64,000 nucleotides of DNA, taken from contig CAVWUP010000007.1 in NCBI GenBank assembly GCA_963758155.1, forward strand, positions 12,823 through 76,822, in the 5' to 3' direction. The position numbers and the translations under genes were made by a program. Below the pieces are notes generated by a model. The model was not told the DNA's origin and ran no database searches. It worked only from the letters and a program-made list of their open reading frames with translations. Origin of the DNA: an uncultured delta proteobacterium. Lineage in GTDB: Bacteria > Myxococcota_A > Polyangia > Fen-1088. Below, piece after piece: positions 1 through 64,000 of this stretch. Within the stretch, counting starts at the first letter, position 1. Each line of letters starts with the position of its first letter.

Positions 1-28
1 CGATTTCATCCCCACCAACCGCGATGCC

Positions 29-1108
29 GTGCTCACCGTAGTCGGTGCGGGAGAACACGCCCGTTTCGTACCGCTTGCCGTGGAAGGCGCCTACGCCGTG
101 ACCCCCGCTCCCGACCACAGAAGCTACCTCGTGCGCGGAGAGCCGGGCGTCACCGGCTTCGTTTCCCTGCGCTTTGGCTATCGCCCCGATGGCCTTCCCT
201 CGGAGTTCGCCGGAGCGAGCCTCGCCACCCTTGAAGACCCCGTGCAGCGTGTCTTGCGGGAAGCCAACGTACCGGCGCCATTCTCGACCTCAGCGTCAGG
301 CGACAACGCCCTGATTGAACTGGTGTGCGCCGATGCACAGGGCAAGCCCCATCGCCTCGAACCTGGCAAGGAGAACGTCATCCCCTTCGCCGAGCGGAGC
401 ACCTGCCGGGTGCTCATCCACCGCGAGCGTTTGCGACCAGAAGATGGGCAGCAGGAAGTCGTCCTCGACGTGGACGTGACGGCGGCCGACGGGAGTGCGC
501 GCGGCTCGGCCGGCCTGCACGAGCGCATGGTCTTGCGCCCTGGCGGCGACGTGCGGGTCATCCCACTCAAGGGTGGCACGCGGCAGTTCGATCACATCGT
601 TGTGCGCATGGCCCACGTACTCGACGAAACACGCTACACATTGGGGCCGCTGACCAGCGATGGACTGCCAGCGGTCCAGTGGTCGGTTACGATCGAGGGC
701 GGCCGGGCGCGCCTCTATGGAACCGTCTCCATTCCCGCCGGCCTGTACCGCATGACCAGCCCGGCCGGGCAACTGACGCTCAATTTCGGGGTGCTTTCCC
801 GCATCGTCAAGCTCGACCGGCGGGGCAAGGAGAGCCTGCTGGGACTGGAACTGGGCTTGATGGGCATGGGCTTGCTCCAGCCGGCCAATACCACGCCGTA
901 TCCCGCGACCCTGGGCGCCGTCGGTGGGGTCGGCATTCGCCTACCACTCGGCGGCAGCGACACCGCAATCGCCATCCACATGTGGGGCGTGTACGAGTTT
1001 CGCGGCCGCTACGCCCCGGACCCCAGCTCGCCCAACGCAGATGCCTCGCACTGGGCCATCATCTTCGGCCCCAGCGTCTCCATCGGAAACGTAGGCGCGA
1101 ACCTCTGA
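29..1108 (+). CDS. hypothetical protein (may continue upstream of the window)
   Basis: 359-aa ORF with coding-like composition, in the same direction as the lipoprotein gene that follows. No family recognised by eye. Confidence 0.4.
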   Translation: MLTVVGAGEHARFVPLAVEGAYAVTPAPDHRSYLVRGEPGVTGFVSLRFGYRPDGLPSEFAGASLATLEDPVQRVLREANVPAPFSTSASGDNALIELVCADAQGKPHRLEPGKENVIPFAERSTCRVLIHRERLRPEDGQQEVVLDVDVTAADGSARGSAGLHERMVLRPGGDVRVIPLKGGTRQFDHIVVRMAHVLDETRYTLGPLTSDGLPAVQWSVTIEGGRARLYGTVSIPAGLYRMTSPAGQLTLNFGVLSRIVKLDRRGKESLLGLELGLMGMGLLQPANTTPYPATLGAVGGVGIRLPLGGSDTAIAIHMWGVYEFRGRYAPDPSSPNADASHWAIIFGPSVSIGNVGANL

Positions 1109-1211
1109 CGGTATTGTTCATGACCGACGATGCGAACCAGTTCACGCTCAGCCTGGATCTGAAAAATCTTTCGGTTGGCGCCCCCAGCAGCCAGGCGCTA
1201 GACAGGAAACC

Positions 1212-2105
1212 ATGAGAAACTACGTCTTCTTCCTTTTTGCTAGTGGTCTCCTCGTCGGAGCCTGCGTGACCACGGGCACCTACGACAAGAAAGTGGCCGA
1301 ACTTCAGAAGGTCACGGCCGATCACGACCAGGCCGCAGCGGCGCGCGAGAAGGCTCTGCAGTCGCGCATCGACGATTTGCAGAAGAAGATCGCCGATCTC
1401 GAAAAGCAGCTCACCGCCGCCGTGACCGAGCGCGATGGTCTGCGCAAGTCGCTCGACGACACCACGGCGCTGGCGGGTGAAATGAAAAAGCGTCTCGAAA
1501 AGCTGGGGCAGAACGTCGACAAGCTCACCGGCGAGAAGGGCGAGCTCGCGCGCACCCTGGAAGACGCCAAGGTCCGATTGGAGGAACTACGCAAGCAGAA
1601 GGCGGCGGCCGAGGCGCGGGCGGCAACGTTCCGCAATCTGGTCGCGCGGCTCAAGTCCATGATCGATGCAGGCCAGCTCAAGGTGATCGTTCGCGACGGG
1701 CGCATGGTGATCCAGCTCGAGTCCGACGTGCTCTTCGATTCGGGCAAGACCAACATCAAGCCCGACGGACAGACGGCGCTCGCCAAGCTGGCCCCGGTGC
1801 TCGCGGGGATAAACGATCGCAAGTACCTCGTCACCGGGTTCACCGACGACGTGCCGATTCACACCCAGCGCTTTCCCTCGAACTGGGAGCTTTCCACCGC
1901 GCGCGCCGTCGAGGTGGTGAAATTCTTGGTGGCGAGCGGACTCAAGCCGCAACAGGTGGCAGCCGCCGGTTACAGCGAGTTCGATCCCGTGGTGACCAAC
2001 GACACGCCTGAGCACCGTGCGCAGAACCGACGCATCGAGATCGTTTTGCAGCCGAATCTCTCCGATTTGCCCTCGCTCGACAATTTGCAGAGCGCCGCAA
2101 AGTAG
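1212..2105 (+). CDS. OmpA/MotB-family lipoprotein with long coiled-coil
   Basis: Lipobox LVGAC. About 150 aa of heptad-rich KxL/E repeats. C-terminal OmpA-like peptidoglycan-binding motifs (TGFTDD..., NRRIEIVL). Confidence 0.8.
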   Translation: MRNYVFFLFASGLLVGACVTTGTYDKKVAELQKVTADHDQAAAAREKALQSRIDDLQKKIADLEKQLTAAVTERDGLRKSLDDTTALAGEMKKRLEKLGQNVDKLTGEKGELARTLEDAKVRLEELRKQKAAAEARAATFRNLVARLKSMIDAGQLKVIVRDGRMVIQLESDVLFDSGKTNIKPDGQTALAKLAPVLAGINDRKYLVTGFTDDVPIHTQRFPSNWELSTARAVEVVKFLVASGLKPQQVAAAGYSEFDPVVTNDTPEHRAQNRRIEIVLQPNLSDLPSLDNLQSAAK

Positions 2106-2148
2106 CGCAGCCACGAGCCGAGAGGGCGGCAAGGCGCAGGCGGCCTGC

Positions 2149-2180
2149 GTGGCAGACCGCCACACGTGGCAGACTGCCAC
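2149..2180. promoter_or_regulatory. two tandem 15-bp palindromes GTGGCAGAC(C/T)GCCAC, candidate operator
   Basis: Read directly: GTGGC-N5-GCCAC twice, centres 17 bp apart, about 100 bp upstream of the response-regulator start. Confidence 0.3.
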
Positions 2181-2274
2181 GGGCCGTTTGCCGGCGGGTG
2201 ATGGCGCTGTAGCGGCTGCCGCTGGCCGAAGCATCTGGCACCGCTTGTGCAAGCCTCGGAGCAAGAGGCAGCTC

Positions 2275-2748
2275 GTGCGAAGAACCTCCCTGGTCGAATC
2301 GGCGTCCGCTCAATCAAGCGGCGACAGGCCAATTGCCCCTCCCCGGCGTTTGCTCGTGGCGGAAGACGACAAGGAATTTCGCGGTCTCTTGACGGCAGCC
2401 CTTCGATCCGATGGATATGAAATCGTCGAGGTAGCCACGGGATTCGAGCTGCTGGACGCTCTCATGACGTCTTCGACTTCCAATGCCAATGGGCGTTCCT
2501 TCGACCTAGTCATCTCAGATGTGCGCATGCCCGGATTGAACGGCATCACCGCTCTGGCAAGGCTGGGCGACAGCCACAAGGCCCCGCCGGTTGTCTTCGT
2601 CACGGCATTCGGCGACGACGAGGTGCATGAGCAGGCGCGGCAAGTCGGTGCCATAGACGTCCTGGACAAGCCGCTCGACATGGACGATCTGCGTGCCTTC
2701 GTGGCTGAGTTTCTGGCTGGTACGCGCCAGACCATCATCGGTCGCTAA
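2275..2748 (+). CDS. single-domain response regulator (CheY-like receiver)
   Basis: LLVAEDD...DLVISDVRMPGLNG...VVFVTAFGDD...K receiver motifs. There is no in-frame ATG; start assumed at the in-frame GTG at 2275. Confidence 0.7.
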   Translation: MRRTSLVESASAQSSGDRPIAPPRRLLVAEDDKEFRGLLTAALRSDGYEIVEVATGFELLDALMTSSTSNANGRSFDLVISDVRMPGLNGITALARLGDSHKAPPVVFVTAFGDDEVHEQARQVGAIDVLDKPLDMDDLRAFVAEFLAGTRQTIIGR

Positions 2749-3125
2749 GCGGGTCCCTCGGGACCACCGGACCAGCTCTTCGGCAGCCATCCCCGCACCC
2801 GACGAACCAGCGGACTTGCCTGGGGCTCTGGCAGCGAGGAATTGAGGATCTGCTCGTCGTAGATTGCGTTGATGTCGCCACTGGTGAGGACTGCGACCAC
2901 TTTCTGTTTCAAATCCTGGGTCTCGACCACCAGCAGATCCTTGCTTTCAAACCTGGCCATCTTGGTAAGGGCGGAATACAGGCTCTGATCGCCGGTGACT
3001 GTGACTGCGGGGGTGGCGAGATCCCGGGCCACGACTAGCGCAGACAGGGCGGCACGGCTGCTCAGTGTGTATCGCACCGCCTCGAACGAGACGACCCCCA
3101 CCAGAGCGCCGTCCTCGCCCAACAC
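2745..3125 (-). CDS. CBS-domain pair, probably the displaced C-terminal part of the ClC gene
   Basis: Two CBS-like repeats (VLGEDGALVGVVS..., VVARDLATPAVTV...). They lie immediately downstream of the ClC ORF but in a different frame. Confidence 0.5.
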   Translation of the reverse strand: MLGEDGALVGVVSFEAVRYTLSSRAALSALVVARDLATPAVTVTGDQSLYSALTKMARFESKDLLVVETQDLKQKVVAVLTSGDINAIYDEQILNSSLPEPQASPLVRRVRGWLPKSWSGGPEGPA

Positions 3126-3159
3126 CGGCAGGCACGTGAGCCCGCTGGACGAAAAACGC

Positions 3160-4797
3160 TCAAGGACCGCAGCAAGCGGCGTTTCTTTCGCTCACCGGCT
3201 GGGGCGGCGGGCTGGGACGCAGGGCCAGGATGTCCTGGACCGTGGAGCGTTCGAGCAGGGTCCGAATGATTCGGCGCTGGTGCGCGGGAGAGGACAAGCG
3301 GGCCGGAAGCTGCTTTTCGTAAATGGTCCGGTTTCTGACCAGCAAGAACCCCAGCATGCACACGAACATCGTGGGCACCAGGAGTTGGTAGTTGCCGGTC
3401 ATCTCGCTGACCATAATGATGGTGGAGATGGGAACGCGAGCTGCGGCTGCGAAGAAGCCTGCCATGCCCACCATTGCAAAAGCGCCTGGGTCAGGCACCA
3501 GAGCAGGCTGCCATCCGTGGAAGATCAATCCCACGGCGCCGCCAAGCGAGCCGCCGATCACGACCGCCGGTCCGAAGACGCCGCCGCTGCCACCCGAGCC
3601 AACCGTGAATGAGGTGGTCAGCATCTTGGCGCAAGCAATGATGAGCAACGAGATGACGGTGCCTTGTCCTTGAAACGCGCCCTGAATCACGCCCAAGCCG
3701 GTTGAAAGCGCCTCGGGGACGAAGAGGCCGATGGCGCCCACAATAAGCCCGCCTAGGGCTGGCTTCAGCCACGGCGGCATGGCCAGTTTCCGAAACCAGT
3801 CGCGGATTCCGTAGAATACCCGGGGATAGGTGCGGCCCCCTAACGCCACTACCAGCGCGAGCACGAGGTACGGTCCGAGTTCAAGTGGCGTTCGAAACTG
3901 GAAATTCGGCGTCTCGAACAGAGGGGTCCAGCCGAAGATCGAGCCGAAGGTGCTGTAGGCAACGATGGAGGATAGGATGGCTGGCGCGATGACCTCGTAT
4001 TCGAGGTCCATCTCGCGGTAGAGCACCTCGGCGGCGAACAGGGCGCCCGCCAGCGGCGCTCGGAAGATGGCGCCAATGCCAGCCCCTAAGCCGGCGGCCA
4101 TGAGCGTGCGACGCTGGCGGGTCGAGAGCCCGAGCCAGCCCGCCACCGTGGACCCGAGACCGGCGCCGATCTGGGCGATCGGTCCTTCCCGCCCCGCCGA
4201 CCCACCGGTGCCCATGGTGATGGCTGCAGTGATGGCTTTCACAAATGGTACGCGAGCCCGGATTTTGCCGTCGCGAAAATGATAGGCATCGATGGCAGCG
4301 TCGGTGCCGTGTCCCTCTGCCTCGGGCGCCAGCCAAAACACCAGTAGGCCGCTCACCAAACCGCCCAGGGCGGGAAGCACGACGAGGATCAGACGCGACA
4401 GCGGACGTGCAGTTGCGGCAAAGAGCGGAGTCTCGCCCAACGGTCCGGGCGGCCGGTATCCCGCCATGCCATCGAGAAACAGATGCTTGGAATACCCGAG
4501 CAGGTAGTGAAACCCTGCCGCCCCAAAGCCGGCGATCACTCCGACCACTGCGCACAGAACCAGCAGCGTCCCAAAGTCCACGAAGTGGCGGCGCAAGGCG
4601 AGCGCGTTCTGGTCGGCGGGTGCAATCACTGCGAATCCTCTGGCGCTTTCATAGCGCACGCGCTGCCAACTCCCCAAGATCGTCGACGATTTTCTCCTGT
4701 ATTCGACGACTCTCTGCCGGACCATGTCGACGCGGCAGGCAAGTGCAGATTGCGACAGCGATGAATGGAGCGGGGTTGACCACGCTCGTGCGCACAC
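3160..4797 (-). CDS. clcA: ClC-type chloride channel / H+-Cl- antiporter
   Basis: GSGGSAGREGP and GSGGSGGVFGP selectivity motifs and multiple TM helices. Its C-terminus begins a CBS domain, then hits a stop. Start could be the downstream Met near 4725. Confidence 0.85.
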   Translation of the reverse strand: MCARAWSTPLHSSLSQSALACRVDMVRQRVVEYRRKSSTILGSWQRVRYESARGFAVIAPADQNALALRRHFVDFGTLLVLCAVVGVIAGFGAAGFHYLLGYSKHLFLDGMAGYRPPGPLGETPLFAATARPLSRLILVVLPALGGLVSGLLVFWLAPEAEGHGTDAAIDAYHFRDGKIRARVPFVKAITAAITMGTGGSAGREGPIAQIGAGLGSTVAGWLGLSTRQRRTLMAAGLGAGIGAIFRAPLAGALFAAEVLYREMDLEYEVIAPAILSSIVAYSTFGSIFGWTPLFETPNFQFRTPLELGPYLVLALVVALGGRTYPRVFYGIRDWFRKLAMPPWLKPALGGLIVGAIGLFVPEALSTGLGVIQGAFQGQGTVISLLIIACAKMLTTSFTVGSGGSGGVFGPAVVIGGSLGGAVGLIFHGWQPALVPDPGAFAMVGMAGFFAAAARVPISTIIMVSEMTGNYQLLVPTMFVCMLGFLLVRNRTIYEKQLPARLSSPAHQRRIIRTLLERSTVQDILALRPSPPPQPVSERNAACCGP

Positions 4798-5027
4798 CGG
4801 GTCTCAGTGCGCCGCCAGCTCAAGAAGAAGTGGGATGGACGCGAGCGTGGAGCCGAAGACGAACTGGGCGTGGCAGGATGTCACGCGAGGCGGATTGCCA
4901 CGCCTCCGTACCGGACGGTCATTGGGCATGCTCCTCGGACGGGGCCGCATTGGCGCCCACTAGAACCCATTCGGCCCAGGGCAGCCTGCGGCACGCGGTT
5001 TGCTAAACGCTGACGGCGAGGTAATTC

Positions 5028-5783
5028 ATGCCGGACGCCAGCCACATCATTCGTTTCAGCTTGGTCGCAAGTTCGCTCTGCCTGGCCCTGACAGGCTGCA
5101 AGGCCCAGTACCCAGCGTGCGATACGGATCGCGACTGCAAGGACAAGGAGTTTTGCGTGGACCGCAAGTGCCAGCAGTGCCGCAATAACGGGGACTGCGG
5201 CCAGGGTCGCGCGTGCACCAGCGGTCGCTGCTCCGCCATTCCCGGCTACTGCCGCGACAAGAGCGAATGTGCCAAGGGCCAGGTTTGCATGGCCAATCAG
5301 TGCCGGGCCTGTCAGCTCGACAGCGAATGTCCCAGCGGTGACCGCTGCGACCAGGGCCTTTGCATCAAGGCATGCACACGTGACGAGAATTGCGCTCGTG
5401 GCGAGACCTGCGTCAATGGTGTGTGCATGGCGACCAGAAGCGAGATCGAACCCAAACACGCCTGCTCGCTCGACCCAGTGTACTTCGCCTTCGACGAGGC
5501 TCTGCTGACCACCGAGGCCAGGAACACGTTGAAGAAGGGCGACGAGTGCCTGAAGAAGACGCCAGATCCCCTGACTCTTGTCGGGCACGCGGATCCACGG
5601 GGTACCACCGAATACAACATGGCCTTGTCCGAGCACCGAGCGCAAGCGGTGAAGGACTATCTAAAACGACTGGGCGTCAAGCCCAGCAGTCTGCGCACGG
5701 TGCCGCGCGGAGAGCTCGATGCCACTGGCACCGACGAGGCCAGCTGGGCTCGTGATCGACGCGTGGACTCGGAATGGCGCTAA
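5028..5783 (+). CDS. OmpA-like lipoprotein with Myxococcales cysteine-rich repeats
   Basis: Lipobox LALTGC. Repeated CxxxxECxxGQxCxxxxC units, which look like the Myxococcus cysteine-rich repeat. C-terminal OmpA-like domain (VYFAFDEA...GHADPRGTTEYNMALSEHRA). Confidence 0.8.
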   Translation: MPDASHIIRFSLVASSLCLALTGCKAQYPACDTDRDCKDKEFCVDRKCQQCRNNGDCGQGRACTSGRCSAIPGYCRDKSECAKGQVCMANQCRACQLDSECPSGDRCDQGLCIKACTRDENCARGETCVNGVCMATRSEIEPKHACSLDPVYFAFDEALLTTEARNTLKKGDECLKKTPDPLTLVGHADPRGTTEYNMALSEHRAQAVKDYLKRLGVKPSSLRTVPRGELDATGTDEASWARDRRVDSEWR

Positions 5784-5825
5784 GCACTTGCAGTTTCGAT
5801 CAACCCATTCGCATTACCAACAACA

Positions 5826-6146
5826 GTGGAGGAGAAAGAGATGATGACCCGCAAATTCAGCGCATTGATGTCCCTGGCTCTCGGTGCAACGTTGCTTGCC
5901 AGCGCCGGATGTGAGGACGAGGCAAGCAAGGCCGCCCTCAACACCTGCAACACGAGTCTCGAAAGCATGAAGAAGAGCTCGTCCGCTCAAACGACAAGCA
6001 TGAACCAGATGAAGGCTGATCTTGCCCAGGCCCAGGCCAAGGTGCAGGAGTTGACCAAGGAAAACGAGCAGCTCAAGAACCCCAAGACGGGCAAGGCAGA
6101 GACGTCTGCTGCCAAGAAGCCTGCCGCTCCAGCCAAGAAGAAATAG
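5826..6146 (+). CDS. small coiled-coil lipoprotein with Lys-rich tail
   Basis: GGAGGAGAAAGAG ribosome-binding site, signal peptide LLASAGC, K-rich C-terminus. Confidence 0.5.
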   Translation: MEEKEMMTRKFSALMSLALGATLLASAGCEDEASKAALNTCNTSLESMKKSSSAQTTSMNQMKADLAQAQAKVQELTKENEQLKNPKTGKAETSAAKKPAAPAKKK

Positions 6147-6427
6147 GCAGGTCGGCGGACTGGAAAAGCAACGACGTGTACACCAAGATCTCCATTGGGA
6201 GCGCCATTGCAGGGATACTAGCCATCGTATACACACAATATTCGAATGTCAGTTGGCCATACATCCTTGCAGCGGTACTTGGTGTTGTGTCGCTCGTCAG
6301 CGGCAAGAGGCTCGATTGATGTCCAGGGCACGCGGACGCTGCCGCTGATCGTCCGCATGAAACGGTCGGCGAGACCGCTCTTGTGGCCGGGCGGCAGATC
6401 GTCCACGTGTCCGCCGCTCGCAAGCCT

Positions 6428-6736
6428 TTATTGGAAGTTGTGGCCCGGGGTAGCTTTCTGGCGCTGCCGGGTGGCGTGCAGGCCGTTCACGCTAGTCTCG
6501 ATCCAGGCGCCTCGGTCACCGCGACAGATGTTGAACTTGGAATCGCTCCACACGTAGCACACTTGACCGTCCTGGCTGGGTTCACAAACTGGCAGAGCCG
6601 ATCTGGCCAGGACGACCTGCGTCTCTCGCTGGCCGCAGCTTGAAGGTATGGCCGGCCTGTGATGGCAGGAGCACGCCGTCGCAACAGCCAACAACGCCAA
6701 GACAATTGTTCTTCGTAGCTTCTGAATATGTCCCAT
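6428..6736 (-). CDS. hypothetical small secreted/lipoprotein
   Basis: Signal-like N-terminus IVLALLAVATACSC. Other ORFs overlap here. Confidence 0.35.
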   Translation of the reverse strand: MGHIQKLRRTIVLALLAVATACSCHHRPAIPSSCGQRETQVVLARSALPVCEPSQDGQVCYVWSDSKFNICRGDRGAWIETSVNGLHATRQRQKATPGHNFQ

Positions 6737-6940
6737 TGTTGGATCCCGCGAGTGGGCTCGCTGACGTGGCCGCATCGAGCCACTCCTTGATGGCGATTCG
6801 ATTGGCGGCGCAAATGCGCGTTCCTCGCTGCCGCTCGATCACACGCAGATTCACCTGCAGATTGCGTGCCAGGGATGAACTTGGCTCCATCGTGTGCCAT
6901 CCTTCGGGCTGTCGCCCCCGGGGCAGGCCGTTCTTGGAAC

Positions 6941-7585
6941 ATGCGAATTCTCCTAGCACGCCACGGCGAAACGGAATGGAATTCCGAGGGTCGCTATCAA
7001 GGCCAGGGCTTCGATATTCCGCTTTCCGCAACCGGACGTTCCCAGGCCGAGGCATTGGCATCCCGTCTCGCGGATTTCGATTTCACGCGAATCGTTTCCT
7101 CTCCGCTCCTGCGCGCCAGACAGACCGCCGAGATCGTTCTGGGCAATCGTTCAGTTCCCGTGACCCTGGACCCTGATCTGATGGAGATCGCCCATGGGGA
7201 TTGGGAAGGGTGTTTGGACGCTGAAGTGAAGAAACGGGATGAACCTCGCCGCCGGGCATGGCGGGAGACTCCACATCTTGTGACCCTTCCTGGTGGCGAG
7301 TCCCTGGAACAGGTCATGGTCCGCGCCTGGAGCGCCTTGTGCAGGGCCTGTCATGGACTTCAGCCGCAGGAGACCCTGCTCATGGTTTCTCACGACGGCG
7401 TGAACCGCGTGCTGCTCTGCCGGGTTCTCGGGCTGAGTCTGGCGCGGGTATGGACGTTCCGTCAGGCTCCTGTTTGTTTGAACCTGCTGGAAGGAGCCGA
7501 TCCGGAACACCTGTCGCTGGTTCGCCTCAACGATGCCTCGCACCTGACGCCGCTCTTTGGCGAGGTGGTGCATCGCCGGGTTTGA
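6941..7585 (+). CDS. histidine phosphatase (phosphoglycerate mutase / CobC-like family)
   Basis: RHGETEWN catalytic motif at the N-terminus and a later HGDWEG. Start taken at MRILLARHG. Confidence 0.85.
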   Translation: MRILLARHGETEWNSEGRYQGQGFDIPLSATGRSQAEALASRLADFDFTRIVSSPLLRARQTAEIVLGNRSVPVTLDPDLMEIAHGDWEGCLDAEVKKRDEPRRRAWRETPHLVTLPGGESLEQVMVRAWSALCRACHGLQPQETLLMVSHDGVNRVLLCRVLGLSLARVWTFRQAPVCLNLLEGADPEHLSLVRLNDASHLTPLFGEVVHRRV

Positions 7586-7660
7586 AGCGGGCGGCTCGAC
7601 CGGTGGCACGCGACGCGGTCACAAATTGGCGCCCACGTTCCTGCCAGGCCGAGCCCATGT

Positions 7661-8212
7661 TCAGGCCAGACCAGCGACCCATCGATCAACTGCTGCCAAG
7701 GTCTCCGAGGGGTTGGCATCTCGTGTCCCCGTCATGTTCATCACCACGTTCCGATCGCGAAGCTCCGCCTCCAATTCTTCGATGAAGACACCTGTCCCGG
7801 GAGTGACGCCGTTTGACCAGGTCTCCTCGACCCCGCAGGCGGGCGAGCCATTCTTGCCGATAACTCCTACCACCGTAACCCCAGACTGCTGGTATTGCTG
7901 AATCTCGTCCACTAACTCCGCTGCAATCCGGCGACACGCAGCGCGGCCTGGATACTTCTGGAGCACTCCGCGAATATCTATCTTCTCCCGGGAGAGCCCG
8001 AGAATTCGCAACTCCGCGCAGGGCATCTGTACGATTCCTATCCCACGCTCCATCAACCCGGCAATGAGTTCGGTTATGGCGCTGGGACGTTCTGCGGCGC
8101 CAGCTACTCTCGCATTTTGGTTGATCGCACAGTGCGGGACCAGGATGACCCTTCTGCTGCGGCAGTCATCAGTAGCTCGACCTGCCAGCAGTCTTTTCAA
8201 GAACTCTCTCAT
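7661..8212 (-). CDS. conserved hypothetical, DUF523-like (possible Fe-S protein)
   Basis: ILVPHCAINQNARV and GKNGSPACG motifs recalled as typical of DUF523, the TudS-like family. Weak, from memory. Confidence 0.4.
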   Translation of the reverse strand: MREFLKRLLAGRATDDCRSRRVILVPHCAINQNARVAGAAERPSAITELIAGLMERGIGIVQMPCAELRILGLSREKIDIRGVLQKYPGRAACRRIAAELVDEIQQYQQSGVTVVGVIGKNGSPACGVEETWSNGVTPGTGVFIEELEAELRDRNVVMNMTGTRDANPSETLAAVDRWVAGLA

Positions 8213-8215
8213 CGT

Positions 8216-8866
8216 TCACGACCTCTCTGATTGCACCGTGCGATGCTTGTGAGGAGAACCGGTTCGCCTGGTCCGGTGCCTCAGGCTATCGAGAAACAGG
8301 AAATCGGCCCCCACTACTACGAGACGATCATCGAGCTCGTCCTGCGCTCGGAGGCTCGCCGCGTTCTCGGACGCTGCACGCCCGAGGAGCTCTATTCGAC
8401 CAAGCGGGATCTGATCGAGCGCGAAATCCGGGAGGGTCTGCGCGCCAGCGCCCAACAGAAAGCTGGCGATCAGCACGGCCAGGACCAGCAGCGTGATCAC
8501 CACGTAGAACCGATCGCGCTCCGCGATGAAGAAGCCGACCGACAGGGCCACCCTCAGCGCGGGTGTGGCAATGAGCACCAGGATGCCCAGCTCGATGATC
8601 GCGTATGACTTGCCGACGACGGCCGCCCGAAGGATCTCGCCTGGCGCGGTGGGGAAGTGACCCGGGCTTCCTGGCGGCGCAAAGGCAAGCAGGGCGCCCA
8701 GACCGTGCGGCAACACCGAGGCGTAGCCGGTCTGGCCCGTGCGGGCCATCTGGACCACTCCAGCCACGATGAGGGCCGTTCCCAGCAACACGCCGACGCG
8801 CAGGACGTAGCTCACCAGCAGTTCCATGCGTCTGGCCGTGATTCCGCTGGCGGAGTCTTCAGTCAT
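8216..8866 (-). CDS. DUF1634-like membrane protein (TauE partner); C-terminal third doubtful
   Basis: 3-4 TM helices in the first ~140 aa. ATGA overlap with the TauE stop. The tail overlaps an SPFH-like fragment on the + strand. Confidence 0.55.
   Translation of the reverse strand: MTEDSASGITARRMELLVSYVLRVGVLLGTALIVAGVVQMARTGQTGYASVLPHGLGALLAFAPPGSPGHFPTAPGEILRAAVVGKSYAIIELGILVLIATPALRVALSVGFFIAERDRFYVVITLLVLAVLIASFLLGAGAQTLPDFALDQIPLGRIELLGRAASENAASLRAQDELDDRLVVVGADFLFLDSLRHRTRRTGSPHKHRTVQSERS
8290..8470 (+). pseudogene. SPFH/band-7 (HflC/stomatin-like) domain fragment
   Basis: YYETIIELVLRSEARRVLGRCTPEELYSTKRDLIEREIREGL matches the SPFH-domain consensus, then decays. No complete gene. Confidence 0.35.
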
Positions 8867-9750
8867 GGTGCTCCGCCTCTCAGCAGTCCTGCGATCCCGC
8901 TTCGGATCATCTGCGCCGCCACAATCACCAAAACAACCAGAAGCACCCTGTGGATGAAACGGCTGCGCATCCTGCGCAGAAGCCTGGTTCCAATCACGGT
9001 GCCGGCCAACACGCCCAGAGCCACCGGCGCTGCGATGAACGGGTTGATGTCGCCGCGAGCGAAGTACGTGCCCGCGCTGGCCGCCACCGTTACCCCGATC
9101 ATGAAGTTGCTGGTCGTGGTCGATGCCTTGAGCGGCGCGCGCATCAAGCGGTCCATGGCGATCACCTTGAACAGGCCACTGCCGATGCCCAGCAATCCTG
9201 ACACCAGCCCCGCACCCCACATCACCGCAAGTCCCTGCGGGACCCGCGTGACCTGGTACTCGACCTGCCGTCCCAGCGCCGGGTCGAAGTACGAGCCCTG
9301 CAACCGCAGACGCGCCGCCAAGGGACTGCCCGTGCGACTGGGCGGCGTCTCGTCCCCACGCGAGCGGAAGGTCGACCAGCTGGCGTACGCCAGCACCAGC
9401 CCGAGAATCAGCGACAGCAGCGCCACAGGCAACAGGCCGGCCAGCAGCGCCCCGACCACCGCGCCCGTGGTGGTGGCCAGTTCCAGGAACATGGCCAGCC
9501 GCAGGTTGACCATGCGATCGCGAACGTAGGTTGCCGCTGCCCCGCTGGATGTCGCGATCACTGACACCAGGCTTGCCCCCATCGCATACCGAAGATCCAC
9601 GCCTGCAAATAGAGTCAGCGTAGGAATGATGATCAGCCCACCCCCGATCCCGAGCAACGACCCCAGCGCGCCGGCGAGAATACCGGCGGCCAAGACCATG
9701 AGGAAGAATGAGAGAGGCTCCAAGGAAAAACCTGCGGCGAAACCTGACAT
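8863..9750 (-). CDS. TauE/SafE family sulfite/anion exporter (DUF81)
   Basis: Two-fold repeat of 4-TM units with Gly-rich LGIGGGxxxxP and GxGxG motifs. Start at MSGFAAGF. Confidence 0.85.
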
Positions 9751-9753
9751 GAC

Positions 9754-9975
9754 GTGGGAAGCGCAACAATGGGGAAGGCCGCCACCCTTCACAACATCCG
9801 TCGGAACCTGTTCTTCGCCTTCCTCTACAACAGCATCGGCATACCCATGGCCGCTGGCGTGCTCTACCCAGTGTTCGGCCTGTTGCTTTCACCCATGATC
9901 GCAAGCGCCGCCTTGAGCCTCTCGTCAGTCTCGGTCATCGGCAACGCGCTCCGGTTGCGCAAGCTCGCCTTGTGA
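9754..9975 (+). pseudogene. C-terminal fragment of a P1B-type heavy-metal ATPase
   Basis: [56 protein letters not shown] is the conserved last two TM helices of CopA/ZntA-type pumps. No upstream ATPase body. Confidence 0.6.
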
Positions 9976-10031
9976 AGACATCCGGTTTGCCCGGGAACCC
10001 TTTGGCCGCTCTCCGGCTCTCAGTAATCGAG

Positions 10032-10475
10032 ATGTCAGCGAACACGGAACATGCGGTGGGTAATAGCGAGCACCTCGCCATCCTGGTGGGCGCCCCTGAG
10101 CCACGGTTACGGCAAAGGCTCACGTCGGCATTGCGGCTTCAAGGCCACGAAGTCCTGGAAGCGGCGGATGCGCAGGACATGCGCGACCGGCTGGCGGAAC
10201 ACGCCGATCGAACGGACAAACCGCTCGATCTCATCCTGTGCGGGGGTCTTTTTGCGGAGAAGGACGATCCGGAACTGGCTCAGCGCCTGACCTCCCAGAG
10301 AGTCACGCGTGCCTTGGTCCTAATCCCGGCCGGCGGGTTCCTGTCCACGGCCGCGCGGGCGCAGCGTCTGGGGGCCAACGCTGTCATGGGAGAGCTGCCG
10401 GTCGTCGAGGATCTGTGGGAGATCTTGAAGAAAGCGGCAGGCGGCCCGGAATCTTCGTCTGGAGGCCAGGCTTGA
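10032..10475 (+). CDS. receiver-like domain protein (degenerate response regulator)
   Basis: LAILVGAPE...LDLILC...K receiver-like pattern. The acidic pocket is partly missing. Confidence 0.45.
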   Translation: MSANTEHAVGNSEHLAILVGAPEPRLRQRLTSALRLQGHEVLEAADAQDMRDRLAEHADRTDKPLDLILCGGLFAEKDDPELAQRLTSQRVTRALVLIPAGGFLSTAARAQRLGANAVMGELPVVEDLWEILKKAAGGPESSSGGQA

Positions 10476-10516
10476 GTCCTCAAGCCGCCGTCAGCCAAGT
10501 CAGTGTCGTTCTGCGC

Positions 10517-11506
10517 TCATGACAACCATCCAAGGACGATCGCGGCGAGCGTTGCGCCACCGAGAGCGAACCAAAGCGCGACACCCTGGAAAAGTGGTCT
10601 AACGCCGATGGCTCGCAAAGCCGGGCGCGAGAGGCCGAGCCCAATCAGGAACAGCGTGACCGAAAGCAAGCGATGCGCTGCAACCGAGACGAGATGGCCG
10701 ACGTCATGAACGGCAGGAACGAAGGTCACAATGGCGGCGACCGCCAAGAAACCTGCGATGAACCACGGCCGCTTCGGCTTGTCAGTCGCCTGCGCGTCGG
10801 CAGGGCTCTGGCGGGCACGGTACGTCGCGACCGCGAAGGTGACGGGCACGATCCAGAGCGCCCGGGTGAGCTTGGTGGCGGTCGCAACCTCCAAAGCGCG
10901 TTCCCCGTACTGCGTCGCCGCGCCCACGACCGAGCTGGTGTCGTGAATAGCCAGCGCGCACCACAGCCCAAACGAATCCTGCCCGAGGTGAAGGGCGCGT
11001 CCGATCGGCGGGAAGATGAGAAGAGCGACTGCATTGAGAACGAAGACCGTTGCGAGTGCCATCGAGACGTCGTGGTCCTTGGCTCGAATCGCCGGCGCGA
11101 CCGCTGCGATGGCACTGCCACCACAAATCGCCGTCCCGACGGTCACGAGCAGAGAGACATCCCGAGCGACACCCAGACGGCGGCCAAGGAGGGTTCCGAG
11201 AATCATCGCCGCACCGATTCCGAGAACCGTGTAGCCCAAACCGTGCAACCCCGCCCGCGCAACAACGGCGAGGTTCATCCCAGCCCCCAGCCCAACCACC
11301 GACCAAGTCAGAGTCCGACGAGCGAATACGCGCGCGTGCGCTGGCCACGGATTGCCGACCGTGAGCGACAACGCGACCCCGAGCCCGAGTGCCACTCCTG
11401 GCGAAAACCACGGCAGCAGAGTCGCGATGGCAACCAGGGGAACCAGAACCTTTGCGACATTCGGAATGGATTGCGACGGCGAAGGCGGCGGGGCAGGTCT
11501 GACCAT
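10517..11506 (-). CDS. YeiH/UPF0324 family putative sulfate exporter
   Basis: ICGGSAIAAVAP signature and about 10 TM helices. Start at MVRPA. Confidence 0.8.
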   Translation of the reverse strand: MVRPAPPPSPSQSIPNVAKVLVPLVAIATLLPWFSPGVALGLGVALSLTVGNPWPAHARVFARRTLTWSVVGLGAGMNLAVVARAGLHGLGYTVLGIGAAMILGTLLGRRLGVARDVSLLVTVGTAICGGSAIAAVAPAIRAKDHDVSMALATVFVLNAVALLIFPPIGRALHLGQDSFGLWCALAIHDTSSVVGAATQYGERALEVATATKLTRALWIVPVTFAVATYRARQSPADAQATDKPKRPWFIAGFLAVAAIVTFVPAVHDVGHLVSVAAHRLLSVTLFLIGLGLSRPALRAIGVRPLFQGVALWFALGGATLAAIVLGWLS

Positions 11507-11526
11507 GACCAAGGACTTGGAGGGGG

Positions 11527-11877
11527 TCAGCGGGGCGGCATGTCTTTGAGCGCGCCGCCGTTGGTTACATCGGAGAAGCCGTTCTTCTCCAGAATGGCCT
11601 TGGCCTGTCCGCTGCGATTGCCCGACCGGCAATACACGACGATGGCGCGCTTGTGGTCGCCGAAATCGGCCAACCGCTTCTCAACTTGGTCGAGGGGAAT
11701 GTTGGTCGCGCCCGGGTACGCCCCTGCCGTGAATTCGGCCGGCGTGCGCACGTCGACCACCAGCGCGCCTGCCTTGATCTTCGCCCGCACCGTCGCTGCG
11801 TCGGTGCCGCCAGCGCGGCACGCAGAAACAGCGGCCAGAAGGGCAAAGCCCGCCGCGATTGCCGAGATAGTTCTCAT
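11527..11877 (-). CDS. periplasmic single-domain rhodanese (sulfurtransferase)
   Basis: Signal peptide, then the active-site loop VVYCRSGNRSGQA. Confidence 0.85.
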   Translation of the reverse strand: MRTISAIAAGFALLAAVSACRAGGTDAATVRAKIKAGALVVDVRTPAEFTAGAYPGATNIPLDQVEKRLADFGDHKRAIVVYCRSGNRSGQAKAILEKNGFSDVTNGGALKDMPPR

Positions 11878-11971
11878 GAGGTCATCTCCCCTTTTCGACG
11901 AAGATGGTGGCATGCACGCGGGAGCATTGCCAGGACCCGCATGACTTGAAGGAGGCTATCGATCAATATGT

Positions 11972-12460
11972 GTGCCCCAAAGGAATCCCATGTCCAATAA
12001 GGCCTTTCAGGACCACTACCTCGACAATGTTGCCCAGTGCTACGGCTGCGGACGGCTGAACGCCGATGGTTTGCAGATCAAGACCTTCTGGGAAGGCGAT
12101 GAGAGCGTCACCCATTTTCGTCCGCGCCCCTACCACACCGCCATTCCCGGATTCGTCTACGGAGGGCTCATCGCATCGCTGGTCGATTGCCACGGAACCG
12201 GCACCGCTGCTGCGGCCGCCTACCGCGCAGAAGGCCGCCCCATGGACTCGGATCCCCCGCTCCGCTACGTAACCGCCTCGCTGCATGTGGACTACCTCAA
12301 GCCAACGCCGATCGATGGCGAACTGGAATTGCGCGGGCGTGTGAAGGAGATCAAGGGCCGCAAGGTCATCGTCGAGACGACCGTGTATGCCGCCGGGGTA
12401 GCTACCGCACGAGGTGAAGTCGTCGCGGTGCAGATGCCCAAGACCTTCGTCGGCGGCTGA
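11972..12460 (+). CDS. hotdog-fold thioesterase (PaaI-like)
   Basis: GFVYGGLIASLVD hotdog core. Alternative start at 11990. Confidence 0.7.
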   Translation: MPQRNPMSNKAFQDHYLDNVAQCYGCGRLNADGLQIKTFWEGDESVTHFRPRPYHTAIPGFVYGGLIASLVDCHGTGTAAAAAYRAEGRPMDSDPPLRYVTASLHVDYLKPTPIDGELELRGRVKEIKGRKVIVETTVYAAGVATARGEVVAVQMPKTFVGG

Positions 12461-12465
12461 GCCGA

Positions 12466-12681
12466 TCAGGCGCCCTTGTGGGGCGACACGCGACAAGTGG
12501 AGAAGCCGAAGATCGAGTAGAGCGGGCAACTACCCAGCAAGCCCGTTGCCAGCGGCACCAGCCCGATGTAGCCGAGCGCTGTGTGCGGCCCGAGGAACGT
12601 CAGGCTGAGCAAGCCCAGCCCAAGTAGCACGCGCAGCGCGCGGTCGACCAGATGTTCATTCTTCGCAAGCAAACGTGACAT
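12466..12681 (-). CDS. DUF2892 (YgaP-like) small membrane protein
   Basis: GYIGLVPLATGLLGSCPLYSIFG signature of the rhodanese-associated YgaP membrane domain. Confidence 0.7.
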   Translation of the reverse strand: MSRLLAKNEHLVDRALRVLLGLGLLSLTFLGPHTALGYIGLVPLATGLLGSCPLYSIFGFSTCRVSPHKGA

Positions 12682-12805
12682 GGCACCCTCCTTGGTCAGG
12701 GCCAGCGGCTTCTTGCCATGACCCTTCGGCATGTATGAGCCACGCCGCAACCAAAAGGATTCACGCGAACCCAAATCAACGAAGCTGGCTCTCACAAGGC
12801 AAGTC

Positions 12806-13954
12806 ATGAACTTCACGTTTCCTGCCTTGTTTTTCGCTGGTGCGCTGACATTCCTCTCGCCCTGCGTGCTTCCACTGGTGCCGATCTACCTGGCTATGCT
12901 CGCGGGCACCTCTGCGGTCGCCCTGCGTGAGGGCTCGCGCGGTAAGGGACTGGTTGCGTCCACAATTGCGTTTGCACTTGGGCTTTCCTCGGTATTCGTG
13001 ATGCTGGGTCTTGCCGCATCGGTGGTGGGCCGGACGCTTTCGGGGCATCGCGCCCTCGTGTTCCAACTGGCGGGGCTGGCCATCTTCCTGGCGGGTCTGA
13101 AACTGCTGGGCTTCCTGCGCGTTTCTTTCCTCGATCGTGAAGCGCGTCCCTGGCTGGCCTCGGTTCGTCGGGGCGGCGGCCTTGCGTGGCCCTTCCTGTT
13201 CGGGGCAGCCTTCGCACTCGGCTGGAGTCCCTGCGTTGGTCCGGTGCTCGGCTCGGTGCTCGCGTTTGCCGGCACGGCAGGAAGCCCGACCAAGGCTGCG
13301 CTGTATCTTGGAACCTATGCGCTCGGCCTGACGCTGCCACTGGTTGCCGTGTCTCTGGTGGCACCAATAGCGTTGCGGCTGCTGGACAGGGCCAAACGAC
13401 ATCTGCGCGTGTTCGAACTGGCCAGCGGAACCCTGCTCGCGGCAATGGGCCTGTTGCTGATCACCGGGCACGAATCGCTGGTCATGAGTCCACGAGCAGC
13501 ATTGGCGGCACCGGGGGCCGTCGCCTCGTCCATCACGCCAGCGCCCGTCCCGGCCACGTGCAACGCAGGAGTCTCGCCTGCACCGCAGGCACTCGAAGCT
13601 TCCTCCGCCGTTGCAGCGGAGGGCATGCCCACCATGCTGGAATTCGTGGCTGCGGGCTGCCCGATCTGTCAGCGCATGCACTCGGTGGTGGCAGCGGCCG
13701 AGCGCGACTGCTCCCAGCACGGCATCCGTGTCCGGCAAGTGGATGTTTCCACGACGGCCGGCCGCGAAGCCGCCGCCAAGAACGGCGTTCTCGGAGTGCC
13801 CACGTTCCTGTTTCTGGACGGCGCTGGCAAAGAAGTGGCGCGCCTGGTTGGCGAGCAGCCACTGCCGGTGCTCATCCAGTCTCTGGAAGTCCTTGCGGGC
13901 GAGAAATGCGACGGATTCAGCCCTATGACAGTTCCACCTGCCCCAGGGTCCTGA
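12806..13954 (+). CDS. CcdA/DsbD-type thiol-disulfide transporter fused to a C-terminal thioredoxin-like domain
   Basis: LSPCVLPLVP and GWSPCVGP CcdA motifs. C-terminal FVAAGCPICQ CxxC, then a Trx fold. Confidence 0.8.
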   Translation: MNFTFPALFFAGALTFLSPCVLPLVPIYLAMLAGTSAVALREGSRGKGLVASTIAFALGLSSVFVMLGLAASVVGRTLSGHRALVFQLAGLAIFLAGLKLLGFLRVSFLDREARPWLASVRRGGGLAWPFLFGAAFALGWSPCVGPVLGSVLAFAGTAGSPTKAALYLGTYALGLTLPLVAVSLVAPIALRLLDRAKRHLRVFELASGTLLAAMGLLLITGHESLVMSPRAALAAPGAVASSITPAPVPATCNAGVSPAPQALEASSAVAAEGMPTMLEFVAAGCPICQRMHSVVAAAERDCSQHGIRVRQVDVSTTAGREAAAKNGVLGVPTFLFLDGAGKEVARLVGEQPLPVLIQSLEVLAGEKCDGFSPMTVPPAPGS

Positions 13955-13972
13955 TTGGCCTAGGATACGCGC

Positions 13973-14173
13973 ATGACAAACCCCTCTGCTTCTGGGAGCG
14001 ACAACATCCAGCTTTCCCTGAAGAGCGACGACATCCGGCTGCTGCTGCAATCTCTCGACCACTGCCTCGCCACCTGTACCAAGAGGGCGGCGGGCGCGAA
14101 GGATGCCCCCTGTGAGGATTGCGATCGCGCCAGGAATCTCCGCCAGCGCCTGTCAAAACTCGTTTCACCATAA
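13973..14173 (+). CDS. small 4-Cys protein (hypothetical)
   Basis: 66 aa, tightly packed between ccdA-trx and the next ORF. Motifs HCLATC...PCEDC. Confidence 0.35.
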   Translation: MTNPSASGSDNIQLSLKSDDIRLLLQSLDHCLATCTKRAAGAKDAPCEDCDRARNLRQRLSKLVSP

Positions 14174-14181
14174 GGAGCACC

Positions 14182-14313
14182 ATGAAGAAGCTGACTAAAC
14201 CCAAGCCCGCGAAGAACTGCTGCCAGGCCGCCAAGGTTTCCAAGCCCACGCCCGAAAAGGCCGCCCAGTGTTGCGCCAAGTCCTCGCGCTTGGTGGCGGG
14301 CTGCCACGACTAA
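14182..14313 (+). CDS. 43-aa peptide with two vicinal Cys pairs (NCCQ...QCCAK...GCHD)
   Basis: AAGGAG ribosome-binding site 6 nt upstream. Lys-rich. Sits directly upstream of trx. Confidence 0.45.
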   Translation: MKKLTKPKPAKNCCQAAKVSKPTPEKAAQCCAKSSRLVAGCHD

Positions 14314-14337
14314 CGGAACAGCAAGGAATCCAGCGCC

Positions 14338-14670
14338 ATGAGTGAAAACGTTCGCGAGATCCAGGCAGCCCAGTACGAAGCTGAGGTACTCGGCGCACCC
14401 CAGCCTGTGGTGCTGGACTTCTTTTCCACCGAATGCCCACCCTGCGAGGCCCTGGCGCCCAAGTTCGAGGCTGTGGCTGACCAGTTCAAGGGCCGCGTGC
14501 GTTTCCTCAAGATCTTCCGCCAGGGCAACCGCGACCTGGCGGCCAAGCTGGCAGTGACCAGCAGCCCCACGCTGCTGTTCTACAACGGCGGCAAGGAAGT
14601 GGGCAGCCGCCTGACCGGCGACATCAAGCGCAGCGAAATCAAGCAAACCGTCGAGGCCATGCTGGCCTGA
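14338..14670 (+). CDS. trxA: thioredoxin (atypical CPPC active site)
   Basis: VLDFFSTECPPCEALAP thioredoxin fold. Confidence 0.9.
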   Translation: MSENVREIQAAQYEAEVLGAPQPVVLDFFSTECPPCEALAPKFEAVADQFKGRVRFLKIFRQGNRDLAAKLAVTSSPTLLFYNGGKEVGSRLTGDIKRSEIKQTVEAMLA

Positions 14671-14685
14671 CTTGGAGGGTGCTGC

Positions 14686-15615
14686 ATGGCTGGACAATTC
14701 GATCTGGTGATTGTGGGTGCCGGCCCTGCGGGTCTGACTGCCGCTATCTACGGCGCCCGGGCTCGGTTGCGTACTATAGTTCTCGACGAGGGCATGCCGG
14801 GGGGACAGGTCAAGACCACGCACAAGGTGTCCAACTACCCCGGTTTCCCCGAGGACGTGAAGGGTGCGGAGCTGGCCGGCCTGTTCGCCAAGCAGGCCGA
14901 GCGTTTCGGCGCCCGCATTGCACGCGCGGTGGAGATCACCAAGATGGATCTGGCCAGCCGGGAGAAGCGTTTCGTCCTCGACGAAGACGAAGAGATCACT
15001 GGCCGAGCCGTGATCGTGGCCACGGGTGCCAAGCCGCGCGCCCTTGGCATTCCGGGTGAGGACACCTTCCGTGGCCGTGGCATCTCGTACTGTGCCACCT
15101 GCGACGGCGCCTACTTCGAGGGCAAGGACATCCACGTCATCGGTGGCGGCAATTCCGCCGTCGAGGAATCGCTGTTTCTCACCCAGTTCGCCCGCAGCGT
15201 GACCATCATCCACCAGTTCGACGAATTTCAGGCCGAGCCCGCCACCGCCAAAGAGGCGCTGGAGAACCCCAAGATCAAGGTGATGTGGAGCCACGAGCCA
15301 CGCGCCTTTCTGGGCGAAACCACATTGCAGAAGTTGCGCGTGGAGAATCTCAAGACCAAGCAGACAAGCGAGCTTCCCACCGACGGTGTCTTCGTATTCG
15401 TCGGCATGGTGCCGCGAACCGAGTTGCTCAAGGGTTTGGTACCCCTCGATCGCTGGGGTTGCGTCGAGACTGATGATTCCATGCAGACCTCCGTGCCGGG
15501 CCTGTTCGTGGCGGGCGACATCCGCGCCAAGATGTTCCGCCAGATCACCACCGCAGTCGCGGACGGCACCATCGCCGCCCTGGCTGCGCAGAAGTACCTG
15601 CGCGAAACGCGATGA
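14686..15615 (+). CDS. trxB: thioredoxin-disulfide reductase
   Basis: GAGPAGLTAAIY FAD motif, CATCDG redox centre, GGGNSAVEE NADPH motif. Confidence 0.95.
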   Translation: MAGQFDLVIVGAGPAGLTAAIYGARARLRTIVLDEGMPGGQVKTTHKVSNYPGFPEDVKGAELAGLFAKQAERFGARIARAVEITKMDLASREKRFVLDEDEEITGRAVIVATGAKPRALGIPGEDTFRGRGISYCATCDGAYFEGKDIHVIGGGNSAVEESLFLTQFARSVTIIHQFDEFQAEPATAKEALENPKIKVMWSHEPRAFLGETTLQKLRVENLKTKQTSELPTDGVFVFVGMVPRTELLKGLVPLDRWGCVETDDSMQTSVPGLFVAGDIRAKMFRQITTAVADGTIAALAAQKYLRETR

Positions 15616-15631
15616 AAACGGAACTACGCCC

Positions 15632-16273
15632 ATGACATCTCCGCCTCTTTCCATCATCGGTCGCGCCATTGAAGTGCGCTATGCAGGGCTCGCGGAGTCC
15701 TGCTGCTCGCTTTCCTGCGGTGAAGCCTTGGACCTGGCCGCCCCCACCACGGGCGAAACCCTGGTGGACCTCGGCTGCGGGCGGGGCCAGGACGTGATCC
15801 GCGCTGCCGGTCGGGTCGGTGCGAAAGGTGCAGCCATCGGCGTCGATCGGACGCAAGCCATGATCGACAAGGCACGGGCTGCCGTCCCGCCCTTCCTTAC
15901 CAACGTACGCTTCGTTTCCTGCGATTTGGCGGCGTTGGACCTGCAGGACGCTTCAGCCGACGTGGTCATTTCCAACTGCACCATCAACCACGCCGCAGAC
16001 AAGCCGGCGGTCTACCGAGAGATCCATCGCATCCTTCGGCCCGGAGGGCGTTTTGTGGTCTCGGACGTGATTGCGGAGTCAGAGTTGCCCGAGTCGGTGC
16101 GCAACGATCCCGCTGCTTGGGCCGCGTGCTATGGCGGTGCCATTCCTGAACCTCAATACCTTGGTGCCATTTCCGGGGCGGGCTTCGCCAGCGTCGCCGT
16201 TCTTTCACGCAGCGAACCCTACGAAAAGGGCGGCGTACTCGTGCGCAGCCTGACCATTCGCGGAAGTCGCTAG
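15632..16273 (+). CDS. arsM: arsenite S-adenosylmethionine methyltransferase-like (ArsM family)
   Basis: N-terminal SCCSLSCGE, LGCGRGQD SAM motif, VISNCTINHAADK and AACYGG. All four ArsM-type conserved cysteines appear present. Confidence 0.75.
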   Translation: MTSPPLSIIGRAIEVRYAGLAESCCSLSCGEALDLAAPTTGETLVDLGCGRGQDVIRAAGRVGAKGAAIGVDRTQAMIDKARAAVPPFLTNVRFVSCDLAALDLQDASADVVISNCTINHAADKPAVYREIHRILRPGGRFVVSDVIAESELPESVRNDPAAWAACYGGAIPEPQYLGAISGAGFASVAVLSRSEPYEKGGVLVRSLTIRGSR

Positions 16274-17427
16274 TTGCGTGTCGAGCTCGACGATGCCGGC
16301 GGCTCGTCCAGCGGATCGACCACCGCCACTGAGACCTTGCGAGCGAAGATAAGCCGCTCGGCGTTGGCGTAGTAGAGCTTGTGCAGCACATCGATGGGAA
16401 GGTGGATGGCGTTCACCTTCCAGCGACCCTGGATGGGCGTGGGGTGGTCGATGTTCTGCAAATCGGTTTCGAAGAAGCGAAAATGCGCCTGGTAGAATTT
16501 GACTGCGTCCTCGAATCCGACGGGCGTCTCGGAAACCGAGCCAAGCTGCCAGCTGTCCGGCCCGATGGACAGGTCAGTGCCAAACAGGATCCGATCTTGG
16601 AATTTCAGAAAGAAGCGTCTCACCCTGTCGACGGGATGACGGCCGAACTCGGGAATTCGCGCCGAGGTGTCCACATAGACGTTGCGGTGGGAATCGAGCA
16701 GCCTCTCCATGTAGTCGAGGTCTTCGGACAGGCCGAGATGAATGAAAAGGAAGGTCGTCGTGGGATGGCGGCTCAGCAGGCGCTCGGTCTGGTTCCACAG
16801 CTCCATCAGCGGTGGGTAGTCCTCGCCATAGAAGCTCCAGTCGGGCGCCAATTTCAGCTCGTCGTAGCGTTCGTTCTGGGGCGTGGGTGGCTCGAAGAAA
16901 GCCTTGGGATCGCCAACGTGAATGGCCACCACCACGTTGAGACTGGCCGCCCGTTCAATGATGGGATCGAAACGCGTGTCATCGATGTGGATGAGCTGCC
17001 CCTTGGCATCGCGCGCACCCAGACCCATGGCCTTGAAGAACTTGATGCCCTTGGCGCCGTAGCCGACCTCCCGCTGAAGTCGCTCGGCCTCGCGGGCGCC
17101 CCAGCCTGGCTCGGTCACGCCATTCCACGAGACGTTGACGAAGAACTCGAATTGATCCTTGAGGCGGTGCTTCACCTGTAGCGTGGCCGCAAAGGCGCGC
17201 GAGCCCATGTACCCGCCGTTCTTGTTGCAAAACTTCACCACGCCCACGCGCTTGAATAGCTTGAGTGCCGTGTCGATCGGCCCGTCGAGGGGAGCGATGA
17301 GGGTGTGCGAGTCGATGACCGGGCCGCGATCCACGGTGGCGCCGGTCTTGTGTGCCATGTTCTTGCGACACGCGCCGACAGCAAGAAAGCAAAGGACAAT
17401 GGCCGTAGCGCGAGCGGTGGCGAACAT
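16270..17427 (-). CDS. amidohydrolase-family lipoprotein (TIM-barrel metal hydrolase)
   Basis: Lipobox VGAC. VIDSHTLIAP...HVGDP...HLG...D metal-ligand pattern. Confidence 0.75.
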   Translation of the reverse strand: MFATARATAIVLCFLAVGACRKNMAHKTGATVDRGPVIDSHTLIAPLDGPIDTALKLFKRVGVVKFCNKNGGYMGSRAFAATLQVKHRLKDQFEFFVNVSWNGVTEPGWGAREAERLQREVGYGAKGIKFFKAMGLGARDAKGQLIHIDDTRFDPIIERAASLNVVVAIHVGDPKAFFEPPTPQNERYDELKLAPDWSFYGEDYPPLMELWNQTERLLSRHPTTTFLFIHLGLSEDLDYMERLLDSHRNVYVDTSARIPEFGRHPVDRVRRFFLKFQDRILFGTDLSIGPDSWQLGSVSETPVGFEDAVKFYQAHFRFFETDLQNIDHPTPIQGRWKVNAIHLPIDVLHKLYYANAERLIFARKVSVAVVDPLDEPPASSSSTRN

Positions 17428-17506
17428 GGCGCAGACTACCTTACCCGAACAGCTCGGGTACGCACACCGATCATCTCTTGGCGCGAAGCTGGGCTAGACT
17501 GGTGAC

Positions 17507-18340
17507 ATGGCAAACGAAGGCGACGGCGCCCCAACCGAAGACGCGCTTCTCTTGGCCGCGCGCAAAGGGGATCGCGCCGCGCTCGGCGATCTGCTCGAAC
17601 GCCATCAGCGGCAGGTGTTCGCGTTCGGCATGAAGATGTGCGGCGATCCAGATGACGCCCAGGAAGTGGCGCAGGACACCCTGCTGTCCATGGTGCGATC
17701 CGTGCGCGATTTCCGGGGCGAGGCTTCGCTTTCGACGTGGCTCTACACCGTCGCGCGCAGCTTTTGCATCAAGAAGCGCCGGCGCACCAAGGGAGCGCCC
17801 GCGCACTACGAACCGCTCGATGCGGCCGCGCACGAGCAGGCCGCTGCGTCGGCACCCAGCCCGGAACAGACGCTGCTCGGCCGCGAGACGCGCGACGCTG
17901 TGGCCGCCGCCCTGGACCAGTTGGAGCCCGAGGCGCGCGAGGTTGTGATCCTGCGCGATCTCGAAGGGCTGAGCGCCCCGGAGGTGGCGCAGGTCACCGG
18001 GCTCAGCGTGGCGGCGGTGAAGAGCCGGCTGCATCGCGCCCGGCAGTCGCTGCGCACGCAGTTGTTGGCCCTGGTTGGAGGCGACGGCGGCGCGCCGGCC
18101 CAGCCGAACTGTCCCGATGTGCTCACGATGCTGTCCAAGAAACTGGAAGATGAGATCGGCCCTGATCTGTGCGCCGAGATGGAGCGGCACGTGGACGGCT
18201 GTCCGCACTGCAAGGGATTGTGCGACTCGCTCAAGCGTACGCTGGCCTTGTGCAAGTCTGCGCCCAGCCCACTGGTTCCCCGGCAGGTGCAAGAGTCGCT
18301 GCGCAAAGCCGTCCAGGCGGCGCTGGACGAGCAACGCTAG
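17507..18340 (+). CDS. ECF sigma factor fused to a C-terminal zinc-binding anti-sigma (ZAS-like) domain
   Basis: Sigma region 2 (FAFGMKMCGDPDDAQEVAQDT) and region 4 (VILRDLEGLSAPEVAQVTGLS), then HVDGCPHCKGLC. Confidence 0.8.
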   Translation: MANEGDGAPTEDALLLAARKGDRAALGDLLERHQRQVFAFGMKMCGDPDDAQEVAQDTLLSMVRSVRDFRGEASLSTWLYTVARSFCIKKRRRTKGAPAHYEPLDAAAHEQAAASAPSPEQTLLGRETRDAVAAALDQLEPEAREVVILRDLEGLSAPEVAQVTGLSVAAVKSRLHRARQSLRTQLLALVGGDGGAPAQPNCPDVLTMLSKKLEDEIGPDLCAEMERHVDGCPHCKGLCDSLKRTLALCKSAPSPLVPRQVQESLRKAVQAALDEQR

Positions 18341-18574
18341 TCGAAATCCCTCGGTGCGCCGGTCGTTCTATCCCGTGGGCTCGGGCGGTACAGCACGCGG
18401 TTCGGGGAGATAGGCCCGGGCCGATTCTGCGGCAGCGGCCACGTCGCGCCATGTGGTCCACCCGCCGCTCAAGTTGCGGGCGTCGAAGCCGCACTGGCGC
18501 AAGATGCGCACGGCAATGCACGCTGAATCCTTTTCACCAAGAGTGGCTCTCACCGGGCAAGAGGGAGACAAAAC

Positions 18575-18970
18575 ATGGCAACCAAGGCACTCGATCAAAG
18601 CAACTTCGACCAGACCGTGAAAACCGGCATCGTGCTGGTGGATTTCTGGGCACCATGGTGCGGCCCGTGTCGCGTCTTCGGCCCGGTGTTCGAAAAATCC
18701 TCCGAGGCCAACCCCGACGTGGTGTTCGGCAAGGTGAACACCGAGGACCAGCCGGACTTGGCTGGAACCTTGGGCATCCAGGCCATCCCGACACTGATGG
18801 CGTTCCGCGATGGAATTCTCATCTTTGAACAGGCCGGAGCGCTGCCCGGACACGCGCTGCAGAAGCTCATCGACGAGATCAGGGCGCTCGACATGGTGGA
18901 GGTTCGCGCCAAGGTCGACGACAAGGTCAGCACTGCGACCGCCAGCAGCGGCGGGGGATGCTGCGGGTGA
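18575..18970 (+). CDS. trxA: thioredoxin with C-terminal GGGCCG tail
   Basis: VDFWAPWCGPCR canonical thioredoxin. Ends ...SSGGGCCG. Confidence 0.9.
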   Translation: MATKALDQSNFDQTVKTGIVLVDFWAPWCGPCRVFGPVFEKSSEANPDVVFGKVNTEDQPDLAGTLGIQAIPTLMAFRDGILIFEQAGALPGHALQKLIDEIRALDMVEVRAKVDDKVSTATASSGGGCCG

Positions 18971-19004
18971 TCCGATGCGGCTCGCCCTTGCGCGGGGGAC
19001 AAAG

Positions 19005-19175
19005 ATGACTCTCTTCACCTTGGCGTCTGTCGTCGTCGGCGGTGCACTCGGGTTTGGCTACTACCGGCTGGTTGGTTGCAGCTCGGGCGCATGTCCGATC
19101 ACCTCGAACCCGTACATTTCCACGCTCTACGGTGCATTGCTTGGCTACCTGATCGGAGCCGGCGGCCGACTGTGA
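19005..19175 (+). CDS. small membrane protein with GCSSGACP motif
   Basis: 56 aa, two hydrophobic segments flanking CxxxxCP. Alternative start at 18975. Co-directional with trxA. Confidence 0.4.
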   Translation: MTLFTLASVVVGGALGFGYYRLVGCSSGACPITSNPYISTLYGALLGYLIGAGGRL

Positions 19176-19181
19176 GTTGAA

Positions 19182-20537
19182 TCAGTCGTCGCCCAGACGA
19201 TAGTAGCGGGCACCCAGCCCCAGCAGTTCCCGAACCGGCCGGCAGTCCGGTGCTGCCACGGTGCCGGTGCGATTCACGGCCACGGCGCCACAGCCGCCGC
19301 CACACACCGAAGCCACAGAACAGACTTGGCAGGCCGGGATGGAAAACACGTTTCGATCACGCCAGCGGGCGATGGCGTCTTCGTCGCGCTCAATGTTGGG
19401 GGCATAGCTTCCCAGGCGGTGTGCCTGATGGCCCACCGTGGCCGTACAGCCGTAGAGGCCGCCGTCAGGGGCAAAGGCCCATTCCTTCTTGGCAGCGGGG
19501 CAACTGTCGAAGGTGGCAGGCGGCCATTCGCCGGTTGCGGCCAGGTGGCGCATGCCGTGCAGGCGTGGTTGGTGAAATCGCTGCAGCTCGGGATGCGCCT
19601 CGGCCAGGGCCAGGTATGCCGTCCACAGCTCCAGCCGGTCGAAGAGTTGTTCTCGCCCCTGCCGGCTGGCGCAGCCGAAGAGTTCGTAGTTCCGTCCGAT
19701 CTGCGTCTTGAAGGCCGACTCGGGATGGTCGAGCCATCCGCGTTCCGCCGCCAGTCTGGCCAGGGCCGGCAGGGCCGGCAGGTTTTCGCGGTCAACCACC
19801 ACGCGGAGATTCACCGGAATATCGGCGGCCAGCAGAGAGTCGATGCCGGCCGCGACCCGCGCGAAGGTTCCCAGCCCGTTGCGTAGTACACGGCGCCGGT
19901 CGTGGATCTCGGGCGGACCATCCAGCGTCACCTGCACCTCGCGGACGCCAGTCTTCGAAAGAAGCGGCAGGAAAGCCTCGACGTCAAAGCCATTCGTCAC
20001 CACTGCCACGCCGATGCCACGCTCACCTGCGCCAGCCGTCAAGCGCCCGACCCGATCGTGGTGCGCTGGCGAATTCATCAGGGGCTCGCCCCCGAACAAG
20101 GTGAGGTAGGGTCGCGGCTGGTCCTGGCCGTGAAAGCGATCGATGTAGGCAAAGAGCGCCGCGATGGTCTCGGGCGAGATCAGTCCGCTTGCCCCACCGA
20201 CGAATGGCTCCTGGTAGCAGTACGTGCAACTGAGGTTGCAGCCAAAGGTGGGCACGACGATCAGTTGAGTCGGCGTGCGCTCGATTTCCTCCAGGAAATT
20301 GGCGTAAGCCTCGGCCAGCATGGACCGCTCGTCGTCCTCGGATTCCACCGCGAACCCGGCCGCGCGCATGTCAGCCAGAGGCAATGCTGACGGCAAGGGT
20401 TGTTCTGCCGTGATCCCTCGCAAGCTGGACGCTTCCTCGCCCTCGAAGAGGGCGACCTCGCCGGTCAGGGGCTGGACCAGCAACAACCGATCTGAGCCGG
20501 AAACAGGCGCAACAATGGCGGAGCGGGACAGGTGCAT
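19182..20537 (-). CDS. radical SAM/SPASM-domain enzyme with about 120-aa N-terminal RRE-like extension
   Basis: CNLSCTYC (CxxxCxxC) radical SAM motif, GGEP, and a C-terminal CQVCSVASVCGGGCGA SPASM Cys cluster. The core is preceded by about 120 aa, the same layout as N-terminal-RRE peptide maturases. Confidence 0.85.
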   Translation of the reverse strand: MHLSRSAIVAPVSGSDRLLLVQPLTGEVALFEGEEASSLRGITAEQPLPSALPLADMRAAGFAVESEDDERSMLAEAYANFLEEIERTPTQLIVVPTFGCNLSCTYCYQEPFVGGASGLISPETIAALFAYIDRFHGQDQPRPYLTLFGGEPLMNSPAHHDRVGRLTAGAGERGIGVAVVTNGFDVEAFLPLLSKTGVREVQVTLDGPPEIHDRRRVLRNGLGTFARVAAGIDSLLAADIPVNLRVVVDRENLPALPALARLAAERGWLDHPESAFKTQIGRNYELFGCASRQGREQLFDRLELWTAYLALAEAHPELQRFHQPRLHGMRHLAATGEWPPATFDSCPAAKKEWAFAPDGGLYGCTATVGHQAHRLGSYAPNIERDEDAIARWRDRNVFSIPACQVCSVASVCGGGCGAVAVNRTGTVAAPDCRPVRELLGLGARYYRLGDD

Positions 20538-20708
20538 GGTGCGTGACCGTAGTCTTCTTTGAGAGCCAAGAATGGGAAAGAGGATTCGCGACGCTCGCGA
20601 AAATCGGCGGACAGCACTTTGCGCTGACGTCTTGCCCAACGTCGGCGGTGAGAAGGACCCGGTTGACAAATAGTGAACTTATGTTCATAACCAGGGTCGA
20701 GGTCATCC

Positions 20709-21095
20709 TTGTCCCGACCATTCTGCTGCCGCCGTATCTGCGGGGAGCCGCCCTCCGCAGTGTTCAAGCCAGCCGGCATCCCCCTACGCCAGCTCGACGA
20801 GGTGGTGATGACCCTGGACGAGTTCGAGGCTATCCGGCTCGCCGATCTGGCGGAGATGTACCAGGAGAAGGCCGCCAAACAGATGGGGATCTCGCGGCCG
20901 ACCTTCAGCCGGATCATCGACTCAGCCCATCGCAAGCTGGCCGACGCCTTGGTCCACGGAAAGGCGCTGCTCATCGAGGGCGGCGCCGTGAGGCGGGCTG
21001 GCCGGCGCTGTTGTGAGCTGCATGACGGCGATGATCCGCCCGTCGCTTCGCCAAGATTGGAAACAACCAACAAGAAAAAGAGGAAGAAACCATGA
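20709..21095 (+). CDS. DUF134/UPF0251 DNA-binding protein
   Basis: MSRPFCCRRICGEP...FKPAGIP...LTLDEFEAIRLADL...GISRPTFSRII matches the UPF0251 consensus. Confidence 0.8.
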   Translation: MSRPFCCRRICGEPPSAVFKPAGIPLRQLDEVVMTLDEFEAIRLADLAEMYQEKAAKQMGISRPTFSRIIDSAHRKLADALVHGKALLIEGGAVRRAGRRCCELHDGDDPPVASPRLETTNKKKRKKP

Positions 21096-21484
21096 ATGTC
21101 TGTATTCCCGTAAACGAGCCCGAGAACGGGGCAAGCCCGGTGTGCGCCCACTTTGGTTCGGCTCCTGCCTTCGTGATCGCGAACACCGAAGCTGGTACCT
21201 ACCGATCGGTGACGACCGGCGGGCAGCACATGTGCGGCGCCATCGGCACGCTTCAGAAAGAGAACGTGGCGAGCATTATCGTGGGCGGTATTGGCATGGG
21301 AGCCCTGAACCGGCTTGCCGCCGCCGGCATCCAGGTGTTCGCCGCGCAGCACGCGACGGTCGACGAGAACCTGGCCGCTCTCAAGGCAGGCCAGCTTCCC
21401 CTGATGACCCTCGATGGCGCCTGCTCCCACCACGGCCACGAGCAAGGTCACGGCCAGGGCCACGGATGCGGCCAAGGAAGCTAG
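21092..21484 (+). CDS. NifX/NifB-like dinitrogenase FeMo-cofactor-family protein with His-rich tail
   Basis: CIPVNE...HFGSAPAFVIAN...IIVGGIGMGA fold. HHGHEQGHGQGHG tail. ATGA overlap with DUF134. Confidence 0.8.
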   Translation: MNVCIPVNEPENGASPVCAHFGSAPAFVIANTEAGTYRSVTTGGQHMCGAIGTLQKENVASIIVGGIGMGALNRLAAAGIQVFAAQHATVDENLAALKAGQLPLMTLDGACSHHGHEQGHGQGHGCGQGS

Positions 21485-21532
21485 CCCCTGCAGGAAGCCC
21501 ACGATGCCGCGATCGCGGCGAGGAGATAGCCG

Positions 21533-22018
21533 ATGAACGACTTTTCGCCCGAGAGGATGCCCGAGGCCGCCGCTGTCTCGCAGGCACAGCAGAAGTTGGA
21601 GGCGATGAAGATCGTCGAGCACTCGCGTTGCTTGCTCTGCGGCAAAGACAACCCTATCGGATTCAAACTCGACTTCCGCGTGATCCGGCCCGGGATGGTT
21701 CTCGCCAACTTTCCGTGCAGCCGAGTTTTTCAGAGCTATCCCGAAACCCTACACGGCGGAGTGATCTCCGCCCTGTTCGACGCGGCCATGACCAACTGCC
21801 TGTTCTCGCTGGGCGAGGTTGCCGTGACAGCCGAACTCGTCGTTCACTATCTGCGGCCCACGCTGGTCGATCAACAGGCCGAGGTGGTTGCGGAGCTGCA
21901 GAAATCGAGCTGGCCAATGTACCAGATGACCGCAGAGCTGCGGCAAGCAGGTATCACACTGGCACGGGCCGAGGCGAAATTCGTCAACCGGCGCTATGCC
22001 GCCGATGCCCAGGATTGA
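21533..22018 (+). CDS. hotdog-fold thioesterase (PaaI-like) with N-terminal CxxC
   Basis: HGGVISALFDAAM hotdog core. SRCLLCGKDNP N-terminal motif. Confidence 0.7.
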   Translation: MNDFSPERMPEAAAVSQAQQKLEAMKIVEHSRCLLCGKDNPIGFKLDFRVIRPGMVLANFPCSRVFQSYPETLHGGVISALFDAAMTNCLFSLGEVAVTAELVVHYLRPTLVDQQAEVVAELQKSSWPMYQMTAELRQAGITLARAEAKFVNRRYAADAQD

Positions 22019-22122
22019 AAAGTCGCAGGGAGTGAAGCAGCCCAAACACAGGAGCTGCCAACATGAGTGAGCCGCTCCGGATTGGCATCGTCATCTGTGG
22101 GATCCTGGGCGCACCCACGACA

Positions 22123-22473
22123 TCACTCATGGCGTCCTTCCCGCCCAGCTACGGCTTCGCATTTGTCCCGCGCGATCATTGAAATCGCATGGTGCGGGCA
22201 CGCTGAAGCGCAGACCCCGCAGCCGTCGCACAGAGCGTCTATCACCACTACCCGAGCCGGCAAGCATGGCACTTCCATCGTGAGGCAATACTTCACGCAC
22301 TTGGCACACCCGGTATTCCCCGGCTCTATCAGCGCTCGGGTGGGACACTGAACGATACAGATCCCACAGCCATCGCACAGCGCATGGGCGATGCACGGTA
22401 TCGCCGTTCGCGTGTTCGTTCCGACGGCTTTCTCTGAGACAACAGCAGCGGCGGACTTGGTCAACCTGGTCAT
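22123..22473 (-). CDS. 2x[4Fe-4S] ferredoxin
   Basis: CDGCGICIVQCP and CDGCGVCASACP cluster motifs. Start overlaps the TsaA-like stop by 1 nt. Confidence 0.7.
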   Translation of the reverse strand: MTRLTKSAAAVVSEKAVGTNTRTAIPCIAHALCDGCGICIVQCPTRALIEPGNTGCAKCVKYCLTMEVPCLPARVVVIDALCDGCGVCASACPHHAISMIARDKCEAVAGREGRHE

Positions 22474-22988
22474 CAGCGTTTCTTGCCCGGAGTCTCATGA
22501 AATCGGCCATCCGCAACCTTGCGATCCACTCCACAGGCATCGAACCAGCCAGCCTTCGCCGACGGGTGCGCATCGAATTCGGGTACGTATGGCTTGATGT
22601 CGAGCAGGGGGGTGTTGTCGAGGACGTCGATGTCGATAACGTGGAGGATGCATCCTTCGCGCTGCACCAACCGGACAGCGGACATGCCGATCGGATTCGG
22701 CCGGCACGGAGAACGGGTCGCGAACAGACCGCGTTCCCGAGTGTCACGATACGGCACCACACGAGGTTGGAAAGCGGTTGCGCGATCCATCCAGTAGACC
22801 AGCCAGACCCGATCGAAGCCCTCGATGTCATCCAACGCGGCGGCGAAGGAGTCGGCCACGATGACCTGCCCCTCGGCACACTGGGCATAGACGGACTGAA
22901 TCGGCGTACCGGTCGCCTCGACAAATCGCGTTCGAATGCGGCCAATCACCTGGAGGCTGATGGGGGCGCTTTCTCGACCACGATCCAT
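22473..22988 (-). CDS. TsaA/YaeB (TrmO)-like SAM-binding domain protein
   Basis: GFDRVWLVYWMD, RSPCRPNPIGMSAVRL and LDNTPLLDIKPY motifs. Confidence 0.8.
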   Translation of the reverse strand: MDRGRESAPISLQVIGRIRTRFVEATGTPIQSVYAQCAEGQVIVADSFAAALDDIEGFDRVWLVYWMDRATAFQPRVVPYRDTRERGLFATRSPCRPNPIGMSAVRLVQREGCILHVIDIDVLDNTPLLDIKPYVPEFDAHPSAKAGWFDACGVDRKVADGRFHETPGKKR

Positions 22989-23184
22989 CGGGTCATTATT
23001 GACCTATGTTCACAACAGTCAATGGGTACCGCATCCTGCTCATACCCCATGCGATGCACCCCTCTTCTTGCGCCACGCAGATGCCGAAAAGCGCGCCTGG
23101 CCGGCTGCCTCTTCTTGAGGCAGTGTTGCTGCGGCAAGCCCCGTCGGCATTCCCGGCTATCGGCGCCAATACCCAGGAGTCTCC

Positions 23185-24108
23185 ATGAGTCACCATCACG
23201 AATCATTCGCCAGCCACGGAGGGCTGGACAGGAGACTGTGGGCCAGCGCCGCTCTCAACGCGGCCATCACGCTGGCTGAATTCGTGGGCGGCATCTTGTC
23301 GGGCAGCTTGGCCTTACTCTCGGACGCGACCCACAATCTCAGCGACGTCGTCGCCATTGTTTTGGCGCTGATGGCGCGACGACTCGGCCGTCGGCCCCCG
23401 ACTACTCGACACACCTACGGCCTTAAGCGCGTCGAGGTTGTGGCCGCGCTGATCAACGCCGTGATGCTCATCGCGGTGACCGTGCTCATCGCCCACCAGG
23501 CTGTGCTCCGCCTTCTTCATCCCGAGCCGGTGGCGCAGGGGATCATGCTGGTGGTTGCCCTGGTCGCGTTGGGCGCCAACATCGGCTCGGCCCTGTTGCT
23601 GCGTCAGCATGACAAAGGCGACGTCAACGTGCGCGGCGTTTTCCTTCACATGGCCCAGGATGCCGTCGCATCGCTCACCGTGGTGGTTGCGGCGCTGCTC
23701 GCTCGCACCGGCGTGGGCCCCTATTTGGACTCAGTCGCGGCGCTACTCGTTGGGGTCGTCGTTCTTCGAAGCGCTCTGTCGCTGGCGTGGCAGACCCTTT
23801 CCACTATCCTCGAAGGTGTCCCCGGCGATGTGGACATCGTGGACCTGGCGGATCGTGTGCATCGGGCCTTCGCCCCGGCCTGCCTGCACCACATACACGT
23901 CTGGGAGCTGGGACCCACCCAGCGCCTACTCACGGCCCACGTCACCGTCGCCCAGGACATGAGCGGGCTCGACATCGAGAGCTTCTTGTCGCGCCTCAAG
24001 GCACTTTTGCACGAACAGTGGGGGATCAACCACGCCACCATCGAGCCAGAGGTTGCGGCCTGTGCGCAACCCGAACTCCTTGGCCGATGGGACAAGTCGC
24101 ACGTTTGA
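23185..24108 (+). CDS. cation diffusion facilitator (CzcD-like metal efflux)
   Basis: 6-TM CDF pattern, HNLSD and HMAQD motifs, C-terminal cytoplasmic domain. Confidence 0.9.
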   Translation: MSHHHESFASHGGLDRRLWASAALNAAITLAEFVGGILSGSLALLSDATHNLSDVVAIVLALMARRLGRRPPTTRHTYGLKRVEVVAALINAVMLIAVTVLIAHQAVLRLLHPEPVAQGIMLVVALVALGANIGSALLLRQHDKGDVNVRGVFLHMAQDAVASLTVVVAALLARTGVGPYLDSVAALLVGVVVLRSALSLAWQTLSTILEGVPGDVDIVDLADRVHRAFAPACLHHIHVWELGPTQRLLTAHVTVAQDMSGLDIESFLSRLKALLHEQWGINHATIEPEVAACAQPELLGRWDKSHV

Positions 24109-24196
24109 TGACCAGGGGAACAATGGGCGGGTGGCCATTGGCAAGAAGTGCCACGAGGCGTCCGCACACGAGCAACACCACAGCCCACCCCGCGCC

Positions 24197-24595
24197 TCAC
24201 CCCACCGTGGCAACCAACCCCGACCGGATGATCCTTTCGTCCTGGGTCAGTAACGTGGCGCCCTGGACCCGGGCCGTGGCCACGAGGATCCGGTCGGCCG
24301 GATCGCGATGAAACGAATCCGGCAACGCCGCTACCTCGGCGGCGACAGCGGGCGAGATTCCGCAGCGTCGCACCAGGGGCTCCGCTGACGCCCCTTCGAG
24401 CCATTCGCGCAGAGGAACATCCAATTCGATGCGGCCCAGCGAGAGGAGCGTTGCGACCTCCCACAGACTGATTTCGGACACCAGCGCGGGACTCTGAGGC
24501 GTGACCTTGGCCAGACGCCGCTGCTGCGCCGTCGATAGCCTGCGCTCACCGGTGATCCACCACCACCAGATGTGGGTGTCCAGCAGGATGGTCAC
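24197..24595 (-). CDS. vapC: type II toxin VapC (PIN domain)
   Basis: MTILLDTHIWWWW...LTQD acidic PIN residues. 4-nt overlap with the upstream antitoxin. Confidence 0.85.
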   Translation of the reverse strand: MTILLDTHIWWWWITGERRLSTAQQRRLAKVTPQSPALVSEISLWEVATLLSLGRIELDVPLREWLEGASAEPLVRRCGISPAVAAEVAALPDSFHRDPADRILVATARVQGATLLTQDERIIRSGLVATVG

Positions 24596-24840
24596 CCGCG
24601 CCTCGCCAGCGCATCCCAGGCGTCGGCCGGCAAAACGGGCGACACGATGTCACCGCGTGTGCGCCCCCTCGCGCGCAGAGCGTGCTGCGGGAACTTTGCG
24701 CGGTTCGCGGCCTCGGGCCGTACGATGTTCACAACCTCGCGTCCGCGCTTCGAGATGGCCATGGGTTCGCCAGTTCGGGCTACGTCGTCCATGATCGCAA
24801 GGCAGCGCGCCTTGAACAGGGATGCCGGCATCGACTTCAT
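24592..24840 (-). CDS. vapB: type II antitoxin (Phd/YefM-like)
   Basis: 82 aa. ISKRGREVVNIV prevent-host-death-like N-terminus. Confidence 0.7.
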   Translation of the reverse strand: MKSMPASLFKARCLAIMDDVARTGEPMAISKRGREVVNIVRPEAANRAKFPQHALRARGRTRGDIVSPVLPADAWDALARRG

Positions 24841-25204
24841 ATGACCAGTTTACGTGACCATGTACGGCTGAGCAACCGCCGTGGTTCGCCACGACGCCAT
24901 CGGAGGCGCGCCCGAGGTGAGCCCGCCCCATTCGCGGCCTTCAAGTGGAGCGGATCCTCGAAAAACGGCCAACGATCTCGCCGAGCGCGGCGAAATCTCT
25001 GTGCAGGATGGCGCGCACGAGATCCAGGTGCAGGTGAGAATCCGCGTGTGGGACTGGATTGCAGACACAACGGCATCGAGAACTGGCGTGCCACGCCGGG
25101 CGCGCTGGTTTGGCTGGCGGCCGCGCTGTGACCACAACCGCGCCGGCCGCTGGCGAGTCCTGCGTGCTCTTGTCCATTCTTGCCGAACGGTTTAAGAGAC
25201 AGCG

Positions 25205-25411
25205 ATGGCTGACAACATTGACCTGACCAACTTCAGCGAAGAGGAACTGATTCGGCTCAACCGCCGGATCGTTGAACGGCTTCGATCTCTCCACCAAGGC
25301 CGCTGCTACAAGGATCTGGCCCAGTTCAAGTTGGGCGATGCCGTCTGCTTCACGCCGGAACGCTGCCAAATTGATGCCAGCTTGAGCGAATATGCTAGAA
25401 TAGATTTATGA
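25205..25411 (+). CDS. small hypothetical protein leading the AbiE-like operon
   Basis: 68 aa. ATGA overlap with the next gene. Confidence 0.4.
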   Translation: MADNIDLTNFSEEELIRLNRRIVERLRSLHQGRCYKDLAQFKLGDAVCFTPERCQIDASLSEYARIDL

Positions 25412-25923
25412 AGAATCCTCACGCCGTTGCACTAGGCCGGCTCGGCGGTGCCAAGGGGGGGCCGGCCCGCGCCAGGGTGTTGAGCGCGAGACGCCGCCGG
25501 GAGATCGCACACAAGGCAGGGCTGGCTCGGGCGCAGACTCTCTCGCGTCGGGAGCGAAAAGCGCTGGCGCTGCGCGCGGCTACGGCTCGATGGGCAACCC
25601 GATTGCCGATTCTGACAGCCGCGGAGGCGCCGGAGACGGTCCGACGACTCCTCAAGAGCTACGACGTGGCAGCTCTGAAATGGGCGGAGTCAGATCATCG
25701 GTACGCGATCGTCCGCGAGATTCTCGTGAGGGGTGACGATCAAGCCGCGCGCTGGCTCCAAAAAGTTCTTCGCCGGGTTGAAATACGTGAGCTGGTTCGG
25801 CGATATCGTGGCGCCGGTTGCAACGAGCCCGAGCGGCAGAGGCTGCGCAAGGAATTTCGACTCACTGTGGACGACATTCCAAGTCGTCCCTACCTGGGTT
25901 TCAAGTGGCCCGCTCACGCATGA
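25408..25923 (+). CDS. putative antitoxin / DNA-binding partner of the AbiEii-like toxin
   Basis: Arg-rich N-terminus. ATGA overlaps on both sides. Confidence 0.45.
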   Translation: MKNPHAVALGRLGGAKGGPARARVLSARRRREIAHKAGLARAQTLSRRERKALALRAATARWATRLPILTAAEAPETVRRLLKSYDVAALKWAESDHRYAIVREILVRGDDQAARWLQKVLRRVEIRELVRRYRGAGCNEPERQRLRKEFRLTVDDIPSRPYLGFKWPAHA

Positions 25924-26570
25924 ACCAGCAGGTTCTCGATCCGGACAAGGCGCGCGTGATCCGCCTGCAAGCAGATCTCGTGCGAGCGGAGGGTTTCTTC
26001 CTGGCCGGTGGCGTCGGGCTCGCCTTGCGCCTCGGGCACAGGCTCTCCGCTGATCTCGACTGGTTCACGCCGCGCCGTTTTGATACTGCCGTCCTCCAGA
26101 AACGCATCGAGCAGCTCGCGGAGAGGCCCACGCAAATCCTCCGCCAAGGGCGGCACACCGTGCGGGTGTACTACGGGATGCTCGAAACCAGTTTCATCAG
26201 CTATGAGCAGGTGCCCGCCAAGCCGGAGATCATGAAGGTGGCTGGAACGGAGATTCCTGTGGCCGACATCGAGATCATCGCTGCGATGAAGGCGGCGGCG
26301 GTCCACGATCGGGGGGCAAAGCGCGACTTCATCGACATCCACGCGATCTGCGCGCAACCGGGTTGGTCGGTCGGACGGTTCATCGAGCACGCCGCGCGGC
26401 TGCTGCCGTTCCAGCCCGAACAGGTTGGGCGCGCTCTCACCTACTTCGTCGACGCCGAAAGGGATCCGATGCCAGCTGGTTGCACGATCACGTGGGAAAG
26501 GGCCAAGTCGAATCTCACCCTCGGCGTGCGCCAATGGGAGCAAGGACCTCGGGGGAAACGCCGCCCGTAG
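25920..26570 (+). CDS. nucleotidyltransferase, AbiEii/AbiGii toxin family
   Basis: FLAGGVGLALRLGHRLSADLDWF matches the GGTAL...R.S.DLDF NTase motif. Confidence 0.75.
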   Translation: MNQQVLDPDKARVIRLQADLVRAEGFFLAGGVGLALRLGHRLSADLDWFTPRRFDTAVLQKRIEQLAERPTQILRQGRHTVRVYYGMLETSFISYEQVPAKPEIMKVAGTEIPVADIEIIAAMKAAAVHDRGAKRDFIDIHAICAQPGWSVGRFIEHAARLLPFQPEQVGRALTYFVDAERDPMPAGCTITWERAKSNLTLGVRQWEQGPRGKRRP

Positions 26571-26863
26571 TGTCCCCGAAGCCCACGCCCAATGCGCGCG
26601 CGGATGCGCTCCACCGCCATCCCGATCCGCCTCGCGGCCTCCGGCGTGACAAGCCGGATGTGCTGGAGTGCATTGCCGCACCATGATGCGATTCCAATTG
26701 CAGATTCCAATTGCACCCTTACATGACTCCCGTCCAGTCTCTACAGTGCCGTCAGTGTGCCGTGACTCTGCACACCTGGATGTAGCTCGATGCAACTAGA
26801 TGCACTCAGAGCCAAGAATGATTCACCAACAACCACGGGGACTTGACGGCCAAGGTCGCGTCC

Positions 26864-28252
26864 TCACTCGGTTTTTGGGTTTTCAGTCCTGCAAGTTTCA
26901 AGTCCCGTCCACCCCGCAAGACCCCTCGGGAGAAATCCCGAGGGGTTTTGTGTATTTGGAGCGCTGACGTCAACCTCGGTGGAGCCCTCACCAGAGCCAT
27001 TTTCGTTGGCTGGCAGCACAGTGGCAGCAGATTTCTTCGCATCCGGTGCTGACGGCTGCAACCGCGTGCTATCCGGCGTGGTGGCCTTGGGTTCGAAGGC
27101 CAGTCTGTCGATCTCGCTGCGCAGGTAGCCGGGCAGGAGGTGCCCGTACACCTCAGTGGTGATCCTGGGGTCGCTGTGTCGCAGGATCTTCTGCACCGCC
27201 GCCGGGTTCGCGCCCGCCATCAGCAACAGCGATCCAGTCGTGTGGCGAAGATCGTGGAATCGAATCTGACGAACCTGGGCTTTGGGCCACAGCTTCATCC
27301 GGTGGGTCGGGCAATGACGAAGCTCCGCGTCCGCCGCCGCTTCCTTGTGAGCGCAACCCTTCTTGCGGCAGACGTGCTGATAGCCGGTGGCGAAGCCCGC
27401 GTGGATGAGGGCACGTCGGAGCACATCCTCCAGCGGGGTGTGCCGCGACAACATCGAACCATCCGGAGCCGGGAAGACCAGATCTGACCGCGATGCCGCG
27501 ATGGCGGCCCGCAGGTAGGGGACAAGCTCGGCCGCGATCGGGATCGATTCGGCATGGCCGCCTTTGGTGGTGTCGTGGTCGTAGGACCGCACCACGGTGA
27601 TTAGGCCGGTCGAGAAGTCGACGTCCGATTTGAGCAGGCCCAGCAGTTCTCCCTTCCTGAGCCCCGTGTAGATCGCCGTCGCGAACAGCGGTCGCCACTT
27701 CGACGGCACGGCCCGCAGCACGGGCGGCACCTCGTGAAGCCGCAGGAACTCGGGCTTTCCCTTCGGCACGCGGCGCCGCCGGACATCCTCGACCGGATTC
27801 GCGCCCTGCCACTTGCCGGCCCGCCTCGCGCAGTTGAAGGCGGTGAGCAGGAAACGGCGCAGATGGTTCAGCGTTTGGGGCGCTAGCTTGTCCGCCCTTT
27901 CTTGTAGGAAAGCCTCGATCTTCCCTGAGGTCACCTCGACCAGAAGCAGATCGGCGATCCCAGGCGAAGCGAAATGCTTGCCGAGTGTGGAAACGTTCCG
28001 ATCGTGCGAGGGCGATCCGACCGAGTACGTCTGGAGCCACCAGGTCAGGAGTTCGCCCAGCCTGCCACCACCATCCTCGGGTGGCAGCGTCTCCAGCCCC
28101 AGCCGCGCGCGTTCGAAACGGGTTTCGAGTTCGCCGACGAGACGCTTCGCCTCGATCTTCGTGCGGGCAGTGGACGACCTGTCCCGCCACCGGCCGTGCT
28201 GGTCGCGGTAGCGGAGGTACCATCTGCCTCTTTTCACGTACACGGAAGCCAT
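26864..28252 (-). CDS. int: tyrosine-type site-specific integrase
   Basis: N-terminal SAM-like domain, catalytic R...HDLRHT...TTEVYGHL box. The last ~60 aa is low-complexity read-through. Confidence 0.9.
   Translation of the reverse strand: MASVYVKRGRWYLRYRDQHGRWRDRSSTARTKIEAKRLVGELETRFERARLGLETLPPEDGGGRLGELLTWWLQTYSVGSPSHDRNVSTLGKHFASPGIADLLLVEVTSGKIEAFLQERADKLAPQTLNHLRRFLLTAFNCARRAGKWQGANPVEDVRRRRVPKGKPEFLRLHEVPPVLRAVPSKWRPLFATAIYTGLRKGELLGLLKSDVDFSTGLITVVRSYDHDTTKGGHAESIPIAAELVPYLRAAIAASRSDLVFPAPDGSMLSRHTPLEDVLRRALIHAGFATGYQHVCRKKGCAHKEAAADAELRHCPTHRMKLWPKAQVRQIRFHDLRHTTGSLLLMAGANPAAVQKILRHSDPRITTEVYGHLLPGYLRSEIDRLAFEPKATTPDSTRLQPSAPDAKKSAATVLPANENGSGEGSTEVDVSAPNTQNPSGFLPRGLAGWTGLETCRTENPKTE
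26921..26957 (+). terminator. GC hairpin (CCCCTCGGG-agaaat-CCCGAGGGG) followed by TTTTGTGTATTT
   Basis: Read directly. Lies inside the 3' tail of the integrase ORF. Confidence 0.4.
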
Positions 28253-28275
28253 GACGTTCTCGATCCACTCTCCAG

Positions 28276-28521
28276 CTAGCGCGGGTGCCGAATCGTAGCA
28301 GATGCCGCCCGGGGCGCAGGTGAAGAACAACCCGCGGAAACATGCTCCCGGATTGCAGCGGGGTCGAAGCGCACCAACGCGCCCACCCGGATGTGGGGCA
28401 GAAGGCCGCATTCGAGCCGGTGGTACACCCAACTCCGCGACACTTTCAGGTATGCAGCCACCTCGGTCACCGTCCACAAGCCGTCGGACACGGGAACGTC
28501 GTTCGTGTTGATCGTGTTCAT
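28276..28521 (-). CDS. xis: excisionase / AlpA-like HTH protein
   Basis: LWTVTEVAAYLKVSRSWVYHRLECGLLPHIRVG HTH, directly upstream of int. Confidence 0.7.
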   Translation of the reverse strand: MNTINTNDVPVSDGLWTVTEVAAYLKVSRSWVYHRLECGLLPHIRVGALVRFDPAAIREHVSAGCSSPAPRAASATIRHPR

Positions 28522-29458
28522 AGTGATCGCCTCGCAATGACAACTCGCGACTCTCGAAGCCGAAGTCGTAGGTGGGGAAACCGCCAGCGGGGCGGCGTGA
28601 GGCCGCCATCAAGCGCCCAATGGCGCGGACACACCGTTCGAGATCCGACTCGGCCGTCCTCTTGTCGTCGAGGCGGATGGTTCCCGAACGCGCTGCCAGC
28701 GCGGGCAAGGCGCATGCCCAGAACCGCCGGACTCGCGAACGCCGCCAGCGGTTTCCCCGTGCAGCCCACCGCAAGACGACCATGCTCCCGCCCGGTGACC
28801 GCACGTCGCTCGATCCGGGCTACTGCCCGGACGCGCGCGTCGTGATGTCCACCGACCTGAAGGCATCCGGAACCGCAACGTGAACCGTTGCCCAGTACGC
28901 CAGCAGTCCCAGTAGGACTACCGCCGCGGTCAATGCCAGGCATTGGGATCCGAATTGCCGCCAAGTCAGCTCTTTTCGATAATGAGTGTGAGGCATAGTA
29001 AGAGCGAGTCCGGCGACTCCGATACCATGCGCGCCACCCGGGCACATGCAGGAGCACGGCGAGTCCGCCGTGGGCTACAGCTTCTGCGGGCGGGCCGGCA
29101 ACGGCCACACACCCGACTCGCGGTCGGACGCCGGCCCAGACTTCGCCAGGACCAGCGGTCCATACGCGGGCGAGGTTCTGGGGGCCTAGTCGCGCTCCGA
29201 TTCCAAAAAGGAATAGGCAGGGATCGCGGTCGGGCGGCGTGAAGCCGGAGCGCGGGCGCTCCCCGCGGTACAGTCCGACGATGCGCGAATTCATCTGGCC
29301 GCTCGGTCCTTTGGCCGGAGGCTCAGCGGGGCGCATCATAGGTCGGATCGTCCGGGCGGACATCCGTCGCTGACCGGGCTCGCGGATCCGACCGCGCTCC
29401 CCTAGGGCCACCATCTCCCGACTGCGATGCGCAACCGCTCCGCTCTTCCCCTTCAGAA

Positions 29459-29707
29459 TCAGGGCTTGAGCCGCCACACGCCAGGCGAGACCCACTCCAC
29501 GAGCGGATCTCGTTGAACGCACTGCCGGATCTTTGCTTTCCAGTGTGGATTGATTTTCGTCCGTGGGTTGGCCTCCAGCGCGGCGTAGAGCGTGGCAAGA
29601 GGAGCCACGCCGCCGCAGCGTTGGAGCGCACCGCGGACGAGAGTTCGCCAGCTTGGCGAAACCGGCGTCACGTTCGACGTCGATGTTACGGGTTTGGTCG
29701 TGGTCAT
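29459..29707 (-). CDS. small HARE-HTH-like winged-helix protein
   Basis: ...TLYAALEANPRTKINPHWKAKIRQ...VEWVSPGVWRLKP resembles the HARE-HTH C-terminal signature. Confidence 0.35.
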   Translation of the reverse strand: MTTTKPVTSTSNVTPVSPSWRTLVRGALQRCGGVAPLATLYAALEANPRTKINPHWKAKIRQCVQRDPLVEWVSPGVWRLKP

Positions 29708-30167
29708 ATGCGTAGTCGGTTAAGAAACGAGCCCGGTCACGCAAAGGACGAACAGCCCGGAGCACCGCGAGAGCAGCCGAGATACGGCATCCCATAACTA
29801 GTAAATGGCTGTTGCGGGCCATCTGTTACTCCAACGGCTGCCGACCCGCTTGGAAGCGGTCCGTCCGGTGTTCGGCGAACCCGGGGCACGCTGTTGGGCC
29901 ACAACCCGCGTCCCGCCGCGTACCCCACACATGGGCGCCGACCACTCACTCCTTGATCATGCGCCGGCGAGGAGCGTCCGTCGCCGATCACTCGGGAAAC
30001 TCCTCTGCTGGACCCGTACCATGATCCAACATTCCTCTCAAGCGCGCACGTTCGGTGTCACCCGCCGCGTCGCAGGACGAAGCAATGTTCGCGATCCAGA
30101 TTGGCTGGGGAACGATCTGCTATGCAACGGCGGGGCGCGAGCACCGTCCGCCGTAACGGCGGTGAGT

Positions 30168-31052
30168 CTAGGAAGCCTCGACGACGTACTTGGCTTCGAG
30201 GTCACCTGCGTATTCTCGCAGGGCAGCCGGACACTGGGCATCGCTCCGGAGATAAGCGAGCACGTCCTCGATGGCGACAGCGGCCACGCGCTCGCGCGTG
30301 CTTGGATGAAGCGCAGCAAGCGCTACAGTCAGCTTGTCCCAGAGCCGGGTGTTCGCACGGGGGAGGAGAAACACAAGCTTCGAGCCGGGCAGCAGGATTA
30401 TGTGCCACACGTTGCGCAGAAACTGGTATGCGCGGAAGAACTCGGGTTCCTGAAGCATTCGTCCGTCGACATGGCCGCTCAAGGGCCGACGGTAGATGAC
30501 CTCGAGTTTGCGCCGATGCTTTTCGTCGGTGCTGGCCCTCCCAAAGTCGGCTTCGGACAACTTCACCTCACACATCACCACGGTTCCGTCGGCGAGTTGC
30601 CACTTGGCATCCAGATTCGTGCCTTCGTCCTTGTCTGGAATCGACTCGGGCTCCCACGATTCGAGCGGTGGCGCTTGCCCAAGTGCGCGAAGGAGTGAAG
30701 AACTCCCCGCTTTTGGGCCGCCGAAGAATGGGAAGAATAGATTGAACGCGAATGCCTGTGACGAATTCAGATGGTGGAAGTAGCGGTGCAACCGGACCTC
30801 GCCATTGGCGGCCAGGTGGGCTTTGACGAGGGGTTGTGCCAGGCCGAGCAGATTCGCCCACTTCTTGGCACGTGGCAGCACGTGTTCCTTGGGGACAGCT
30901 CTCCCGCGGTACTGAAACGTCCCCGGTTCGCGAATGCGAAGCACCGAGTACTTATACCTGATGAGGTGCGCGAGGAGCCGTGCTCGATATTCCATGAATG
31001 CCTGTGCGTCTTCGTGCCTCTGAATCTGATCCCGACCTCGGATCATCTTCAC
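30168..31052 (-). CDS. hypothetical protein, possible PD-(D/E)xK nuclease fold; low-GC gene
   Basis: GC clearly below neighbours. VVMCEVKLSEADFG motif is D/ExK-like. Confidence 0.45.
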   Translation of the reverse strand: MKMIRGRDQIQRHEDAQAFMEYRARLLAHLIRYKYSVLRIREPGTFQYRGRAVPKEHVLPRAKKWANLLGLAQPLVKAHLAANGEVRLHRYFHHLNSSQAFAFNLFFPFFGGPKAGSSSLLRALGQAPPLESWEPESIPDKDEGTNLDAKWQLADGTVVMCEVKLSEADFGRASTDEKHRRKLEVIYRRPLSGHVDGRMLQEPEFFRAYQFLRNVWHIILLPGSKLVFLLPRANTRLWDKLTVALAALHPSTRERVAAVAIEDVLAYLRSDAQCPAALREYAGDLEAKYVVEAS

Positions 31053-31088
31053 CCAGCCGGTGGGTCAATCTCGGTGGCGAAATCGTGT

Positions 31089-31331
31089 CTAGGTCTGATC
31101 TCGCGTTCTAACCCTTCCGGCTGCGCGGGTCGCTTCCCTCGCTGTCTTTCTGTCGGATGGTGCCATTGCGCCCTGAACGACGAGTTCTGAGCGCTCATTC
31201 TTGGCCAACTCGCGGCCGCGCTCGATCATTTCCGCTTGGGTTTGGCCAACGGCGCTTGCTTTGGCGTTTCCGGCTTTCTTCGCCTGCCAACCCCCGTCCC
31301 TGTGTGGTCCCACAAATACGTTCTTTCCCAT
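31089..31331 (-). CDS. DUF2188 family protein
   Basis: MGKNVFVGPHRDGGWQAKKAGNAKASAVGQTQAEMIERGRELAKNERSELVVQG matches the DUF2188 consensus. Confidence 0.75.
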   Translation of the reverse strand: MGKNVFVGPHRDGGWQAKKAGNAKASAVGQTQAEMIERGRELAKNERSELVVQGAMAPSDRKTAREATRAAGRVRTRDQT

Positions 31332-31685
31332 GTTCTCATCTCCTCTCGCTCTCGCCGGCTGTGAAATACGCCAAGGCCGGCAATTTCCGGCAAATCTACC
31401 GAACAACTGAACTGATGTCCAGTACAGAACAGCTCGTCACTCCATCGCTACCCCGGCTGAAGCATGCGCCGACCCGTCCGCATCCGCGTCGCGGCCCGAC
31501 GTCGCTCGTGCTCATGCGCCAGTCACACACTGGTCTGAGACGCGGCCAACTCGCTCAGCGACATTTACAAGGATTTCGCAGGCATGGTTACGATGCGCCT
31601 GGCCGTTCTGTGTGGCTACCCCGTGCGGCCAGGTGCCCAGGCGATAGCGCAGGCCCGAAGCCATCGCGTAGCCACCAACTGATGA

Positions 31686-34600
31686 TCACGCGTCTTGTAA
31701 CCTGACGACATGAACACCATTCCCTAACACCTGCTGCGCGATGGCGACGAGGTGCTCATGGTGGGTGAAAAACAGCACCTGGGTGTGCATCGCGAGGTCC
31801 GAGAGCACGCGAAAGGCAGCCGCGGCTCTCTGGTTATCGTAATGCGCCAGTAGATCGTCCGCGACGAACGGTAACGCCAGCGACGATTCGAGGTGCATCT
31901 CAAGAGCGGCGATTCTCAGAGCAAGGTAGAGCTGGTCTGCGGTCCCAGTACTCATGCTGCCCACGACGACGCGCTGGCTGTTGCGGCGGATTCCCGCCAG
32001 ACGCGGTTCATCCTTCTCGTCCAGTTCGGCTGCCAGTTGCACAAACTCGCCGAGGGTCAGGATCGAAAATAGGCCACTCGCGCGCGCGAGTAGTGGGCCC
32101 TGTTTCTCCCGGCGAAAGCGCTCGATGGCCCAACGGAGCAGAACGAGGGCCACGCGCACTCGGATGTAGCGCTCCATGGTCTCGGTCATACTAGCGATCG
32201 CCTCATTGCGCTGCGCGGCCGCGGTGGCGGCGTCGGCTTGGCCGGCTATCGCCTCCAGTTCGCGCTGTGCATCCTTCAACGAGACCACCAACCCCTTCTG
32301 CTTGTCCGACTGATCCTGGTGATCCTGGCGCGCCTTCGCGAGCGCGAGATCGAGCAGCGACCGGTCTTCCGCGGCCAATTCGGCTACGAGTTCGTCCAGC
32401 GTAAGACCATCTCCCGTCTCGATCAGATGTTGTTCCGTCGTATCAAGTTCGCGCTGCAGTTGCCGACGTCGTTGTGAAAGCTCGATCGCCGCAGTGAGAT
32501 CGGACAGACTCCCGACCCCCGCGCTCTCCAACAGCGGCTGCAGACGCGACTGGGCCTCTTGCCTCTTCGTGACTTCCTGACGGTGCTCATCTTGGAGATC
32601 CCCAATCCGCACAATCGCCTCATCCCGCACACGCTTGGATTCCTCGGCCGAAGCTAGGCGCAGTTCCAACTCCCGGGCCGCATCCATCGGTTCTCGACCC
32701 TGGAGTTCAGGCGCGACGGCACGGACAAGCCGAGCAATCTCCTGACCGAACACTTCGAGGTCCCGGAGCATCGTTTCGATTCGCGTTTTCTCTATGCTGC
32801 CGATCTCCCGTAGTTTTCCGTCGAGATCTTGCATCAGCGACAGCGCGCGAGAAGGTACATCGGGCTCCGTGGCCTGGGGCAGACCGAACTCCGCAAGGCA
32901 TCTTGCGAGATTTTTCTGCCACTCGACCATCGCCCGTTCGGCCTCCCCGTGTCTGGCCTCGAGATCAGGAAGAGACTGGTCCAGGCTCTTGAGCTGGTTG
33001 ACGAGCGCCTGTTGGCGTGTCCGCTCATCGTCGAGCGCTCGAACCGTCTCATCCGCGAAACCGACCAGGCCTGCAAACCCACGCCCTTCAACCTCTGCGT
33101 CAGCAACCCCAGCCGCAGTCAGCGCCTCGCGTAGTCCCTGCGCTGCCGCCTCCACATCACGATCGTGTCGCTCGACCTCGTCCCTTGCGCGCTCAAACAC
33201 CGAAGCGTCGTCGAGCGCCTTCTCACGGCGCACGATCCATGCCCGAAGTTTGGCCGGCGTCTCCAGAGAAATGCCGAACCCCGCTTGAAGCCGCGCGAGA
33301 TCACTCAGCGCCGTCTCCTCTTCCAACTTGAGTTCGCGCAGACGAGTGTCGGCAGCTTCCAGTCGATGGGCACACGTCTCAATGTCGGCACGAACCTGTT
33401 GTAGGGTGACGGAAGCCTCGGCGGCATCGAACCGCCGGTCGGCCAGCAGGTCGACATCCCGCACCAGCGTCTCGAACTCGCCCAGCCTTGCTGCACTCGG
33501 CTGAGTAGTGGAGTCAACGCCCTTCTCGACAGAAGATCGCAACAACCGCCAGTTCTCGTCGCGTCGAGCGCGCGCGTGTGCGAGATCCTCTGCAGTCACC
33601 GGTTGCTCATCCCGCTCGACCTGGCGCTCCTGGAGCCGCCGTTGTTCTAGGGTCTGCGCCTCGGCCGCTCGCCCCGAGCGCGTTGCCTCCTGGTCCTTCG
33701 TGAGCCGCCGAACCCGTTCTGCAATCGCATCTAGTTCCTCCTCAGTCGGAGGCACAATCCGGCGGAGGGCTTCCAGGTCCCCGCTCCAGGGGGCAAGTTG
33801 ACCGAATGCGATGCGCATTTTCTTCTCTGCAGTCGCAACTGGCGTCTCCAGAGCACGCCGTCGAGCATCGGCATCGCCGAGCTTACGGGCCGCGGCGATG
33901 GCGTCGCAGAGAGACCCAGGAGATCCCCTGTCGCGCGACGGGTCGCGTTCCAGAGCCACTTGGCGGCGTTCGCTGCGTTTCTCTGCGAGAGCTTGCCCGG
34001 CTGCGACGCTCGTGGCAGCAAGGCCAGCGTGGCGCCCAAGGAGGTGGGAGAGATCCTCCCGCGCCAATTCGGAGGGAATCCGTCCACGCCATTCGGCCAG
34101 CGTTCCTGCGGGCCAACCGAGGCGTGTGGCAAGCTCACCAGCCTGCATTGTCAGCTGTTGACTCTCCGCCCGCCTCTTCGCAATCCCCTCGGCATGACCC
34201 GTCAGCCTATGCCTCTCCCGCGTGCTGGCCCGAATGTCTTCCACCAGGGCTAGCACCCCCTCGTCAACCAGCGTCGTGTCCCGCCTCCCCGCAGCCTTTT
34301 CAAGATCGCCGGCAATACGCGCACACGCCCCGTCGGCGAGCGCGATCTCCGTCATAGCATCCCGCACCTGTTTGTCGGCCGTCTCGGGGAGAAGAGGAAT
34401 CCTCGCCAGCCCGGTCAGATCTTCGCGCAGGTGGGTCCTTCGAGCGAGCGCGGCCGCAACACGTTTGACCCTCTCGAGGTGAGCGCATTGCCGAACGAGT
34501 CGCTTCAGCTCAGCATCCCCCTCGTTCACGGCCTTTTCGGCCTCCTGGACTTTTCGCTCCGCCTCCCTGAAGTCCTTCGCCCGAACGATCGTGTCCCGCA

Positions 34601-35186
34601 GTGCCGTGTCGGCCGAGTTGAGTAGATCAAGTGCGACGTAGTACCGCCGGCTCGCGTTGCGGCGCGGACCCCACAGCTCCTCGGCCTGACTTTCGAGGTT
34701 CTCGAACACCTCGCCGAATCGGGCCAGACCACCGCTCGCCTGGAAGAGCATCCGCCCGATATCGTCCCTGGCGTCAAGCAACTGTTTACCGCCGTTCACC
34801 AGTCCTGCATGGTCCAGGCTAAACATGCGCTCGAAAAGCGCACGATCGGTGCTGCCAAGGAAGGGCGCCAGCACGGAATCAGCGAGCACACCCTCGCTGT
34901 CGTCGAGCAACGTGTTCTTGATACCCTTGCGCCGCCGGAAGGAGAGTCGCTGATTCCCTTGCTCAAGCACCGCACCGATGCGCATCGACTTGGTATCGTG
35001 GAGAAATGAGTATGGCGTGTTGCCTGCTATGTTGAACAACACGTCGGAGAGGGCCGCACGCGTCGTCGACTTCCCCGCCTCGTTCGGACCGACGACGACG
35101 TGAAAGTCCGGCACGTGCGCCGGAAGTTCAACAACCCGATCGGTGAAGCACCCGTAGCGAGCAAGGTCAAGACGAGCGACGCGCAT
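31686..35186 (-). CDS. SbcC/YhaN-like SMC-family AAA ATPase
   Basis: Walker A GPNEAGKST, about 900 aa of coiled coil, C-terminal signature/Walker B (MSTGTADQLYLALRIA...PFVADDLLAHYD). Confidence 0.85.
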   Translation of the reverse strand: MRVARLDLARYGCFTDRVVELPAHVPDFHVVVGPNEAGKSTTRAALSDVLFNIAGNTPYSFLHDTKSMRIGAVLEQGNQRLSFRRRKGIKNTLLDDSEGVLADSVLAPFLGSTDRALFERMFSLDHAGLVNGGKQLLDARDDIGRMLFQASGGLARFGEVFENLESQAEELWGPRRNASRRYYVALDLLNSADTALRDTIVRAKDFREAERKVQEAEKAVNEGDAELKRLVRQCAHLERVKRVAAALARRTHLREDLTGLARIPLLPETADKQVRDAMTEIALADGACARIAGDLEKAAGRRDTTLVDEGVLALVEDIRASTRERHRLTGHAEGIAKRRAESQQLTMQAGELATRLGWPAGTLAEWRGRIPSELAREDLSHLLGRHAGLAATSVAAGQALAEKRSERRQVALERDPSRDRGSPGSLCDAIAAARKLGDADARRRALETPVATAEKKMRIAFGQLAPWSGDLEALRRIVPPTEEELDAIAERVRRLTKDQEATRSGRAAEAQTLEQRRLQERQVERDEQPVTAEDLAHARARRDENWRLLRSSVEKGVDSTTQPSAARLGEFETLVRDVDLLADRRFDAAEASVTLQQVRADIETCAHRLEAADTRLRELKLEEETALSDLARLQAGFGISLETPAKLRAWIVRREKALDDASVFERARDEVERHDRDVEAAAQGLREALTAAGVADAEVEGRGFAGLVGFADETVRALDDERTRQQALVNQLKSLDQSLPDLEARHGEAERAMVEWQKNLARCLAEFGLPQATEPDVPSRALSLMQDLDGKLREIGSIEKTRIETMLRDLEVFGQEIARLVRAVAPELQGREPMDAARELELRLASAEESKRVRDEAIVRIGDLQDEHRQEVTKRQEAQSRLQPLLESAGVGSLSDLTAAIELSQRRRQLQRELDTTEQHLIETGDGLTLDELVAELAAEDRSLLDLALAKARQDHQDQSDKQKGLVVSLKDAQRELEAIAGQADAATAAAQRNEAIASMTETMERYIRVRVALVLLRWAIERFRREKQGPLLARASGLFSILTLGEFVQLAAELDEKDEPRLAGIRRNSQRVVVGSMSTGTADQLYLALRIAALEMHLESSLALPFVADDLLAHYDNQRAAAAFRVLSDLAMHTQVLFFTHHEHLVAIAQQVLGNGVHVVRLQDA

Positions 35187-35193
35187 TGCAGCC

Positions 35194-36459
35194 TTAGTCA
35201 CCCGCGACACGCGCCACCAAAGCGGGGGCAATCTCTCGAATGATATCGCCGAGCCGATTCTCGCGGATCGCCGAGAGCATCGGGTCTGACGCAGTCCGGA
35301 CCTCGGGCTCTAGCTTGGAGATCATCTCCGCCAGTTCCTCCTCGAGCGCACGCAGGAGGTCAGCATCGCCGGGGGCCTGCTCCAGCATGACGTGGAGATC
35401 AGCAACAGCATCCCCCCGCGCCTCGATTTCCGCCGCGCTCCATGCGGGTTCGGTCGCCAGGCGCAGTTTTTCGATCCACAAGCGCTCCGCGCCGTGTGCG
35501 AGCGCCGCCGCTTGGAGTTCGGCGCGCACGCGCGACTCGGCGCCGAAGAGCTCACCGTGAGCCGCTGTTCTGCCAAACAACGTCACTCGAGCAGCGATTG
35601 GGCGACCGCCAGCCATATCAAGCGCGGTCACGAACCGCGCCTCGGCGCGTGCGATCGCTTCGTTGGCGGTCGCGCAGCCTTGCACGTCGACGCGAATATC
35701 TTCCCAGCGCAGAACGTCTTCGACCAGACGTGACACCGAGACGATCGCGTCTCCGTCGGCCTCGACCAGCATCGCACCTCGCGCACCCGTCTCTCGCACG
35801 TTTCGCCCCTGGAGATTGCCGGGGAACACGACCCAAGGGCGCTCGCATACGATCTCGTACTCGTGCGCGTGACCGAGTGCCCAGTACTCGTACCCTCTGC
35901 CGCGCAAATCGTCGAGATCGCACGGAGCATACGGCTCGTGCCCTTCACGGCCGCCAAGTGCGGTGTGGAGCACACCTATGTTGAGCCAACCAGGAACGCG
36001 CTCCGGGTACTGCTTGACGAGATTCTCGCTGACTGCCCGCTGTCGAAAGCTCTGCCCGTGGATTGCGACGTGTAGGTCGTCGAACTTGATGGTCTCGGCC
36101 TTGCGCGATCCGAATACGTGAACATTGTCCGGCAGACGGAGGCGCAACGATGGACTGAGGTCGCTTTCGGCGTCGTGGTTTCCATAAAGGACGACGACGC
36201 GAATGTTGGCCCCCCGCAGGCGGCCCATCTGCGCGGCAAAGAAGAGCCCCGTGTTGAAGTCTTTCCACGTGCCGTCATACAGGTCACCTGCGATGACCAC
36301 GAAGTCGACTTGTCCAGTGATCGCTTCATCAATCAAACCCTCGAAAGCTCGCCGGGGGGCCGTACGCAGCATGTCGAGCGGAGCCTCCGGGCACGAGCTG
36401 AGTCCGGACAGCGCACTGTCGAGGTGGACATCGGCGGCGTGGATGAATCGGATAGGCAT
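35194..36459 (-). CDS. SbcD/Mre11-like metallophosphoesterase nuclease
   Basis: IHAADVHLD, IAGDLYD, GNHD and ALGHAHE phosphoesterase motifs. Confidence 0.85.
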   Translation of the reverse strand: MPIRFIHAADVHLDSALSGLSSCPEAPLDMLRTAPRRAFEGLIDEAITGQVDFVVIAGDLYDGTWKDFNTGLFFAAQMGRLRGANIRVVVLYGNHDAESDLSPSLRLRLPDNVHVFGSRKAETIKFDDLHVAIHGQSFRQRAVSENLVKQYPERVPGWLNIGVLHTALGGREGHEPYAPCDLDDLRGRGYEYWALGHAHEYEIVCERPWVVFPGNLQGRNVRETGARGAMLVEADGDAIVSVSRLVEDVLRWEDIRVDVQGCATANEAIARAEARFVTALDMAGGRPIAARVTLFGRTAAHGELFGAESRVRAELQAAALAHGAERLWIEKLRLATEPAWSAAEIEARGDAVADLHVMLEQAPGDADLLRALEEELAEMISKLEPEVRTASDPMLSAIRENRLGDIIREIAPALVARVAGD

Positions 36460-36691
36460 TGGTGGGTACCGTCCACGGCACAGCACGCACCAACAGAGTG
36501 AGGGCGCGCTGTCTTGTGGCATGGAAATGCTACACCCTGCGAGCCGGATCGGACGGCAATTTCTCCCGTGACGGGAGCGTTGCTGCCTGTTCGTCGCCAC
36601 CGACGAGTTGCGGATGGGCGGCCGTTCATCGCAGTCACGCCACCCTCGCGCCCCTCGGCCCCCGCGCTTACCTCTCGCGTTTGGGGGCCGC

Positions 36692-37516
36692 TCATCCGAC
36701 GGGCAGAAATGCTGGCCCAGGAAGGCCGAGCGCGTCCGGCAGTGTTCCCCCCTGACGGATTTCGTCCAGCAGGCACATTCGAATCTCCGGCTCGGCCCCA
36801 AGCCCAGACGCGAAGTCCCTGGTGTTGGACAGCCGGCGCTCGCCCTCGGTTACAACCAGCACGACGAGACCGCTCGTGGAGAACAGCGGCATCCCGGCTG
36901 CTCGCGCGCGCACGTAGGCCAGGAGTTTCTGGCGAACCTGGGCTAGTGGCTGCCCGGCGCAGTTGACTTCCCACATGACCAAGCGAACGGCCCCGTCATT
37001 CTCGATCGTCGCGAGGCCATCCGGCACCAGCCGAGCCTCGCGGAACGGCGAGCGATTGGCCAATTCGCCGTCCAGCCTGATGTCTGTCACCGCCAGTAGC
37101 CCGTGCGTCCTGGCGGTCAGGAAAGACACCGCCACGTCCCGAACCGCCACGGCGTGTCCCAGTTTCTGGGACTGGGCGTTCAGCCGATACGGCCTGGTGT
37201 CTTCCGGGGCGAGCCCTTCGTCGCGCAACAAGGTCAGCCCACGCAGGCCGAGCGTCCACACGGTATCGCGATGAAGGGCTCCTCCCTGCAGGTGCGCGCG
37301 CAGGTACCCGTGGTCAAGTAGTGCGCGTAGGCGGCGCTGCGCCCGCCGCCGCGACGGAAATGCTAGACGCTCGATCTGGCATGTCGTCAGGAATCCTGCC
37401 CAACACAGATCCGAGAACAGCGTTCGCTCTCGGCCTGATGGCACCAAGCCGCCCGTGGGCGTGCGCGGGCATGCGCGTTTTGGGAGGCGTGATGCGTTCA
37501 CTCGAACTTCCGCCAT
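36692..37516 (-). CDS. replication-relaxation (Replic_Relax) family protein
   Basis: TLFSDLCWAGFLTTCQIERLAFPSRRRAQRRLRALLDHGYL N-terminal HTH typical of the family. Start uncertain. Confidence 0.65.
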   Translation of the reverse strand: MAEVRVNASRLPKRACPRTPTGGLVPSGRERTLFSDLCWAGFLTTCQIERLAFPSRRRAQRRLRALLDHGYLRAHLQGGALHRDTVWTLGLRGLTLLRDEGLAPEDTRPYRLNAQSQKLGHAVAVRDVAVSFLTARTHGLLAVTDIRLDGELANRSPFREARLVPDGLATIENDGAVRLVMWEVNCAGQPLAQVRQKLLAYVRARAAGMPLFSTSGLVVLVVTEGERRLSNTRDFASGLGAEPEIRMCLLDEIRQGGTLPDALGLPGPAFLPVG

Positions 37517-37833
37517 GGCAGCACCACGGCCAATTCGCACGTCTCACAGGGGAACCAGTCCGCCTCGGAACCACAAATCTCGCAGCGGCCGACCCAGCCA
37601 AGGTACTGGCCGTGGCAGGTCACGCATTCCCAACGCGCAGCTACCGCGTTCGCGTGGCCATTCGGACAAGCGAGAGATGCCGCCCAGAATGCCGGCAGGT
37701 TCTTAAGCCAACGAACGGCCCGCGGAAAAAAAGCCACCGCCACGAACACACCCACGATGGCGAACACGGGCGTCATGATGAGCATTACCCCCACGCGCGT
37801 GACCGAGATGCGCTTTGCCGCGGGCCCCGTCAT
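37498..37833 (-). CDS. membrane-anchored zinc-ribbon protein
   Basis: TM helix, then CPNGH...CVTCHG...CEICG...CETC. ATGA overlap with the upstream ATPase stop. Confidence 0.5.
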   Translation of the reverse strand: MTGPAAKRISVTRVGVMLIMTPVFAIVGVFVAVAFFPRAVRWLKNLPAFWAASLACPNGHANAVAARWECVTCHGQYLGWVGRCEICGSEADWFPCETCELAVVLPWRKFE

Positions 37834-39455
37834 CTTTGCACCCGTGGCCAGCGTGGCGGACCAAGAATTGCCGTCGGATCATCAACGACATCTGTGGTCA
37901 GTGCCGGCGGAGGTAATGGGAGTGGCGGCCTTTCGAGTTCAGCAATGGGAACTGCCGCGCTCCCCACCCTAAGCCGGCGCGCGGTTTCGACGGGCAGAAA
38001 TGCCGGAACTTCAACGTCGACATCGAGAGCACGCACGAGCTGTGCTTTGTACGGAACGCGCCGCTGCCAGAAATAGTAGGTTCGGTCCGGAAGATGTGTG
38101 ACGCCGTCCACGAGCCTAGCCAGTTCTTCCGGCGCGGTCAGGTAGGGGCTCTTTGGTCTCTCTTCCCAGGGCTGGGCTGGCTCGCGCGGGTGGCGACCAG
38201 TCACCGGGAGCATGTGGGCCATGGCCTTGGCGTCCTCGCTTGCCGCCGAGAACAACGCCTGGTGGCTGGTGTTCGTGGCCACGACCTTGGGGAGCGAACT
38301 CGAGATCCTGGCCGCGCCTGCAAGTGACTGGCTGATCAACATGAGCGCGACGCCCCGCGATCTCGCCATTGCCAAGACCCGCTCGTAGTTCTCTGCAGTC
38401 TCGTCGCCAGCGGCCAGACCCTCTTGCCATTCGTCCACTGCCATCAGCACCGGCCGCCCTGCCTCTTCCGGGCTACGTTCGAAGATCGCACGGGTTGTCT
38501 TGAGGGTGATGAGCCCGCCCCACCAGCGCGCAATGTCCTCGCAGCCGAGTGGCGGGTTGCCCAGGTTCGCCACGACGATCTTGTCGCGCATCAGCGAACG
38601 AAAGTCGATGCAGCCGCGTGCCCCCAACATCAAGCGCGTTGCAGGCAGACGCAGCAACCGGCTGAACCGCGCTTGCAGGCCGGCAGCCGAGGTAACCGGG
38701 ACCGGGCGTGCTTCGACGAAGAAACGTCGCACGTCGGCGTTCGGACTCCGCGCGGCCACGGCCGCGCGAGCGGCGGGATCCATGATCAGCGGCACCAGAT
38801 CCGGCAAGCCGAGATGACCGTCGCACACGCCCATCAAGAGCAAACTGAACAAAAGTTGGTCCTGTACGACACCCGTAGGCGCCCTGGTCATCCGCTCGAA
38901 CATCGATGCCACCTCGTAGGCCTGAGCCTCCGGTGGGACGGGGCTGTCGGGCTCACGGGCGAGAACATTGAGGGGCACGAGCCCTCCCTCAGCGAAAGGA
39001 TCGATTACGACCAGAGCGTCTATCAGCCGATTCGCGTGCTGGGGTGGAAGTTGGTCAACGAGTTCCGCGATGAGGTCACGAATCAGGGTGGCCAGATCGC
39101 CCTTGAAGTCTGTGAGGTAGATGCGCGCCGACGACGGTGACAGAACGAACAGTCGCAAGAGTTCCCTGATGATTCCAACCACCAGCCGAGTCTTGCCGGT
39201 TCCTGTGCGTCCCAACACGAGGCCGTGCCCGGCGCCCAGGAGGTCAGGGAGATTCAAGGAAACCGCGAGCGACGGGTCGAGGGCGCTAGTACCGATCCTT
39301 ATGGCCCCCGGCTGCTGGGCCAACCGCTCCATGTCTGTACGGAAGCGTGGATCAATCTGATCCCGCGCTGTGGCCCTCGCCATCGAGGCATTCTCGCGTG
39401 CCCCGGCGACAGCGCGGTCGAGGTCGATCCGACGAAACCAACTCGAAGCACCCAT
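37830..39455 (-). CDS. TraD/TrwB/FtsK-like coupling-protein ATPase
   Basis: Walker A GRTGTGKT, Walker B VLMAVDEWQ. Size and context (Replic_Relax, int) fit a DNA-transfer ATPase. Confidence 0.65.
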   Translation of the reverse strand: MGASSWFRRIDLDRAVAGARENASMARATARDQIDPRFRTDMERLAQQPGAIRIGTSALDPSLAVSLNLPDLLGAGHGLVLGRTGTGKTRLVVGIIRELLRLFVLSPSSARIYLTDFKGDLATLIRDLIAELVDQLPPQHANRLIDALVVIDPFAEGGLVPLNVLAREPDSPVPPEAQAYEVASMFERMTRAPTGVVQDQLLFSLLLMGVCDGHLGLPDLVPLIMDPAARAAVAARSPNADVRRFFVEARPVPVTSAAGLQARFSRLLRLPATRLMLGARGCIDFRSLMRDKIVVANLGNPPLGCEDIARWWGGLITLKTTRAIFERSPEEAGRPVLMAVDEWQEGLAAGDETAENYERVLAMARSRGVALMLISQSLAGAARISSSLPKVVATNTSHQALFSAASEDAKAMAHMLPVTGRHPREPAQPWEERPKSPYLTAPEELARLVDGVTHLPDRTYYFWQRRVPYKAQLVRALDVDVEVPAFLPVETARRLRVGSAAVPIAELERPPLPLPPPALTTDVVDDPTAILGPPRWPRVQR

Positions 39456-39461
39456 GACAGC

Positions 39462-39839
39462 TCACGCCGCGGGTGGATCTCCGTCCTGCGCTTGAGGCAA
39501 GTTCGGCGCGGGCGGCAGCGCGCGGCGACGCACTCGCATTGCCCTCCGATCCCCCTCGCGCCCAGTCGCTCGGGCCTCAAGCCAGGAATAACCGATCAAT
39601 GCCAGCACGACAACCAGGACGAGTAAGGCGATGTCGCCCGTGCCCGGGCCGTCCACGCCCTGCAGAAGCCCCTCGCCATGACAGTCCCGCAGACTCGCGA
39701 AGGTCAGGCCGCAGATCAGGATGACCGCCCCCCACGTCAGGGCATTGGCGGCATCGGTCGGATATCCGAGCCGCCGAACCAAGAACCGACCCACAACCGA
39801 GGCGAGGCCGAGCGCGAGAAGGAAGCCAACGACGATCAT
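39462..39839 (-). CDS. small polytopic membrane protein
   Basis: Three hydrophobic segments. ATGA overlap with the JAB stop. Confidence 0.45.
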   Translation of the reverse strand: MIVVGFLLALGLASVVGRFLVRRLGYPTDAANALTWGAVILICGLTFASLRDCHGEGLLQGVDGPGTGDIALLVLVVVLALIGYSWLEARATGREGDRRAMRVRRRALPPAPNLPQAQDGDPPAA

Positions 39840-40843
39840 GGCTCTGTACACATGGGCAAGTCGCCGGCCATGTCGATCCGCGCGACCTGGCAGATCTCGC
39901 TTTCATTCACGGTTGCGGTTGTGGATTGAAGAGTCGCACCTTCTCCTCGGGCTCGTTCCATGTCCGTGAGCCTGCGTTCAATCTCGACGGTCCTTTCATC
40001 GATCCGGGCCACGTGACCCCAGAGCGCGATGATCGCAAGAAGTGTCAACACCGCAACCGGGGCGGCCAGTTTCGGCCAAACACGGCGCATGGATGGAGCA
40101 GCGCTAGGGGGTGTCGGAATTGCGGCCGGTGGCTTGCTCTCGGTCTCCGGCTCGGCCATCTCCGGGACCTTGGGCTGCGGCCCGAAGGGCTTGAGCATCT
40201 CCCCCTCGGGTCCCCTGTACACCCCCAGCCTGGGCTCACTGAACGGATCGACGACGATGCCGATGGAGTGCGGCTGGGTCCAGGTCGACTGGTTCTTGAA
40301 ATCGGTACTTGAGTAGCGGGCGCCGTAGCGGATGTGACCATGCACCCAGCCCACCGGTATGCAGTCTGGATACAGCAATCGCGCCGCCATGCGGGTCCGC
40401 ATTTCGGAACCGAAGGACGTCCGAACGAATCCGCGCTGCGCGTCCGCTTCCGGATCTGGTACGACACCCAGGATGACGACATGATGTCCGACATCATCTA
40501 GATACACACGGCCGACCAGCAACCCGTACCACTCGCGCGGCGCCGCCTGCTTGCCAAGAACTATCGTTCGTTCCACGACAGACTCGGGAATCGCAACCTC
40601 GAAGCCCGTCGCCCCGCCGTACAAGACGTAGCCCGTTCTAGCTGAATGCCTTGGCGCGCGCCGAACGGGCTCGTCGACGACGCCCACCGGTGTGAAGCTT
40701 GGGACCGATCCGACCGTTCGTATCCGACCAGGCCTTACGGGCGGGGCGCGAAGCAACACAAAAGGATGGCGAGGCTGGACGTGTGGGGCTCTACACGGTG
40801 GAGTATCGGTTCCCAATCCTGATCGACGCGGGACCAACGACAC
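39836..40843 (-). CDS. JAB/MPN (JAMM) metallopeptidase with C-terminal TM helix and coiled coil
   Basis: EWYGLLVG (Glu), GWVHGHIRYGARYSSTD (HxH...S..D). Probable true start near 40620 (GTG/TTG). C-terminal TM (VAVLTLLAIIALWG). Confidence 0.75.
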   Translation of the reverse strand: MSLVPRRSGLGTDTPPCRAPHVQPRHPFVLLRAPPVRPGRIRTVGSVPSFTPVGVVDEPVRRAPRHSARTGYVLYGGATGFEVAIPESVVERTIVLGKQAAPREWYGLLVGRVYLDDVGHHVVILGVVPDPEADAQRGFVRTSFGSEMRTRMAARLLYPDCIPVGWVHGHIRYGARYSSTDFKNQSTWTQPHSIGIVVDPFSEPRLGVYRGPEGEMLKPFGPQPKVPEMAEPETESKPPAAIPTPPSAAPSMRRVWPKLAAPVAVLTLLAIIALWGHVARIDERTVEIERRLTDMERARGEGATLQSTTATVNESEICQVARIDMAGDLPMCTEP

Positions 40844-41352
40844 CGAGAGTGACGGTGAAGTTGGACCTATTGGCAGGCGGCAACTATCCCTTCAGCGATC
40901 CGGCAGCGATATGTCTCGGGGCGCCCCTCCCTTGGTCGCCTCACTTCCACCCCAGCAGCGGCACCGTTTGCCTAGGTGATGCATGGAGAAGCGCTCAGGG
41001 GCGGATGCTGGCCGGACAAATCGTTGTCCACATAATGCGCCTGCTCAACTTCGACGAGCCCGACCAAGAACGATATGGCGGCTGGAATCCGCCAGCGGTT
41101 CGGTACTGGCGATCAATTCTGGGGACCCGGCCACTCCATCCCGATCTGCAGTATCCGGTCTTGCCCGCGGAGGTCACGCATGCACTGTACGACGCGAACA
41201 GCAGATTCCAGCCCATCGGCGACGGCTCCGGAAGTAACAGCTTCGTTGGCGCATCAGTGGCGGCGTTCGCGCCCGCACCACTTGAAGTGATGTTCGTGCC
41301 GGTCGGCGATGCGGATGGCGGAGGCTTCCAACCGCTGGGAGGTGCCCTATGA
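40699..41352 (+). CDS. E2-like ubiquitin-conjugating fold protein
   Basis: HFHPSSGTVCLGDAW resembles the HPN...G.ICLD E2 active site. Start may be GTG near 40787. Confidence 0.6.
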   Translation: MGPIRPFVSDQALRAGREATQKDGEAGRVGLYTVEYRFPILIDAGPTTPRVTVKLDLLAGGNYPFSDPAAICLGAPLPWSPHFHPSSGTVCLGDAWRSAQGRMLAGQIVVHIMRLLNFDEPDQERYGGWNPPAVRYWRSILGTRPLHPDLQYPVLPAEVTHALYDANSRFQPIGDGSGSNSFVGASVAAFAPAPLEVMFVPVGDADGGGFQPLGGAL

Positions 41353-41477
41353 CGATGGACAACGGAATGTTGGATCGTGTGGCGGACGAAAGGAATCGGA
41401 ATGCAGGCCGCACATGACCCTGTAGTCGAATGCGAGGCGCGTGCGCAGGTGCGCGGGGCTGAGCCTGGCCATGTTCG

Positions 41478-41753
41478 TCAAGCTCCGGCGCTGGTCTCAG
41501 TGACCGGCAGATTGTCCCCGTCCTGCACACCGGCGGCGACGAGCGATGAGGATAGCGGAACGGTCGCGCCCGTGCGCTGCAACTGAAGCGCGTAGGCCCT
41601 TGTGGCGCCAGGTGCCTCGATGAAACCCGCCTTGACCAGACCGTCGATCGCCTGCTTCCCGGTGGTGCCGGGGCCCAACTCGGCCTTGAATTCGCGCGAG
41701 TCGCGCGGATGCAAAAAAACTGCGGTGATCTTTCCGTTCGTGGTTGTCGTCAT
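41478..41753 (-). CDS. ubiquitin-like (beta-grasp) small protein
   Basis: 91 aa, 4-nt spacing from the E1 stop. ...VAAGVQDGDNLPVTETSAGA C-terminus. Confidence 0.5.
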   Translation of the reverse strand: MTTTTNGKITAVFLHPRDSREFKAELGPGTTGKQAIDGLVKAGFIEAPGATRAYALQLQRTGATVPLSSSLVAAGVQDGDNLPVTETSAGA

Positions 41754-41757
41754 GTTC

Positions 41758-43032
41758 CTACTCCTGTTTGGTGTCCTCGTTCTTCTCAGTGGCCGAAGTG
41801 GCCCTGGTGTTACGCTCCTGCCTTCGCGTTTCGAACAGGTCGTCGATGTCGCCGGACAACTTCACTGCGTGCAGCTCTCCCGTCGCGCGGTCCTCGATCT
41901 CGAACACGGCCGCGGGCGGAAGGCCAAGCGTGTGACAGCGGCGCTGCACCAGCGAATGGTCGCCGGCCACCGTCGATGCGACCACCATCCCCCGGTCGCC
42001 AAGCTGGGGCAACTCGGGACACTTTGTGCAGCCCGGAGGCTGGTGTACGCCCCAGAGCGGTTTGCCAATCTCTATGGACGCCCCGCATAAGGCGCAGGGC
42101 ATCTCGACAATGAAGGGCGCCGGCAGCTGCACCACGGGCTCGGTCACGAAGGACCGAGCCGCCTCCAGAACAGCACGCAACGGCTCCTCGCAGCGCACAG
42201 CCAGCGGCCGAATTTCTCCGAGACGGCGGTGAACCCCCGGACAGTTTGGATCGGTGGTCAGATGAAGCACTCTGGTTTGGCCGGTGTGGAGATCGAGAAA
42301 GAACGCCTTCCCACCAAGCGGGAACCGCTGGTGGATCGCCTGGATCGCGTGTTCCGCAGCGAGAGCACCCAGGACCGCCGCCAGCGATTGCGTCGCCGGG
42401 ATAGCGCCCGCCTCAGCCACGCGCCGGGCGTACAAGACGCAGGATGCGGCGCCATCCTCAACCTCGGGATTGAGGCACCGCCAGCAGGCCTCGTCACCGA
42501 CGCGATTCGGGAATACAGATACCTGTCCTCGTGATCCGGAGAAACCGAGTTCCACCAGCGGGATACCCAATAAGCGGGTCGCATCGGCCAGTAGCGCACG
42601 GACCCGTAGCGAGTCGACCGCTGCAATCACCACATCAGATCCGACGAGGGCGCCGAGACCGACCTCCTCGAAACGAGCGACCGCGAAACGTACGATGGGA
42701 TCGTCAGCATAGGAGTTGGCTAGCGCGCCCATGGCTGCCTCGCGCGCCTTGAACCGCACCCGCTTGCCCGCCAGACGGCGACGGTCGAAGAGCGGTGATC
42801 TCGTTAGATTGGATGCTTCGACGCTGTCGAAGTCGATCAGTCGAAGCTCATTGACGCCGGCGAGGGCCATCGTCTGGCCCGCGTTGCAACCACCGGCTCC
42901 CAAGCCCACCACCGTGACGATTGCCGATGACATGCGCGCGCGGTCGTAGCCGGCGAGGGTCTCGCGCGAAAACAAGCCGTTGCTAGTGTTGATGTCCATC
43001 ACGTGCCCTCCCGCATATCCAGCACGGAGCAC
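41758..43032 (-). CDS. E1-like ThiF/MoeB-family activating enzyme
   Basis: VTVVGLGAGGCNAGQTMALAGVNELRLIDFDSVEASNLTR Rossmann/ATP motif, CWRC...CxxC zinc site. Start may be MDINTS (42999). Confidence 0.85.
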   Translation of the reverse strand: MLRAGYAGGHVMDINTSNGLFSRETLAGYDRARMSSAIVTVVGLGAGGCNAGQTMALAGVNELRLIDFDSVEASNLTRSPLFDRRRLAGKRVRFKAREAAMGALANSYADDPIVRFAVARFEEVGLGALVGSDVVIAAVDSLRVRALLADATRLLGIPLVELGFSGSRGQVSVFPNRVGDEACWRCLNPEVEDGAASCVLYARRVAEAGAIPATQSLAAVLGALAAEHAIQAIHQRFPLGGKAFFLDLHTGQTRVLHLTTDPNCPGVHRRLGEIRPLAVRCEEPLRAVLEAARSFVTEPVVQLPAPFIVEMPCALCGASIEIGKPLWGVHQPPGCTKCPELPQLGDRGMVVASTVAGDHSLVQRRCHTLGLPPAAVFEIEDRATGELHAVKLSGDIDDLFETRRQERNTRATSATEKNEDTKQE

Positions 43033-43198
43033 CGACTGGGGTTGCCTTATCTGTTTCGACTAGTGAGAAGTCCGACATTGGTTGGAAGCTCGCAGCGCGT
43101 TTTCCCCTTGGCTTGCGAACCGGCGGGGGAGCCGTTGGACGCGCGTCTAATCTTGTGAGGAGAAAACAAAGACCGAGAATGGCGACCAGCCCGTCCAT
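42983..43198 (-). CDS. small membrane protein with C-terminal CWICGR...DGHQH motif (paralog 1)
   Basis: N-terminal TM helix, then a C-x2-C-x6-H-x-H tail. A paralog is adjacent. Confidence 0.4.
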   Translation of the reverse strand: MDGLVAILGLCFLLTRLDARPTAPPPVRKPRGKRAASFQPMSDFSLVETDKATPVGAPCWICGRARDGHQH

Positions 43199-43213
43199 AG
43201 CGATGCCTTTCCA

Positions 43214-43489
43214 TCAATGACGGCAGAAACCGTCGGGTTGCTTGTGGTTGTGACCGTCTGGTGCACTCTTTGAGCGACCGCACACCCAGCAGGGCTGCTC
43301 CCCTGGCCCCGGCCCCATCACCGGTACAAAGGCATCGGGCGACAAGACGCGTCGGCTTCCCCATGTCCTTCTGTGCCGAGCTTCGAGAGGACGGAACGCG
43401 CGGTCCTCGCGATCCCGCAAGAACTTTGAGTATGCCTGCCCGAGCAGGAAGCCACCGATCAGACATGAAATCAGGGCTGCAATTCCCAT
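43214..43489 (-). CDS. small membrane protein with C-terminal CWVCGR...DGHNH motif (paralog 2)
   Basis: Same architecture as 42983-43198. Confidence 0.4.
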   Translation of the reverse strand: MGIAALISCLIGGFLLGQAYSKFLRDREDRAFRPLEARHRRTWGSRRVLSPDAFVPVMGPGPGEQPCWVCGRSKSAPDGHNHKQPDGFCRH

Positions 43490-43610
43490 CGTTGCCCTCC
43501 TACTCGTCTAATGTCCGGAGCGACCTTCTTCGTTACACCTCCACTGGATGCGCACAGCTTGTTGCCAAAACGTGCCCACCGAGGCCAGTATCATGTAGAA
43601 GGTCACCATC

Positions 43611-44522
43611 ATGGCCACGGACGTGAACACCCTTAGCAGGCTCTTGCAGGCGCTCGCAGAGCGCCGGTGGGAGGACGCCGTGACGCTTGGAGCGGCGCTC
43701 GCCAAGCGCGAGGAGCGCCAGGGGCACTTCCAGGCCGCGCGACGGCTTCGCGGCGCGCTGGGTGAGACCGGCAACGGTGACGCGGGCGAAGTACCTTGGC
43801 GCGCCACCGGCGGGGCGCCATCCGCGCTACGAGCGCTGCTTCCGGTCTCGCCGGTCGAGCTTGAACAGGTCGTGCTCCCACGCCACCTGCGCGAACAGCT
43901 CGAAGAACTCGCCCTCGAGTGGCGACTCCACGAGCAGCTTGAGCAGGCCGGCATGGGCAGGCGGCGCAAGCTGCTGTTCGTCGGCCCGCCAGGCTGCGGA
44001 AAAACACTCACCGCACGTGCGCTCGGCGGGATGACTTCCTTGCCGATCCTTGTGGTCCGGTTCGACGCCATCGTGGGGGCGTACCTGGGACAGACCGCCG
44101 CCCAGCTTCGGGAGGTCTTCGCCTACGCCGAGGCGATTCCGTCGGTGTTGGTGCTGGACGAGATCGATGCCCTTGCCCAACGTCGCGGCAACCCGCGCGA
44201 GGTGGGCGAACTCGACCGGGTGGTCATTTCGCTGATGCAGGAGCTTGAGCACGCGTCGCCCCGCGGCTTCGTGGTGGCCAGTTCGAACTTGCCTAGACTC
44301 CTTGACGAGGCCCTTTGGCGCAGGTTCGACCTGGTGCTGTCATTCCCGGCGGCGGCCCGGCGGGACTTGGTCGCCTTCGCTCGGAGCCGCCTCCGCACGT
44401 GGTCGCTCCGCCCGCCGCGCAATCTGCCCGCTATTCTCAAGGGCGCGAACTCCTACGCTGACGTTGACCGCGTGCTAGGCGACCTACGCCGGCGCACGAT
44501 CTTGCGCCAGCACATGGAGTGA
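43611..44522 (+). CDS. AAA+ ATPase
   Basis: Walker A GPPGCGKT, Walker B VLVLDEID, and sensor/arginine-finger region. Confidence 0.85.
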   Translation: MATDVNTLSRLLQALAERRWEDAVTLGAALAKREERQGHFQAARRLRGALGETGNGDAGEVPWRATGGAPSALRALLPVSPVELEQVVLPRHLREQLEELALEWRLHEQLEQAGMGRRRKLLFVGPPGCGKTLTARALGGMTSLPILVVRFDAIVGAYLGQTAAQLREVFAYAEAIPSVLVLDEIDALAQRRGNPREVGELDRVVISLMQELEHASPRGFVVASSNLPRLLDEALWRRFDLVLSFPAAARRDLVAFARSRLRTWSLRPPRNLPAILKGANSYADVDRVLGDLRRRTILRQHME

Positions 44523-44523
44523 G

Positions 44524-46917
44524 ATGGCCGAGATCAGGGCGCCTCGAACCTTTTTCCTGAACGAAGCCCACGAGCACGCGCGGGGCGAGAAGAAGGGTGG
44601 AGGCGGGGTTCCCAAGTACGCCTCGATCAACTGGCAAGCGAAGGGCGAGCGCATCGCCAAATCCCTGAGGGCAGCGCGAACCGCCGTTCGGCAGTCGCCG
44701 GACCCGGTTCGGGAAACTCGCTTCTTCCTGCTTTCGAAGGCCGAGGCCAAGATCGAGAAGTTCTCCACGGACAAACGGAAGTCCAAGGACGGTCGCGTGG
44801 TCGAGGAGATCCACCCGGCCGGTAAGCACGCTGGGATTTTCCAACGGCTGGGGCTCGACCTTCTTGGGGTGACAGACCGGGGAGAAGCCTTGGTGCACGC
44901 CGAGGCCGACAGACTAGATCGCCTGCTCGCAACCGCGGATGCTCTGGGCTCGGCGGGCCCGCGCGAACAAGCCCGATGGGCGCTTCTGTCGGACTTTCAG
45001 CCCGCGCCGCCCGAGACGCGCGCCGACCCCGAGTGGATCTCGTCCATCCCGCTGAAGACAACAGTGGAGGCCATCGTCGAGATTCAACCGCTCCTCCTGC
45101 GCACGGAGGTTGAGGCCGTGGCCAAAGCTCTGCGCGATTCTATCGCCGGCGATGGCCGCCAGGCAGTCCTCGCAGCCGGGCGGGACTTCTCGGGCCGCAG
45201 TTGGTTCCGCATGCGGCTCTTGCGGCAGACCGTGGACGCGTTTGCCAGGCAGTTCCAGTCAATCCAGTCGATCCACCCCCCACTACGGTCGCCCCTGGCT
45301 GCGGTGAACACCAAGGCGCCCGCGGTCGCAGGCGGCGTCGCGGTTCCACCGATCACAGACGCCAATCTTCCGGCGGTCGCCATCGTGGACGCGGGCATTC
45401 CGCAACAACACCCAGTCCTTGCCCGCTATCGGCGAGGACAATTCCTGCATGCGGAAGCAGGACAACCAGGAACCGACGATCACGCCTCGCGAGTCGCGTC
45501 GCGCATCGTTTTTGGGGACGTCGATGCGAGTAGCGCGGGGTATGTGCCGCCACCCGGCCGGTGTCAGTTCCTGGACGTGGTGGTCCCCGCTTTCCCGGGG
45601 AGCATTGGCAAAATCCCCACCATTGATCTCGACAACAAGGCTATCCAGGATGTCATCGGCGACGTCACGCGCAACTACCCCGACGTGCGCGTGTTCGACT
45701 TCAGCTTCGGAAGCCATCAACCCCTGTCGCGGTTGACTGCCGTGCAAAGGCGCGAGGAACTCATTGGGGTCCAGGATCTCGACAACTTCATCTTCGCGAA
45801 CGACGTGCTTGTCGTCGTGGCGGCCGGAAACTCGCCGCGCGGAGCTGTTCCAAACCAGCAGTACCCGGGGCATGTCGACGATCCAGATTGGGGTCTCGGT
45901 GCCTGGGCGTGCGGGTTCAACACGCTGGTCATTGGTTCCTACGTGGGGCAGCCCCACTCAGACGGCCTGGCCGGACACACCGGGTGGCCAAGCCCGTTCA
46001 CCCGCATCGGCCCAGGGTTGGCGGAAGCGCCGGTCCCCAGCTTCTCTGCGAGCGGCGGCGATTCGACGAGGAACTACGGCTACCAAAGCCCGCTGGGGGT
46101 CTGGACCTGCGGACGTACCGGGTTGTGGGAGGATGCCGTTGGAACCTCGTTCGCCGCGCCGATTGTCGCCCGCGAAGCCGCGATCCTTCTCCAGCAACTC
46201 CAGCGGCACTGCGCACCGGGAATCCCGTGCTTCGCAGCGACAGCGAGGGCATTCTTGCGGCTGGTCGCACGGCGATCTGGCGACCAGCCGTTTCCGCCCC
46301 GTGTCCGGAAACTCGCTGACCTGACGCTCGGACACGGACTGCCCACCGCCGAGCGGCTTGCCCGCCCTCGCGCATCGAGCGCAGTGCTCGTTTGGCAGGG
46401 GACTCTGGAAGATCCTGCGTCGATCGCGCGGGTGCGTGTGCCCGTGCCGCTCGCCTGGGTGGCAGCCGCGCAGCACCCCAGCCTGCGGGTCGTCTGTGCC
46501 TGGAATACACCGGTGAGTGCGGCCGCGCCTGATGTCTGGGCCAGCCGCAAGGTGGTCATGCACCTCAAGCCCACGCTCGGAGCGGAGGCGATCCGGGGCA
46601 AGGGCAAGTCCCACAGGAGCTACCCGATCACCGACAGGGTGTGGCGGCTTGATCGGGATGAGGAGGGCGAACCACGGGCCACGCCACCGTCCGACGAGTG
46701 GGTGGTAGAGTTATTCTACGAGGACGTCGGACCCTATCCCGCCACCCTCCAGATCTCGCCTCAGCAGCAAGTTTCGCTGGTGATGGAGCTGTTCGACGAT
46801 TCGAGCACCCCGATCAGTCCCCAGGAGGAATTGCAGAAGCTGCCCATCGCGGAAACGATGATTCGCCTCGCGGGCGTGGCGCGCGAGGTCCAGGTGCCGG
46901 TGAAGATCCGCGTGTAG
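44524..46917 (+). CDS. subtilisin-like (S8) serine peptidase
   Basis: AIVDAGI (Asp), HASRVASRI (His), GTSFAAPIVA (Ser). 1-nt gap after the AAA+ gene. Confidence 0.9.
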   Translation: MAEIRAPRTFFLNEAHEHARGEKKGGGGVPKYASINWQAKGERIAKSLRAARTAVRQSPDPVRETRFFLLSKAEAKIEKFSTDKRKSKDGRVVEEIHPAGKHAGIFQRLGLDLLGVTDRGEALVHAEADRLDRLLATADALGSAGPREQARWALLSDFQPAPPETRADPEWISSIPLKTTVEAIVEIQPLLLRTEVEAVAKALRDSIAGDGRQAVLAAGRDFSGRSWFRMRLLRQTVDAFARQFQSIQSIHPPLRSPLAAVNTKAPAVAGGVAVPPITDANLPAVAIVDAGIPQQHPVLARYRRGQFLHAEAGQPGTDDHASRVASRIVFGDVDASSAGYVPPPGRCQFLDVVVPAFPGSIGKIPTIDLDNKAIQDVIGDVTRNYPDVRVFDFSFGSHQPLSRLTAVQRREELIGVQDLDNFIFANDVLVVVAAGNSPRGAVPNQQYPGHVDDPDWGLGAWACGFNTLVIGSYVGQPHSDGLAGHTGWPSPFTRIGPGLAEAPVPSFSASGGDSTRNYGYQSPLGVWTCGRTGLWEDAVGTSFAAPIVAREAAILLQQLQRHCAPGIPCFAATARAFLRLVARRSGDQPFPPRVRKLADLTLGHGLPTAERLARPRASSAVLVWQGTLEDPASIARVRVPVPLAWVAAAQHPSLRVVCAWNTPVSAAAPDVWASRKVVMHLKPTLGAEAIRGKGKSHRSYPITDRVWRLDRDEEGEPRATPPSDEWVVELFYEDVGPYPATLQISPQQQVSLVMELFDDSSTPISPQEELQKLPIAETMIRLAGVAREVQVPVKIRV

Positions 46918-47085
46918 TCGCCACCCGCGTACGACGGTGCCTCAGAATGACCCGCTCCTCATTTGATAGCTGACCGCCCCGTCGAGCCGCGGAGGTAGAA
47001 GACCTGCGTATCTGTGCGTAGTTGGGTTGTTTGATGGGTATTTGATCCGGACGCCGGCAACGATCACGCGAGGGCACCGCGTGAA

Positions 47086-47967
47086 CTACGCCTTCCGGTC
47101 GTGGTTCATGGTCAGCAGCGAGAAGGCCGCCAGGGTCACCACGAAGGTGAAACGGGCTTCCTCGTAAGAGACGTGGACCGCCGGGTAGCCGGCGTGACGC
47201 CCGAACTGGGTGAAGTCGTTCAGATTCTTCAACAGCGCACTGAGGACATCCGTCTTCTCGATGCTCTCGGGGAAGGCCCGGCCGAGAAGGAGTTCGAAGC
47301 CCTTCTTCTTCTCTCCCGCCCCCTCATACTTCGCCGCGCTTTCGAGCGCTTGATAGCAGGTCGTCAGGACCAACTTGGGATCGCCACCCGTTCGCATCGC
47401 GTTCTCGGCGTCCCGGAGTAGCTTCAGGGCCGCGGCAAGGTTGGGATCAGCGGCCATGTCACCCGCTTGCACCTCGAAAACCTCGACCTCCTTCCAGCCG
47501 AGCGTCTTCAGGCATGTTCGCCATGGGTCGCGATGGACGTTCCAGTGAATCTGCCGACTGGCGGTCTGACTGTCCGAAACGAACTTCGGCGCATCCCAGG
47601 CTTCGCCTGTCTTGTGAACGAAATGATGAACCACCGCAACATCCAGGTTGAAGATCGCAGGGCCACCTCCACGACGCTGATTCTCGATTGCAGCGATGAT
47701 CTCCCGGGAAAACGGAACCCGCACCTGAAATATCGAGCCTGTCGCCGAGATAGTCTGCGGGTATACCGGCTGAAATGATCGCGGCCAAAGTGTCTTGTTG
47801 CCGAGCTTTCCCTCCAAGGCGATGGCGGTGACCTCGACGGGCGGATCGACCGGTTGGTTGGAATTGGTCGGCAAGACCACCTTGACGGGGATGGCCCCGC
47901 TCCAAGCCGGCGGGGGATCGCAGGACGGGGCCTCGCTTGGGATCTCTATCTCGATGCTGATACTCAT
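47086..47967 (-). CDS. hypothetical protein
   Basis: 293 aa with coding-like composition. No recognisable family. Confidence 0.45.
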   Translation of the reverse strand: MSISIEIEIPSEAPSCDPPPAWSGAIPVKVVLPTNSNQPVDPPVEVTAIALEGKLGNKTLWPRSFQPVYPQTISATGSIFQVRVPFSREIIAAIENQRRGGGPAIFNLDVAVVHHFVHKTGEAWDAPKFVSDSQTASRQIHWNVHRDPWRTCLKTLGWKEVEVFEVQAGDMAADPNLAAALKLLRDAENAMRTGGDPKLVLTTCYQALESAAKYEGAGEKKKGFELLLGRAFPESIEKTDVLSALLKNLNDFTQFGRHAGYPAVHVSYEEARFTFVVTLAAFSLLTMNHDRKA

Positions 47968-48421
47968 GACGGAACCTCCTCGCGCACACTGGGAGTGTCT
48001 CATCTCAGATGACGGGGTGCAGCTGCGAAGTATTCAATGTCTGGATTGGCCAAGATGAGCCTGACCAGGAGTCCGCCTGCGCGCGTGATGGAACGAGCGG
48101 GAAGTTCACAGATACCGCTCGACCATGTAGCCCACGTAGGATCCATGCTCTCTACGCTGGCCCTGGGCTATCCGCCTCGCGCCTGCATCGCGATGCGTCT
48201 CCCCGCCAGGTGGGCACCTGGCCCCGCCAACCCGCACATACCGCCGCCCGTGTCAGCCCCTTGGGATACACTGGCTCTCCTCGGAGGCAGCCAGACAGTG
48301 GTCGACTCGGATCTACAAAACAGCGCCATTCGAAAGCGGGTCCGTCTCGGTGGACAGCATGTCGTCTTGATCAAAGGCTTCGCCCGCACCGTTTGCCGCA
48401 GTCCGGCTAGCCGAGGCAGAG

Positions 48422-49144
48422 ATGGAGCATAGGAAGGAGAACCTTCACGCGGGTCATCGGGCACGCTTGCGAAGGCGCTTTCTCGATGAGGGGCTCGACG
48501 CCTTCGAGGACCACCAGGTCCTCGAGCTGCTCCTGTTCTTCGCCATTCCCCGTCGGGACACCAACGAACTCGCCCATCTCCTGCTGCGCCGCTACGGCTC
48601 CTTCTCTGCCGTGCTCGATGCCGACCCCGTCGATTTTGCGCAGACTGAGGGGGTTGGCGAGGCTGCGGCGACGCTGCTGTCGCTCGTGCCCGCCCTGACT
48701 CGGCGGTACTCGATGGATCGCACGCGCCAAGAGCGGCAAACGCTGAACACGAGCGAGCGGGCAGCCGAGTTCCTCGTGCCCCTTATGGCTGGCAGGAGCG
48801 AGGAGGTCTTCTACATCGTCTGCCTCGATACCCAGTGCCGGGTGATCGTCCCTGCTCTCGTTGTTGAGGGGCTGCCTGATCGCGCCCACATTGAGCCGCG
48901 CCAGGCGGTCGAGGTGGCTTTGCGCCACAAGGCACACTCGGTGATCCTGGCGCACAACCACCCCACTGGGCAGGCCAAGCCCACGACGGCCGATCACCGG
49001 GCCACCCAAACGCTCGTCAGCGCATTCGGCGCAATTGCCATCGTCGTCCGGGACCACATCATCGTGGCGGGGGAAGATTGGTACAGCTTCTCTCGTGCAG
49101 GCGACATGCCAGCTGCAAAACCAACGGGAGCACTGAACCCATGA
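48422..49144 (+). CDS. radC: RadC-like JAB domain protein (UPF0758)
   Basis: HNHPTGQAKPTTADHRAT JAMM motif with the RadC N-terminal HhH-like region. Confidence 0.85.
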   Translation: MEHRKENLHAGHRARLRRRFLDEGLDAFEDHQVLELLLFFAIPRRDTNELAHLLLRRYGSFSAVLDADPVDFAQTEGVGEAAATLLSLVPALTRRYSMDRTRQERQTLNTSERAAEFLVPLMAGRSEEVFYIVCLDTQCRVIVPALVVEGLPDRAHIEPRQAVEVALRHKAHSVILAHNHPTGQAKPTTADHRATQTLVSAFGAIAIVVRDHIIVAGEDWYSFSRAGDMPAAKPTGALNP

Positions 49145-50673
49145 AGCTCACGGACGCGCAGAAACGGGCCGTCGCGCACGCGAAGGCCAACTTGCAGCTC
49201 ATTGCTTGCGCCGGCTCGGGCAAGACGGAGGTCGTGGCCCGTTTCGTGGCGAACCTCCTCAACCCGAGGACCAAGCCGAGGGTCGTACCAGCGAACATCA
49301 TAGCGTTCACGTTCACCGAGAAGGCGGCTGCTGAGCTGAAAGAACGAATCGTGACGAGGTGTCGGGAGGAGAATGGGGATCAACCGGGACTCGCCGAACT
49401 CTATGTCGGCACCATCCACGCCTTCTGCCTGGATCTTCTCAAGACCGAAGTGCCGCGCTTCCTCAAGTTCGAGGTGCTGAATGAGGTCCAGCAGGCTCTC
49501 TTTGTCGACCGGCACAGCAAGCAGAGCGGTCTCACGACGACCACCGACCTGACAGGTCGAGTTCTTCAGCGCTACAAGGACACCGATCTCTACGTTGCCG
49601 CGCTGTCGATCCTCCGCGAGGCCCAGCTCGACGACGAAGTTCTGCGCGGCAACTCGGTCGTCACAGGTCTTAGCGCCTACAAGGCACTGCTGACCAAGGA
49701 AGACTCGTTCGATTACTCGTCGATCCTCGGCGAGGCTGTTTGCGCACTTCGAGACGATGCGGGACTGCGCGATCGGATGCGCGACCGCGTCCGCTACGTC
49801 ATCGTGGACGAGTACCAGGACGTGAACCCGATCCAGGAATGCATCGTCAAGCTGCTGCACGACTTGGGTGCGTATGTCTGCGTGGTGGGCGATGACGACC
49901 AGACCATCTACCAGTGGCGAGGCAGCGACGTCCGCAACATCCTCAACTTCGAGAAGCGCTACCCAAAGCCGAAGCAGATCCGGCTTGAGGAGAATTTCCG
50001 TTCCAGCGAGGGGATCGTCGAGACCGCACGGGACTTCATCAGCAAAAACGCCGAACGCCTTCCCAAGGCGATGAAACCAACGGATGTTCAGCCCTACGAG
50101 GCCGGCGACATCATCGCGCTCGCCTTGGCCGATCCGGACGCGGAGGCGCAGCACATCGCCGCGAGCATCAAGGCTCTTCGCGGTGTCGCCTTCAAGGAGG
50201 ACGACGCCAAGCGGGGCTTGGCTTGGTCGGATATGGCCATCCTCTTGCGAAGCGTCCGCAACAGCGCCGATCCGATCACGCGTGCGCTCTCGGCGGCAGG
50301 CATCCCTTTTGTCATCGGCGGGATGAACGATCTCTTTTCTCGGGCCGAGGCCGAGGCGGCGCGGCAGCTCTTCTACTTCATTCGCGGACGCATCGACGAG
50401 GCTGCACTGATCGCTGCCTGGAAAGCGGCGGCGCTCGGTGTCTCGAAGCGGGCAATCGACCAGGCAGTCGCGGGCGCCAAGGCCACCAAAGAAGCTCTCG
50501 ATGGAACGGACGAGAACCGCTGGAGCTATTACTCCCTGCAACGGCAGTTCCTCACCTTCCTCGAGGATTTGGAGCTGCGCGAGGAGTCGGTCCCGGACGG
50601 TCGCGGCGAGGTTGTCTTCTACAACCTCGGCAAGTTCAGTCAGCTCATCTCGGACTTCGAGACCATCCACTAA
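49141..50673 (+). pseudogene. UvrD/Rep-type SF1 helicase, C-terminally truncated
   Basis: IACAGSGKTEV (Walker A), VIVDEYQD, GDDDQTIYQWRG. Ends after about 510 aa, exactly where a transposase fragment begins. Confidence 0.7.
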
Positions 50674-50674
50674 C

Positions 50675-50863
50675 CGCCGCTTTACCCGCCTGACCAACGC
50701 CTTCTCGAAGAAGCTGGAGAACCACGCGGCTTCCGTGGCCGTCTTCGTCATGTACTACAATTTTTGCCGGATTCACCAGACGCTGCGGGTTACGCCGGCC
50801 ATGGCGGTCGGCGTGGCGGATCACGTCTGGAGTTTAGAAGAACTCGTGAGCCTGCTCGGATGA
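50675..50863 (+). pseudogene. C-terminal fragment of a DDE transposase
   Basis: ...RLTNAFSKKLENHAASVAVFVMYYNFCRIHQTLRVTPAMAVGVADHVWSLEELV is a transposase C-terminal YNF.R.H..L..TPA-type signature. No upstream catalytic domain. Confidence 0.5.
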
Positions 50864-50999
50864 TTTTCAAACTGTACCACTACCGACCAGCGCCAGCGCT
50901 TGACGGATTGACGAGGTCAGCGCATTGTATTGCGCGTCAGCGGAGAACGTGCCATGGCCGAACCGGCGCGCAAGGAGCGCAAGATGGGATCAAGAAGGC

Positions 51000-51818
51000 T
51001 TAGTGGAGATACGGATCCCCGAAGTTGACGCTTAACACGCGCTTGAAACCCATAGATAGGGATATCTTCTGCGCCACACAGTACGCGTTCATTTGCAGTG
51101 ACTCTAGAGTTCCCTCGATCCGAAAATCGTCTCCACGACGCGAAGGAAGCCTGCGAATGGTCCAGTCGGCGGCGCTGAGTTCTTTCGTGAGACGGGCCAC
51201 CGCCTGGCCGCACTGGGCGGACGAATTGGCACCGAAATCCATGTAGAGGCCGCGGACGGTGTTCCCATCATCTGACCTGACTACCCCGAAGACCCTGGCC
51301 TGAAGCAACCCGACCATAATGTTCGGCTCCAGAATCCCTGTCCGGTTTCCTGACGGAGAGGAGGACATTTCCCGTCCGCTTGTCCCAAGTGCCTTGATGG
51401 CCTGTGTCCAGGTCATGCCGACCTGCGCTGGCAGAGATGCTAGAAACACCCCACTCATTTCGTCGGCTGTTGATACCGTCTGTGCCTTTGCCCGTTTCTT
51501 CGTGAGGGGAGTATTCTCAATCGCCAATTCGACCTCAAGCAGCTGGTTGGCCGCCTCGGGATCTTCAGCCGCCCCAAGGCGTTTCGCCTCAGTGACGGCC
51601 TCCAGGGCCTTGTCGGGGTTGTTCTTTCTTGCGAGTGCTGCTGCTTCCCCTAGTAGAGAGCGGACCCTCGGGCGGTTGGCCTCTAGCTCGGCATTCCGCT
51701 TGGCGGTTTGTGCCAGTTCAGCCTGTCTCTTGTCCTCTTCACGCTGGCGAGCCGCCTCCTGTTTCTCATGTAAACCCCTTACAGGGAGGGTGAATGCGGT
51801 GGGGCGGATTTCGGGCAT
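51000..51818 (-). CDS. hypothetical protein, low-GC gene
   Basis: 272 aa, coiled-coil N-terminus. Lower GC than the flanks. Confidence 0.45.
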   Translation of the reverse strand: MPEIRPTAFTLPVRGLHEKQEAARQREEDKRQAELAQTAKRNAELEANRPRVRSLLGEAAALARKNNPDKALEAVTEAKRLGAAEDPEAANQLLEVELAIENTPLTKKRAKAQTVSTADEMSGVFLASLPAQVGMTWTQAIKALGTSGREMSSSPSGNRTGILEPNIMVGLLQARVFGVVRSDDGNTVRGLYMDFGANSSAQCGQAVARLTKELSAADWTIRRLPSRRGDDFRIEGTLESLQMNAYCVAQKISLSMGFKRVLSVNFGDPYLH

Positions 51819-51827
51819 GCTGGGCGT

Positions 51828-52214
51828 ATGGAGAAGACTGAAAATTCGGCAGCGCCATCAACCAAGCGAAGGCGACGGCCCCGGGCAGCCTGGATCAAGG
51901 AGGTTCGTAGCCTTCGTGACAGCGGCTTGTCCCCCGAGGAGTACGCCGCGAGGAAGGGCATGGTGCTCAGCACGCTCAAGTTCTGGATGCGAGTCCTGAG
52001 AAACGAGGTGGAGGCGAGGACCAAGAGTGCCGTGCCCGCGTTTCTCCCGGTGAGCGTCCTGCAGGCGGCGGAGGCCCCGGCGTCCGGCGCCAACGTGATG
52101 ATCGAGGTCGACCTGGCGAATGGCCGCCGCGTGCGAATGCACGTCAGGCCGAATGCGGATTTCAAGCGAGTGTCCGAGTTGGTCGACGCGCTGGAAGGTG
52201 GGCTTCGATGTTGA
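51828..52214 (+). CDS. tnpA: IS66 family TnpA (orf1)
   Basis: Small HTH protein. Position and size as in IS66. Confidence 0.7.
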   Translation: MEKTENSAAPSTKRRRRPRAAWIKEVRSLRDSGLSPEEYAARKGMVLSTLKFWMRVLRNEVEARTKSAVPAFLPVSVLQAAEAPASGANVMIEVDLANGRRVRMHVRPNADFKRVSELVDALEGGLRC

Positions 52215-52597
52215 CCTTGCCACCAAGTGTACGGATTTTCGCGGCTGTCGAGCCAGTTGACGCCCGCAAGAGTTTTGATGGCTTGTCGGCCGTGGTGCGC
52301 GACAGCCTGGGCGGGGATCCCATGTCGGGTCATCTGTTCTTCTTCATCAACCGGCGAGGTGACATGGCGCAGATCCTGTTTTGGGACCGCACGGGATTTG
52401 TGGTGATGCGAAAACGGCTGGAGGCGGGGACATTTCGACTGGTCCGCAGCGCCGACGGCAACAAGAGCCACGTGGAGATCGATGCTGCGGAATTGGGATT
52501 GATGCTTGAAGGAATCGACTTGGGCACAGTGAAGCGGCGCAAACGGTTCAAGTGGGAGCGACAGTCAACAGTGGAGGAAGAATCAGCAACGACGTAA
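52208..52597 (+). CDS. tnpB: IS66 family TnpB (orf2)
   Basis: LPPSVRIFAAVEPVDARKSFDGLSAVVRDSLGGDPMSGHLFFFINRRGDMAQILFWDRTGFVVMRKRLE matches the IS66 Orf2 consensus almost throughout. Confidence 0.9.
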   Translation: MLTLPPSVRIFAAVEPVDARKSFDGLSAVVRDSLGGDPMSGHLFFFINRRGDMAQILFWDRTGFVVMRKRLEAGTFRLVRSADGNKSHVEIDAAELGLMLEGIDLGTVKRRKRFKWERQSTVEEESATT

Positions 52598-52606
52598 CGA
52601 TTACAA

Positions 52607-53638
52607 TTGCATTGTGTGCGAGGATTTGCGATTGCACTTCTCGCTTTGTCGCAATCGAAGTCCAAGAGCAAACAGAAGTCCTTCAGTGTAGAAGGCGCGT
52701 TGCCGGTTCCGCGGGACCTGCTGTCCGCTGGGATTGATCTCGACGCCGACATCGAGGTCGAGCGTCAACACAGAATGGAGGCGCTCAAGGCCGAGCTTTG
52801 CGCCATGGCCGCACAGGGCAACTTCGCCAATGCCATCGACAGGATGATGGGCATTGTCCTGGGCCTGGAGCAGGAAAATGAGCGGATGTCATGGCGGCTG
52901 CTGCGCGCCTTGCGCTACCGATTCGGCCGCAATACCGAAAAGCTGGCGCCTGTCGAGCTCAAGCAGCTCTATCTTGCGCTGGGCGGCGATGCTGCGGCCC
53001 CGACGCCGGCCGGCGGCCCGCTTGTGCCGGTTCCCACCGCGCCGACAGAGGAGCTGAATGCCGACGGCGAGGTCGCTGCGCCCAATAGCACCAGCAAAAA
53101 GCGGCGCAAGCGCAAGGTCGGTGGCGCCACTGTGGTCGACGACAAGGTGGAGAAGATTGTCACCAAGGTGCCTGTGCCCGAGGAGGAGCGGACTTGCGCA
53201 CTCTGCGGAGGTGCCAAGACTGTTTTTGAAACCGTCGAGCACCAGCGCATCGAGTTCGTGCCGGCCAAGGTCGTCCTGCACATTGAGCAGCGCGAGAAGA
53301 TGACTTGCCTGGCTTGCCGCAAAGACGTCAGCATTGCCCCGCGCACTCAGGCTCCCGCTGTGATTCGCAAGGTCGGCTCCTCGTTTCTCGCCAAGCTCCT
53401 GACCGACAAGTGCGCGCTCGGCTTCCCAATGCCGCGCGCACCAGACTCGCCCAGCCTCTGGCCCGAGTTGCCCAGGGCTCGCCCAACTCCAAAGTTGGGC
53501 AAACTATTGAATCATTCTAGGAAGTTGCAGGCGTGCCCCACTGCCCGACGACTTTTGGCCTTCCTCAGACAAGACGGGATTCAACCTGGGGTTTGCGCCA
53601 TATCAGGAGAAGTCATCGGGCAACGGGGCAGCCAATGA
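52607..53638 (+). pseudogene. tnpC: IS66 family transposase TnpC, truncated or frameshifted
   Basis: Leucine-zipper and CALCGG...C..C zinc-finger N-terminal half. Homology ends near 53400. Confidence 0.65.
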
Positions 53639-53831
53639 TTCCGGCAACTTGTGTTGTTGGGCAAGTCTCGGGCAAGTGTTGGGCAAGGCTTGGGTGATGC
53701 GCTTGTTGGGCTCGCGAATCTGCGCGCAGACGGGATCCCTGGCCACGCCCTCGAGAATGTTCTGGGAAATGCTGATGACCGGTCGCCTGCGGTAATCCAA
53801 GAGCGCCTCGCTGACAATGCCTGACAGAAGC

Positions 53832-54398
53832 CTACGGTGTCGAGCGGTTGGGCGGCAAGCCCGTCCCCCGTCCCTTGGTCTGGAAACCGATCTGCCGCTT
53901 GGGTTTCTCCGGCGTGGCCATCAGGCTGCGGACGGCGTCGAACAAGGTCACTATGTTTTTGTCGTGGGACGCGATCTGCTTCTCCAGCTCTTCCAGTTTG
54001 GCCGCGAGCTGGCGATGGGAGGCCAGGAATCCCCTGAGCCGGACGAAGACGCGGACCACCTCGACGCTCATCTGCACGGCCTTGGTCGAGTTCAGCACGG
54101 ATGCGGCCATGACGGCGCCGTGCTCGGTGAAGGCGGTTGGCAGGTACTTCCGGTGCTCGCCTCGACCGGGCTTTAAGGTCGCAATTTGCGACCTTAGAGC
54201 GGCGCCCTCTTCCTTGGTCAAGACGAAGGCGAAGTCAGGGGGAAATCGGTCGGCATTCCGTTTCACCTGCTCGTTCAATCGCTTGACGGGCACGCCGTAC
54301 AAGGCGGCCAGGTCGGAATCGAGGATCACCCTGTGTCCGCGCAGGACGAGGATCGTCCGCTCCACCCGTTCCAGCGGGGCGAGGCTGGGCGTGCTCAC
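53832..54398 (-). CDS. ORF6N-domain (KilA-N/antirepressor-like) protein
   Basis: ILVLRGHRVILDSDLAALYGVPVKRLNEQVKRNADRFPPDFAFVLTKEE matches the ORF6N consensus. Confidence 0.8.
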   Translation of the reverse strand: MSTPSLAPLERVERTILVLRGHRVILDSDLAALYGVPVKRLNEQVKRNADRFPPDFAFVLTKEEGAALRSQIATLKPGRGEHRKYLPTAFTEHGAVMAASVLNSTKAVQMSVEVVRVFVRLRGFLASHRQLAAKLEELEKQIASHDKNIVTLFDAVRSLMATPEKPKRQIGFQTKGRGTGLPPNRSTP

Positions 54399-54595
54399 TT
54401 TTCGGTCGCTTTCTTGGCGTCGTAGTCAGCCCGGCCCTTCTCCAGCCACTCCTCGGCCAGGGCGGAGTAGGTCTGCCGTTTCTCGGTCGCGGCCCGCTTG
54501 AGCGCCTTGAGCAGCGCTGGCGGCAGGCACAGCAAGATCTTGTCGTGGTTGAGGGGCTTCCGCGGCATTTGCTTCGTTCGCTTCACTCTCAACAT
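54395..54595 (-). CDS. ribbon-helix-helix (CopG-like) protein
   Basis: AGGAGG ribosome-binding site 7 nt before the second ATG. ...LLCLPPALLKALKRAATEKRQTYSALAEEWL. 4-nt overlap with ORF6N. Confidence 0.6.
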   Translation of the reverse strand: MLRVKRTKQMPRKPLNHDKILLCLPPALLKALKRAATEKRQTYSALAEEWLEKGRADYDAKKATEK

Positions 54596-54757
54596 TATCC
54601 AACCTCCTGAAAACAGCAAGGTTTCCGGTGATGTGGATATAACTATATCAAATGTTATATCCATTTGGTAAGCTATCGGTGGAGGTCAAGAACATGCCGA
54701 GCCCCGCCGTTACCATTCCGCTCAAAAACATCTTCTTCCATTGATGATGGTGCAACG

Positions 54758-55525
54758 ATGATCTTCATCTTCGACAACGGGGAAGTGTTCAGCAACCACG
54801 CGCTGTATTTCGTCGAGGCGCCAGAGGACTTCGGCGCGTGGTTCAACGGCGTCTATCGACCTTGGATCGACGGCATCGAGTATCGGCCGCTGATGATCGT
54901 GGCCACGGCGCCAGCGGTCGAGCGGCGCGAGCGCGTGCCCTACAAACCCCGTCCTCTCGCCAAGTTCGACATGCCCATCGAGGACGATCCCATGCATGAG
55001 TTCTCGACGATATCGGTCGTCGACTTCCTGGCCAAGATCGTCGTGCAGAAGCGCGATTGCAGGCTCCGTCCACGCTACAGGCTGGAGGGCCAGAAGATGG
55101 CGACCGAGCAAGCTCCCAAAAAGAAGAAGCTGAGGAACGCGGGTTTCTCTAACCCGAACGCCGTCAAGCTCGACATCCCCACACCGCCGACCCTGCGCGA
55201 GTGCCTCGCCCGGGGTCTATTCGGCTCGGGCATCTCTCCCCATGGCCACCGCGAGATGAGCGTCGCGCACTCGAAGCAGCTCATAGAGCGCTACCCCTCC
55301 CTCTACCGGCTGGCCGACGCCTCGCCCATCTCGTCGTCGCCGCCGTTCGCCCGTGAGGGCTTCGCATGCGGCGACGGCTGGTTTGCCGTCATCGACAAGC
55401 TCTCGGCGAGGCTGCCCGCCTTTCTCTTTGGCTATATGCATGGTCCCGGCGTCACGCTGAGGCAGTCGGAGCGGCGTGCGCTGATATTGTTTCCCGCTAT
55501 GAATCCTGGACTGCGAGACAACTGA
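54758..55525 (+). CDS. hypothetical protein
   Basis: 255 aa, divergent from the RHH gene across an AT-rich spacer. Confidence 0.4.
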   Translation: MIFIFDNGEVFSNHALYFVEAPEDFGAWFNGVYRPWIDGIEYRPLMIVATAPAVERRERVPYKPRPLAKFDMPIEDDPMHEFSTISVVDFLAKIVVQKRDCRLRPRYRLEGQKMATEQAPKKKKLRNAGFSNPNAVKLDIPTPPTLRECLARGLFGSGISPHGHREMSVAHSKQLIERYPSLYRLADASPISSSPPFAREGFACGDGWFAVIDKLSARLPAFLFGYMHGPGVTLRQSERRALILFPAMNPGLRDN

Positions 55526-55568
55526 AGCAAGCAGCGTGAGGTTGGCGCTGCCGAGGAACGGAGAACTC

Positions 55569-57170
55569 ATGACCATTACCCGTCTTAGGATCCACTGTCG
55601 TCAGGCGTTTCTACTGTCCGCTGTCGTCACGTCAGCGGCATGCGCCAACTCGTCGACCCCGAATCATGCTGGGCAGGGCGGGGGCGGCAGCGGAGGCTCG
55701 GCGTCAGCCGAGTCGCACGGAGGCACCGGCGGTACGGGCGCCGGCGGCACGACCGGCCCAAGCAACCCGTCCAACACTGGCGGCATGACGGTAGTGGGCG
55801 GCATCACCAGTTCTGGCGGCATGACGGTCGCCGGTGGAACGTCCGCCGCAGCCGGCATCACCAGTTCTGGCGGAACGTCAGGCGTCGGTGGTGGCACAGC
55901 CACTAATGTTCCGTGGACGGTGGCGCCGGGCGGATATGTGATGAGCGGACCCTGGGAAGGCTATGCGTGGACGAATGCGGGTGGTACAGGGTCCACGATC
56001 ACTCCAGACAACTTTTCGACGCTCACGGCAGGTAGTCCTCTATGTGCCAGCGGCAGCGTCGGACCGATGGCGGACTACAGTGGAGTCGCTCAAATCGGTA
56101 TTGACCTCGCTCAGGCGCAGGGTGCGCCAGAGGAAACCTGGACGGCAACCGGAACCGGCATCGTCATCAACGTCAGCAACCCGGGCGGGAGTGCCCTGCG
56201 TGTGCAAATCCAAGGGCCAACCGGCGCAACAGATGCCAACGACCGGTGGTGCACGAAGCTCACCGTCTTCGACCAGCCGGTTTCCGTCCCATGGAGCGCT
56301 TTCAACACTGCTTGCTGGGATGGTTCCGGTTCTACCTACAACATGCAGCCGCTTAGCGGCGTGGTGTTGAACGTACCTGGGGGGAACGTAACGGCAGTGT
56401 CTTTCAGTGCCTGCATCGCGAGCCTCAGTTTGCAGACGGGTGGCGGAACGGGTGGCACAACTGCAATGGGCGGCATGATTGCTTCGGGAGGCACAACAAG
56501 TTCGGGCGGCGCAATTGCAACAGGCGGTAGTTCAGCGACGGGCGGATCAACCAACAGTGACCCTAGTGTTTGCAAGCCTCCTACTACTGGTGGTGGCATT
56601 CCTCCGTGCGGCCAATCGGGAACATCTTGCTCACCTAGCAAGACCTACAGCAGCGGGACAACCTACTGTTCCGACAGTAGCACGTGCACAGCATGCACAG
56701 CTACGGGGACTGCTTGCTCGACAACGAATTGCCGGGATTGTTGCAGTGGTGTCCACGCAGACAATTCATGTATTGCGGGGCCAGGTACTCCGAACGGTAC
56801 GAATTGTCGCGGCACAGACTGCAAGGACTGCAGCTCTGGTCTCAGCTCCCAGGGCATTTGTGTTCAGTGCAACATCAATTCTGACTGCGGCTGTCCCACA
56901 GCGTGCATAAACCATCAATGCGTATGCACGCCAAGCAACCGACCTTGCGCGTATCCCAATCAGAACTGCCAGGATTGCTGCTCCGGCTACTACTCGACCT
57001 CCGGCACGTGCTCGTGCGTTCCAAGTGGTACGAACGTTCTTAACAATGTTTGCACGAGCCTGACCAGTGGATCGACGTGTGGCGACTTCACAATGACTTT
57101 CAAGGGCGCTCCCGGAGCGGCTTCTGCCTGCTGCTCGGGAAATGCATCTAGCACGGCGTCCTGTAGCTGA
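55569..57170 (+). CDS. secreted lipoprotein with Gly/Thr/Ser-rich repeats and Cys-rich C-terminal domain
   Basis: Lipobox AACANS. GGxTxxGG repeats. C-terminal ~200 aa dense in CxxC/CC, similar to myxobacterial Cys-rich repeats. Confidence 0.6.
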   Translation: MTITRLRIHCRQAFLLSAVVTSAACANSSTPNHAGQGGGGSGGSASAESHGGTGGTGAGGTTGPSNPSNTGGMTVVGGITSSGGMTVAGGTSAAAGITSSGGTSGVGGGTATNVPWTVAPGGYVMSGPWEGYAWTNAGGTGSTITPDNFSTLTAGSPLCASGSVGPMADYSGVAQIGIDLAQAQGAPEETWTATGTGIVINVSNPGGSALRVQIQGPTGATDANDRWCTKLTVFDQPVSVPWSAFNTACWDGSGSTYNMQPLSGVVLNVPGGNVTAVSFSACIASLSLQTGGGTGGTTAMGGMIASGGTTSSGGAIATGGSSATGGSTNSDPSVCKPPTTGGGIPPCGQSGTSCSPSKTYSSGTTYCSDSSTCTACTATGTACSTTNCRDCCSGVHADNSCIAGPGTPNGTNCRGTDCKDCSSGLSSQGICVQCNINSDCGCPTACINHQCVCTPSNRPCAYPNQNCQDCCSGYYSTSGTCSCVPSGTNVLNNVCTSLTSGSTCGDFTMTFKGAPGAASACCSGNASSTASCS

Positions 57171-57926
57171 TCCCGTAGGGTGCGAATATCCAGGACAGCT
57201 CCAATCCGGCACCCAGGTAGCAGCTCGGTGAGCGACGGTGCACTTGTGCGGCGGATTGCGGCAAATCTGGTGAAGTTGTTGATGCATCATGATCACCTCA
57301 ATTGCTCGGGGAGGAGTCGGTCGGGGACAGGCGCGGTGGAGTGCAAAACCATCTGGTGAAGGAAATTGAGGGTCATGAGCCGAGTTAGCTATGTCTTGTC
57401 GAAATGGTGCCGGCCCTACGAGCCTGGGTGACGAATACCAGGGGGGTAGGTACGTTGGCGGGTGGGAAGAGGTGCAGCCTCCGTGGTGCCCATGCCGTGG
57501 GAATTTTGCGAAACGGTTTCGCGAAATTCAGTACGCGGAGCAGGCCACGAGACGGGTGCTCCCGGCACCGTGAACCGGGAACAGCTTCGACAGCTGGCAC
57601 CAGCAGTCTTCGATGGGCCGGGGGTGGCAAGGGGCCGAACCACATCCTTCACCCGCCAGTGCTTGCGAAAAATGGTGGACGGCGGGAGGCTAGGGCCGAA
57701 TACAAGGTTCGGTGGACGAAAGGCGTATCCACAAATAGCCACGGTCTGGAAGGCCACCATGCGTGCAAGCAAGCGCGGGAAGAGATGAAGAAGCACGAGC
57801 ACCAGAGTGGCAAGCCGGGGGCCGAGTAGCTCCACAGCAGTGCTACGTTTGCGCGATCCGGCCGCTTGGCGTGACTGTCACCAAGCTCGTGCTTGCGTAC
57901 CGTCCGTTTGGCACTATACCAGGCTC

Positions 57927-58646
57927 ATGACTTCGTCCCGAGCGGCGGTCGTGGTGGTGTCCCCGTCAGAGCCTGTTGTGGCGGTTTTGGAACAGGCGCT
58001 TGGTGTGCTCTCGGCAGGCGGCGTGATTGCCTTTCCCACCGACACCCTGTACGGCCTCGGCTGTGCCTTTGGCCAGACTCAGGCGCTTGAGCGGATTCAA
58101 CGTCTACGCGGTATAGATCTGGCAACCCGGCCGCTGACCTTCTTGCTGCCCGATTTGGGCGAGCTTCCGCGCTTCACACGCATGGGCGAGTTGGCCTATC
58201 GTAACGTCAACAGCATCTTTCCTGGACCCTACTGCACCGAGCTGCTGGCCCACCCGAGGGTGCCGTCGCCCCTCGTACAGGGTGACCGGCGCACCATCGG
58301 CGTCCGCATCCCCCAGAGCGCCTTGTGTGAAGAGCTGACCTGGCGTCTGGGCCGACCCATCCTTACGGCTACGGCCAAGTCGCACGATGGTGATGTGCTG
58401 AGCACCGCTGCTGAGATCCGGCAGGAATATGGGACCGATCTCGATCTTATCTTGGACGGCGGAACCCTCAACGGCCCGCCGTCGACCGTGGTGAGCCTGG
58501 TCGACGACTGGGTGACCATCTTGCGCGAGGGGCTGGGTCCGGTGAATCGCCTGGTCGGTGCGGTCAACAGGATCCGCGTTTCGAGCAGGACACACCGGCC
58601 ACCGGAAAGCTCAGTCCGGGCCGCCAGCGCATTGATAGATTCGTAG
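57927..58646 (+). CDS. tsaC: L-threonylcarbamoyladenylate synthase (TsaC/YrdC/Sua5 domain)
   Basis: AFPTDTLYGLGC and later GVRIP..., TATAKSHDGD motifs. Confidence 0.8.
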   Translation: MTSSRAAVVVVSPSEPVVAVLEQALGVLSAGGVIAFPTDTLYGLGCAFGQTQALERIQRLRGIDLATRPLTFLLPDLGELPRFTRMGELAYRNVNSIFPGPYCTELLAHPRVPSPLVQGDRRTIGVRIPQSALCEELTWRLGRPILTATAKSHDGDVLSTAAEIRQEYGTDLDLILDGGTLNGPPSTVVSLVDDWVTILREGLGPVNRLVGAVNRIRVSSRTHRPPESSVRAASALIDS

Positions 58647-58764
58647 AGGCGAATCCGCACGGGTGCCCTATGGCTTTGGGAACAGCCGTCGCTCGTCGGG
58701 CCGTCCACACACCAGGGGTGGGGTATGTCGGCGGGTGAAGAGGGCCGTGTGGTTGGCGACGCTG

Positions 58765-58830
58765 CACATGACCCCATGACCTTGTGAAGGTCGCGGAAAA
58801 GTGTAAAGGCCAAACCGTATCCATGACTGT
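58765..58830 (+). repeat. copy A of IHF/HU-like gene promoter+leader (no coding part)
   Basis: TTGTGAAGGTCGCGGAAAAGTGTAAAGGCCAAACCGTATCCATGAC matches copy C upstream of its ATG. Confidence 0.6.
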
Positions 58831-59345
58831 CGCCACCGGCCCTGAGGGGTACCCTTTTCAGCGGAATCAGCGGGAACCAGGAGCCCACCACAAACCTCCA
58901 CTTTCGAGGAGGGCAATGCGGGCGCACAATGCGGGCACGCTGGTTTCGTCCATGCGTATTGCGGCGGCGAGTGCGTAGCCGGCCGATCAGCGCGCCCCCG
59001 ACGGCGCGCAGGCCGGCGGAGCCGTTGCTATCGAGTTGACGGTCTTCGCCGCCGTCGCGCCTATGCCAAGCGGCTTCTTGGCACACCGACGGAGTACGGT
59101 GCAAGCGAATTTGGTTTCAACCTATCGATGGTGACATCTGTCGCCATCTCGTGGCAGCGTGTAGTGGTCACGCCCCGCTTCGAGAGGAGCCGAGGCCGTC
59201 GAGAGAGCGGCGTCGTTCCTGCGTCTGCGCTTTCAAGCGCGCGCCATTGAGCGCTGGGCGAAGTCATGTCCTGAAATCACCGGGTGGGTCCCTGGCACCC
59301 GGTGATACTGGTGAAAGTGGTACCCCCGCTGGCCGCTGGCGACAC

Positions 59346-59485
59346 ATGACCAAAGCCAACCTCATCACCGTCATCGCCGACAAGCTCAAGTTCCCTTGGG
59401 TGCGTGCGGAGCTGCTGGTCGACGTGGTCTTCGGCTGCCTGGAGCAATCTATCCGTCGCGGCAAGAAGATCGAAATTCGTGCTAC
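59346..59485 (+). pseudogene. copy B: 5' ~47 codons of an IHF/HU-family gene, then divergent
   Basis: MTKANLITVIADKLKFPWVRAELLVDVVFGCLEQSIRRGKKIEIR is an HU/IHF N-terminus. The GFG-arm region is missing. Confidence 0.6.
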
Positions 59486-59610
59486 ACGCCCAAACTATCC
59501 CTATAGCTCTGCAGCGACGACGATGACGGCTTCTCCTGCAGCTCGATCTGGATCGGCTCGTCCGTCGTCGGTGGCACGCACTGGTCGTTTCTGCCTTACT
59601 AGAGCAAATG

Positions 59611-60597
59611 CTAATAGCAGCACCCATTGTAGGGTTGGCCGACATCCCAGCAGGCGACGGCGCCGTCGGTCCGCACGCCGCACGCGTGGTAATAACCCAC
59701 GCTGACAGAAGTGAATGTGCCTGCCGGCAGCGGGAATTGGGTGCTCCAGCAGGCGATTCTGCCATCGGTCCGCACGCCACAGGAGTCGTAGAGACCCACG
59801 CTGACGGAGGTGAAGGTGCCCGTCGGCGGTGCGGCCTGGGGCATGCGGTTTGTGCCCCAGCAGTCGACGGTGGCGTCGGTCCTCACCCCACAGAAGGAGG
59901 AATCACCCCCGCTGACGGAGGTGAAGGTGCCGGCTGGCGTGGGCTGGACGGTGTAGCTTGTGCCCCAGCAGGCGACGGTGCCGTCGGTTTGCACGCCGCA
60001 GAAGTAGGAAAAACTCCCGCTGATAGAGGTGAAAGTGCCTGCCGGCTGGGTGTCGAAAGGGACCGAGGCGTCGAGCGGGGCTGGTGGCACACTGGCGGGC
60101 CATGGTGGCGGCGTGGGTGGGATGCTGGTCTGCCAGCAAAGGACGGTACCGTCGGGCTTCAGACCACAGGCGTAGTAATCACCCACGCTGACGGAGGCGA
60201 AGACGCCTGATGGCGGCGGGAGTAATTCGATGGCGTCACTATTCCAGCAGGCGATGGTGCCGTCGGTCTTCACGCCACAGGTGTAGAGATAGCCCACGGT
60301 CACGGAGCTGAAAGTGCCCGTGGCTGGCGGGCCGTAGGTGTTTGCACCCCAGCAGGCAATGGTATTGTCGGTCTTCACGCCACAGGTGTAGTAATAGCCC
60401 GCACTGACGGAGAGAAAGGTTCCCGGATTGACAGTGCCGATTGCCGAGGAGCCGCCGTCAGGCGCAGGCAACGCCACCACCGATGAATCGTTTTGAAGAG
60501 GTATCGGCTGCGACGACCCTTCGTCGGGTGGAAGCGATCTCCAGGGCGAGGAGGAACAGGCCAGAACCAAGAGCAGCAGCAAAGCCAGACGTGTCAT
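59611..60597 (-). CDS. RCC1-like repeat (beta-propeller) lipoprotein
   Basis: Lipobox LVLACSSS. Seven repeats of GTFTSVSxGxxxxCGVRTDGxxACWG. Confidence 0.75.
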   Translation of the reverse strand: MTRLALLLLLVLACSSSPWRSLPPDEGSSQPIPLQNDSSVVALPAPDGGSSAIGTVNPGTFLSVSAGYYYTCGVKTDNTIACWGANTYGPPATGTFSSVTVGYLYTCGVKTDGTIACWNSDAIELLPPPSGVFASVSVGDYYACGLKPDGTVLCWQTSIPPTPPPWPASVPPAPLDASVPFDTQPAGTFTSISGSFSYFCGVQTDGTVACWGTSYTVQPTPAGTFTSVSGGDSSFCGVRTDATVDCWGTNRMPQAAPPTGTFTSVSVGLYDSCGVRTDGRIACWSTQFPLPAGTFTSVSVGYYHACGVRTDGAVACWDVGQPYNGCCY

Positions 60598-61125
60598 CGG
60601 CACCTCCCTCTCACGGAACATTAGCAAGTGGACCATGAAGATGCGCGCCACGCAAGCTAACGGTTCGCAGCAACCCGCCCCCATCAACCCCGCCAGTAAC
60701 ATGTACGACATGAAGAACACAGCACACCAAGACAGGACCAAATTCAGCGCCCACGGCGACCGACCGCCGCCCATGAGAAGCTGTCGACTGCAGACAGCAA
60801 ACTGGGCACCGCCTACTCAGGGCAAGGCGCACACAGCTGGGCCGTGGTCTCGCTCCGATGGGGAGATGTAATTGTCGCTCAACAGCGGATCTGCCTGCGC
60901 CCTTCGACTCGGCGGCGGTGATGGTTTCTGCGTGAACATCCAGACCCAGATATCGAGTACAATTGCTCCTGACCGACTCCTCCGTTGTGGCTCTGCGTCT
61001 TGTGTCTCACACCAGGCCCGAGCGTAACCCACGGTCCCGGTGTGAGTCGGTCGTTCGATTCTGACTAGCCGCGCTGGTTGAGCATTGTCGAGTTGACGAC
61101 AACCGATGAAGAACGGAGCAACGGT

Positions 61126-61707
61126 CTAGTATACGGTGCCGTCGAACTGCCCGGCGACTGAGGAGACGATTTCCCCTGGCGGCGAGGAAGCAGTCATAGT
61201 GCCGTTGAAGATGGCTTGGATGGGGTCGCAGATAAAACTGCCGGACACTCGATCTCCCCGCGAGGGCTCTAACGGGCCGGCAACTGTCACCGTGCATGAT
61301 GCAGCCGGAAAGCCCGGCGACGCTGGCCACGTGATCAAATCGTAGGTGCCCAACGAGGGGAACCAGGCGTGATTCCCCGTGTCGTTCGAGCACGTGGTAC
61401 CAGCGTAGCCGCCATCGCATTGAAAGACGTAGGTGTCAGGCCCGTGATAGTTTCCGACCTCCAATTGGGCAGACGTAGAGATTATCCCCCCGTCGCTTCC
61501 GGTAGCGTTGAAGTAGCAGATCACAATCATGTCGACCCCGCCCGACGTCGACTTCGTGTCCAGCCCAATGCCACCGCCGGTGCAAGGATAGGTCAAGTCG
61601 CCGAGGGGCGAAGAAATCGTTAGAACCACGTCCGGGCTCGCGGTTGTGTTCGGTGCCCCGCAACCCAGAACAATAGCGGGAAGGGCGAATGCGATCCGAA
61701 CCTTCAT
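61126..61707 (-). CDS. hypothetical lipoprotein
   Basis: Lipobox IVLGCGAP. Coding-like composition. Confidence 0.5.
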   Translation of the reverse strand: MKVRIAFALPAIVLGCGAPNTTASPDVVLTISSPLGDLTYPCTGGGIGLDTKSTSGGVDMIVICYFNATGSDGGIISTSAQLEVGNYHGPDTYVFQCDGGYAGTTCSNDTGNHAWFPSLGTYDLITWPASPGFPAASCTVTVAGPLEPSRGDRVSGSFICDPIQAIFNGTMTASSPPGEIVSSVAGQFDGTVY

Positions 61708-61879
61708 GCGATGGGATCATGCCACGTTGCAGGCGTTCGGTTCAAGTCGTCTTTGTGACCGGTACGTCGAGGCCCATAATGCCGTTGCAGCTGGCAATCC
61801 CGCCGCAGTGATATCGCCTGCCGAGCCAAGAATGGATCGGAGAGAAGCAAGGGAAATCCGGGGAGCTGGCGACGCTGCC

Positions 61880-61985
61880 GTTCAGCTTGTGAAGCTCGCG
61901 GAAAGATGTAAAAGCCAAAACCGTATCCATGACCAAGGCAGACCTCATCACCGTCATCGCCGACAAGGTCAGGTTCCCTTGGGCG
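61880..61985 (+). repeat. copy C: IHF/HU-like promoter+leader plus first ~15 codons
   Basis: TTGTGAAGCTCGCGGAAAGATGTAAAAGCCAAAACCGTATCCATGACCAAGGCAGACCTCATCACCGTCATCGCCGACAAG shares its upstream part with copy A and its coding part with copy B. Confidence 0.6.
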
Positions 61986-61994
61986 CCCCCGGCG

Positions 61995-63320
61995 CTATTT
62001 ACACTTGTTCGCGGCTACGCAGCCGTTGGAGCAGCATCCGCTGGAGTTGGAAAACACGCTGACGTATCCCGTGGGACAGAAGCTCACCGTCAGCGGGCAG
62101 TCGATGGTGCAGGGTTGCGTCGCCGGAGCACACTCGGGAGGGGCGTTCACACAACTGACGAAATGGTTCGAACAAAAGCTGCTGTTGCACGGCAATTCGC
62201 CGCTGAAGAGCGCATAGCAGCCGACCTGGGCATCGCACGTGGTGGGATTGGTGATCTGGGTGCAGGGCACGCCACTCCCGCCAGTGGAAACTATGCCACC
62301 GGTTCCCATGCCTCCGCCGGTCTCCACCACCCCGCCAGCGCCAATGGCACCACCGGCAGCGGGAACTCCTCCGCTGGCAATGCTTCCCCCGGTTCCGCCC
62401 CCGCCACTCCCACCGCTGTTTGAGGAACCGCCGGTACCGCCATTGCCGCCAGTTCCGTTGTTTCCAGAATAGCCACCGCTGCCTAGACGGATCACGGTCC
62501 TGCCACCAGCACCACCAAGCGGAGGCGTACACACGACCTCGCATTTTCCGCCAATGCAGCCAAAGGTGATTGTCTGCGCCGGAGTGTCGCACATGGTTAG
62601 GCAAGGGCAATCGATACGTGTCGCGGACTGGTTGGGACAGTAGACCGCCCACGCAGCCTGATTGGCCTCGCATCGCTTCTCGCTCATCCAATTTGAGCCG
62701 CAACAGTACTGGGCGAAGCACTGGCTCGAATCCGTGGGGGCCGTTGTCCAGACGCACGAGGTCGTGCAGTCGGCATCGCTTGAGCAGGTGTCTAGGTCGC
62801 TGGTGGATACTGAACCGCCAACTCCCGAAGTCCCGCCTCCGCCGGGCACGCCTCCCGCCGCCAGAACGCCGGCGGTAGCTGTCACACCACCAACAGCCAT
62901 CGCTCCGCCAGCGCCAGCGTCCTTCGTCGCACCCGCGTCTGCAGGATTCAGTACACAGATGGGACAGCCGCACGGGTCGTTTGGGTTCGGCTGGACCTCG
63001 CCAGCACAGGCGTGCATAGGAATAGAGCACTGGGCCGGAAGGCAGGAAACCGTTCCACCGAGGGTGCCACTCATCATGCCGCCACCAGCACCGACCATAC
63101 CGCCCGTGCCGCCGGTTGTTCCGCTGCCGATGGTGCTGCCCGCCTGGCCGCCCTTCACCGCAGCGCCAGCGCCTGCAGTGCTCCCTCCACCTTTCAGACC
63201 GGAGCCCTTCACCGCAGCGCCAGCGCCTGCAGTGCTCCCTCCACCTTTCAGACCGGAACCGCTACACGCCCCCAAGCCAGCCAGAAGAAGTGCCACGCCG
63301 CATGTAGACATCTTGAACAT
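61995..63320 (-). CDS. Gly-rich / Cys-rich secreted lipoprotein
   Basis: GGAGG ribosome-binding site, lipobox LAGLGACSGS, Gly-rich linkers, Cys-rich modules. Confidence 0.6.
   Translation of the reverse strand: MFKMSTCGVALLLAGLGACSGSGLKGGGSTAGAGAAVKGSGLKGGGSTAGAGAAVKGGQAGSTIGSGTTGGTGGMVGAGGGMMSGTLGGTVSCLPAQCSIPMHACAGEVQPNPNDPCGCPICVLNPADAGATKDAGAGGAMAVGGVTATAGVLAAGGVPGGGGTSGVGGSVSTSDLDTCSSDADCTTSCVWTTAPTDSSQCFAQYCCGSNWMSEKRCEANQAAWAVYCPNQSATRIDCPCLTMCDTPAQTITFGCIGGKCEVVCTPPLGGAGGRTVIRLGSGGYSGNNGTGGNGGTGGSSNSGGSGGGGTGGSIASGGVPAAGGAIGAGGVVETGGGMGTGGIVSTGGSGVPCTQITNPTTCDAQVGCYALFSGELPCNSSFCSNHFVSCVNAPPECAPATQPCTIDCPLTVSFCPTGYVSVFSNSSGCCSNGCVAANKCK
63153..63260. repeat. perfect 54-bp tandem duplication (x2) inside the lipoprotein gene
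   Basis: cttcaccgcagcgccagcgcctgcagtgctccctccacctttcagaccgga(g/a)cc twice. Encodes GLKGGGSTAGAGAAVKGS x2. Confidence 0.85.
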
Positions 63321-63567
63321 AAATTCCTCCACGCGATCTAGGACAGCAATCTCCGTGCCCAGTCTCGCGCCGCAACGGCAAGGCCGATTCCCTCGCAACT
63401 ACAAGGAGAAAAGCCCAGGTGGTGGGTGAAGACATGGCCATGGAGTCCGCCAGCTATCAGAATTCTGAGGGTAGCCGGCCACGATCTGGCTTATTCCCTG
63501 TCGGGGGACAGACTCAGCCTTGGCCTCGAACTTGCTGATAACCTGCCCACTTGATCTGGAGGCGGCC

Positions 63568-64000
63568 ATGACTCGTTCGCTTTCAGGCAAGACCGGTTGC
63601 GTTCTCACCGCCCTTGTCGTCGCCGCGCTTGCCGGGTGTAGTGGTTCGATCAGCGTACGACTTGATGGCTCAGTCTCGACAGGCGGCAGCACCGTTGAAG
63701 GCGGCCCTCCCGACTCCCAGCTTTGCGGAATGAGCGTTCCACAGGACCACCGCCCCACAGAAGGTCCAGCCTGCCCGAACGACCGAGCTCCGGGAGGGGT
63801 TCCAGCAATGTGCGCTCCCGACGGCGGACCCCCTCCCGGGGGAGACTGTCAGCAGGACTCGGATTGTACCACCGGAATAAACGGAAGATGTCTTCCTCTT
63901 CGAGGCTGCTACATGGTGTGCTCGTACGACGAGTGCTTCCAGGATTCGGACTGCGCGGCTAACGTACCCTGCCAGTGTCGCGACTCGGCATCAAGCACTG
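63568..64000 (+). CDS. Cys-rich lipoprotein (3' end beyond window)
   Basis: Signal/lipobox LAGCSGS. Cys-rich. ORF runs off the window. Confidence 0.5.
   Translation, partial: MTRSLSGKTGCVLTALVVAALAGCSGSISVRLDGSVSTGGSTVEGGPPDSQLCGMSVPQDHRPTEGPACPNDRAPGGVPAMCAPDGGPPPGGDCQQDSDCTTGINGRCLPLRGCYMVCSYDECFQDSDCAANVPCQCRDSASST

Follow-up and report, generated by a model that had tools for sequence, protein, structure and literature searches.

A tRNA-Asp remnant marks the integrase end of a probable defence-bearing genomic island from a Myxococcales/Polyangia genome

Magrini et al. reportedly located, in 1999, the attB site of the Myxococcus phage Mx8 in tRNA-Asp genes. In this phage attP lies inside int, and integration alters the 3′ end of the gene (PMC6070905, PMC4383910). 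An int ORF that crosses the attachment core is an arrangement known from phages Mx8 and Mx9, and the element described here is ordinary in class, since tDNA-targeting integrative islands with anti-phage genes are an already known kind. It lies in a 64,000 nt stretch of DNA (the window) from a Myxococcales/Polyangia genome. We read it, with a probability of about 0.7, as a mobile genomic island of the tyrosine-integrase type with defence cargo, whose integrase-proximal part, at least 27 kb, is covered by the window and whose far end is not in it. An earlier note on this DNA had proposed an integrase- and excisionase-driven integrative island with defence cargo, and this is supported by profile searches, which recover the integrase, an HTH_17 protein and the cargo genes. 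The attachment site at the integrase end is now located, in a 3′ remnant of tRNA-Asp(GTC). All comparators were metagenomic contigs or MAGs, some of which may be strain mixtures.

The attachment core (26897–26917, plus strand) is the stretch of tRNA-Asp(GTC) that runs from the T-loop to its 3′ terminus, 21 nt in all, and the same 21 nt close the intact tRNA-Asp at four related loci (L011, L012, L013 and L033). No 5′ part of a tRNA adjoins it and a tRNA scan found no intact tRNA gene in the window, so the previous statement that no tRNA is evident at the integrase-proximal end holds for an intact gene but not for this 21-nt fragment. A second copy of the core was not found in the window, even at up to 3–4 mismatches. 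The core is followed by a tRNA-type terminator hairpin (26918–26960, plus strand; stem 26921–26957) with a folding energy of −28.7 kcal/mol, which belongs to the identity block carried by the elements and is kept in eight loci, where one pair covaries (G-C, G-U, U-A, A-U). Both the tRNA-Asp fragment and the terminator lie inside the 3′ tail of the integrase ORF (26864–28252, minus strand). Two suggestions of the earlier note, that the attL core sits inside the annotated 3′ end of int, which stops at 26864, and that the ORF reads through a terminator-like hairpin, were therefore correct.

The true int gene encodes 462 aa (Pfam Phage_integrase, 4.5e-20, plus Int_N), a 646-aa ORF being an overcall of the start, and a contig from an independent MAG (L010) carries an int gene call and a 100% identical copy. 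The integrase keeps its catalytic Arg, HxxR and Tyr. About 85 codons come after this Tyr, and the last ∼25 codons of the gene traverse terminator, core and 33 nt of flank; because the ORF runs across the core, the C-terminal tail of the integrase depends on the sequence past it. An excisionase-like HTH_17 protein is encoded next to it (28276–28521, minus strand; Pfam 3.6e-08), and this gene is conserved beside int in more than 20 related loci.

Comparison of strains and relatives showed where recombination must have taken place. At the four loci with an intact tRNA-Asp, the integrase (96% aa identity in L011, 83% in L012, 81% in L013 and 74% over a C-terminal piece in L033) abuts the tRNA, and position 26897 is the exact point at which homology to the window stops. 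Coming from the left, two strains follow the window at 99.9% (L046) and 99.65% (L047) identity as far as 26960 and are unrelated afterwards, and the first mismatch of L046 falls at 26927. As the tRNA-adjoining relatives match only from 26897 rightwards and L046 is 100% identical up to 26926, the crossover must lie within 26897–26926. The occupant of the site in L046 has an Mx8-type integrase that crosses the same core in another frame. Since near-identical strains carry different DNA past 26926–26960, the site is a strain-variable landing pad. The earlier note had taken an invariant gene order, with neither an empty-site variant nor flanking direct repeats, as evidence against an integrated element; gene order does differ among strains, through their different occupants, whereas no flanking direct repeat was found and the related metagenomic contigs and MAGs included no empty-site contig.

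Further into the element, a 1.3-kb stretch (28570–29835) is shared with L011 at 82% nt identity and includes a conserved small ORF (29459–29707, minus strand; 82 aa, 86% aa identity). Close to the core, a direct repeat pair of TGGCAGCA, 11 nt apart (27011–27029, plus strand), is unique in the window and is also present in L011; it forms putative arm-type (P′) integrase-binding sites. A 47%-identical relative (L025) has two copies of TGCTGCA on both arms of a complete 6.7-kb element, bounded by a tRNA-Thr and a tRNA-Thr 3′ fragment, and shows that the integrase family forms bounded islands. An imperfect repeat of 26860–26960, sought at 54–58 kb as the earlier note had suggested, does not exist, and neither the core, the terminator nor the TGGCAGCA pair recurs in the 37 kb to the right, so that any boundedness or excisability of the element is conjectural.

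The left flank, outside the element (24134–26896), comprises VapBC, a 68-aa ORF, a 171-aa ORF, AbiEii and a 326-nt spacer (X), the orphan tRNA-Asp fragment being 326 nt downstream of the AbiE toxin–antitoxin module. This flank is 99.7–100% identical in three loci that lack this integrase (L046, L047 and L048); in relatives of other species (L003, L004 and L006) it is absent, synteny breaking off at 24133. The flank contains a second piece of tRNA-Asp debris, an antisense copy of the anticodon arm (26633–26657, minus strand; tRNA positions 28–52) with 24 of 25 nt identical (E = 1.4e-06). Two Logan contigs stop at 26647, the anticodon of this scrap. In the mechanism that we propose, the HTH_17 excisionase would assist the tyrosine integrase, and the element-borne core, made up of the tRNA-Asp 3′ 21 nt and the terminator, would have recombined with a chromosomal copy of identical sequence, which in this strain would be the orphan tRNA-Asp 3′ fragment and no working tRNA gene. 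This fragment is most likely a relic of an older island, since decayed, whose far end it once marked. A tandem array should have an intact tRNA-Asp upstream, but none is present in the 26.9 kb on the left; in relatives of another species, too, the cation-efflux gene has no tRNA within 10 kb. Such an origin therefore requires an additional deletion or rearrangement.

The island body is built up of accreted defence-type modules. Nearest the integrase is a REase-ARP/PD-(D/E)XK nuclease (30168–31052, minus strand; Pfam 9.1e-35), an indel relative to the closest element, as it is missing in L011 between matches to 29835 and 31439. It is followed by an SbcCD-like pair (31686–36459, minus strand; Pfam, gene calls in L053) of an AAA_27/SMC-like ATPase (31686–35186) and an SbcD/Mre11-like phosphoesterase (35194–36459; NCBIfam sbcd 2.5e-14, under its cut-off). 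A ubiquitin-like conjugation set (39462–42999, minus strand; Pfam, NCBIfam, PADLOC E1-E2 1.1e-08) comprises a 125-aa ORF, JAB (a borderline match, 24.7 bits against a cut-off of 25), a 165-aa ORF (plus strand), a 91-aa YukD-like Ubl (a weak match) and a ThiF-type E1, with profile searches placing JAB, E1 and Ubl within 39836–42999. An IetAS defence pair of AAA+ ATPase and S8 protease (43611–46917, plus strand; PADLOC IetA 1.3e-61, IetS 1.2e-30) precedes RadC (48422–49144; Pfam 5.4e-32) and a UvrD/GajB-like helicase (49078–50673; UvrD-helicase 8.9e-57, GajB 2e-51), which together span 48422–50673 on the plus strand (Pfam, PADLOC). The C-terminal domain of the helicase is shortened, the UvrD_C match covering only positions 1–150 of 350. 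An IS66-family remnant (51828–53638, plus strand) consists of orf128, TnpB (TnpB_IS66 7.9e-30) and a TnpC that breaks off behind its zinc finger, with a Pfam match to zf-IS66 only and none to the DDE domain. Profile searches bear out the gene list of the earlier note (int, xis, SbcCD-like pair, Ubl, AAA+/S8, RadC, helicase remnant, IS66 remnant and ORF6N). Its ORF6N/RHH pair stands for ORF6N (53832–54398; Pfam 1.2e-29), but the RHH partner had no Pfam match, and its three low-GC genes (30168–31052, 51000–51820 and 54400–54760) have a GC content (0.599, 0.585 and 0.543) just modestly below that of the window (0.631).

On the right, a single junction varies among strains, at 53830 beside the truncated IS66, where a mosaic zone (53830–54102) lies at the 3′ end of ORF6N. 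The match between locus L055 and the window reaches no further left than 53830; all 21 of its mismatches fall in 53840–54102, and identity is 100% beyond, to 56078. The earlier right boundary at 54664 is unsupported, as it falls within a module of ORF6N (minus strand), a small ORF (minus) and orf255 (plus) (53832–55525) whose order and orientation are kept in the different element of L046. We favour a reading in which the original right end and second core copy were lost or replaced at the truncated IS66/ORF6N junction (53.6–53.8 kb), which would leave the element trapped and make any present-day mobility conjectural.

A credible competitor, to which we nevertheless give less than even odds, is that the element inserted beside a resident element of the Mx8-integrase type, like that of L046, and that an IS66-associated deletion then took the right arm together with the shared core and, as far as ORF6N, the integrase end of the neighbour, leaving two fused, immobilised remnants. 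Tandem tDNA islands are known (PMC4383910), TnpC and the helicase are both truncated, a junction is present at 53830, and relative to the core the ORF6N module is arranged as in L046, in order and orientation alike. However, the module is just 66–84% identical (aa) to that of L046, so the postulated neighbour was not L046's element, no trace of another integrase turned up in the window, and the scenario was built after the fact from several events. Slightly less probable is an intact, larger element that would extend from 26897 to beyond 64000, so that the P arm and the second core copy would fall outside the window and the IS66 remnant and ORF6N junction would be internal scars. It would account for the absence of a core or arm-repeat copy from the window, for tetranucleotide similarity to the left core genome that stays low to the window end (lowest at 55–63 kb), and for the ORF6N/small ORF/orf255 module within L046's element, but the right-hand genes look chromosomal (Cys-rich lipoprotein, Sua5/YciO-like, RCC1-repeat and HU-like proteins), and the decaying identity at the variable breakpoint 53830 suggests a module boundary.

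A candidate DNA-processing or transfer module (36692–39383, minus strand) comprises Replic_Relax (36692–37501; Pfam 9.8e-16), a 111-aa ORF and an FtsK/HerA/T4CP-superfamily ATPase (37830–39383; PADLOC mad8 1.9e-14). This module is the whole basis for the earlier description of the element as possibly mobilizable, and the ORFs scanned at 19–64 kb include no T4SS genes. An ICE or IME, self-transmissible or mobilizable, with Replic_Relax in the role of relaxase and the 517-aa ATPase in that of coupling protein, is improbable: the two genes are adjacent and co-oriented, Replic_Relax matched its profile at 9.8e-16, and TrwB_AAD_bind or TraG-D_C is present in distant homologues of the ATPase, but neither a T4SS nor an oriT nor a relaxase belonging to a typed MOB family was identified, and the ATPase also matched mad8, a defence-system model. 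The label TraD-like holds for it at the superfamily level only, as its profile is closer to the EccC/FtsK/HerA group than to TrwB, with EccC/FtsK (4.5e-18) ahead of TrwB (1.7e-3) among PDB structures. Upstream of related integrases, over as much as 10 kb, homologues of these genes are missing, so they are cargo rather than backbone.

A metagenome assembly chimera, joining the AbiE flank to an integrase that really lies beside an intact tRNA-Asp, is very improbable, since although core and terminator are common to several loci of the same communities and several short-read contigs break nearby (at 26647 and 26821), the independent MAG contig (L010) repeats the junction of spacer X, core and int over 76 nt of flank, core and integrase at 100% identity, exact sharing with alternative occupants is ∼30 nt, below usual assembly k-mers, and in L014 another integrase of the family lies, independently, beside a core that has no tRNA.

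Among described systems, defence islands on integrative elements are matched clearly by IetAS and, in kind, by the other modules, which are of types that cluster in such islands. Apart from IetAS, however, no module has the full gene set of a named system: the GajB-like helicase is here without GajA, E1 and JAB are without an identified E2, and the pair of AAA_27 ATPase and phosphoesterase is unassigned. The Islander tDNA islands (tyrosine integrase, T-stem/T-loop class, tandem arrays) are similar in several respects: an integrase next to the 3′ identity block of the tDNA, a crossover in the T-loop region, an intact tRNA restored in relatives, and repeated use of the site by different elements. 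The pair by which such islands are defined, an intact tDNA and a displaced fragment at the two ends, is absent from the window, which contains one fragment and an antisense scrap. The best phage match of the integrase is Mx9 Int (28% identity over 90% of the protein, blastp E = 2e-39), with which it shares a Cys4 (zinc-ribbon-like) insertion between the catalytic motifs. The Mx9 int ORF also holds tRNA-derived sequence, but this is the antisense 5′ half of tRNA-Gly, not the 3′ end of tRNA-Asp, the ORF extends into a C-terminal HTH_17-like domain, and Mx9 is a phage.

The integrase is distant from Mx8 Int (26% over 228 aa, E = 1.8e-07), its tail past the core is 10 codons compared with more than 110 in Mx8, its chromosomal site is an orphan fragment rather than a working tRNA gene, and phage structural and replication genes were not found among the window cargo. 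Nevertheless, Mx8 and this element have a tRNA-Asp target in common (for Mx8, the support obtained here is 16 nt of antisense tRNA-Asp T-arm in its int ORF), both have an int ORF that runs across the core, both have an excisionase gene just upstream of int (Uoi beside Int/IntP in Mx8), and a true Mx8-type integrase occupies the same site in L046.

The region described in the earlier note as an integrative element with defence cargo is a real integrative defence island, and the attachment site that the note had left open is settled at the integrase end. The tyrosine integrase (26864-28252, 462 aa; Pfam Phage_integrase, 4.5e-20) has the catalytic residues Arg199, HxxR (R336) and Tyr369, all invariant in the alignment, and is accompanied by an HTH_17 excisionase gene at 28276-28521. 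A 646-aa ORF was regarded as a start overcall for this integrase, and the 462-aa form was kept because relatives align from its residue 1 and an independent gene call concurs. A metagenome scan with the integrase as query identified 35 related loci, and a single 38% match was the only relative in IMG/VR. No second integrase was found in the window by tblastn with four integrases.

Side-by-side alignment with relatives showed that window 26897-26917 (TTCAAGTCCCGTCCACCCCGC) is the last 21 nt of tRNA-Asp(GTC), from the T-loop to the 3′ end. For the four closest integrase relatives (L011, 96%; L012, 83%; L013, 81%; and L033, 74% over a C-terminal piece), ARAGORN located an intact tRNA-Asp(GTC) convergent on the integrase 3′ end, and nucleotide homology to the window ends precisely at 26897 in 4/4. 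This restored tRNA is missing from the window, which contains no tRNA gene and has unrelated sequence left of 26897, where the 5′ part of the tRNA would sit. The core is directly followed by a hairpin (26921-26957) that the earlier note had flagged; its fold energy (-28.7 kcal/mol) and the conservation of its stem in eight loci, where one pair is G-C, G-U, U-A or A-U, indicate an element-borne tRNA terminator. An RNA gene at this end was rejected, as Rfam gave only sub-threshold noise at 26400-27100, and no Rfam family reached the gathering score anywhere in the window. As the earlier note had proposed, the 3′ end of int encloses the core: the ORF crosses the hairpin, then the core (encoding ...AGWTGLE), and ends 10 codons further on. 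In the tRNA-adjacent relatives, the integrase ORF extends 44-88 codons into the antisense tRNA.

Exact-protein look-up of AbiEii, encoded left of the core, led to contigs from other samples. Two contigs of near-identical strains, L046 (99.9% identity over 3.6 kb) and L047 (99.65% over 10.5 kb), match the window as far as 26959/26960 and are unrelated beyond. L046 is 100% identical to the window up to 26926, followed by four differences within the hairpin and then complete divergence; this limit, combined with the limit at 26897 from the tRNA-adjacent relatives, places the crossover inside 26897-26926. On these alignments, both the core and the crossover interval are resolved, and the attachment site is the T-loop-to-3′-end part of tRNA-Asp, which the integrase ORF encloses. 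In L046, the sequence right of the core encodes a 482-aa ORF (L046 6699-8147) that has Mx8-Int-like catalytic motifs and a Phage_int_M domain and crosses the same tRNA-Asp core in a different frame. Beyond this ORF lie a weak HTH_17 gene and nitroreductase, Mrr, ArdA and HepT-like genes. The occupant in L047 is a PIN/Phd pair. Three near-identical strains therefore have three different right-hand occupants beside a left flank that is 99.65-100% identical, which documents the exchange of defence cargo at strain level at one site. L046 and L047 (10519-10700) also have in common a GTCACAG-N5-GTCACAG pair, with an inverted copy, ~50 nt past the hairpin, in a position analogous to that of the TGGCAGCA direct repeats of the window (27011-27029), which are candidate arm-type sites of the integrase.

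The cation-efflux gene at 23185-24108 shares 96% amino acid identity with a gene in a fen 'Myxococcales bacterium' MAG (L003) and has weaker matches in other Myxococcales MAGs, and a protein identical to an island protein carries the NCBI name 'Polyangia bacterium'. Synteny with relatives from other species (L003, L004 and L006) stops at 24133, 25 nt past the cation-efflux stop codon, and does not recover within 10 kb, so these genomes could not supply an empty site; a further comparator, L007, is rearranged. No empty-site variant was found among the contigs and relatives compared. The following segment (24134-26896) comprises VapBC, two small ORFs, AbiEii (not on record as an exact protein when read from a TTG start) and a 326-nt spacer, here called X. 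As this segment is common to L046, L047 and a third contig, L048, all of which are without the window's integrase, it lies outside this element. Downstream of the same cation-efflux gene, L003 has a 2.5-kb insertion relative to L006 (12104-14613 in PLNW01000099.1) that encodes a different, 411-aa integrase, takes the place of 380 nt and truncates a gene of which L006 has an intact copy, which makes this neighbourhood a hot spot across species.

An assembly chimera at the join of X, core and integrase is unlikely, given that the exactly shared repeat is only ~30 nt. An independent MAG contig equivalent to window 26821-31137 reproduces this junction at 100% identity, and the integrase of another locus, L014 (79% identical), also adjoins the core without a tRNA. 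X itself features an antisense copy of tRNA-Asp positions 28-52, the anticodon arm (26633-26657; 24/25 nt identical, E 1.4e-06), 240 nt from the sense 3′ fragment. A simple inversion was rejected as its source because the flanks are incompatible. Two Logan contigs from different samples stop at 26647, precisely the anticodon, which suggests a second, anticodon-loop-type junction that is variable between strains. X also contains a perfect tandem of GATTCCAATTGCA x2 (26690-26715) and three GATGYA repeats (GATGTA/GATGCA/GATGCA, 10-nt spacing; 26779-26804, 93-118 nt from the core), and both sets look like arm-type sites of another integrase. X was rejected as the cognate P arm of an attP-like junction, as it lacks the TGGCAGCA pair that is borne on both arms in the integrase's family. 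The 80 nt past the core in L014 align in register with X (score 14.5 versus 7.1 +/- 1.2 for shuffles, with 0/2000 reaching it), including the core-proximal 38 nt of X, a likeness that we read as a shared older neighbour. The L014 flank additionally has GTTGCCC x2 and a GTTGCCCCAAATTTGGGGCAAC palindrome ~130 nt from the L014 core.

From these features we infer that X and the core would be what is left of a different, older and now decayed element, at its far end (attR), and that new arrivals would reuse the tRNA fragment of this element. An extra deletion or rearrangement must be assumed for this origin, since tRNA-Asp is absent both from the 26.9 kb left of the core and, in relatives, from the 10 kb around the cation-efflux gene. 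In the most far-reaching reading, which we rate at roughly one chance in four, the orphan tRNA-Asp 3′ fragment, non-functional as a tRNA, would be kept as a dedicated landing pad where at least two unrelated integrase lineages (Mx9-related and Mx8-type) swap whole defence islands between near-identical strains, and the C-terminal tail of int, rewritten by the DNA beyond the core, would act as an integration/excision switch as proposed for Mx8.

The right boundary that the earlier note had set at 54664 did not hold, as a module of ORF6N, a small ORF and orf255 spans this position and recurs in the L046 element in the same order and orientation (66-84% amino acid identity for ORF6N and the small ORF, 35-40% for orf255). 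The imperfect repeat of the integrase-proximal end that the earlier note had suggested looking for on the right was likewise not found: core, hairpin and flank are single-copy in the window (core searched with up to 4 mismatches; no short-BLAST match above chance). Direct repeats of the integrase-proximal 400 nt amounted to chance-level 10-13-mers, and a repeat candidate at 61738-61748 (GGTTCAAGTC) and 61823-61834 was discarded, as its local alignment score of 13.0 (shuffles, 10.2 +/- 1.5) is bettered by many tiles elsewhere. A complete 6.7-kb related element (L025), bounded by tRNA-Thr and a ~45-nt fragment of it, has a TGCTGCA repeat pair, 11 nt apart, on both arms. In both L011 and the window, the corresponding TGGCAGCA pair lies on the integrase side, and a second such pair is absent from the window.

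The far end of the element may lie outside the window, and two readings are open. We lean slightly towards the loss of the right arm at the IS66/ORF6N junction, perhaps with fusion to a neighbouring element. The sole strain-variable junction on the right, 53830, abuts the truncated IS66, and a MAG contig matches window 53830-56078, with all 21 mismatches inside 53840-54102 and unrelated sequence to the left. Alternatively, the element would exceed 37 kb and end beyond the window; up to the window end, tetranucleotide similarity to the left-hand core remains low. Several other features were observed on this side. Three to four YGGGCAAG repeats with 11-nt spacing (53658-53698) lie between the truncated IS66 TnpC and the junction. 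A MAG contig break at 56078 falls inside the gene for a predicted 533-aa lipoprotein (55569-57170), which has a Gly/Ser/Thr-rich region, a Cys-rich C-terminal half and no Pfam match. Two HU/IHF-like genes (59346-59705 and 61929-62423), 86% identical over their first 69 nt, flank an RCC1-repeat protein gene (59611-60774) with seven ~108-nt internal repeats, and a perfect 54-nt tandem duplication is present at 63150-63257. Exact-protein look-up of the RCC1 protein led only to a 1.6-kb contig and gave no record for Sua5, the lipoprotein (two starts), an 89-aa small ORF or orf272.

Profile searches confirmed nearly every gene named in the earlier note. The cargo comprises a REase-ARP nuclease; an AAA_27/SMC-like ATPase and an SbcD/Mre11-like phosphoesterase; Replic_Relax, a P-loop ATPase and a 111-aa ORF; a JAB/ThiF-E1/YukD-like set; an AAA+/S8 pair; RadC with a UvrD/GajB-like helicase whose C-terminal domain is shortened; an IS66 remnant (TnpB 7.9e-30, TnpC cut after the zinc finger); and ORF6N. 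The genes reported as low-GC do have a lower G+C, but only slightly (0.54-0.60 versus ~63% for the window). By its PADLOC profile matches, the AAA+/S8 pair (43611-46917; IetA 1.3e-61, IetS 1.2e-30) is an IetAS defence system, in which the AAA+ ATPase and S8 protease genes are adjacent with one base between them. Gabija, which is defined by a GajA nuclease with a GajB helicase, was rejected: the helicase has a PADLOC GajB-like match (2e-51) but lacks most of UvrD_C, and the gene upstream is RadC. The ubiquitin-like set (E1 ThiF, 4.9e-30; JAB, 2.2e-05, just under the cut-off; a weak YukD match of 0.0018 as Ubl) was compared with the Bil, CBASS Cap2-Cap3 and 6A-MBL types, which are defined by E1, E2, JAB deubiquitinase and Ubl in one operon; no E2 was recognised in the set, and PADLOC matched only the E1 part of E1-E2 models. 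Compared with L011, REase-ARP is an indel. Contigs 555 and 140 of MAG GCA_049690695.1, which overlap by 15 nt, end or start at window 31123-31137, where this REase-ARP/DUF2188 indel has its edge; this is probably a strain-variable cargo boundary. Between xis and REase-ARP (28570-30167), ~1.3 kb is 82% identical to L011 and encodes one convincing small ORF (29459-29707) plus one 68-aa gene call; this stretch may be a regulatory region, origin or RNA-coding region of the element.

No capsid, terminase, tail or phage replication families were detected in 26.8-64 kb with Pfam, PADLOC and NCBIfam, and the integration module was therefore rejected as part of a temperate phage genome. A plasmid origin was also rejected, as two megablast searches of PLSDB (20-64 kb) gave no match. 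The backbone common to relatives is xis-int only, plus an 82-aa ORF in L011, and Replic_Relax and the ATPase have no homologues in the upstream regions (up to 10 kb) of related integrases. The Replic_Relax protein (Pfam, 9.8e-16; no NCBIfam name) is a candidate relaxase. The ATPase has no T4CP Pfam match, its remote homologues bear TrwB_AAD_bind or TraG-D_C, and a 28-sequence profile searched against the PDB ranked EccC/FtsK best (4.5e-18), then HerA, DotL (2e-4) and TrwB (1.7e-3); it also matches the PADLOC defence model mad8. Of the earlier suggestion of mobilizability, the candidate Replic_Relax and ATPase pair stands, but no type IV secretion or mating-pair genes were found among ORFs scanned in 19-64 kb. 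The element is possibly mobilizable, and no more.

Mx8/Mx9-style integration, hitherto known from a few Myxococcus phages, is also present in non-phage defence islands, whose hosts are uncultured Myxococcales/Polyangia from peat and soil metagenomes. This leaves the current understanding of how islands of this kind work unchanged. The myxobacterial genetic toolbox today rests on the Mx8 and Mx9 integrases; the att core and candidate arm sites provide a concrete basis for an integrase that could extend it.

The window integrase has its best phage match in Mx9 Int (28% identity, blastp E 2e-39), and the two proteins share a Cys4 insertion located between their catalytic motifs. Mx8 Int is 26% identical (E 1.8e-07); judged from these alignments, the kinship to Mx9 Int and Mx8 Int is distant and at subfamily level only. 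The Mx9 int ORF (AY247757.2, about 1990-2250) contains the antisense 5′ half of tRNA-Gly(CCC) and then a C-terminal, excisionase-like HTH_17-like segment, which integration would sever from the catalytic domain. In Mx8, the int ORF includes 16 nt of the antisense tRNA-Asp T-arm ~115 codons ahead of its stop. Mx8 attP lies inside int, and integration gives int a new 3′ end (PMC6070905); integrases with attP inside int are treated as an explicit exception in Islander (PMC4383910). With the same tRNA target and an int ORF that crosses the core, the window module works like that of Mx8; its integrase comes from the Mx9-related branch, and it resides on a non-phage island.

What the first reader, a model, noticed from the sequence alone, without database searches (positions are those of the whole stretch)
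37498..40843. JAB peptidase is translationally coupled to a membrane protein, a TraD-like DNA-transfer ATPase and a Zn-ribbon membrane protein
Three ATGA overlaps link JAB, a small membrane protein, a TraD/TrwB-like ATPase and a Zn-ribbon protein, and Replic_Relax follows. This places the Ubl system in one transcription unit with the element's transfer machinery. The arrangement is unusual. It raises the possibility that the Ubl pathway modifies or regulates conjugation/transfer, or targets incoming DNA, rather than acting as a stand-alone module.
Basis: inference. Interest (0 to 1): 0.6.

Follow-up and report, generated by a model that had tools for sequence, protein, structure and literature searches.

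The report
Ubiquitin-like system fused to DNA-transfer-like operon
A complete ubiquitin-like protein-tagging system shares one conserved operon with a membrane-tethered DNA-pump-like ATPase and a relaxase-like nuclease on integrating genetic islands of myxobacteria, a combination I could not find described, although this genome's copy is broken by a small inversion.

Summary
The gene string is real, but the details need correcting. Only two of the three claimed junctions are ATGA overlaps (JAB/3-TM and ATPase/ZnR). The 3-TM/ATPase junction is a 6-nt gap, and ZnR/Replic_Relax overlaps as GTGA. The cassette E1–Ubl–E2–JAB(TM)–3TM–ATPase–TM/Zn-ribbon–Replic_Relax recurs in at least 18 distinct Myxococcota loci. 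In every locus examined, E2, ATPase and Replic_Relax relatives lay in such cassettes.

The ATPase belongs to the FtsK–HerA superfamily. Its model resembles DptH-C, the coupling protein TrwB and HerA about equally. It fails the T4CP sequence and TM-domain tests. Replic_Relax is a wHTH plus PD-(D/E)XK nuclease, the Pfam family that CONJscan labels MOB_C relaxases.

Distant relatives carry the ATPase–ZnR–Replic_Relax trio without any Ubl genes, directly upstream of a tyrosine integrase. The trio therefore looks like the backbone of an integrative element, and the Ubl module looks like a myxobacterial addition.

The neighbours are defence systems (IetAS, CBASS, TIR, Bil), so a defence role remains a serious rival.

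In this window a 692-bp inversion splits E2 and JAB, so the Ubl arm is probably dead here.

The function is untested.

The parts
43214..43489 (-). Small ORF (91 aa) with an N-terminal TM helix and a C-terminal Zn-knuckle PCWVCG...DGHNH. First gene of the operon in this clade.
   Evidence: A paralogous motif ORF is conserved upstream of E1 in L008, L011 and L019.
42983..43198 (-). Second small Zn-knuckle ORF (71 aa, PCWICG..DGHQH). It overlaps the E1 start.
   Evidence: Homologous to the 69-aa genes L011 6271-6480 and L008 6262-6471.
41758..42999 (-). E1: a ThiF-type adenylating enzyme (413 aa from ATG 42999) with a C-terminal Zn-ribbon and tail.
   Evidence: Pfam ThiF E 5e-30. Invariant GxGxxG, R78, D140, the crossover-loop Cys198, CxxC...CxxxH and C313/C316/C335/C338.
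41478..41753 (-). Ubl (91 aa). An invariant Gly90 is followed by a variable tail of 1-5 residues (here Ala).
   Evidence: Weak Pfam YukD beta-grasp hits in 5 of 12 members. Fused to E2 in L003 and L013.
41390..41472 (-). Orphaned 5' end of E2 (first ~27 codons, MARLSPAHLRTRLAFDYRVMCGLHSDS), left behind by the inversion.
   Evidence: blastn and manual junction analysis against L011. This N-terminal segment is conserved in the family.
40699..41390 (+). Inverted 692-bp segment. It carries E2 codons ~28 to the end (40699..41352, with the catalytic HPSSGTVCLG) and the first 14 codons of JAB (41349..41390).
   Evidence: Window 40698-41193 (+) matches L011 8069-8564, with exact junctions and only a 3-nt CTT microhomology. 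No flanking inverted repeats. The same arrangement is present in L007.
39836..40698 (-). JAB/JAMM peptidase body (from native codon 15, SFTPVG...) with a C-terminal TM anchor and coiled coil. It lacks its native start codon.
   Evidence: Pfam Prok-JAB. EWYGLLVG and HGHIRYGARYSSTD motifs conserved in 13 loci. TM helix at residues 212-230.
39462..39839 (-). Small 3-TM membrane protein with a conserved RRRALPPxP tail. It overlaps the JAB stop codon (ATGA).
   Evidence: Present directly upstream of the ATPase in all cassettes.
37830..39455 (-). FtsK-HerA-superfamily ATPase (541 aa) with Walker A GTGKT, Walker B DEWQE and a helical insertion at residues ~175-291. No TM segment.
   Evidence: Pfam DUF87/FtsK/AAA_22 weak hits. 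PADLOC mad8 E 2e-14. AF2 pLDDT 88.9. Foldseek: DptH-C, TrwB, HerA. Profile vs PDB: EccC/FtsK/HerA P-loop.
37498..37833 (-). Membrane-anchored Zn-ribbon protein (111 aa). One N-terminal TM helix, then CPNGH...CxxC...CxxC...CxxC (8 ligands).
   Evidence: Nearly always immediately upstream of Replic_Relax (one exception, L019, has a ~200-aa gene between them), including when the pair is inverted (L003, L018) and in Ubl-less relatives.
36692..37501 (-). Replic_Relax (PF13814, MOB_C-type) protein: an N-terminal wHTH plus a C-terminal PD-(D/E)XK nuclease fold.
   Evidence: Pfam E 1e-15. AF2 pLDDT 92.8. Foldseek hits to FokI/PaqCI/EcoO109I and MarR-type wHTH. Invariant H121, R126, P165-D166, E183, K197. 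Literature: PMC3424549, PMC5357655.
26864..28804 (-). Tyrosine integrase (the ORF is over-extended at its 5' end) at the island edge, downstream of the cassette on the same strand.
   Evidence: Pfam Phage_integrase E 4.5e-20. Housekeeping genes lie to the left of it. The same relative position is seen in L001, L003, L008/10, L011, L013, L015, L027, and adjacent in L029, L034, L040.

Best explanation
The finding is the distal half of a conserved 8-10-gene operon carried by integrative genomic islands of Myxococcota: (two small TM/Zn-knuckle proteins)-E1-Ubl-E2-JAB(TM)-3TM-ATPase-TM/Zn-ribbon-Replic_Relax.

The older core is the membrane-tethered trio of ATPase, Zn-ribbon protein and Replic_Relax. 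In distant relatives this trio occurs without any Ubl genes, preceded by other membrane proteins or lipoproteins and followed directly by a tyrosine integrase. By homology, I read the trio as the island's own DNA-processing and coupling module. Replic_Relax (wHTH plus restriction-endonuclease fold, MOB_C type) would bind and nick or cut the element's DNA. A hexameric T4CP/FtsK-like ATPase, held at the membrane by the 3-TM protein and the TM-anchored Zn-ribbon protein, would engage or pump that DNA. This parallels the T4CP + MOB_C pairs mobB-mobC of CloDF13 and traW-traX of pAD1.

A myxobacterial lineage inserted a complete thioester-type Ubl cascade in front of the trio. JAB would trim the 1-5 residues after the invariant Ubl glycine, or cut Ubl-E2 fusions. 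E1 (Cys198) would activate the Ubl, and a eukaryote-like UBC E2 (HPxSGxVC) would pass it to a target. JAB's own TM anchor places deconjugation beside the ATPase complex. Because the genes always co-occur, the Ubl arm most likely acts on or with this membrane machine, licensing or restraining it, rather than as a free-standing module.

Shown: gene content, conservation, co-occurrence, folds, catalytic motifs, integrase linkage, the Ubl-less trio and the inversion. Inferred: DNA nicking or pumping, any role in transfer, the Ubl target, and the direction of regulation.

In this particular genome a 692-bp inversion has removed the conserved N-terminus of E2 and the start of JAB. The Ubl arm is therefore probably non-functional here.
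For: Conserved cassette:
- It is found in at least 18 distinct loci: L001, L003, L005, L008, L011, L013-L020, L023-L025, L027, L028.
- All E2-bearing loci examined also carry the ATPase.
- The most distant Replic_Relax hits are still inside cassettes.
- Genes are packed with overlapping stop and start codons.

ATPase:
- Confident model; Foldseek gives TrwB E 2e-10 with ~480 aligned columns.

Replic_Relax:
- Pfam 58.8 bits against a cut-off of 25.3.
- wHTH + REase model with an invariant D...E...K.
- Assigned to PD-(D/E)XK (PMC3424549) and equated with MOB_C (PMC5357655).

Ubl-less trio:
- ATPase-ZnR-Replic_Relax occurs in 11 or more metagenomic loci.
- A same-strand integrase lies 0.2-1 kb downstream in L029, L034 and L040/41/49.
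- In Ubl cassettes the integrase lies 3-8.5 kb downstream on the same strand in 9 loci.
- The integrase is the island edge in the window.

Ubl arm:
- E1, Ubl, E2 and JAB catalytic features are intact family-wide.

Inversion:
- Mapped.
Against: - No T4SS (VirB4-type) or other conjugation gene appears in any flank listed.
- The ATPase fails the sequence-level T4CP tests. It has no T4SS-DNA_transf, TraG-D_C or TrwB_AAD_bind Pfam hit. TrwB is absent from the profile-vs-PDB hits, whereas EccC, FtsK, HerA and DptH are present. It has no TM domain.
- DptH-C (a Dnd defence protein) is the top structural match, and defence HerA proteins score like TrwB. PADLOC mad8 is the best named sequence relative.
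- Among 72,556 plasmids there is only one weak ATPase hit and no Replic_Relax hit.
- No conserved intergenic oriT-like sequence was found next to Replic_Relax between the window and L011.
- Integrases near closely related cassettes are unrelated or only 25-39% identical, so the cassette is not locked to one integrase.
- Every annotated neighbourhood contains known defence systems.
- No precedent is known to me for Ubl conjugation in DNA transfer.
Confidence: 0.45

Rival explanations
1. The whole cassette is an anti-phage or anti-plasmid defence system. A membrane-tethered T4CP/HerA-like ATPase senses or reels in invading DNA at its point of entry. The wHTH-REase (Replic_Relax), parked at the membrane by the Zn-ribbon anchor, cleaves that DNA. 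The Bil-like or Cap2/Cap3-like Ubl arm primes the machine, restrains it, or tags invader proteins. The cassette travels as cargo of integrative islands.
For: - Known defence systems flank the cassettes on both sides: IetA/IetS (PADLOC E 1e-61, NCBIfam IteS); REase-ARP and an SbcD-like/AAA_27 pair; CBASS with HORMA/TRIP13; GmrSD and TIR/SEFIR; HNH+NACHT inserted within the system; type III RM and a BilD-type operon.
- The best named relatives of the ATPase are defence proteins: mad8, DptH-C and Sir2/DUF4297-HerA.
- All characterised bacterial E1/E2/JAB operons act in immunity (PMC10557695; 10.1101/2024.11.21.623953).
- Integrases differ between close cassette relatives.
- No T4SS genes are present, and the family is almost absent from plasmids.
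- The inversion that breaks the system would fit loss of a costly or autoimmune system.
Against: - The ATPase-ZnR-Replic_Relax trio sits immediately upstream of a same-strand integrase in unrelated, Ubl-less lineages. This is typical of element backbone rather than cargo.
- The cassette keeps the same side and orientation relative to the integrase in 9 Ubl-bearing loci.
- Replic_Relax is the MOB_C relaxase family.
- No PADLOC model hits JAB, E2, ZnR or Replic_Relax.
- No homologue was found on viral contigs, which is neutral evidence.
Confidence: 0.33
2. These are two independent modules that merely share a promoter. A stand-alone Bil-like Ubl defence module landed upstream of the island's ATPase/relaxase genes and hitch-hikes, with no functional interaction between the two.
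For: - The trio exists without Ubl genes.
- Ubl operons elsewhere are self-sufficient four-gene systems (PMC10557695).
- The ZnR-Replic_Relax pair can be separated from the ATPase by up to ~5 kb or inverted.
Against: - This E2 family was never seen without the ATPase in any locus examined.
- E1-Ubl-E2-JAB-3TM-ATPase is strictly contiguous in all loci.
- JAB has acquired a TM anchor and overlaps the 3-TM gene.
- In L028 Replic_Relax has moved to the front of the same operon and is still retained.
- Such persistence across 38-84% ATPase identity argues for selection on the combination.
Confidence: 0.1
3. The cassette is a protein (not DNA) translocation or extraction machine. Ubl-tagged substrates are threaded by the FtsK/EccC-like ATPase at the membrane while the anchored JAB strips the tag. 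This is the proteasome-lid/Rpn11 logic, or a T7SS-like arrangement of EssC plus the Ubl YukD.
For: - The profile's best PDB sequence match is the T7SS ATPase EccC (E 2e-13), and NCBIfam gives T7SS_EccC_a.
- The Ubl gives weak YukD hits.
- There are several small membrane partners.
Against: - The EccC match covers only the P-loop and Walker B segments and is inflated by EccC's three ATPase domains.
- A DNA-binding wHTH-nuclease is an obligate partner.
- No WXG100-type substrate genes were seen.
Confidence: 0.05

Closest known systems
T4CP + MOB_C relaxase mobilisation pairs (CloDF13 mobB-mobC; pAD1 traW-traX)
   Same: An FtsK/HerA-superfamily, TrwB-like ATPase is encoded next to a Replic_Relax/MOB_C protein with wHTH + PD-(D/E)XK architecture. 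The genes are carried on a mobile (here integrative) element next to an integrase. The gene pairing in CloDF13 and pAD1 is from my own knowledge. The CloDF13 record held here was too poorly annotated to compare.
   Different: The ATPase has no TM domain and no T4CP Pfam signature. A TM-anchored Zn-ribbon protein is inserted between the two genes. No T4SS or oriT was identified. The family is virtually absent from plasmids. An entire Ubl cascade is co-operonic.
BilABCD (type I/II Bil) antiviral ubiquitin-like conjugation systems
   Same: Separate Ubl, E2 (catalytic Cys), JAB and E1 genes. The Ubl has a universally conserved Gly followed by a short non-conserved tail that must be removed (compare PMC10557695). 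Located in defence islands.
   Different: Gene order is E1-Ubl-E2-JAB rather than Ubl-E2-JAB-E1. The E1 is a single ThiF domain plus a Zn ribbon, with no BilD_N/IAD/CYS domain hit. The E2 profile matches eukaryotic UBC (UBE2W/UBC9) rather than CEHH/Prok-E2 families. JAB is membrane-anchored. There are four or more extra obligate genes. A genuine BilD-type operon sits separately beside the cassette in L025.
Type II CBASS Cap2/Cap3 and Type I Bub (BubAB Ubl-E2 fusion)
   Same: E1/E2/JAB chemistry is used as a regulatory layer on another machine (CBASS). Ubl-E2 fusion proteins that need JAB cleavage occur in L003 and L013, as in BubAB (10.1101/2024.11.21.623953). E1 gives weak PADLOC Cap2 'E1-E2' hits.
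   Different: E1 and E2 are separate proteins and both keep a catalytic Cys, whereas Bub uses Ser/Tyr oxyesters. There is no CD-NTase and no DUF6527/BubE.
Defence ATPases of the same superfamily: DptH/DndH C-domain, MADS mad8, Sir2-HerA / DUF4297-HerA
   Same: Best structural match is 7es4, DptH-C (E 6e-12, TM 0.66 on the target). Best named HMM is mad8 (E 2e-14). HerA defence complexes match at E ~1e-9. The pairing of an ATPase with a nuclease follows the same logic.
   Different: No HAS-barrel N-domain (the N-terminus is helical). No Sir2, DUF4297, Dnd or MADS partner genes. The ATPase is membrane-tethered through separate small proteins.

Membership tests
Type IV coupling protein (TraD/TrwB/VirD4) | RecA-like NBD of the FtsK-HerA type with Walker A and Walker B | tested here: met
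   GTGKT and DEWQE are invariant. P-loop matches to FtsK/EccC/HerA.
Type IV coupling protein (TraD/TrwB/VirD4) | All-alpha domain inserted in the NBD, with overall fold similarity to TrwB | tested here: inconclusive
Type IV coupling protein (TraD/TrwB/VirD4) | N-terminal transmembrane domain in the same polypeptide | tested here: not met
   No hydrophobic segment in the ATPase. A separate 3-TM protein is encoded immediately upstream.
Type IV coupling protein (TraD/TrwB/VirD4) | Sequence-family match (Pfam T4SS-DNA_transf / TraG-D_C / TrwB_AAD_bind, or TrwB by profile) | tested here: not met
   None at E<=0.1. TrwB is not among the PDB profile hits at E<=1, and DotL scores only 0.19. NCBIfam CD1115 VirD4-like gives E 0.006 on 25 residues only.
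Type IV coupling protein (TraD/TrwB/VirD4) | Encoded with a relaxase and (for conjugative elements) a T4SS | tested here: inconclusive
   A MOB_C-type Replic_Relax is nearby in nearly all loci; it was not found within the fetched flanks of L023 and L024. No VirB4 or other T4SS Pfam family appears in any flank.
MOB_C relaxase / Replic_Relax (PF13814) | Pfam PF13814 match above the gathering score | tested here: met
   58.8 bits against 25.3. All 34 aligned relatives match. Ubl-less relatives score up to 154 bits.
MOB_C relaxase / Replic_Relax (PF13814) | N-terminal wHTH plus PD-(D/E)XK nuclease fold with conserved acidic and Lys residues | tested here: met
   AF2 pLDDT 92.8. Foldseek gives FokI, PaqCI and EcoO109I plus MarR/ArsR wHTH, all weak (best E 5e-4). 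Invariant P165-D166, E183, K197. PD-(D/E)XK assignment in PMC3424549.
MOB_C relaxase / Replic_Relax (PF13814) | Site- and strand-specific nicking at an oriT | not testable with these tools
   No conserved intergenic sequence next to the gene between the window and L011. No local inverted repeats in the conserved region near the integrase.
BilABCD ubiquitin-like defence system | Ubl with a conserved C-terminal Gly plus a removable tail; E2 with catalytic Cys; JAMM-motif JAB; adenylating E1 with Cys | tested here: met
BilABCD ubiquitin-like defence system | Family-level homology of the four proteins (BilD_N / multidomain E1, CEHH or Bil-type E2) and a stand-alone four-gene operon | tested here: not met
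   No BilD_N or Prok-E2 hit at Pfam significance; one member gave Prok-E2_B at E 0.14. No PADLOC hit for JAB or E2. Different gene order and four or more additional obligate genes. A BilD_N-containing operon is a separate neighbour in L025.
HerA-type defence ATPase (Sir2-HerA, DUF4297-HerA, HerA-NurA) | HerA central domain plus N-terminal HAS barrel, paired with a Sir2, DUF4297 or NurA effector | tested here: not met
   DUF87 is borderline (24.4 bits against 23.2). PADLOC HerA models match only residues ~44-129. The N-terminus of the model is helical. No such effector gene is present.
Type VII secretion ATPase EccC/EssC | Multiple tandem FtsK-like ATPase domains with N-terminal TM helices, within an ESX or Yuk locus | tested here: not met
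   A single ATPase domain. The matches are limited to P-loop and Walker B segments and lie far below the NCBIfam cut-offs (33.6 bits against 509).

The most novel reading that the evidence does not exclude
Ubiquitin-like conjugation is an integral control or targeting step of a T4SS-independent, membrane-embedded DNA-handling machine carried by integrative elements. For example, the Ubl may be attached to the relaxase-like nuclease, to the coupling ATPase, or to a protein that pilots DNA, in order to license, direct or abort DNA transfer or entry, with the membrane-anchored JAB removing the tag at the pore. This would be the first link between ubiquitin-type tagging and horizontal DNA movement in bacteria. 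It involves a eukaryote-like UBC E2.
Probability: 0.25. Interest if true: 0.85.

Novelty: new variant of a known kind. Interest (0 to 1): 0.62.

Why it matters
Bacterial E1/E2/JAB/Ubl operons are so far known as compact immune modules (Bil, Bub, CBASS Cap2/3). Here a canonical, thioester-type cascade with a UBC-like E2 is locked into one operon with a membrane-tethered coupling-protein-like ATPase and a MOB_C-type nuclease that otherwise travel with integrases.

If the two halves work together, ubiquitin-like tagging has a new kind of client in bacteria: a DNA-handling membrane machine of a mobile element. That would give a testable case of how ubiquitin-type signalling was wired to other machines before eukaryotes.

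The work also defines a previously unannotated ATPase-ZnR-Replic_Relax-integrase backbone, with 273 ATPase cluster representatives at E<=1e-30. This backbone may represent an unrecognised class of integrative mobilisable elements, or of defence modules.

Tried and rejected
- Programmed invertible switch for the E2 segment: rejected. There are no flanking inverted repeats, only a 3-nt microhomology.
- Assembly artefact for the inversion: unlikely. The junctions are clean and the same arrangement is present in the NCBI record L007, but read-level data were not available.
- sigma-70 promoter and terminator scans across the operon: uninformative. No promoters were found, and the terminator-like hits lie inside genes with poor T-tracts.
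- Rfam on the whole window: nothing. tRNA scan: none.
- The Ubl profile against PDB and the Replic_Relax profile against PDB gave only noise.
- PHROGs gave nothing useful.
- CloDF13 as a direct MobB/MobC comparator: abandoned because the held record is frameshifted and unannotated.
- hhalign found no link between E1/Ubl/E2/JAB/3TM and the unknown membrane proteins upstream of the Ubl-less trio.
- Literature searches for this combination (Ubl/JAB with FtsK, HerA, relaxase or Replic_Relax) found no description. Burroughs 2015 (NAR) was not held.
- The gene-like 434-aa ORF at 28518..29822 was rejected as coding. It has junk-like composition, no family hit and no codon periodicity.

Full report
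**1. What is at the coordinates**

The window has 63% G+C. Its ATPase is identical over the 517 aa annotated in the NCBI record of a Polyangia (Myxococcota) MAG. On the minus strand lie:
- a JAB ORF, 39836..40843;
- a 3-TM protein, 39462..39839;
- a 541-aa ATPase, 37830..39455;
- a TM + Zn-ribbon protein, 37498..37833;
- a Replic_Relax protein, 36692..37501.

Read from the sequence, the junctions are as follows. JAB/3-TM and ATPase/ZnR are ATGA overlaps. ZnR/Replic_Relax is a GTGA overlap, which is the start used in the twin record L007. The 3-TM/ATPase junction is a 6-nt spacer, not an overlap.

**2. The operon is larger than the finding, and broken in this genome**

Upstream on the same strand are E1 (ThiF, 41758..42999), a 91-aa Ubl (41478..41753), and two small TM/Zn-knuckle ORFs (42983..43489).

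The UBC-like E2 body lies on the opposite strand (40699..41352). Comparison with the collinear relatives L011 and L008 shows a 692-bp inversion. Its breakpoints are in E2 codon ~27 and JAB codon 14. The junctions share only a 3-nt CTT microhomology, and there are no flanking inverted repeats.

The consequences are:
- JAB has lost its start codon and 14 residues.
- E2 has lost a conserved N-terminal segment.

The same arrangement is present in the NCBI record L007, which is 99.99% identical to the window. The Ubl arm is probably inactive here. The remaining genes are intact and full length compared with relatives.

**3. Conservation**

The order E1-Ubl-E2-JAB-3TM-ATPase-(0-5 kb)-ZnR-Replic_Relax recurs in at least 18 non-redundant loci. 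These were recovered through the ATPase, E2 and Replic_Relax searches. Where named, they are Myxococcota MAGs, with one exception whose contig is labelled Patescibacteria. ATPase identities range from 38 to 84%.

- E1 through ATPase is strictly contiguous in all loci that include that region.
- ZnR-Replic_Relax is a nearly constant adjacent pair; in one locus (L019) a ~200-aa gene lies between the two. The pair can be displaced or inverted (L003, L018) or moved ahead of E1 (L028).
- The pair was not found within the fetched flank in L023 and L024.
- Every E2-family locus examined also carries the ATPase.
- Ubl-E2 fusions occur in L003 and L013.
- A ~200-aa unknown gene often sits near ZnR (usually between the ATPase and ZnR) in the divergent clade, but not in the window clade.

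**4. The parts**

*Ubl arm.* E1 keeps GxGxxG, the ATP/Mg residues, a crossover-loop Cys198, a Zn site and a C-terminal Zn ribbon. The Ubl has an invariant Gly followed by 1-5 variable residues, as described for BilA (PMC10557695), and gives weak YukD beta-grasp hits. The E2 profile matches eukaryotic UBC enzymes (UBE2W, UBC9, UBE2K) across the YPF...HP..G.iC core (E 3e-4), but no Prok-E2 family at significance. JAB has an intact E...HxHx7Sx2D motif and a C-terminal TM helix.

*ATPase.* It gives only weak DUF87, FtsK and AAA_22 Pfam hits. The best named HMM is PADLOC mad8 (E 2e-14). Profile-vs-PDB hits are EccC, FtsK, HerA and YjgR P-loops, but not TrwB. A confident AF2 model (pLDDT 88.9) matches DptH-C (E 6e-12), TrwB (2e-10, near full length) and defence or archaeal HerA (1e-9) about equally. 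It has a helical insertion reminiscent of the T4CP all-alpha domain, but no TM segment. It is best described as an unclassified FtsK-HerA-superfamily branch with a T4CP-like fold.

*Replic_Relax.* It is a clear PF13814 member. Its model (pLDDT 92.8) is a wHTH followed by a restriction-endonuclease fold with invariant D166, E183 and K197. This agrees with the published PD-(D/E)XK assignment (PMC3424549). PF13814 corresponds to the CONJscan MOB_C relaxase class (PMC5357655).

**5. The decisive comparative result**

An exhaustive profile search finds 273 ATPase cluster representatives at E<=1e-30 and 1771 at E<=1e-10. Full-length relatives at 26-32% identity were fetched from metagenomes. They carry ATPase-ZnR-Replic_Relax without any E1, Ubl, E2 or JAB. 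They are preceded by unrelated membrane proteins or lipoproteins. They are followed within 0.2-1 kb by a same-strand tyrosine integrase in L029, L034 and L040/41/49.

In the Ubl-bearing cassettes, an integrase (often with an HTH_17 Xis-like gene) also lies downstream on the same strand, 3-8.5 kb away, in nine loci including the window (26864..28804). There the integrase marks the island edge next to housekeeping genes.

The trio therefore behaves like the backbone of a family of integrative elements. The Ubl cascade is a lineage-specific insertion into that operon.

**6. Weighing function**

For a DNA-processing or transfer role:
- the MOB_C family assignment;
- the TrwB-like fold;
- the relaxase-next-to-coupling-ATPase arrangement known from CloDF13 and pAD1 (own knowledge);
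- the integrase linkage.

Against it, and in favour of defence:
- no T4SS genes in any flank;
- failure of the T4CP sequence and TM tests;
- near absence from 72,556 plasmids, and none on viral contigs;
- no conserved oriT-like intergenic DNA;
- unrelated integrases next to close cassette relatives;
- flanks dense with defence systems: IetAS, CBASS, GmrSD, TIR, NACHT/HNH, type III RM and a separate Bil operon.

I put the element-backbone reading with a coupled Ubl layer at ~0.45, a dedicated defence system at ~0.33, mere co-transcription of independent modules at ~0.1, and a protein-translocation machine at ~0.05. In all readings the strict co-occurrence, and the TM anchor on JAB next to the 3-TM/ATPase genes, argue that the Ubl arm acts at this membrane complex.

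**7. Novelty**

I found no description of this combination in the searchable literature. The components are known kinds. Their obligate fusion, the Ubl-less trio-integrase backbone, and a membrane-anchored JAB appear new. I rate it a new variant of a known kind, of good but unproven interest (0.62). All members come from uncultured Myxococcota, and nothing has been tested experimentally.

Noticed in passing
window 40699-41390 (junctions at ~40699 and ~41390): A 692-bp inversion relative to all relatives. It splits E2 (codon ~27) and JAB (codon 14). There is only a 3-nt CTT microhomology and no inverted repeats. It is also present in NCBI record L007. It probably inactivates the Ubl arm in this genome.
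   Followed up: yes
window 28570-29920: A ~1.3-kb stretch between the island cargo and the integrase. It is conserved at 78-83% nt identity with L008, L010 and L011 and is almost free of indels. Its substitutions show no codon periodicity (149/122/124, against 333/72/110 in the ATPase control). It may contain one small wHTH-like ORF (...GVAPLATLYAALEANPRTKINPHWKAKIRQC...). There is no Rfam hit and no local inverted repeat. It could be a large RNA, a cluster of tiny genes, or a cis-acting DNA region (att/oriT).
   Followed up: partly
window 43611-46917 (+): An IetA/IetS anti-phage pair (AAA ATPase + S8 peptidase), divergently transcribed from the cassette. PADLOC IetA E 1e-61; NCBIfam IteS E 3e-26. 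The same neighbour is present in L011 and L008.
   Followed up: partly
window 30168-36459 (-): An SbcD/Mre11-like metallophosphoesterase (35194..36459) plus a 1166-aa AAA_27/SMC_N-like ATPase (31686..35186), immediately downstream of Replic_Relax. A REase-ARP/PDDEXK_13 nuclease follows (30168..31052). These are probably further defence cargo, syntenic with L011.
   Followed up: partly
window 42983-43489 (-); L008 5885-6471; L011 6259-6480; L019 5590-6162: Small ORFs upstream of E1 (two in the window and in L008; one detected in L011 and in L019) sharing the motif PCW[IV]CG...(D)GHxH; an N-terminal TM helix was predicted for the 91-aa window ORF only. They were not called by most gene finders. 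They are probably the first genes of the operon in this clade.
   Followed up: partly
E2 C-termini (e.g. window 41300-41349 +) and Ubl-less ATPase C-termini (P0259, P0273, P0283 and others): E2 proteins end in an acidic linker followed by [FL]xP[LIV]G plus 0-3 residues (32 of 77 match strictly). One clade of Ubl-less ATPases ends exactly in FPxLG-COOH. This may be a shared docking peptide or a second E1/JAB substrate, similar to the CD-NTase tails of type II CBASS. Untested.
   Followed up: partly
L025 14067-17811: A separate Bil-type operon (YukD/DUF2604 Ubl, a Y4jH-like protein, a BilD_N+ThiF E1) lies directly downstream of the cassette. The two Ubl systems coexist as distinct neighbours.
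   Followed up: no
L005/L021 7053-8583: Two tandem E2 paralogues (227 and 218 aa) lie between Ubl and JAB in one Myxococcaceae MAG.
   Followed up: no
L001 12105-12737 and homologues in L003, L013-L016, L018-L020, L024, L025: A ~200-aa soluble protein family of unknown function, in two paralogous subtypes. It usually lies between the ATPase and ZnR in the divergent clade and is absent from the window clade. No Pfam or PHROG hit.
   Followed up: partly
L022 (Herpetosiphon aurantiacus plasmid pHAU01, Haur_5107-5109): This is the only plasmid-borne relative of the ATPase (27% identity, E 2e-5). It is part of a 991-aa hypothetical protein two genes downstream of a VirB4-like gene. It is a remote hint of a T4SS-associated ancestry.
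   Followed up: no
window 52607-53638 (+): An ORF with a weak zf-IS66 transposase zinc-finger hit (E 1e-4). The surrounding 47-57 kb ORFs have no family hits.
   Followed up: no

Follow-up and report, generated by a model that had tools for sequence, protein, structure and literature searches.

The window analysed here, a stretch of DNA of 64,000 nucleotides, carries what is probably a member of a distinct and rare family of ubiquitin-like conjugation cassettes, comprising an E1, a ubiquitin-like protein (Ubl), an E2, and a JAMM (JAB) peptidase, whose E2 and JAB genes have been cut by an inversion. The four-gene cassette makes up the first half of a conserved operon, about ten genes long, that integrative islands carry, and no name for this tagging family was found in the searched literature and databases. 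HMMs, structure prediction, and fold search bear out all four folds or families, and the parts recognized in the initial annotation stand; its description of the module as complete and its assignment to Bil or Bub do not, because the 217-aa and 335-aa open reading frames (ORFs) are inversion products that lack 27 codons of E2 and 14 codons of JAB, and the system is neither Bil nor Bub. The features are as follows.

36692–37540, minus strand: Replic_Relax (replication-relaxation) protein, Pfam PF13814 at 9.8e-16; last gene of the conserved module
37498–37833, minus strand: p111, 111 aa, TM helix at the N-terminus and a Cys-rich C-terminus resembling a zinc ribbon
37830–39455, minus strand: HerA/FtsK-type P-loop ATPase, 541 aa, Walker A GRTGTGKT
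39462–39851, minus strand: 129-aa protein, apparently a 3-TM membrane protein as read from the sequence by eye
39836–40698, minus strand: JAB/JAMM codons 15–301, with catalytic domain, TM helix, and charged helix
40699–41391: inverted segment, 693 bp relative to the ancestral operon; re-inversion rebuilds both genes
40699–41352, plus strand: E2 codons 28–244 and stop, a 217-aa ORF for a UBC-fold conjugating enzyme, containing ...PWSPHFHPSSGTVCLG...
41349–41391, plus strand: orphaned JAB codons 1–14 and 1 nt, MTMDNGMLDRVADE, moved together with the inverted segment
41392–41472, minus strand: orphaned E2 5′ stub, codons 1–27, MARLSPAHLRTRLAFDYRVMCGLHSDS, matching the N-termini of 29 E2 homologues
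41478–41753, minus strand: Ubl, a 91-aa beta-grasp protein with the C-terminal end ...VTETSAGA
41758–43032, minus strand: E1, a MoeB/ThiF-type adenylating enzyme having a single adenylation domain and, C-terminal to it, a domain of ~150 aa
42983–43198, minus strand: p71, a small TM protein with the C-terminal end PCWICGRARDGHQH; its stop overlaps the E1 start
43214–43489, minus strand: p91, a small protein, hydrophobic helix at the N-terminus and metal-binding motif PCWVCGR...DGHNH...C-x-H at the C-terminus; a paralogue of p71

The E1, whose likely start at 42999 gives a protein of 413 aa, matches Pfam ThiF over residues 32–265 (E = 4.9e-30) and has MoeB and ThiF as its nearest relatives by sequence, with MoeB 1jw9 as the best PDB match (2.8e-19) and only a weak match to Cap2 models (padloc E1-E2, 1e-8). 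Its single adenylation domain contains no CYS insertion and keeps the adenylation residues, and the zinc site read from the sequence at the outset is located at C183/C186 and C264/H268. Across 14 related loci (designated below by L numbers), GxGxxG (43–48), DFD (67–69), SNLTR (74–78), and AVD (138–140) are kept, as are CWRC (183–186), the crossover-loop Cys198, C264..H268, and a second CxxC..CxxC (313–338). Directly 5′ of E1, a C(W/R)xCG...GHxH protein recurs in Myxococcota (L001, L004, L011, L012), Uhrbacteria (L009), and Chloroflexia (L016), while none was found in the Acidobacteriota loci; homologues of p91, for which Pfam and NCBIfam give no match, lie upstream of E1 in L001 and L004.

The Ubl starts 4 nt past the E1 stop, as first reported, and its AlphaFold model (pLDDT 82; strand-strand-helix-strand-strand order) has Caldiarchaeum ubiquitin 6fno_D as its top Foldseek match (TM 0.71–0.73), followed by FAT10, SUMO, the EccD Ubl, and the Bil Ubl 8tyx_A. 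The SAGA end is present as described but is not the oddity that it was taken for: the C-terminus is conserved in an alignment of 27 homologues, and because 16 of these have a conserved ...SAGA followed by a variable tail of 2–7 residues, the alignment indicates a family-wide [G/A][A/G] processing site that precedes variable tails or a fused E2. The penultimate residue is G or A and the last A or G, a variation that a terminal Ala fits equally well as the Bil precedent, in which E. aridi BilA ends in Gly97-Ala98 and conjugation requires the loss of Ala98 (PMC10557695). Ubl-E2 fusions recur (about 20 among the 150 best representatives), two of them with tandem Ubls and GA at the end of each, and this recurrence supports a functional linkage of Ubl and E2. 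A further relative, judged by eye, appears to be a Ubl-E2-TIR fusion.

The E2 has UQ_con as its only recurrent Pfam match, a weak one, and the active-site loop noted at first sight carries the catalytic Cys (Cys91 in the ORF, Cys118 in the intact protein), which is kept in 199 of 209 family members and has a W-S-P-H motif upstream; neither the CEHH motif of Bil nor the Ser of Bub is found. The JAB matches Rpn11 at 1.4e-5 and Prok-JAB at 2.2e-5 (24.7 bits against a cut-off of 25), shares 65% identity with the JAB of L001, and possesses Glu70 and the H134-G-H...S-xx-D motif, with H-x-H-x7-S-xx-D intact. A hydrophobic helix (residues 225–242, intact-protein numbering) followed by a charged helix would anchor it in the membrane; this predicted anchor was seen correctly before, yet it is not unusual, with the TM helix present in 13 and the JAMM motif in all of 15 relatives. 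PADLOC and NCBIfam offer no Ubl, E2, or JAB model, and no E3 was found for the window system.

In all 16 distinct related loci, E1, Ubl, E2, and JAB follow one another in this order, colinear on one strand. In Myxococcota and one Uhrbacteria genome, JAB is followed by the 3-TM protein, the HerA/FtsK-like ATPase, the TM zinc-ribbon protein, and Replic_Relax: the 129-aa protein, without a family match in Pfam or NCBIfam, occupies the same position in L001, L004, L011, and L013, p111 is conserved in L001, L004, L007, L011, and L012, and Replic_Relax is linked to the module in L001, L004, L007, L009, L011, L012, L025, and L026. The ATPase has 82 homologues and matches padloc mad8 at 1.9e-14 and the DUF87/HerA and FtsK_SpoIIIE models, together with EccC and VirD4-like models, weakly. 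Two additional loci inspected by way of the ATPase (L025 and L026) both have a ThiF E1 upstream, intervening genes, and Replic_Relax downstream; JAB is matched in L026 only, and E2 and Ubl are assigned there by gene size. The Acidobacteriota versions have the four-gene core without the ATPase and Replic_Relax genes, continuing into DUF4407 and caspase-like genes that adjoin TIR and CHAT genes. The integrative element proposed earlier is borne out by a tyrosine integrase (26864–28804) about 13 kb from E1, with chromosomal housekeeping genes to its left; an integrase gene is also called in four related loci (L007, L008, L009, L026), and the same island carries IetAS, AbiEii, and a GajB-like helicase.

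In intact relatives, the membrane-anchored JAMM peptidase would first trim the Ubl at its [G/A][A/G] end, thereby removing the variable tail or freeing a Ubl that is fused to E2. The MoeB-like E1, which presumably forms a homodimer, would next adenylate the Ubl C-terminus and load the Ubl onto crossover-loop Cys198, after which the Ubl would be transferred to Cys118 of E2 (intact numbering) and then to target proteins, and the same peptidase could undo the tag. This cascade would take place at the inner face of the membrane, beside the co-inherited 3-TM protein, ATPase, zinc-ribbon protein, and Replic_Relax, which may act as the arm that senses DNA, or as the effector arm, of a conflict system (for defence or exclusion) borne by the element. 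It is the gene neighbourhood that suggests a defence role, and the strict linkage to Replic_Relax and the FtsK-like ATPase fits a role in element maintenance equally well.

A possible, though rather unlikely, alternative is that the cassette serves not defence but the island’s own replication or transfer machinery, in which membrane Ubl tagging would control the FtsK/HerA-type translocase and Replic_Relax and license, for example, excision, replication, or cell-to-cell DNA transfer. A parallel can be drawn with the TraB-type systems, which move DNA in actinomycete elements. Such a role accords with the ATPase, p111, and Replic_Relax after JAB in every Myxococcota and Uhrbacteria locus examined, with the E1 in both loci reached from the ATPase, with the integrases, and with the weak EccC, FtsK, and VirD4-like matches of the ATPase, which has a single plasmid relative, two genes downstream of a VirB4-like gene; however, the Acidobacteriota core lacks these genes and sits beside caspase-like, TIR, and CHAT genes, the module shows no relaxase, T4SS, or other conjugation gene, neither E2 nor Replic_Relax has a match in 72,556 plasmids, and the function of Replic_Relax is taken from annotation only.

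Membership in Bil (BilABCD, Type I/II; types 6d and 6c/CEHH of Iyer 2006), with the window system acting exactly as Bil does and tagging a phage structural protein, is improbable. In both, a Ubl with a single beta-grasp, a Cys E2, a JAMM peptidase, and an E1 are encoded separately. The two also share the structural match of the Ubls, a G-A end that parallels E. aridi BilA and would likewise require C-terminal trimming, the lack of an E3 gene, and a place on mobile or defence islands, the island of the window being defence-rich. However, the Bil E1 is defined by an IAD-AAD-CYS arrangement with an inactive adenylation domain and a CYS insertion of ~80 aa (PMC10557695, PMC11601596), whereas the window E1 has one adenylation domain and an additional C-terminal domain containing a zinc ribbon, with its Cys in a short crossover loop. 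Moreover, the window E2 keeps W-S-P-H upstream of its Cys in place of CEHH, the JAB is membrane-anchored, the operon continues through the 3-TM protein to Replic_Relax, and a profile search with E2 stops at 209 relatives without reaching other E2 families. Bub (6E/DUF6527) similarly has bacterial E1/E2/Ubl operons, Ubl-E2 fusions, multi-beta-grasp Ubls, and a JAB that frees the Ubl from the fusion, but the window E2 uses Cys instead of Ser, and DUF6527 has no match among the Pfam-scanned module genes (all except p71 and p111).

Likenesses to the eukaryote-like Ub operon of Caldiarchaeum subterraneum and the prokaryotic “tri-ligase” Ubl systems, to the extent that these are outlined in the source used (Burroughs et al. 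2011, cited in PMC7159879), include the Ubl model, whose nearest match is Caldiarchaeum ubiquitin, the JAB, nearest to Rpn11 by sequence, the E2, which most resembles canonical eukaryotic E2s, Ubl-E2 fusions in both, and caspase-like neighbours in some versions. Against that outline, the window system has no RING E3, only small TM proteins with a C-x2-C...H-x-H knuckle, its Ubl ends in G-A instead of G-G, and its E1 is MoeB-sized; membrane anchoring and ATPase/Replic_Relax linkage are not mentioned for those systems in the part of the source that outlines them. Type II CBASS (Cap2/Cap3) shares the E1-E2-JAB logic on mobile elements and the weak Cap2 match, but the window system has neither a CD-NTase nor an E2-E1 fusion and employs a dedicated Ubl rather than conjugating the enzyme’s own C-terminus.

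The opposite strand of E2 and the odd gene orientation, correctly observed at first, are not a design feature; they result from the 693-bp inversion, which is strain-specific and illegitimate. It separates E2 from codons 1–27, left behind the Ubl, and from the operon strand, and JAB from codons 1–14, carried along with E2. The E2 stub, which joins exactly to residue L28 of E2 at 40699, runs on into antisense JAB sequence with a stop at 41347, while the JAB ORF as read (39836–40843, minus strand, 335 aa) has an apparent N-terminus of antisense E2 sequence; in the JAB of L001, exactly 14 residues precede SFTPVGVVDEP. When the segment is re-inverted in silico, E2 comes to 244 aa and JAB to 301 aa, with an ATGA stop/start overlap as in L001, and the resulting sequence aligns to L001 colinearly over a single 1440 nt across both junctions. 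The inversion is shared, at 100% identity, by the window and assemblies from GCA_049690695.1, SRR27973230, and ERR11571142 (at least three independent assemblies). With E2 and JAB both cut, the cascade is most likely dead at the E2 step, so that the window system, judged by its sequence, is probably inactive there, with E1, the Ubl, and the genes downstream left undamaged. The shortened E2 ORF nevertheless stays open over 217 codons; a simple sigma-70 scan finds 0 sites, and the ORF could be expressed from a promoter invisible to such a scan.

A reversible on/off switch (phase variation) for E2 and JAB, in place of a one-off mutation, is very improbable: the inversion is perfectly conservative, with no base gained or lost, its reversal would restore both genes, every other operon gene is intact, and the island encodes a large tyrosine recombinase, but the breakpoints have no inverted repeats (16 of 60 positions match between the two sites; 3 nt of microhomology at each junction), all assemblies of the strain have the same orientation, a 15-billion-protein collection lacks the un-inverted proteins, and the inversion occurs in none of the 16 distinct related loci.

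The E1 also resembles MoeB/ThiF and non-canonical homodimeric E1s such as UBA5 in its one adenylation domain and Zn site, with E. coli MoeB as the best sequence match and the crossover-loop Cys at the position of MoeB Cys187, but differs from them in having E2 and JAMM partners. A sulfur-carrier system like MoeB/MoaD or ThiF/ThiS, instead of a protein-conjugation system, which this E1 alone would suggest, is hardly credible, as rhodanese domains and thiamine, molybdopterin, or other cofactor-biosynthesis genes are missing here, whereas the conserved UBC-fold protein with its Cys and the JAMM peptidase never fail to appear, fusions of Ubl to E2 occur, and the locus sits on a mobile island.

The conjugation genes lie on an island that is evident from about 25.8 kb onwards, after the housekeeping genes of window positions 1-24 kb. 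Their arrangement is taken from the list of open reading frames (ORFs), together with HMM scans in the case of Replic_Relax, the HerA/FtsK-type ATPase, JAB and E1.

Features of the module and its island (window coordinates)
25818-26570: AbiEii toxin, left part of the island
26864-28804: tyrosine integrase of 646 aa, unusually long, left part of the island
30168-31052: REase-ARP nuclease, left part of the island
31686-36801, minus: SbcC-like (AAA_27, 1181 aa) and SbcD-like (Metallophos) pair, directly downstream of Replic_Relax
36692-37540, minus: Replic_Relax
37498-37833, minus: 111-aa TM/zinc-ribbon protein (p111)
37830-39455, minus: HerA/FtsK-type ATPase, 541 aa
39462-39851, minus: 129-aa protein, by appearance a 3-TM membrane protein
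39836-40843, minus: JAB ORF
40699-41352, plus: E2-like ORF with the loop PWSPHFHPSSGTVCLG, filling the minus-strand gap between the JAB ORF and the 91-aa ORF
41478-41753, minus: Ubl ORF, 91 aa
41758-43032, minus: ThiF-family E1
42983-43198 and 43214-43489, minus: p71 and p91, paralogous small TM proteins
43611-46917, plus: IetA (AAA ATPase) and IetS (S8 subtilase), padloc 1.3e-61 and 1.2e-30
48422-50673, plus: RadC-like JAB protein overlapping a UvrD-type helicase (GajB models, 2e-51)
On the island: IS66-related gene

The initial annotation described a complete four-part module and listed an opposite-strand E2 among its unusual points. All four components are indeed identified, but E2 and JAB are split by a 693-nt inversion, and the orientation of E2 is the product of that event. 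In the related locus L001 (E2 66% identical), eight genes follow one another on one strand in the order E1-Ubl-E2 (243 aa)-JAB (301 aa)-TM-ATPase-p112-Replic_Relax, and all 16 of the 16 other distinct loci are colinear. The E2 ORF of the window is devoid of some 27 N-terminal residues that its homologues carry; the minus strand right after the Ubl stop encodes MARLSPAHLRTRLAFDYRVMCGLHSDS, which is the missing E2 N-terminus, and the plus strand past the E2 stop encodes MTMDNGMLDRVADE, which is the missing JAB N-terminus, with an ATGA stop/start overlap as in L001. Re-inverting bases 40699-41391 yields a 244-aa E2 and a 301-aa JAB, and the re-inverted sequence matches L001 in a single colinear alignment of 1440 nt (78% identity) that spans both junctions. 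The inversion is conservative, with zero bases gained or lost; its junctions share 3 nt, and the two sites match at 16 of 60 positions. Neither a repeat search nor a direct comparison of the two sites found inverted repeats at the breakpoints, which makes a site-specific inversion unlikely.

An assembly artefact is rejected, because the same junctions recur, 100% identical, in GCA_049690695.1 and in the Logan assemblies of SRR27973230 and ERR11571142. Exact-sequence lookup found neither the un-inverted E2 nor the un-inverted JAB in the protein collection. It is concluded that an illegitimate inversion is real and fixed in this strain. As a result, E2 lies antisense to the operon minus its first 27 codons and JAB is left minus its native start, while E1, Ubl and the five downstream genes remain full length; the E2 step has probably been lost in this genome. 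Scanning for sigma-70 promoters near the inverted E2 gave 0 sites, a result that is uninformative for a myxobacterium. For annotation practice, the lesson is that an "odd orientation" may be a clean small inversion from which gene callers produce plausible but truncated ORFs. A second candidate for an inverted or truncated E2, the 212-aa relative P0004, was rejected, as its locus is colinear and differs in the start call only.

The E1 carries one ThiF domain (Pfam 4.9e-30; residues 32-265 of 424), and its best solved relative is E. coli MoeB (2.8e-19), with which it aligns end to end over the 249 aa of MoeB apart from a single 7-aa insertion around Cys198, a layout repeated in 14 loci. Conserved throughout the 14-locus alignment are the GxGxxG loop, both adenylation motifs (DxD...SN-x-TR and AVD) and the zinc site (CxxC and C-x3-H), and the adenylation residues implied by the E1 assignment are thus in place. 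The alignment also keeps a roughly 150-aa C-terminal region that contains a further CxxC...CxxC. Cys198, a crossover-loop residue, aligns with MoeB Cys187 and is retained by 13 of the 14 loci; in the remaining one, a Cys lies 1-2 positions off.

The E2 was recognized from fold and profile rather than from domain libraries: PADLOC, NCBIfam and Pfam gave no above-threshold match for Ubl or E2, the search that returned 82 homologues found no Pfam domain in E2, and the Pfam matches of 30 family members were confined to UQ_con below threshold (11/30, best E 0.0024). A profile of these 30 members, searched against the PDB, matches only E2 enzymes (best 0.002), the predicted model is confident over residues 1-150, and its top 50 Foldseek matches are E2 or UEV without exception, which bears out the E2 fold. 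In hhalign, the E2 Cys falls on Cys85 of UBE2D2 and W-S-P-H on Y-H-P-N; the W-S-P-H lies, conserved, 9 residues upstream of the Cys, the window has R at +6, A at +8 and L at +13, and the next conserved His stands at +20. The catalytic Cys is present in 199 of 209 members and the upstream His in 194 of 212. After the UBC fold, the roughly 60 C-terminal residues (E2 family alignment A1) are predicted to be disordered (pLDDT <50) and end in most members in a conserved F-[RQK]-P motif, and this tail may serve as a docking peptide.

The JAB matches Prok-JAB at 2.2e-5 (24.7 bits, slightly below the Pfam cut-off of 25 bits), its best solved relative in the PDB is Rpn11 (1.4e-5), and Glu70 and H-x-H-x7-S-xx-D are intact. 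Its membrane anchor, regarded at first as an oddity of this locus, is instead a family trait, in that the TM helix followed by an R-L/I-D...L-E-x-R-L helix occurs in 13 of 15 relatives.

The AlphaFold model of the Ubl (pLDDT 82) has the order strand-strand-helix-strand-strand, and Foldseek ranks the ubiquitin of Caldiarchaeum subterraneum first (TM 0.71-0.73), ahead of FAT10, SUMO, the Ubl domain of EccD and the Bil Ubl 8tyx_A, all at probability 1.0; a beta-grasp modifier is thereby upheld. The S-A-G-A end, listed by the initial annotation as unusual in place of Gly-Gly, is present but not peculiar to this locus, since ...VTETSAGA is near-invariant across 27 Ubls, in 16 of which 2-7 variable residues then follow. 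Ubl-E2 fusions make up about 20 of the best 150 E2 representatives (~13%), and at all but one of the fusion junctions the Ubl end is [G/A][A/G] and the residue next to it varies, a pattern that reads as the signature of a putative processing site; the exception, P0134, has a junction with no G-A site and a C-terminal region that appears TIR-like by eye. In two other relatives, P0252 and P0260, the E2 is preceded by a tandem of two Ubl domains that both terminate in G-A, an arrangement resembling a miniature polyubiquitin. The Bil Ubl of E. aridi, whose last residues are Gly97-Ala98, forms conjugates only if Ala98 is lacking (PMC10557695), a precedent that favours cleavage after Gly at the SAGA end. 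A mature modifier ending in a small residue, usually Ala, would agree equally well with the way the two positions vary as G/A and A/G.

To our knowledge, bacterial ubiquitin-like conjugation is represented to date by Type II CBASS, Bil and Bub, and a Bil/Bub-like assignment had been proposed for the present genes. Bil, for its part, counters phage through the tagging of a phage protein. Bil is defined by Ubl, E2 and JAB with an E1 of IAD-AAD-CYS layout, and by an E2 His downstream of the Cys (PMC10557695, PMC11601596, PMC1779556). The same component set is encoded here; however, the single-ThiF E1 has no such layout, and the Bil E2 is devoid of the classical upstream His and has a conserved one past the Cys (C-x5-E-x-H-x4-H in Type II), whereas the present E2 has upstream W-S-P-H and then R/A/L. 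The assignment to Bil fails on both of these features, and that to Bub fails on its defining ones. Bub requires DUF6527 and Ser/Tyr chemistry. No Pfam match to DUF6527 (PF20137, BubE) was found in the eight module genes and 22 other window genes, p71 and p111 being covered by NCBIfam only; furthermore, the Bub E2 uses Ser and its E1 has no catalytic Cys, in contrast to the conserved Cys of both enzymes here. Ubl-E2 fusions occur in Bub as in this family, but Type I Bub combines them with JAB-E1 fusions and Type II Bub has an E2-E1 fusion, whereas E1 and JAB are separate in 16 of 16 loci here. Type II CBASS, which combines a CD-NTase gene with an E2-E1 fusion and a JAB, differs in that the module holds no nucleotidyltransferase (CD-NTase) and its E2 and E1 are separate; padloc E1-E2 (Cap2-type) matches cover the adenylation domain only. 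MoeB/ThiF sulfur-carrier systems, in which an E1-like adenylase and its MoaD/ThiS partner serve cofactor biosynthesis and have neither E2 nor peptidase, differ as well, because E2 and JAB are always present here and no biosynthetic neighbours were seen.

The module comes closest to the eukaryote-like branch (Caldiarchaeum Ub, Rpn11, canonical E2s), and the likeness to Caldiarchaeum-type and "tri-ligase" systems in Ubl, canonical-like E2 and Rpn11-like JAB is one of fold and weak sequence, not of phylogeny. "Tri-ligase" systems, too, include Ubl-E2 fusions and caspase partners (PMC7159879). In this branch the processed modifier ends in Gly-Gly, unlike the S-A-G-A and [G/A][A/G] ends here, and no RING match was found for an E3 in the module. 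The small proteins p71 and p91 each have a hydrophobic helix at the N-terminus and, at the C-terminus, PCWxCGR...DGHxH, a motif that resembles the PCWRC site of E1; its C-x2-C...H-x-H offers 4-6 possible ligands and is, as read by eye, too short for a RING. They could be minimal adaptors that bind metal, or E3-like factors.

Searching 1.84 billion representatives with a profile returned only 209 relatives (169 at E<=1e-10), and the family is therefore small and closed rather than merging into the general E2 superfamily. With one genome per GTDB species, 11 loci were obtained, all in MAGs, from Myxococcota, Acidobacteriota (Pyrinomonadaceae, Blastocatellia), Chloroflexia and Candidatus Uhrbacteria. 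In Myxococcota and Uhrbacteria, a small TM protein that ends in C(W/R)xCG...GHxH stands before the core, and TM protein(s), ATPase, p111 and Replic_Relax come after it. One Chloroflexia locus also has the small protein upstream, adjoining E1 as a C-x2-C...H-x-H protein does in the former two groups, and its downstream ORFs, read by eye, suggest a related ATPase. In the Acidobacteriota loci (L010, L014, L015, L018), no PCWxCGR...DGHxH-type small protein was found, and the place after JAB is taken by a DUF4407-like membrane protein plus a caspase-like gene rather than by ATPase and Replic_Relax; in L010, TIR, caspase and CHAT genes flank the core. The literature on DUF4407 was searched and yielded nothing relevant. 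Two loci reached starting from the ATPase both have an upstream ThiF E1, and an integrase gene was called in four related loci. Searches of plasmids, phages and IMG/VR viral contigs gave no match to E2, and plasmids none to Replic_Relax; the ATPase has one weak plasmid match, in Herpetosiphon, two genes downstream of a VirB4-like gene. In Myxococcota, a sigma-70 region-4 gene lies upstream of E1 in two loci (L025, 2531-3148, weak match; L026, 3834-4385, faint match), which hints at dedicated transcriptional control.

From the conserved residues and the named families, the intact cascade would trim the Ubl, adenylate it, pass it through E1 and E2 thioesters, conjugate it and later deconjugate it. 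From gene context, the preferred reading is an element-borne conflict system with the ATPase and Replic_Relax as its DNA-linked partner, and the main rival is that the genes serve to replicate or transfer the element itself. More speculatively, and rather improbably, the cascade would be no free-standing defence but the obligatory membrane-bound partner of the HerA/FtsK-type translocase and Replic_Relax, with tagging that governs movement or replication of the element's DNA or blocks a rival's, maybe through a modifier with a reactive Ala end in place of Gly. We know of no ubiquitin-like system with a precedent for that role and chemistry.

The family stands as a fourth design beside CBASS, Bil and Bub, for which an earlier mention in Burroughs et al. 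2011 is possible. Its E1 is MoeB-sized with a crossover-loop Cys, and its E2 and JAMM peptidase are nearer, by fold and weak sequence and not by phylogeny, to eukaryotic enzymes (UBC, Rpn11) than the known bacterial ones are. The modifier appears nearest to archaeal ubiquitin yet with a Gly-Ala end, the peptidase is predicted to be membrane-anchored, and a fixed pairing with a DNA-translocase-like ATPase is found in integrative islands of Myxococcota and one candidate-phylum bacterium. Such a compact protein set is suited to testing E1-E2 hand-off as before the CYS and IAD domains arose, and the family allows ubiquitin-like tagging to be tested for in mobile-element biology.

The label of integrative element is fair for an island that lies beyond the housekeeping genes and bears a long tyrosine integrase. 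A search for tRNA genes at its boundaries found none, and the sole exact match of an att-site search, 12 nt (GAGCCAAGAATG) at 26809 and 61823, might weakly mark att sites. Facing away from the Ubl operon, the IetA/IetS pair makes up a known candidate defence system of its own within the island. The SbcC/SbcD-like pair (weak padloc mad3 match) occurs also in the related locus L003 and is absent from L001, and hence represents a separate insertion. Towards the right, the ORF at 59611-60774 (minus) consists of seven tandem repeats of ~108 nt, an exact 54-nt tandem duplication lies at 63150-63257, and a gene start encoding MTKANLITVIADK... is present in two copies, 86% identical, at 59345 and 61928.
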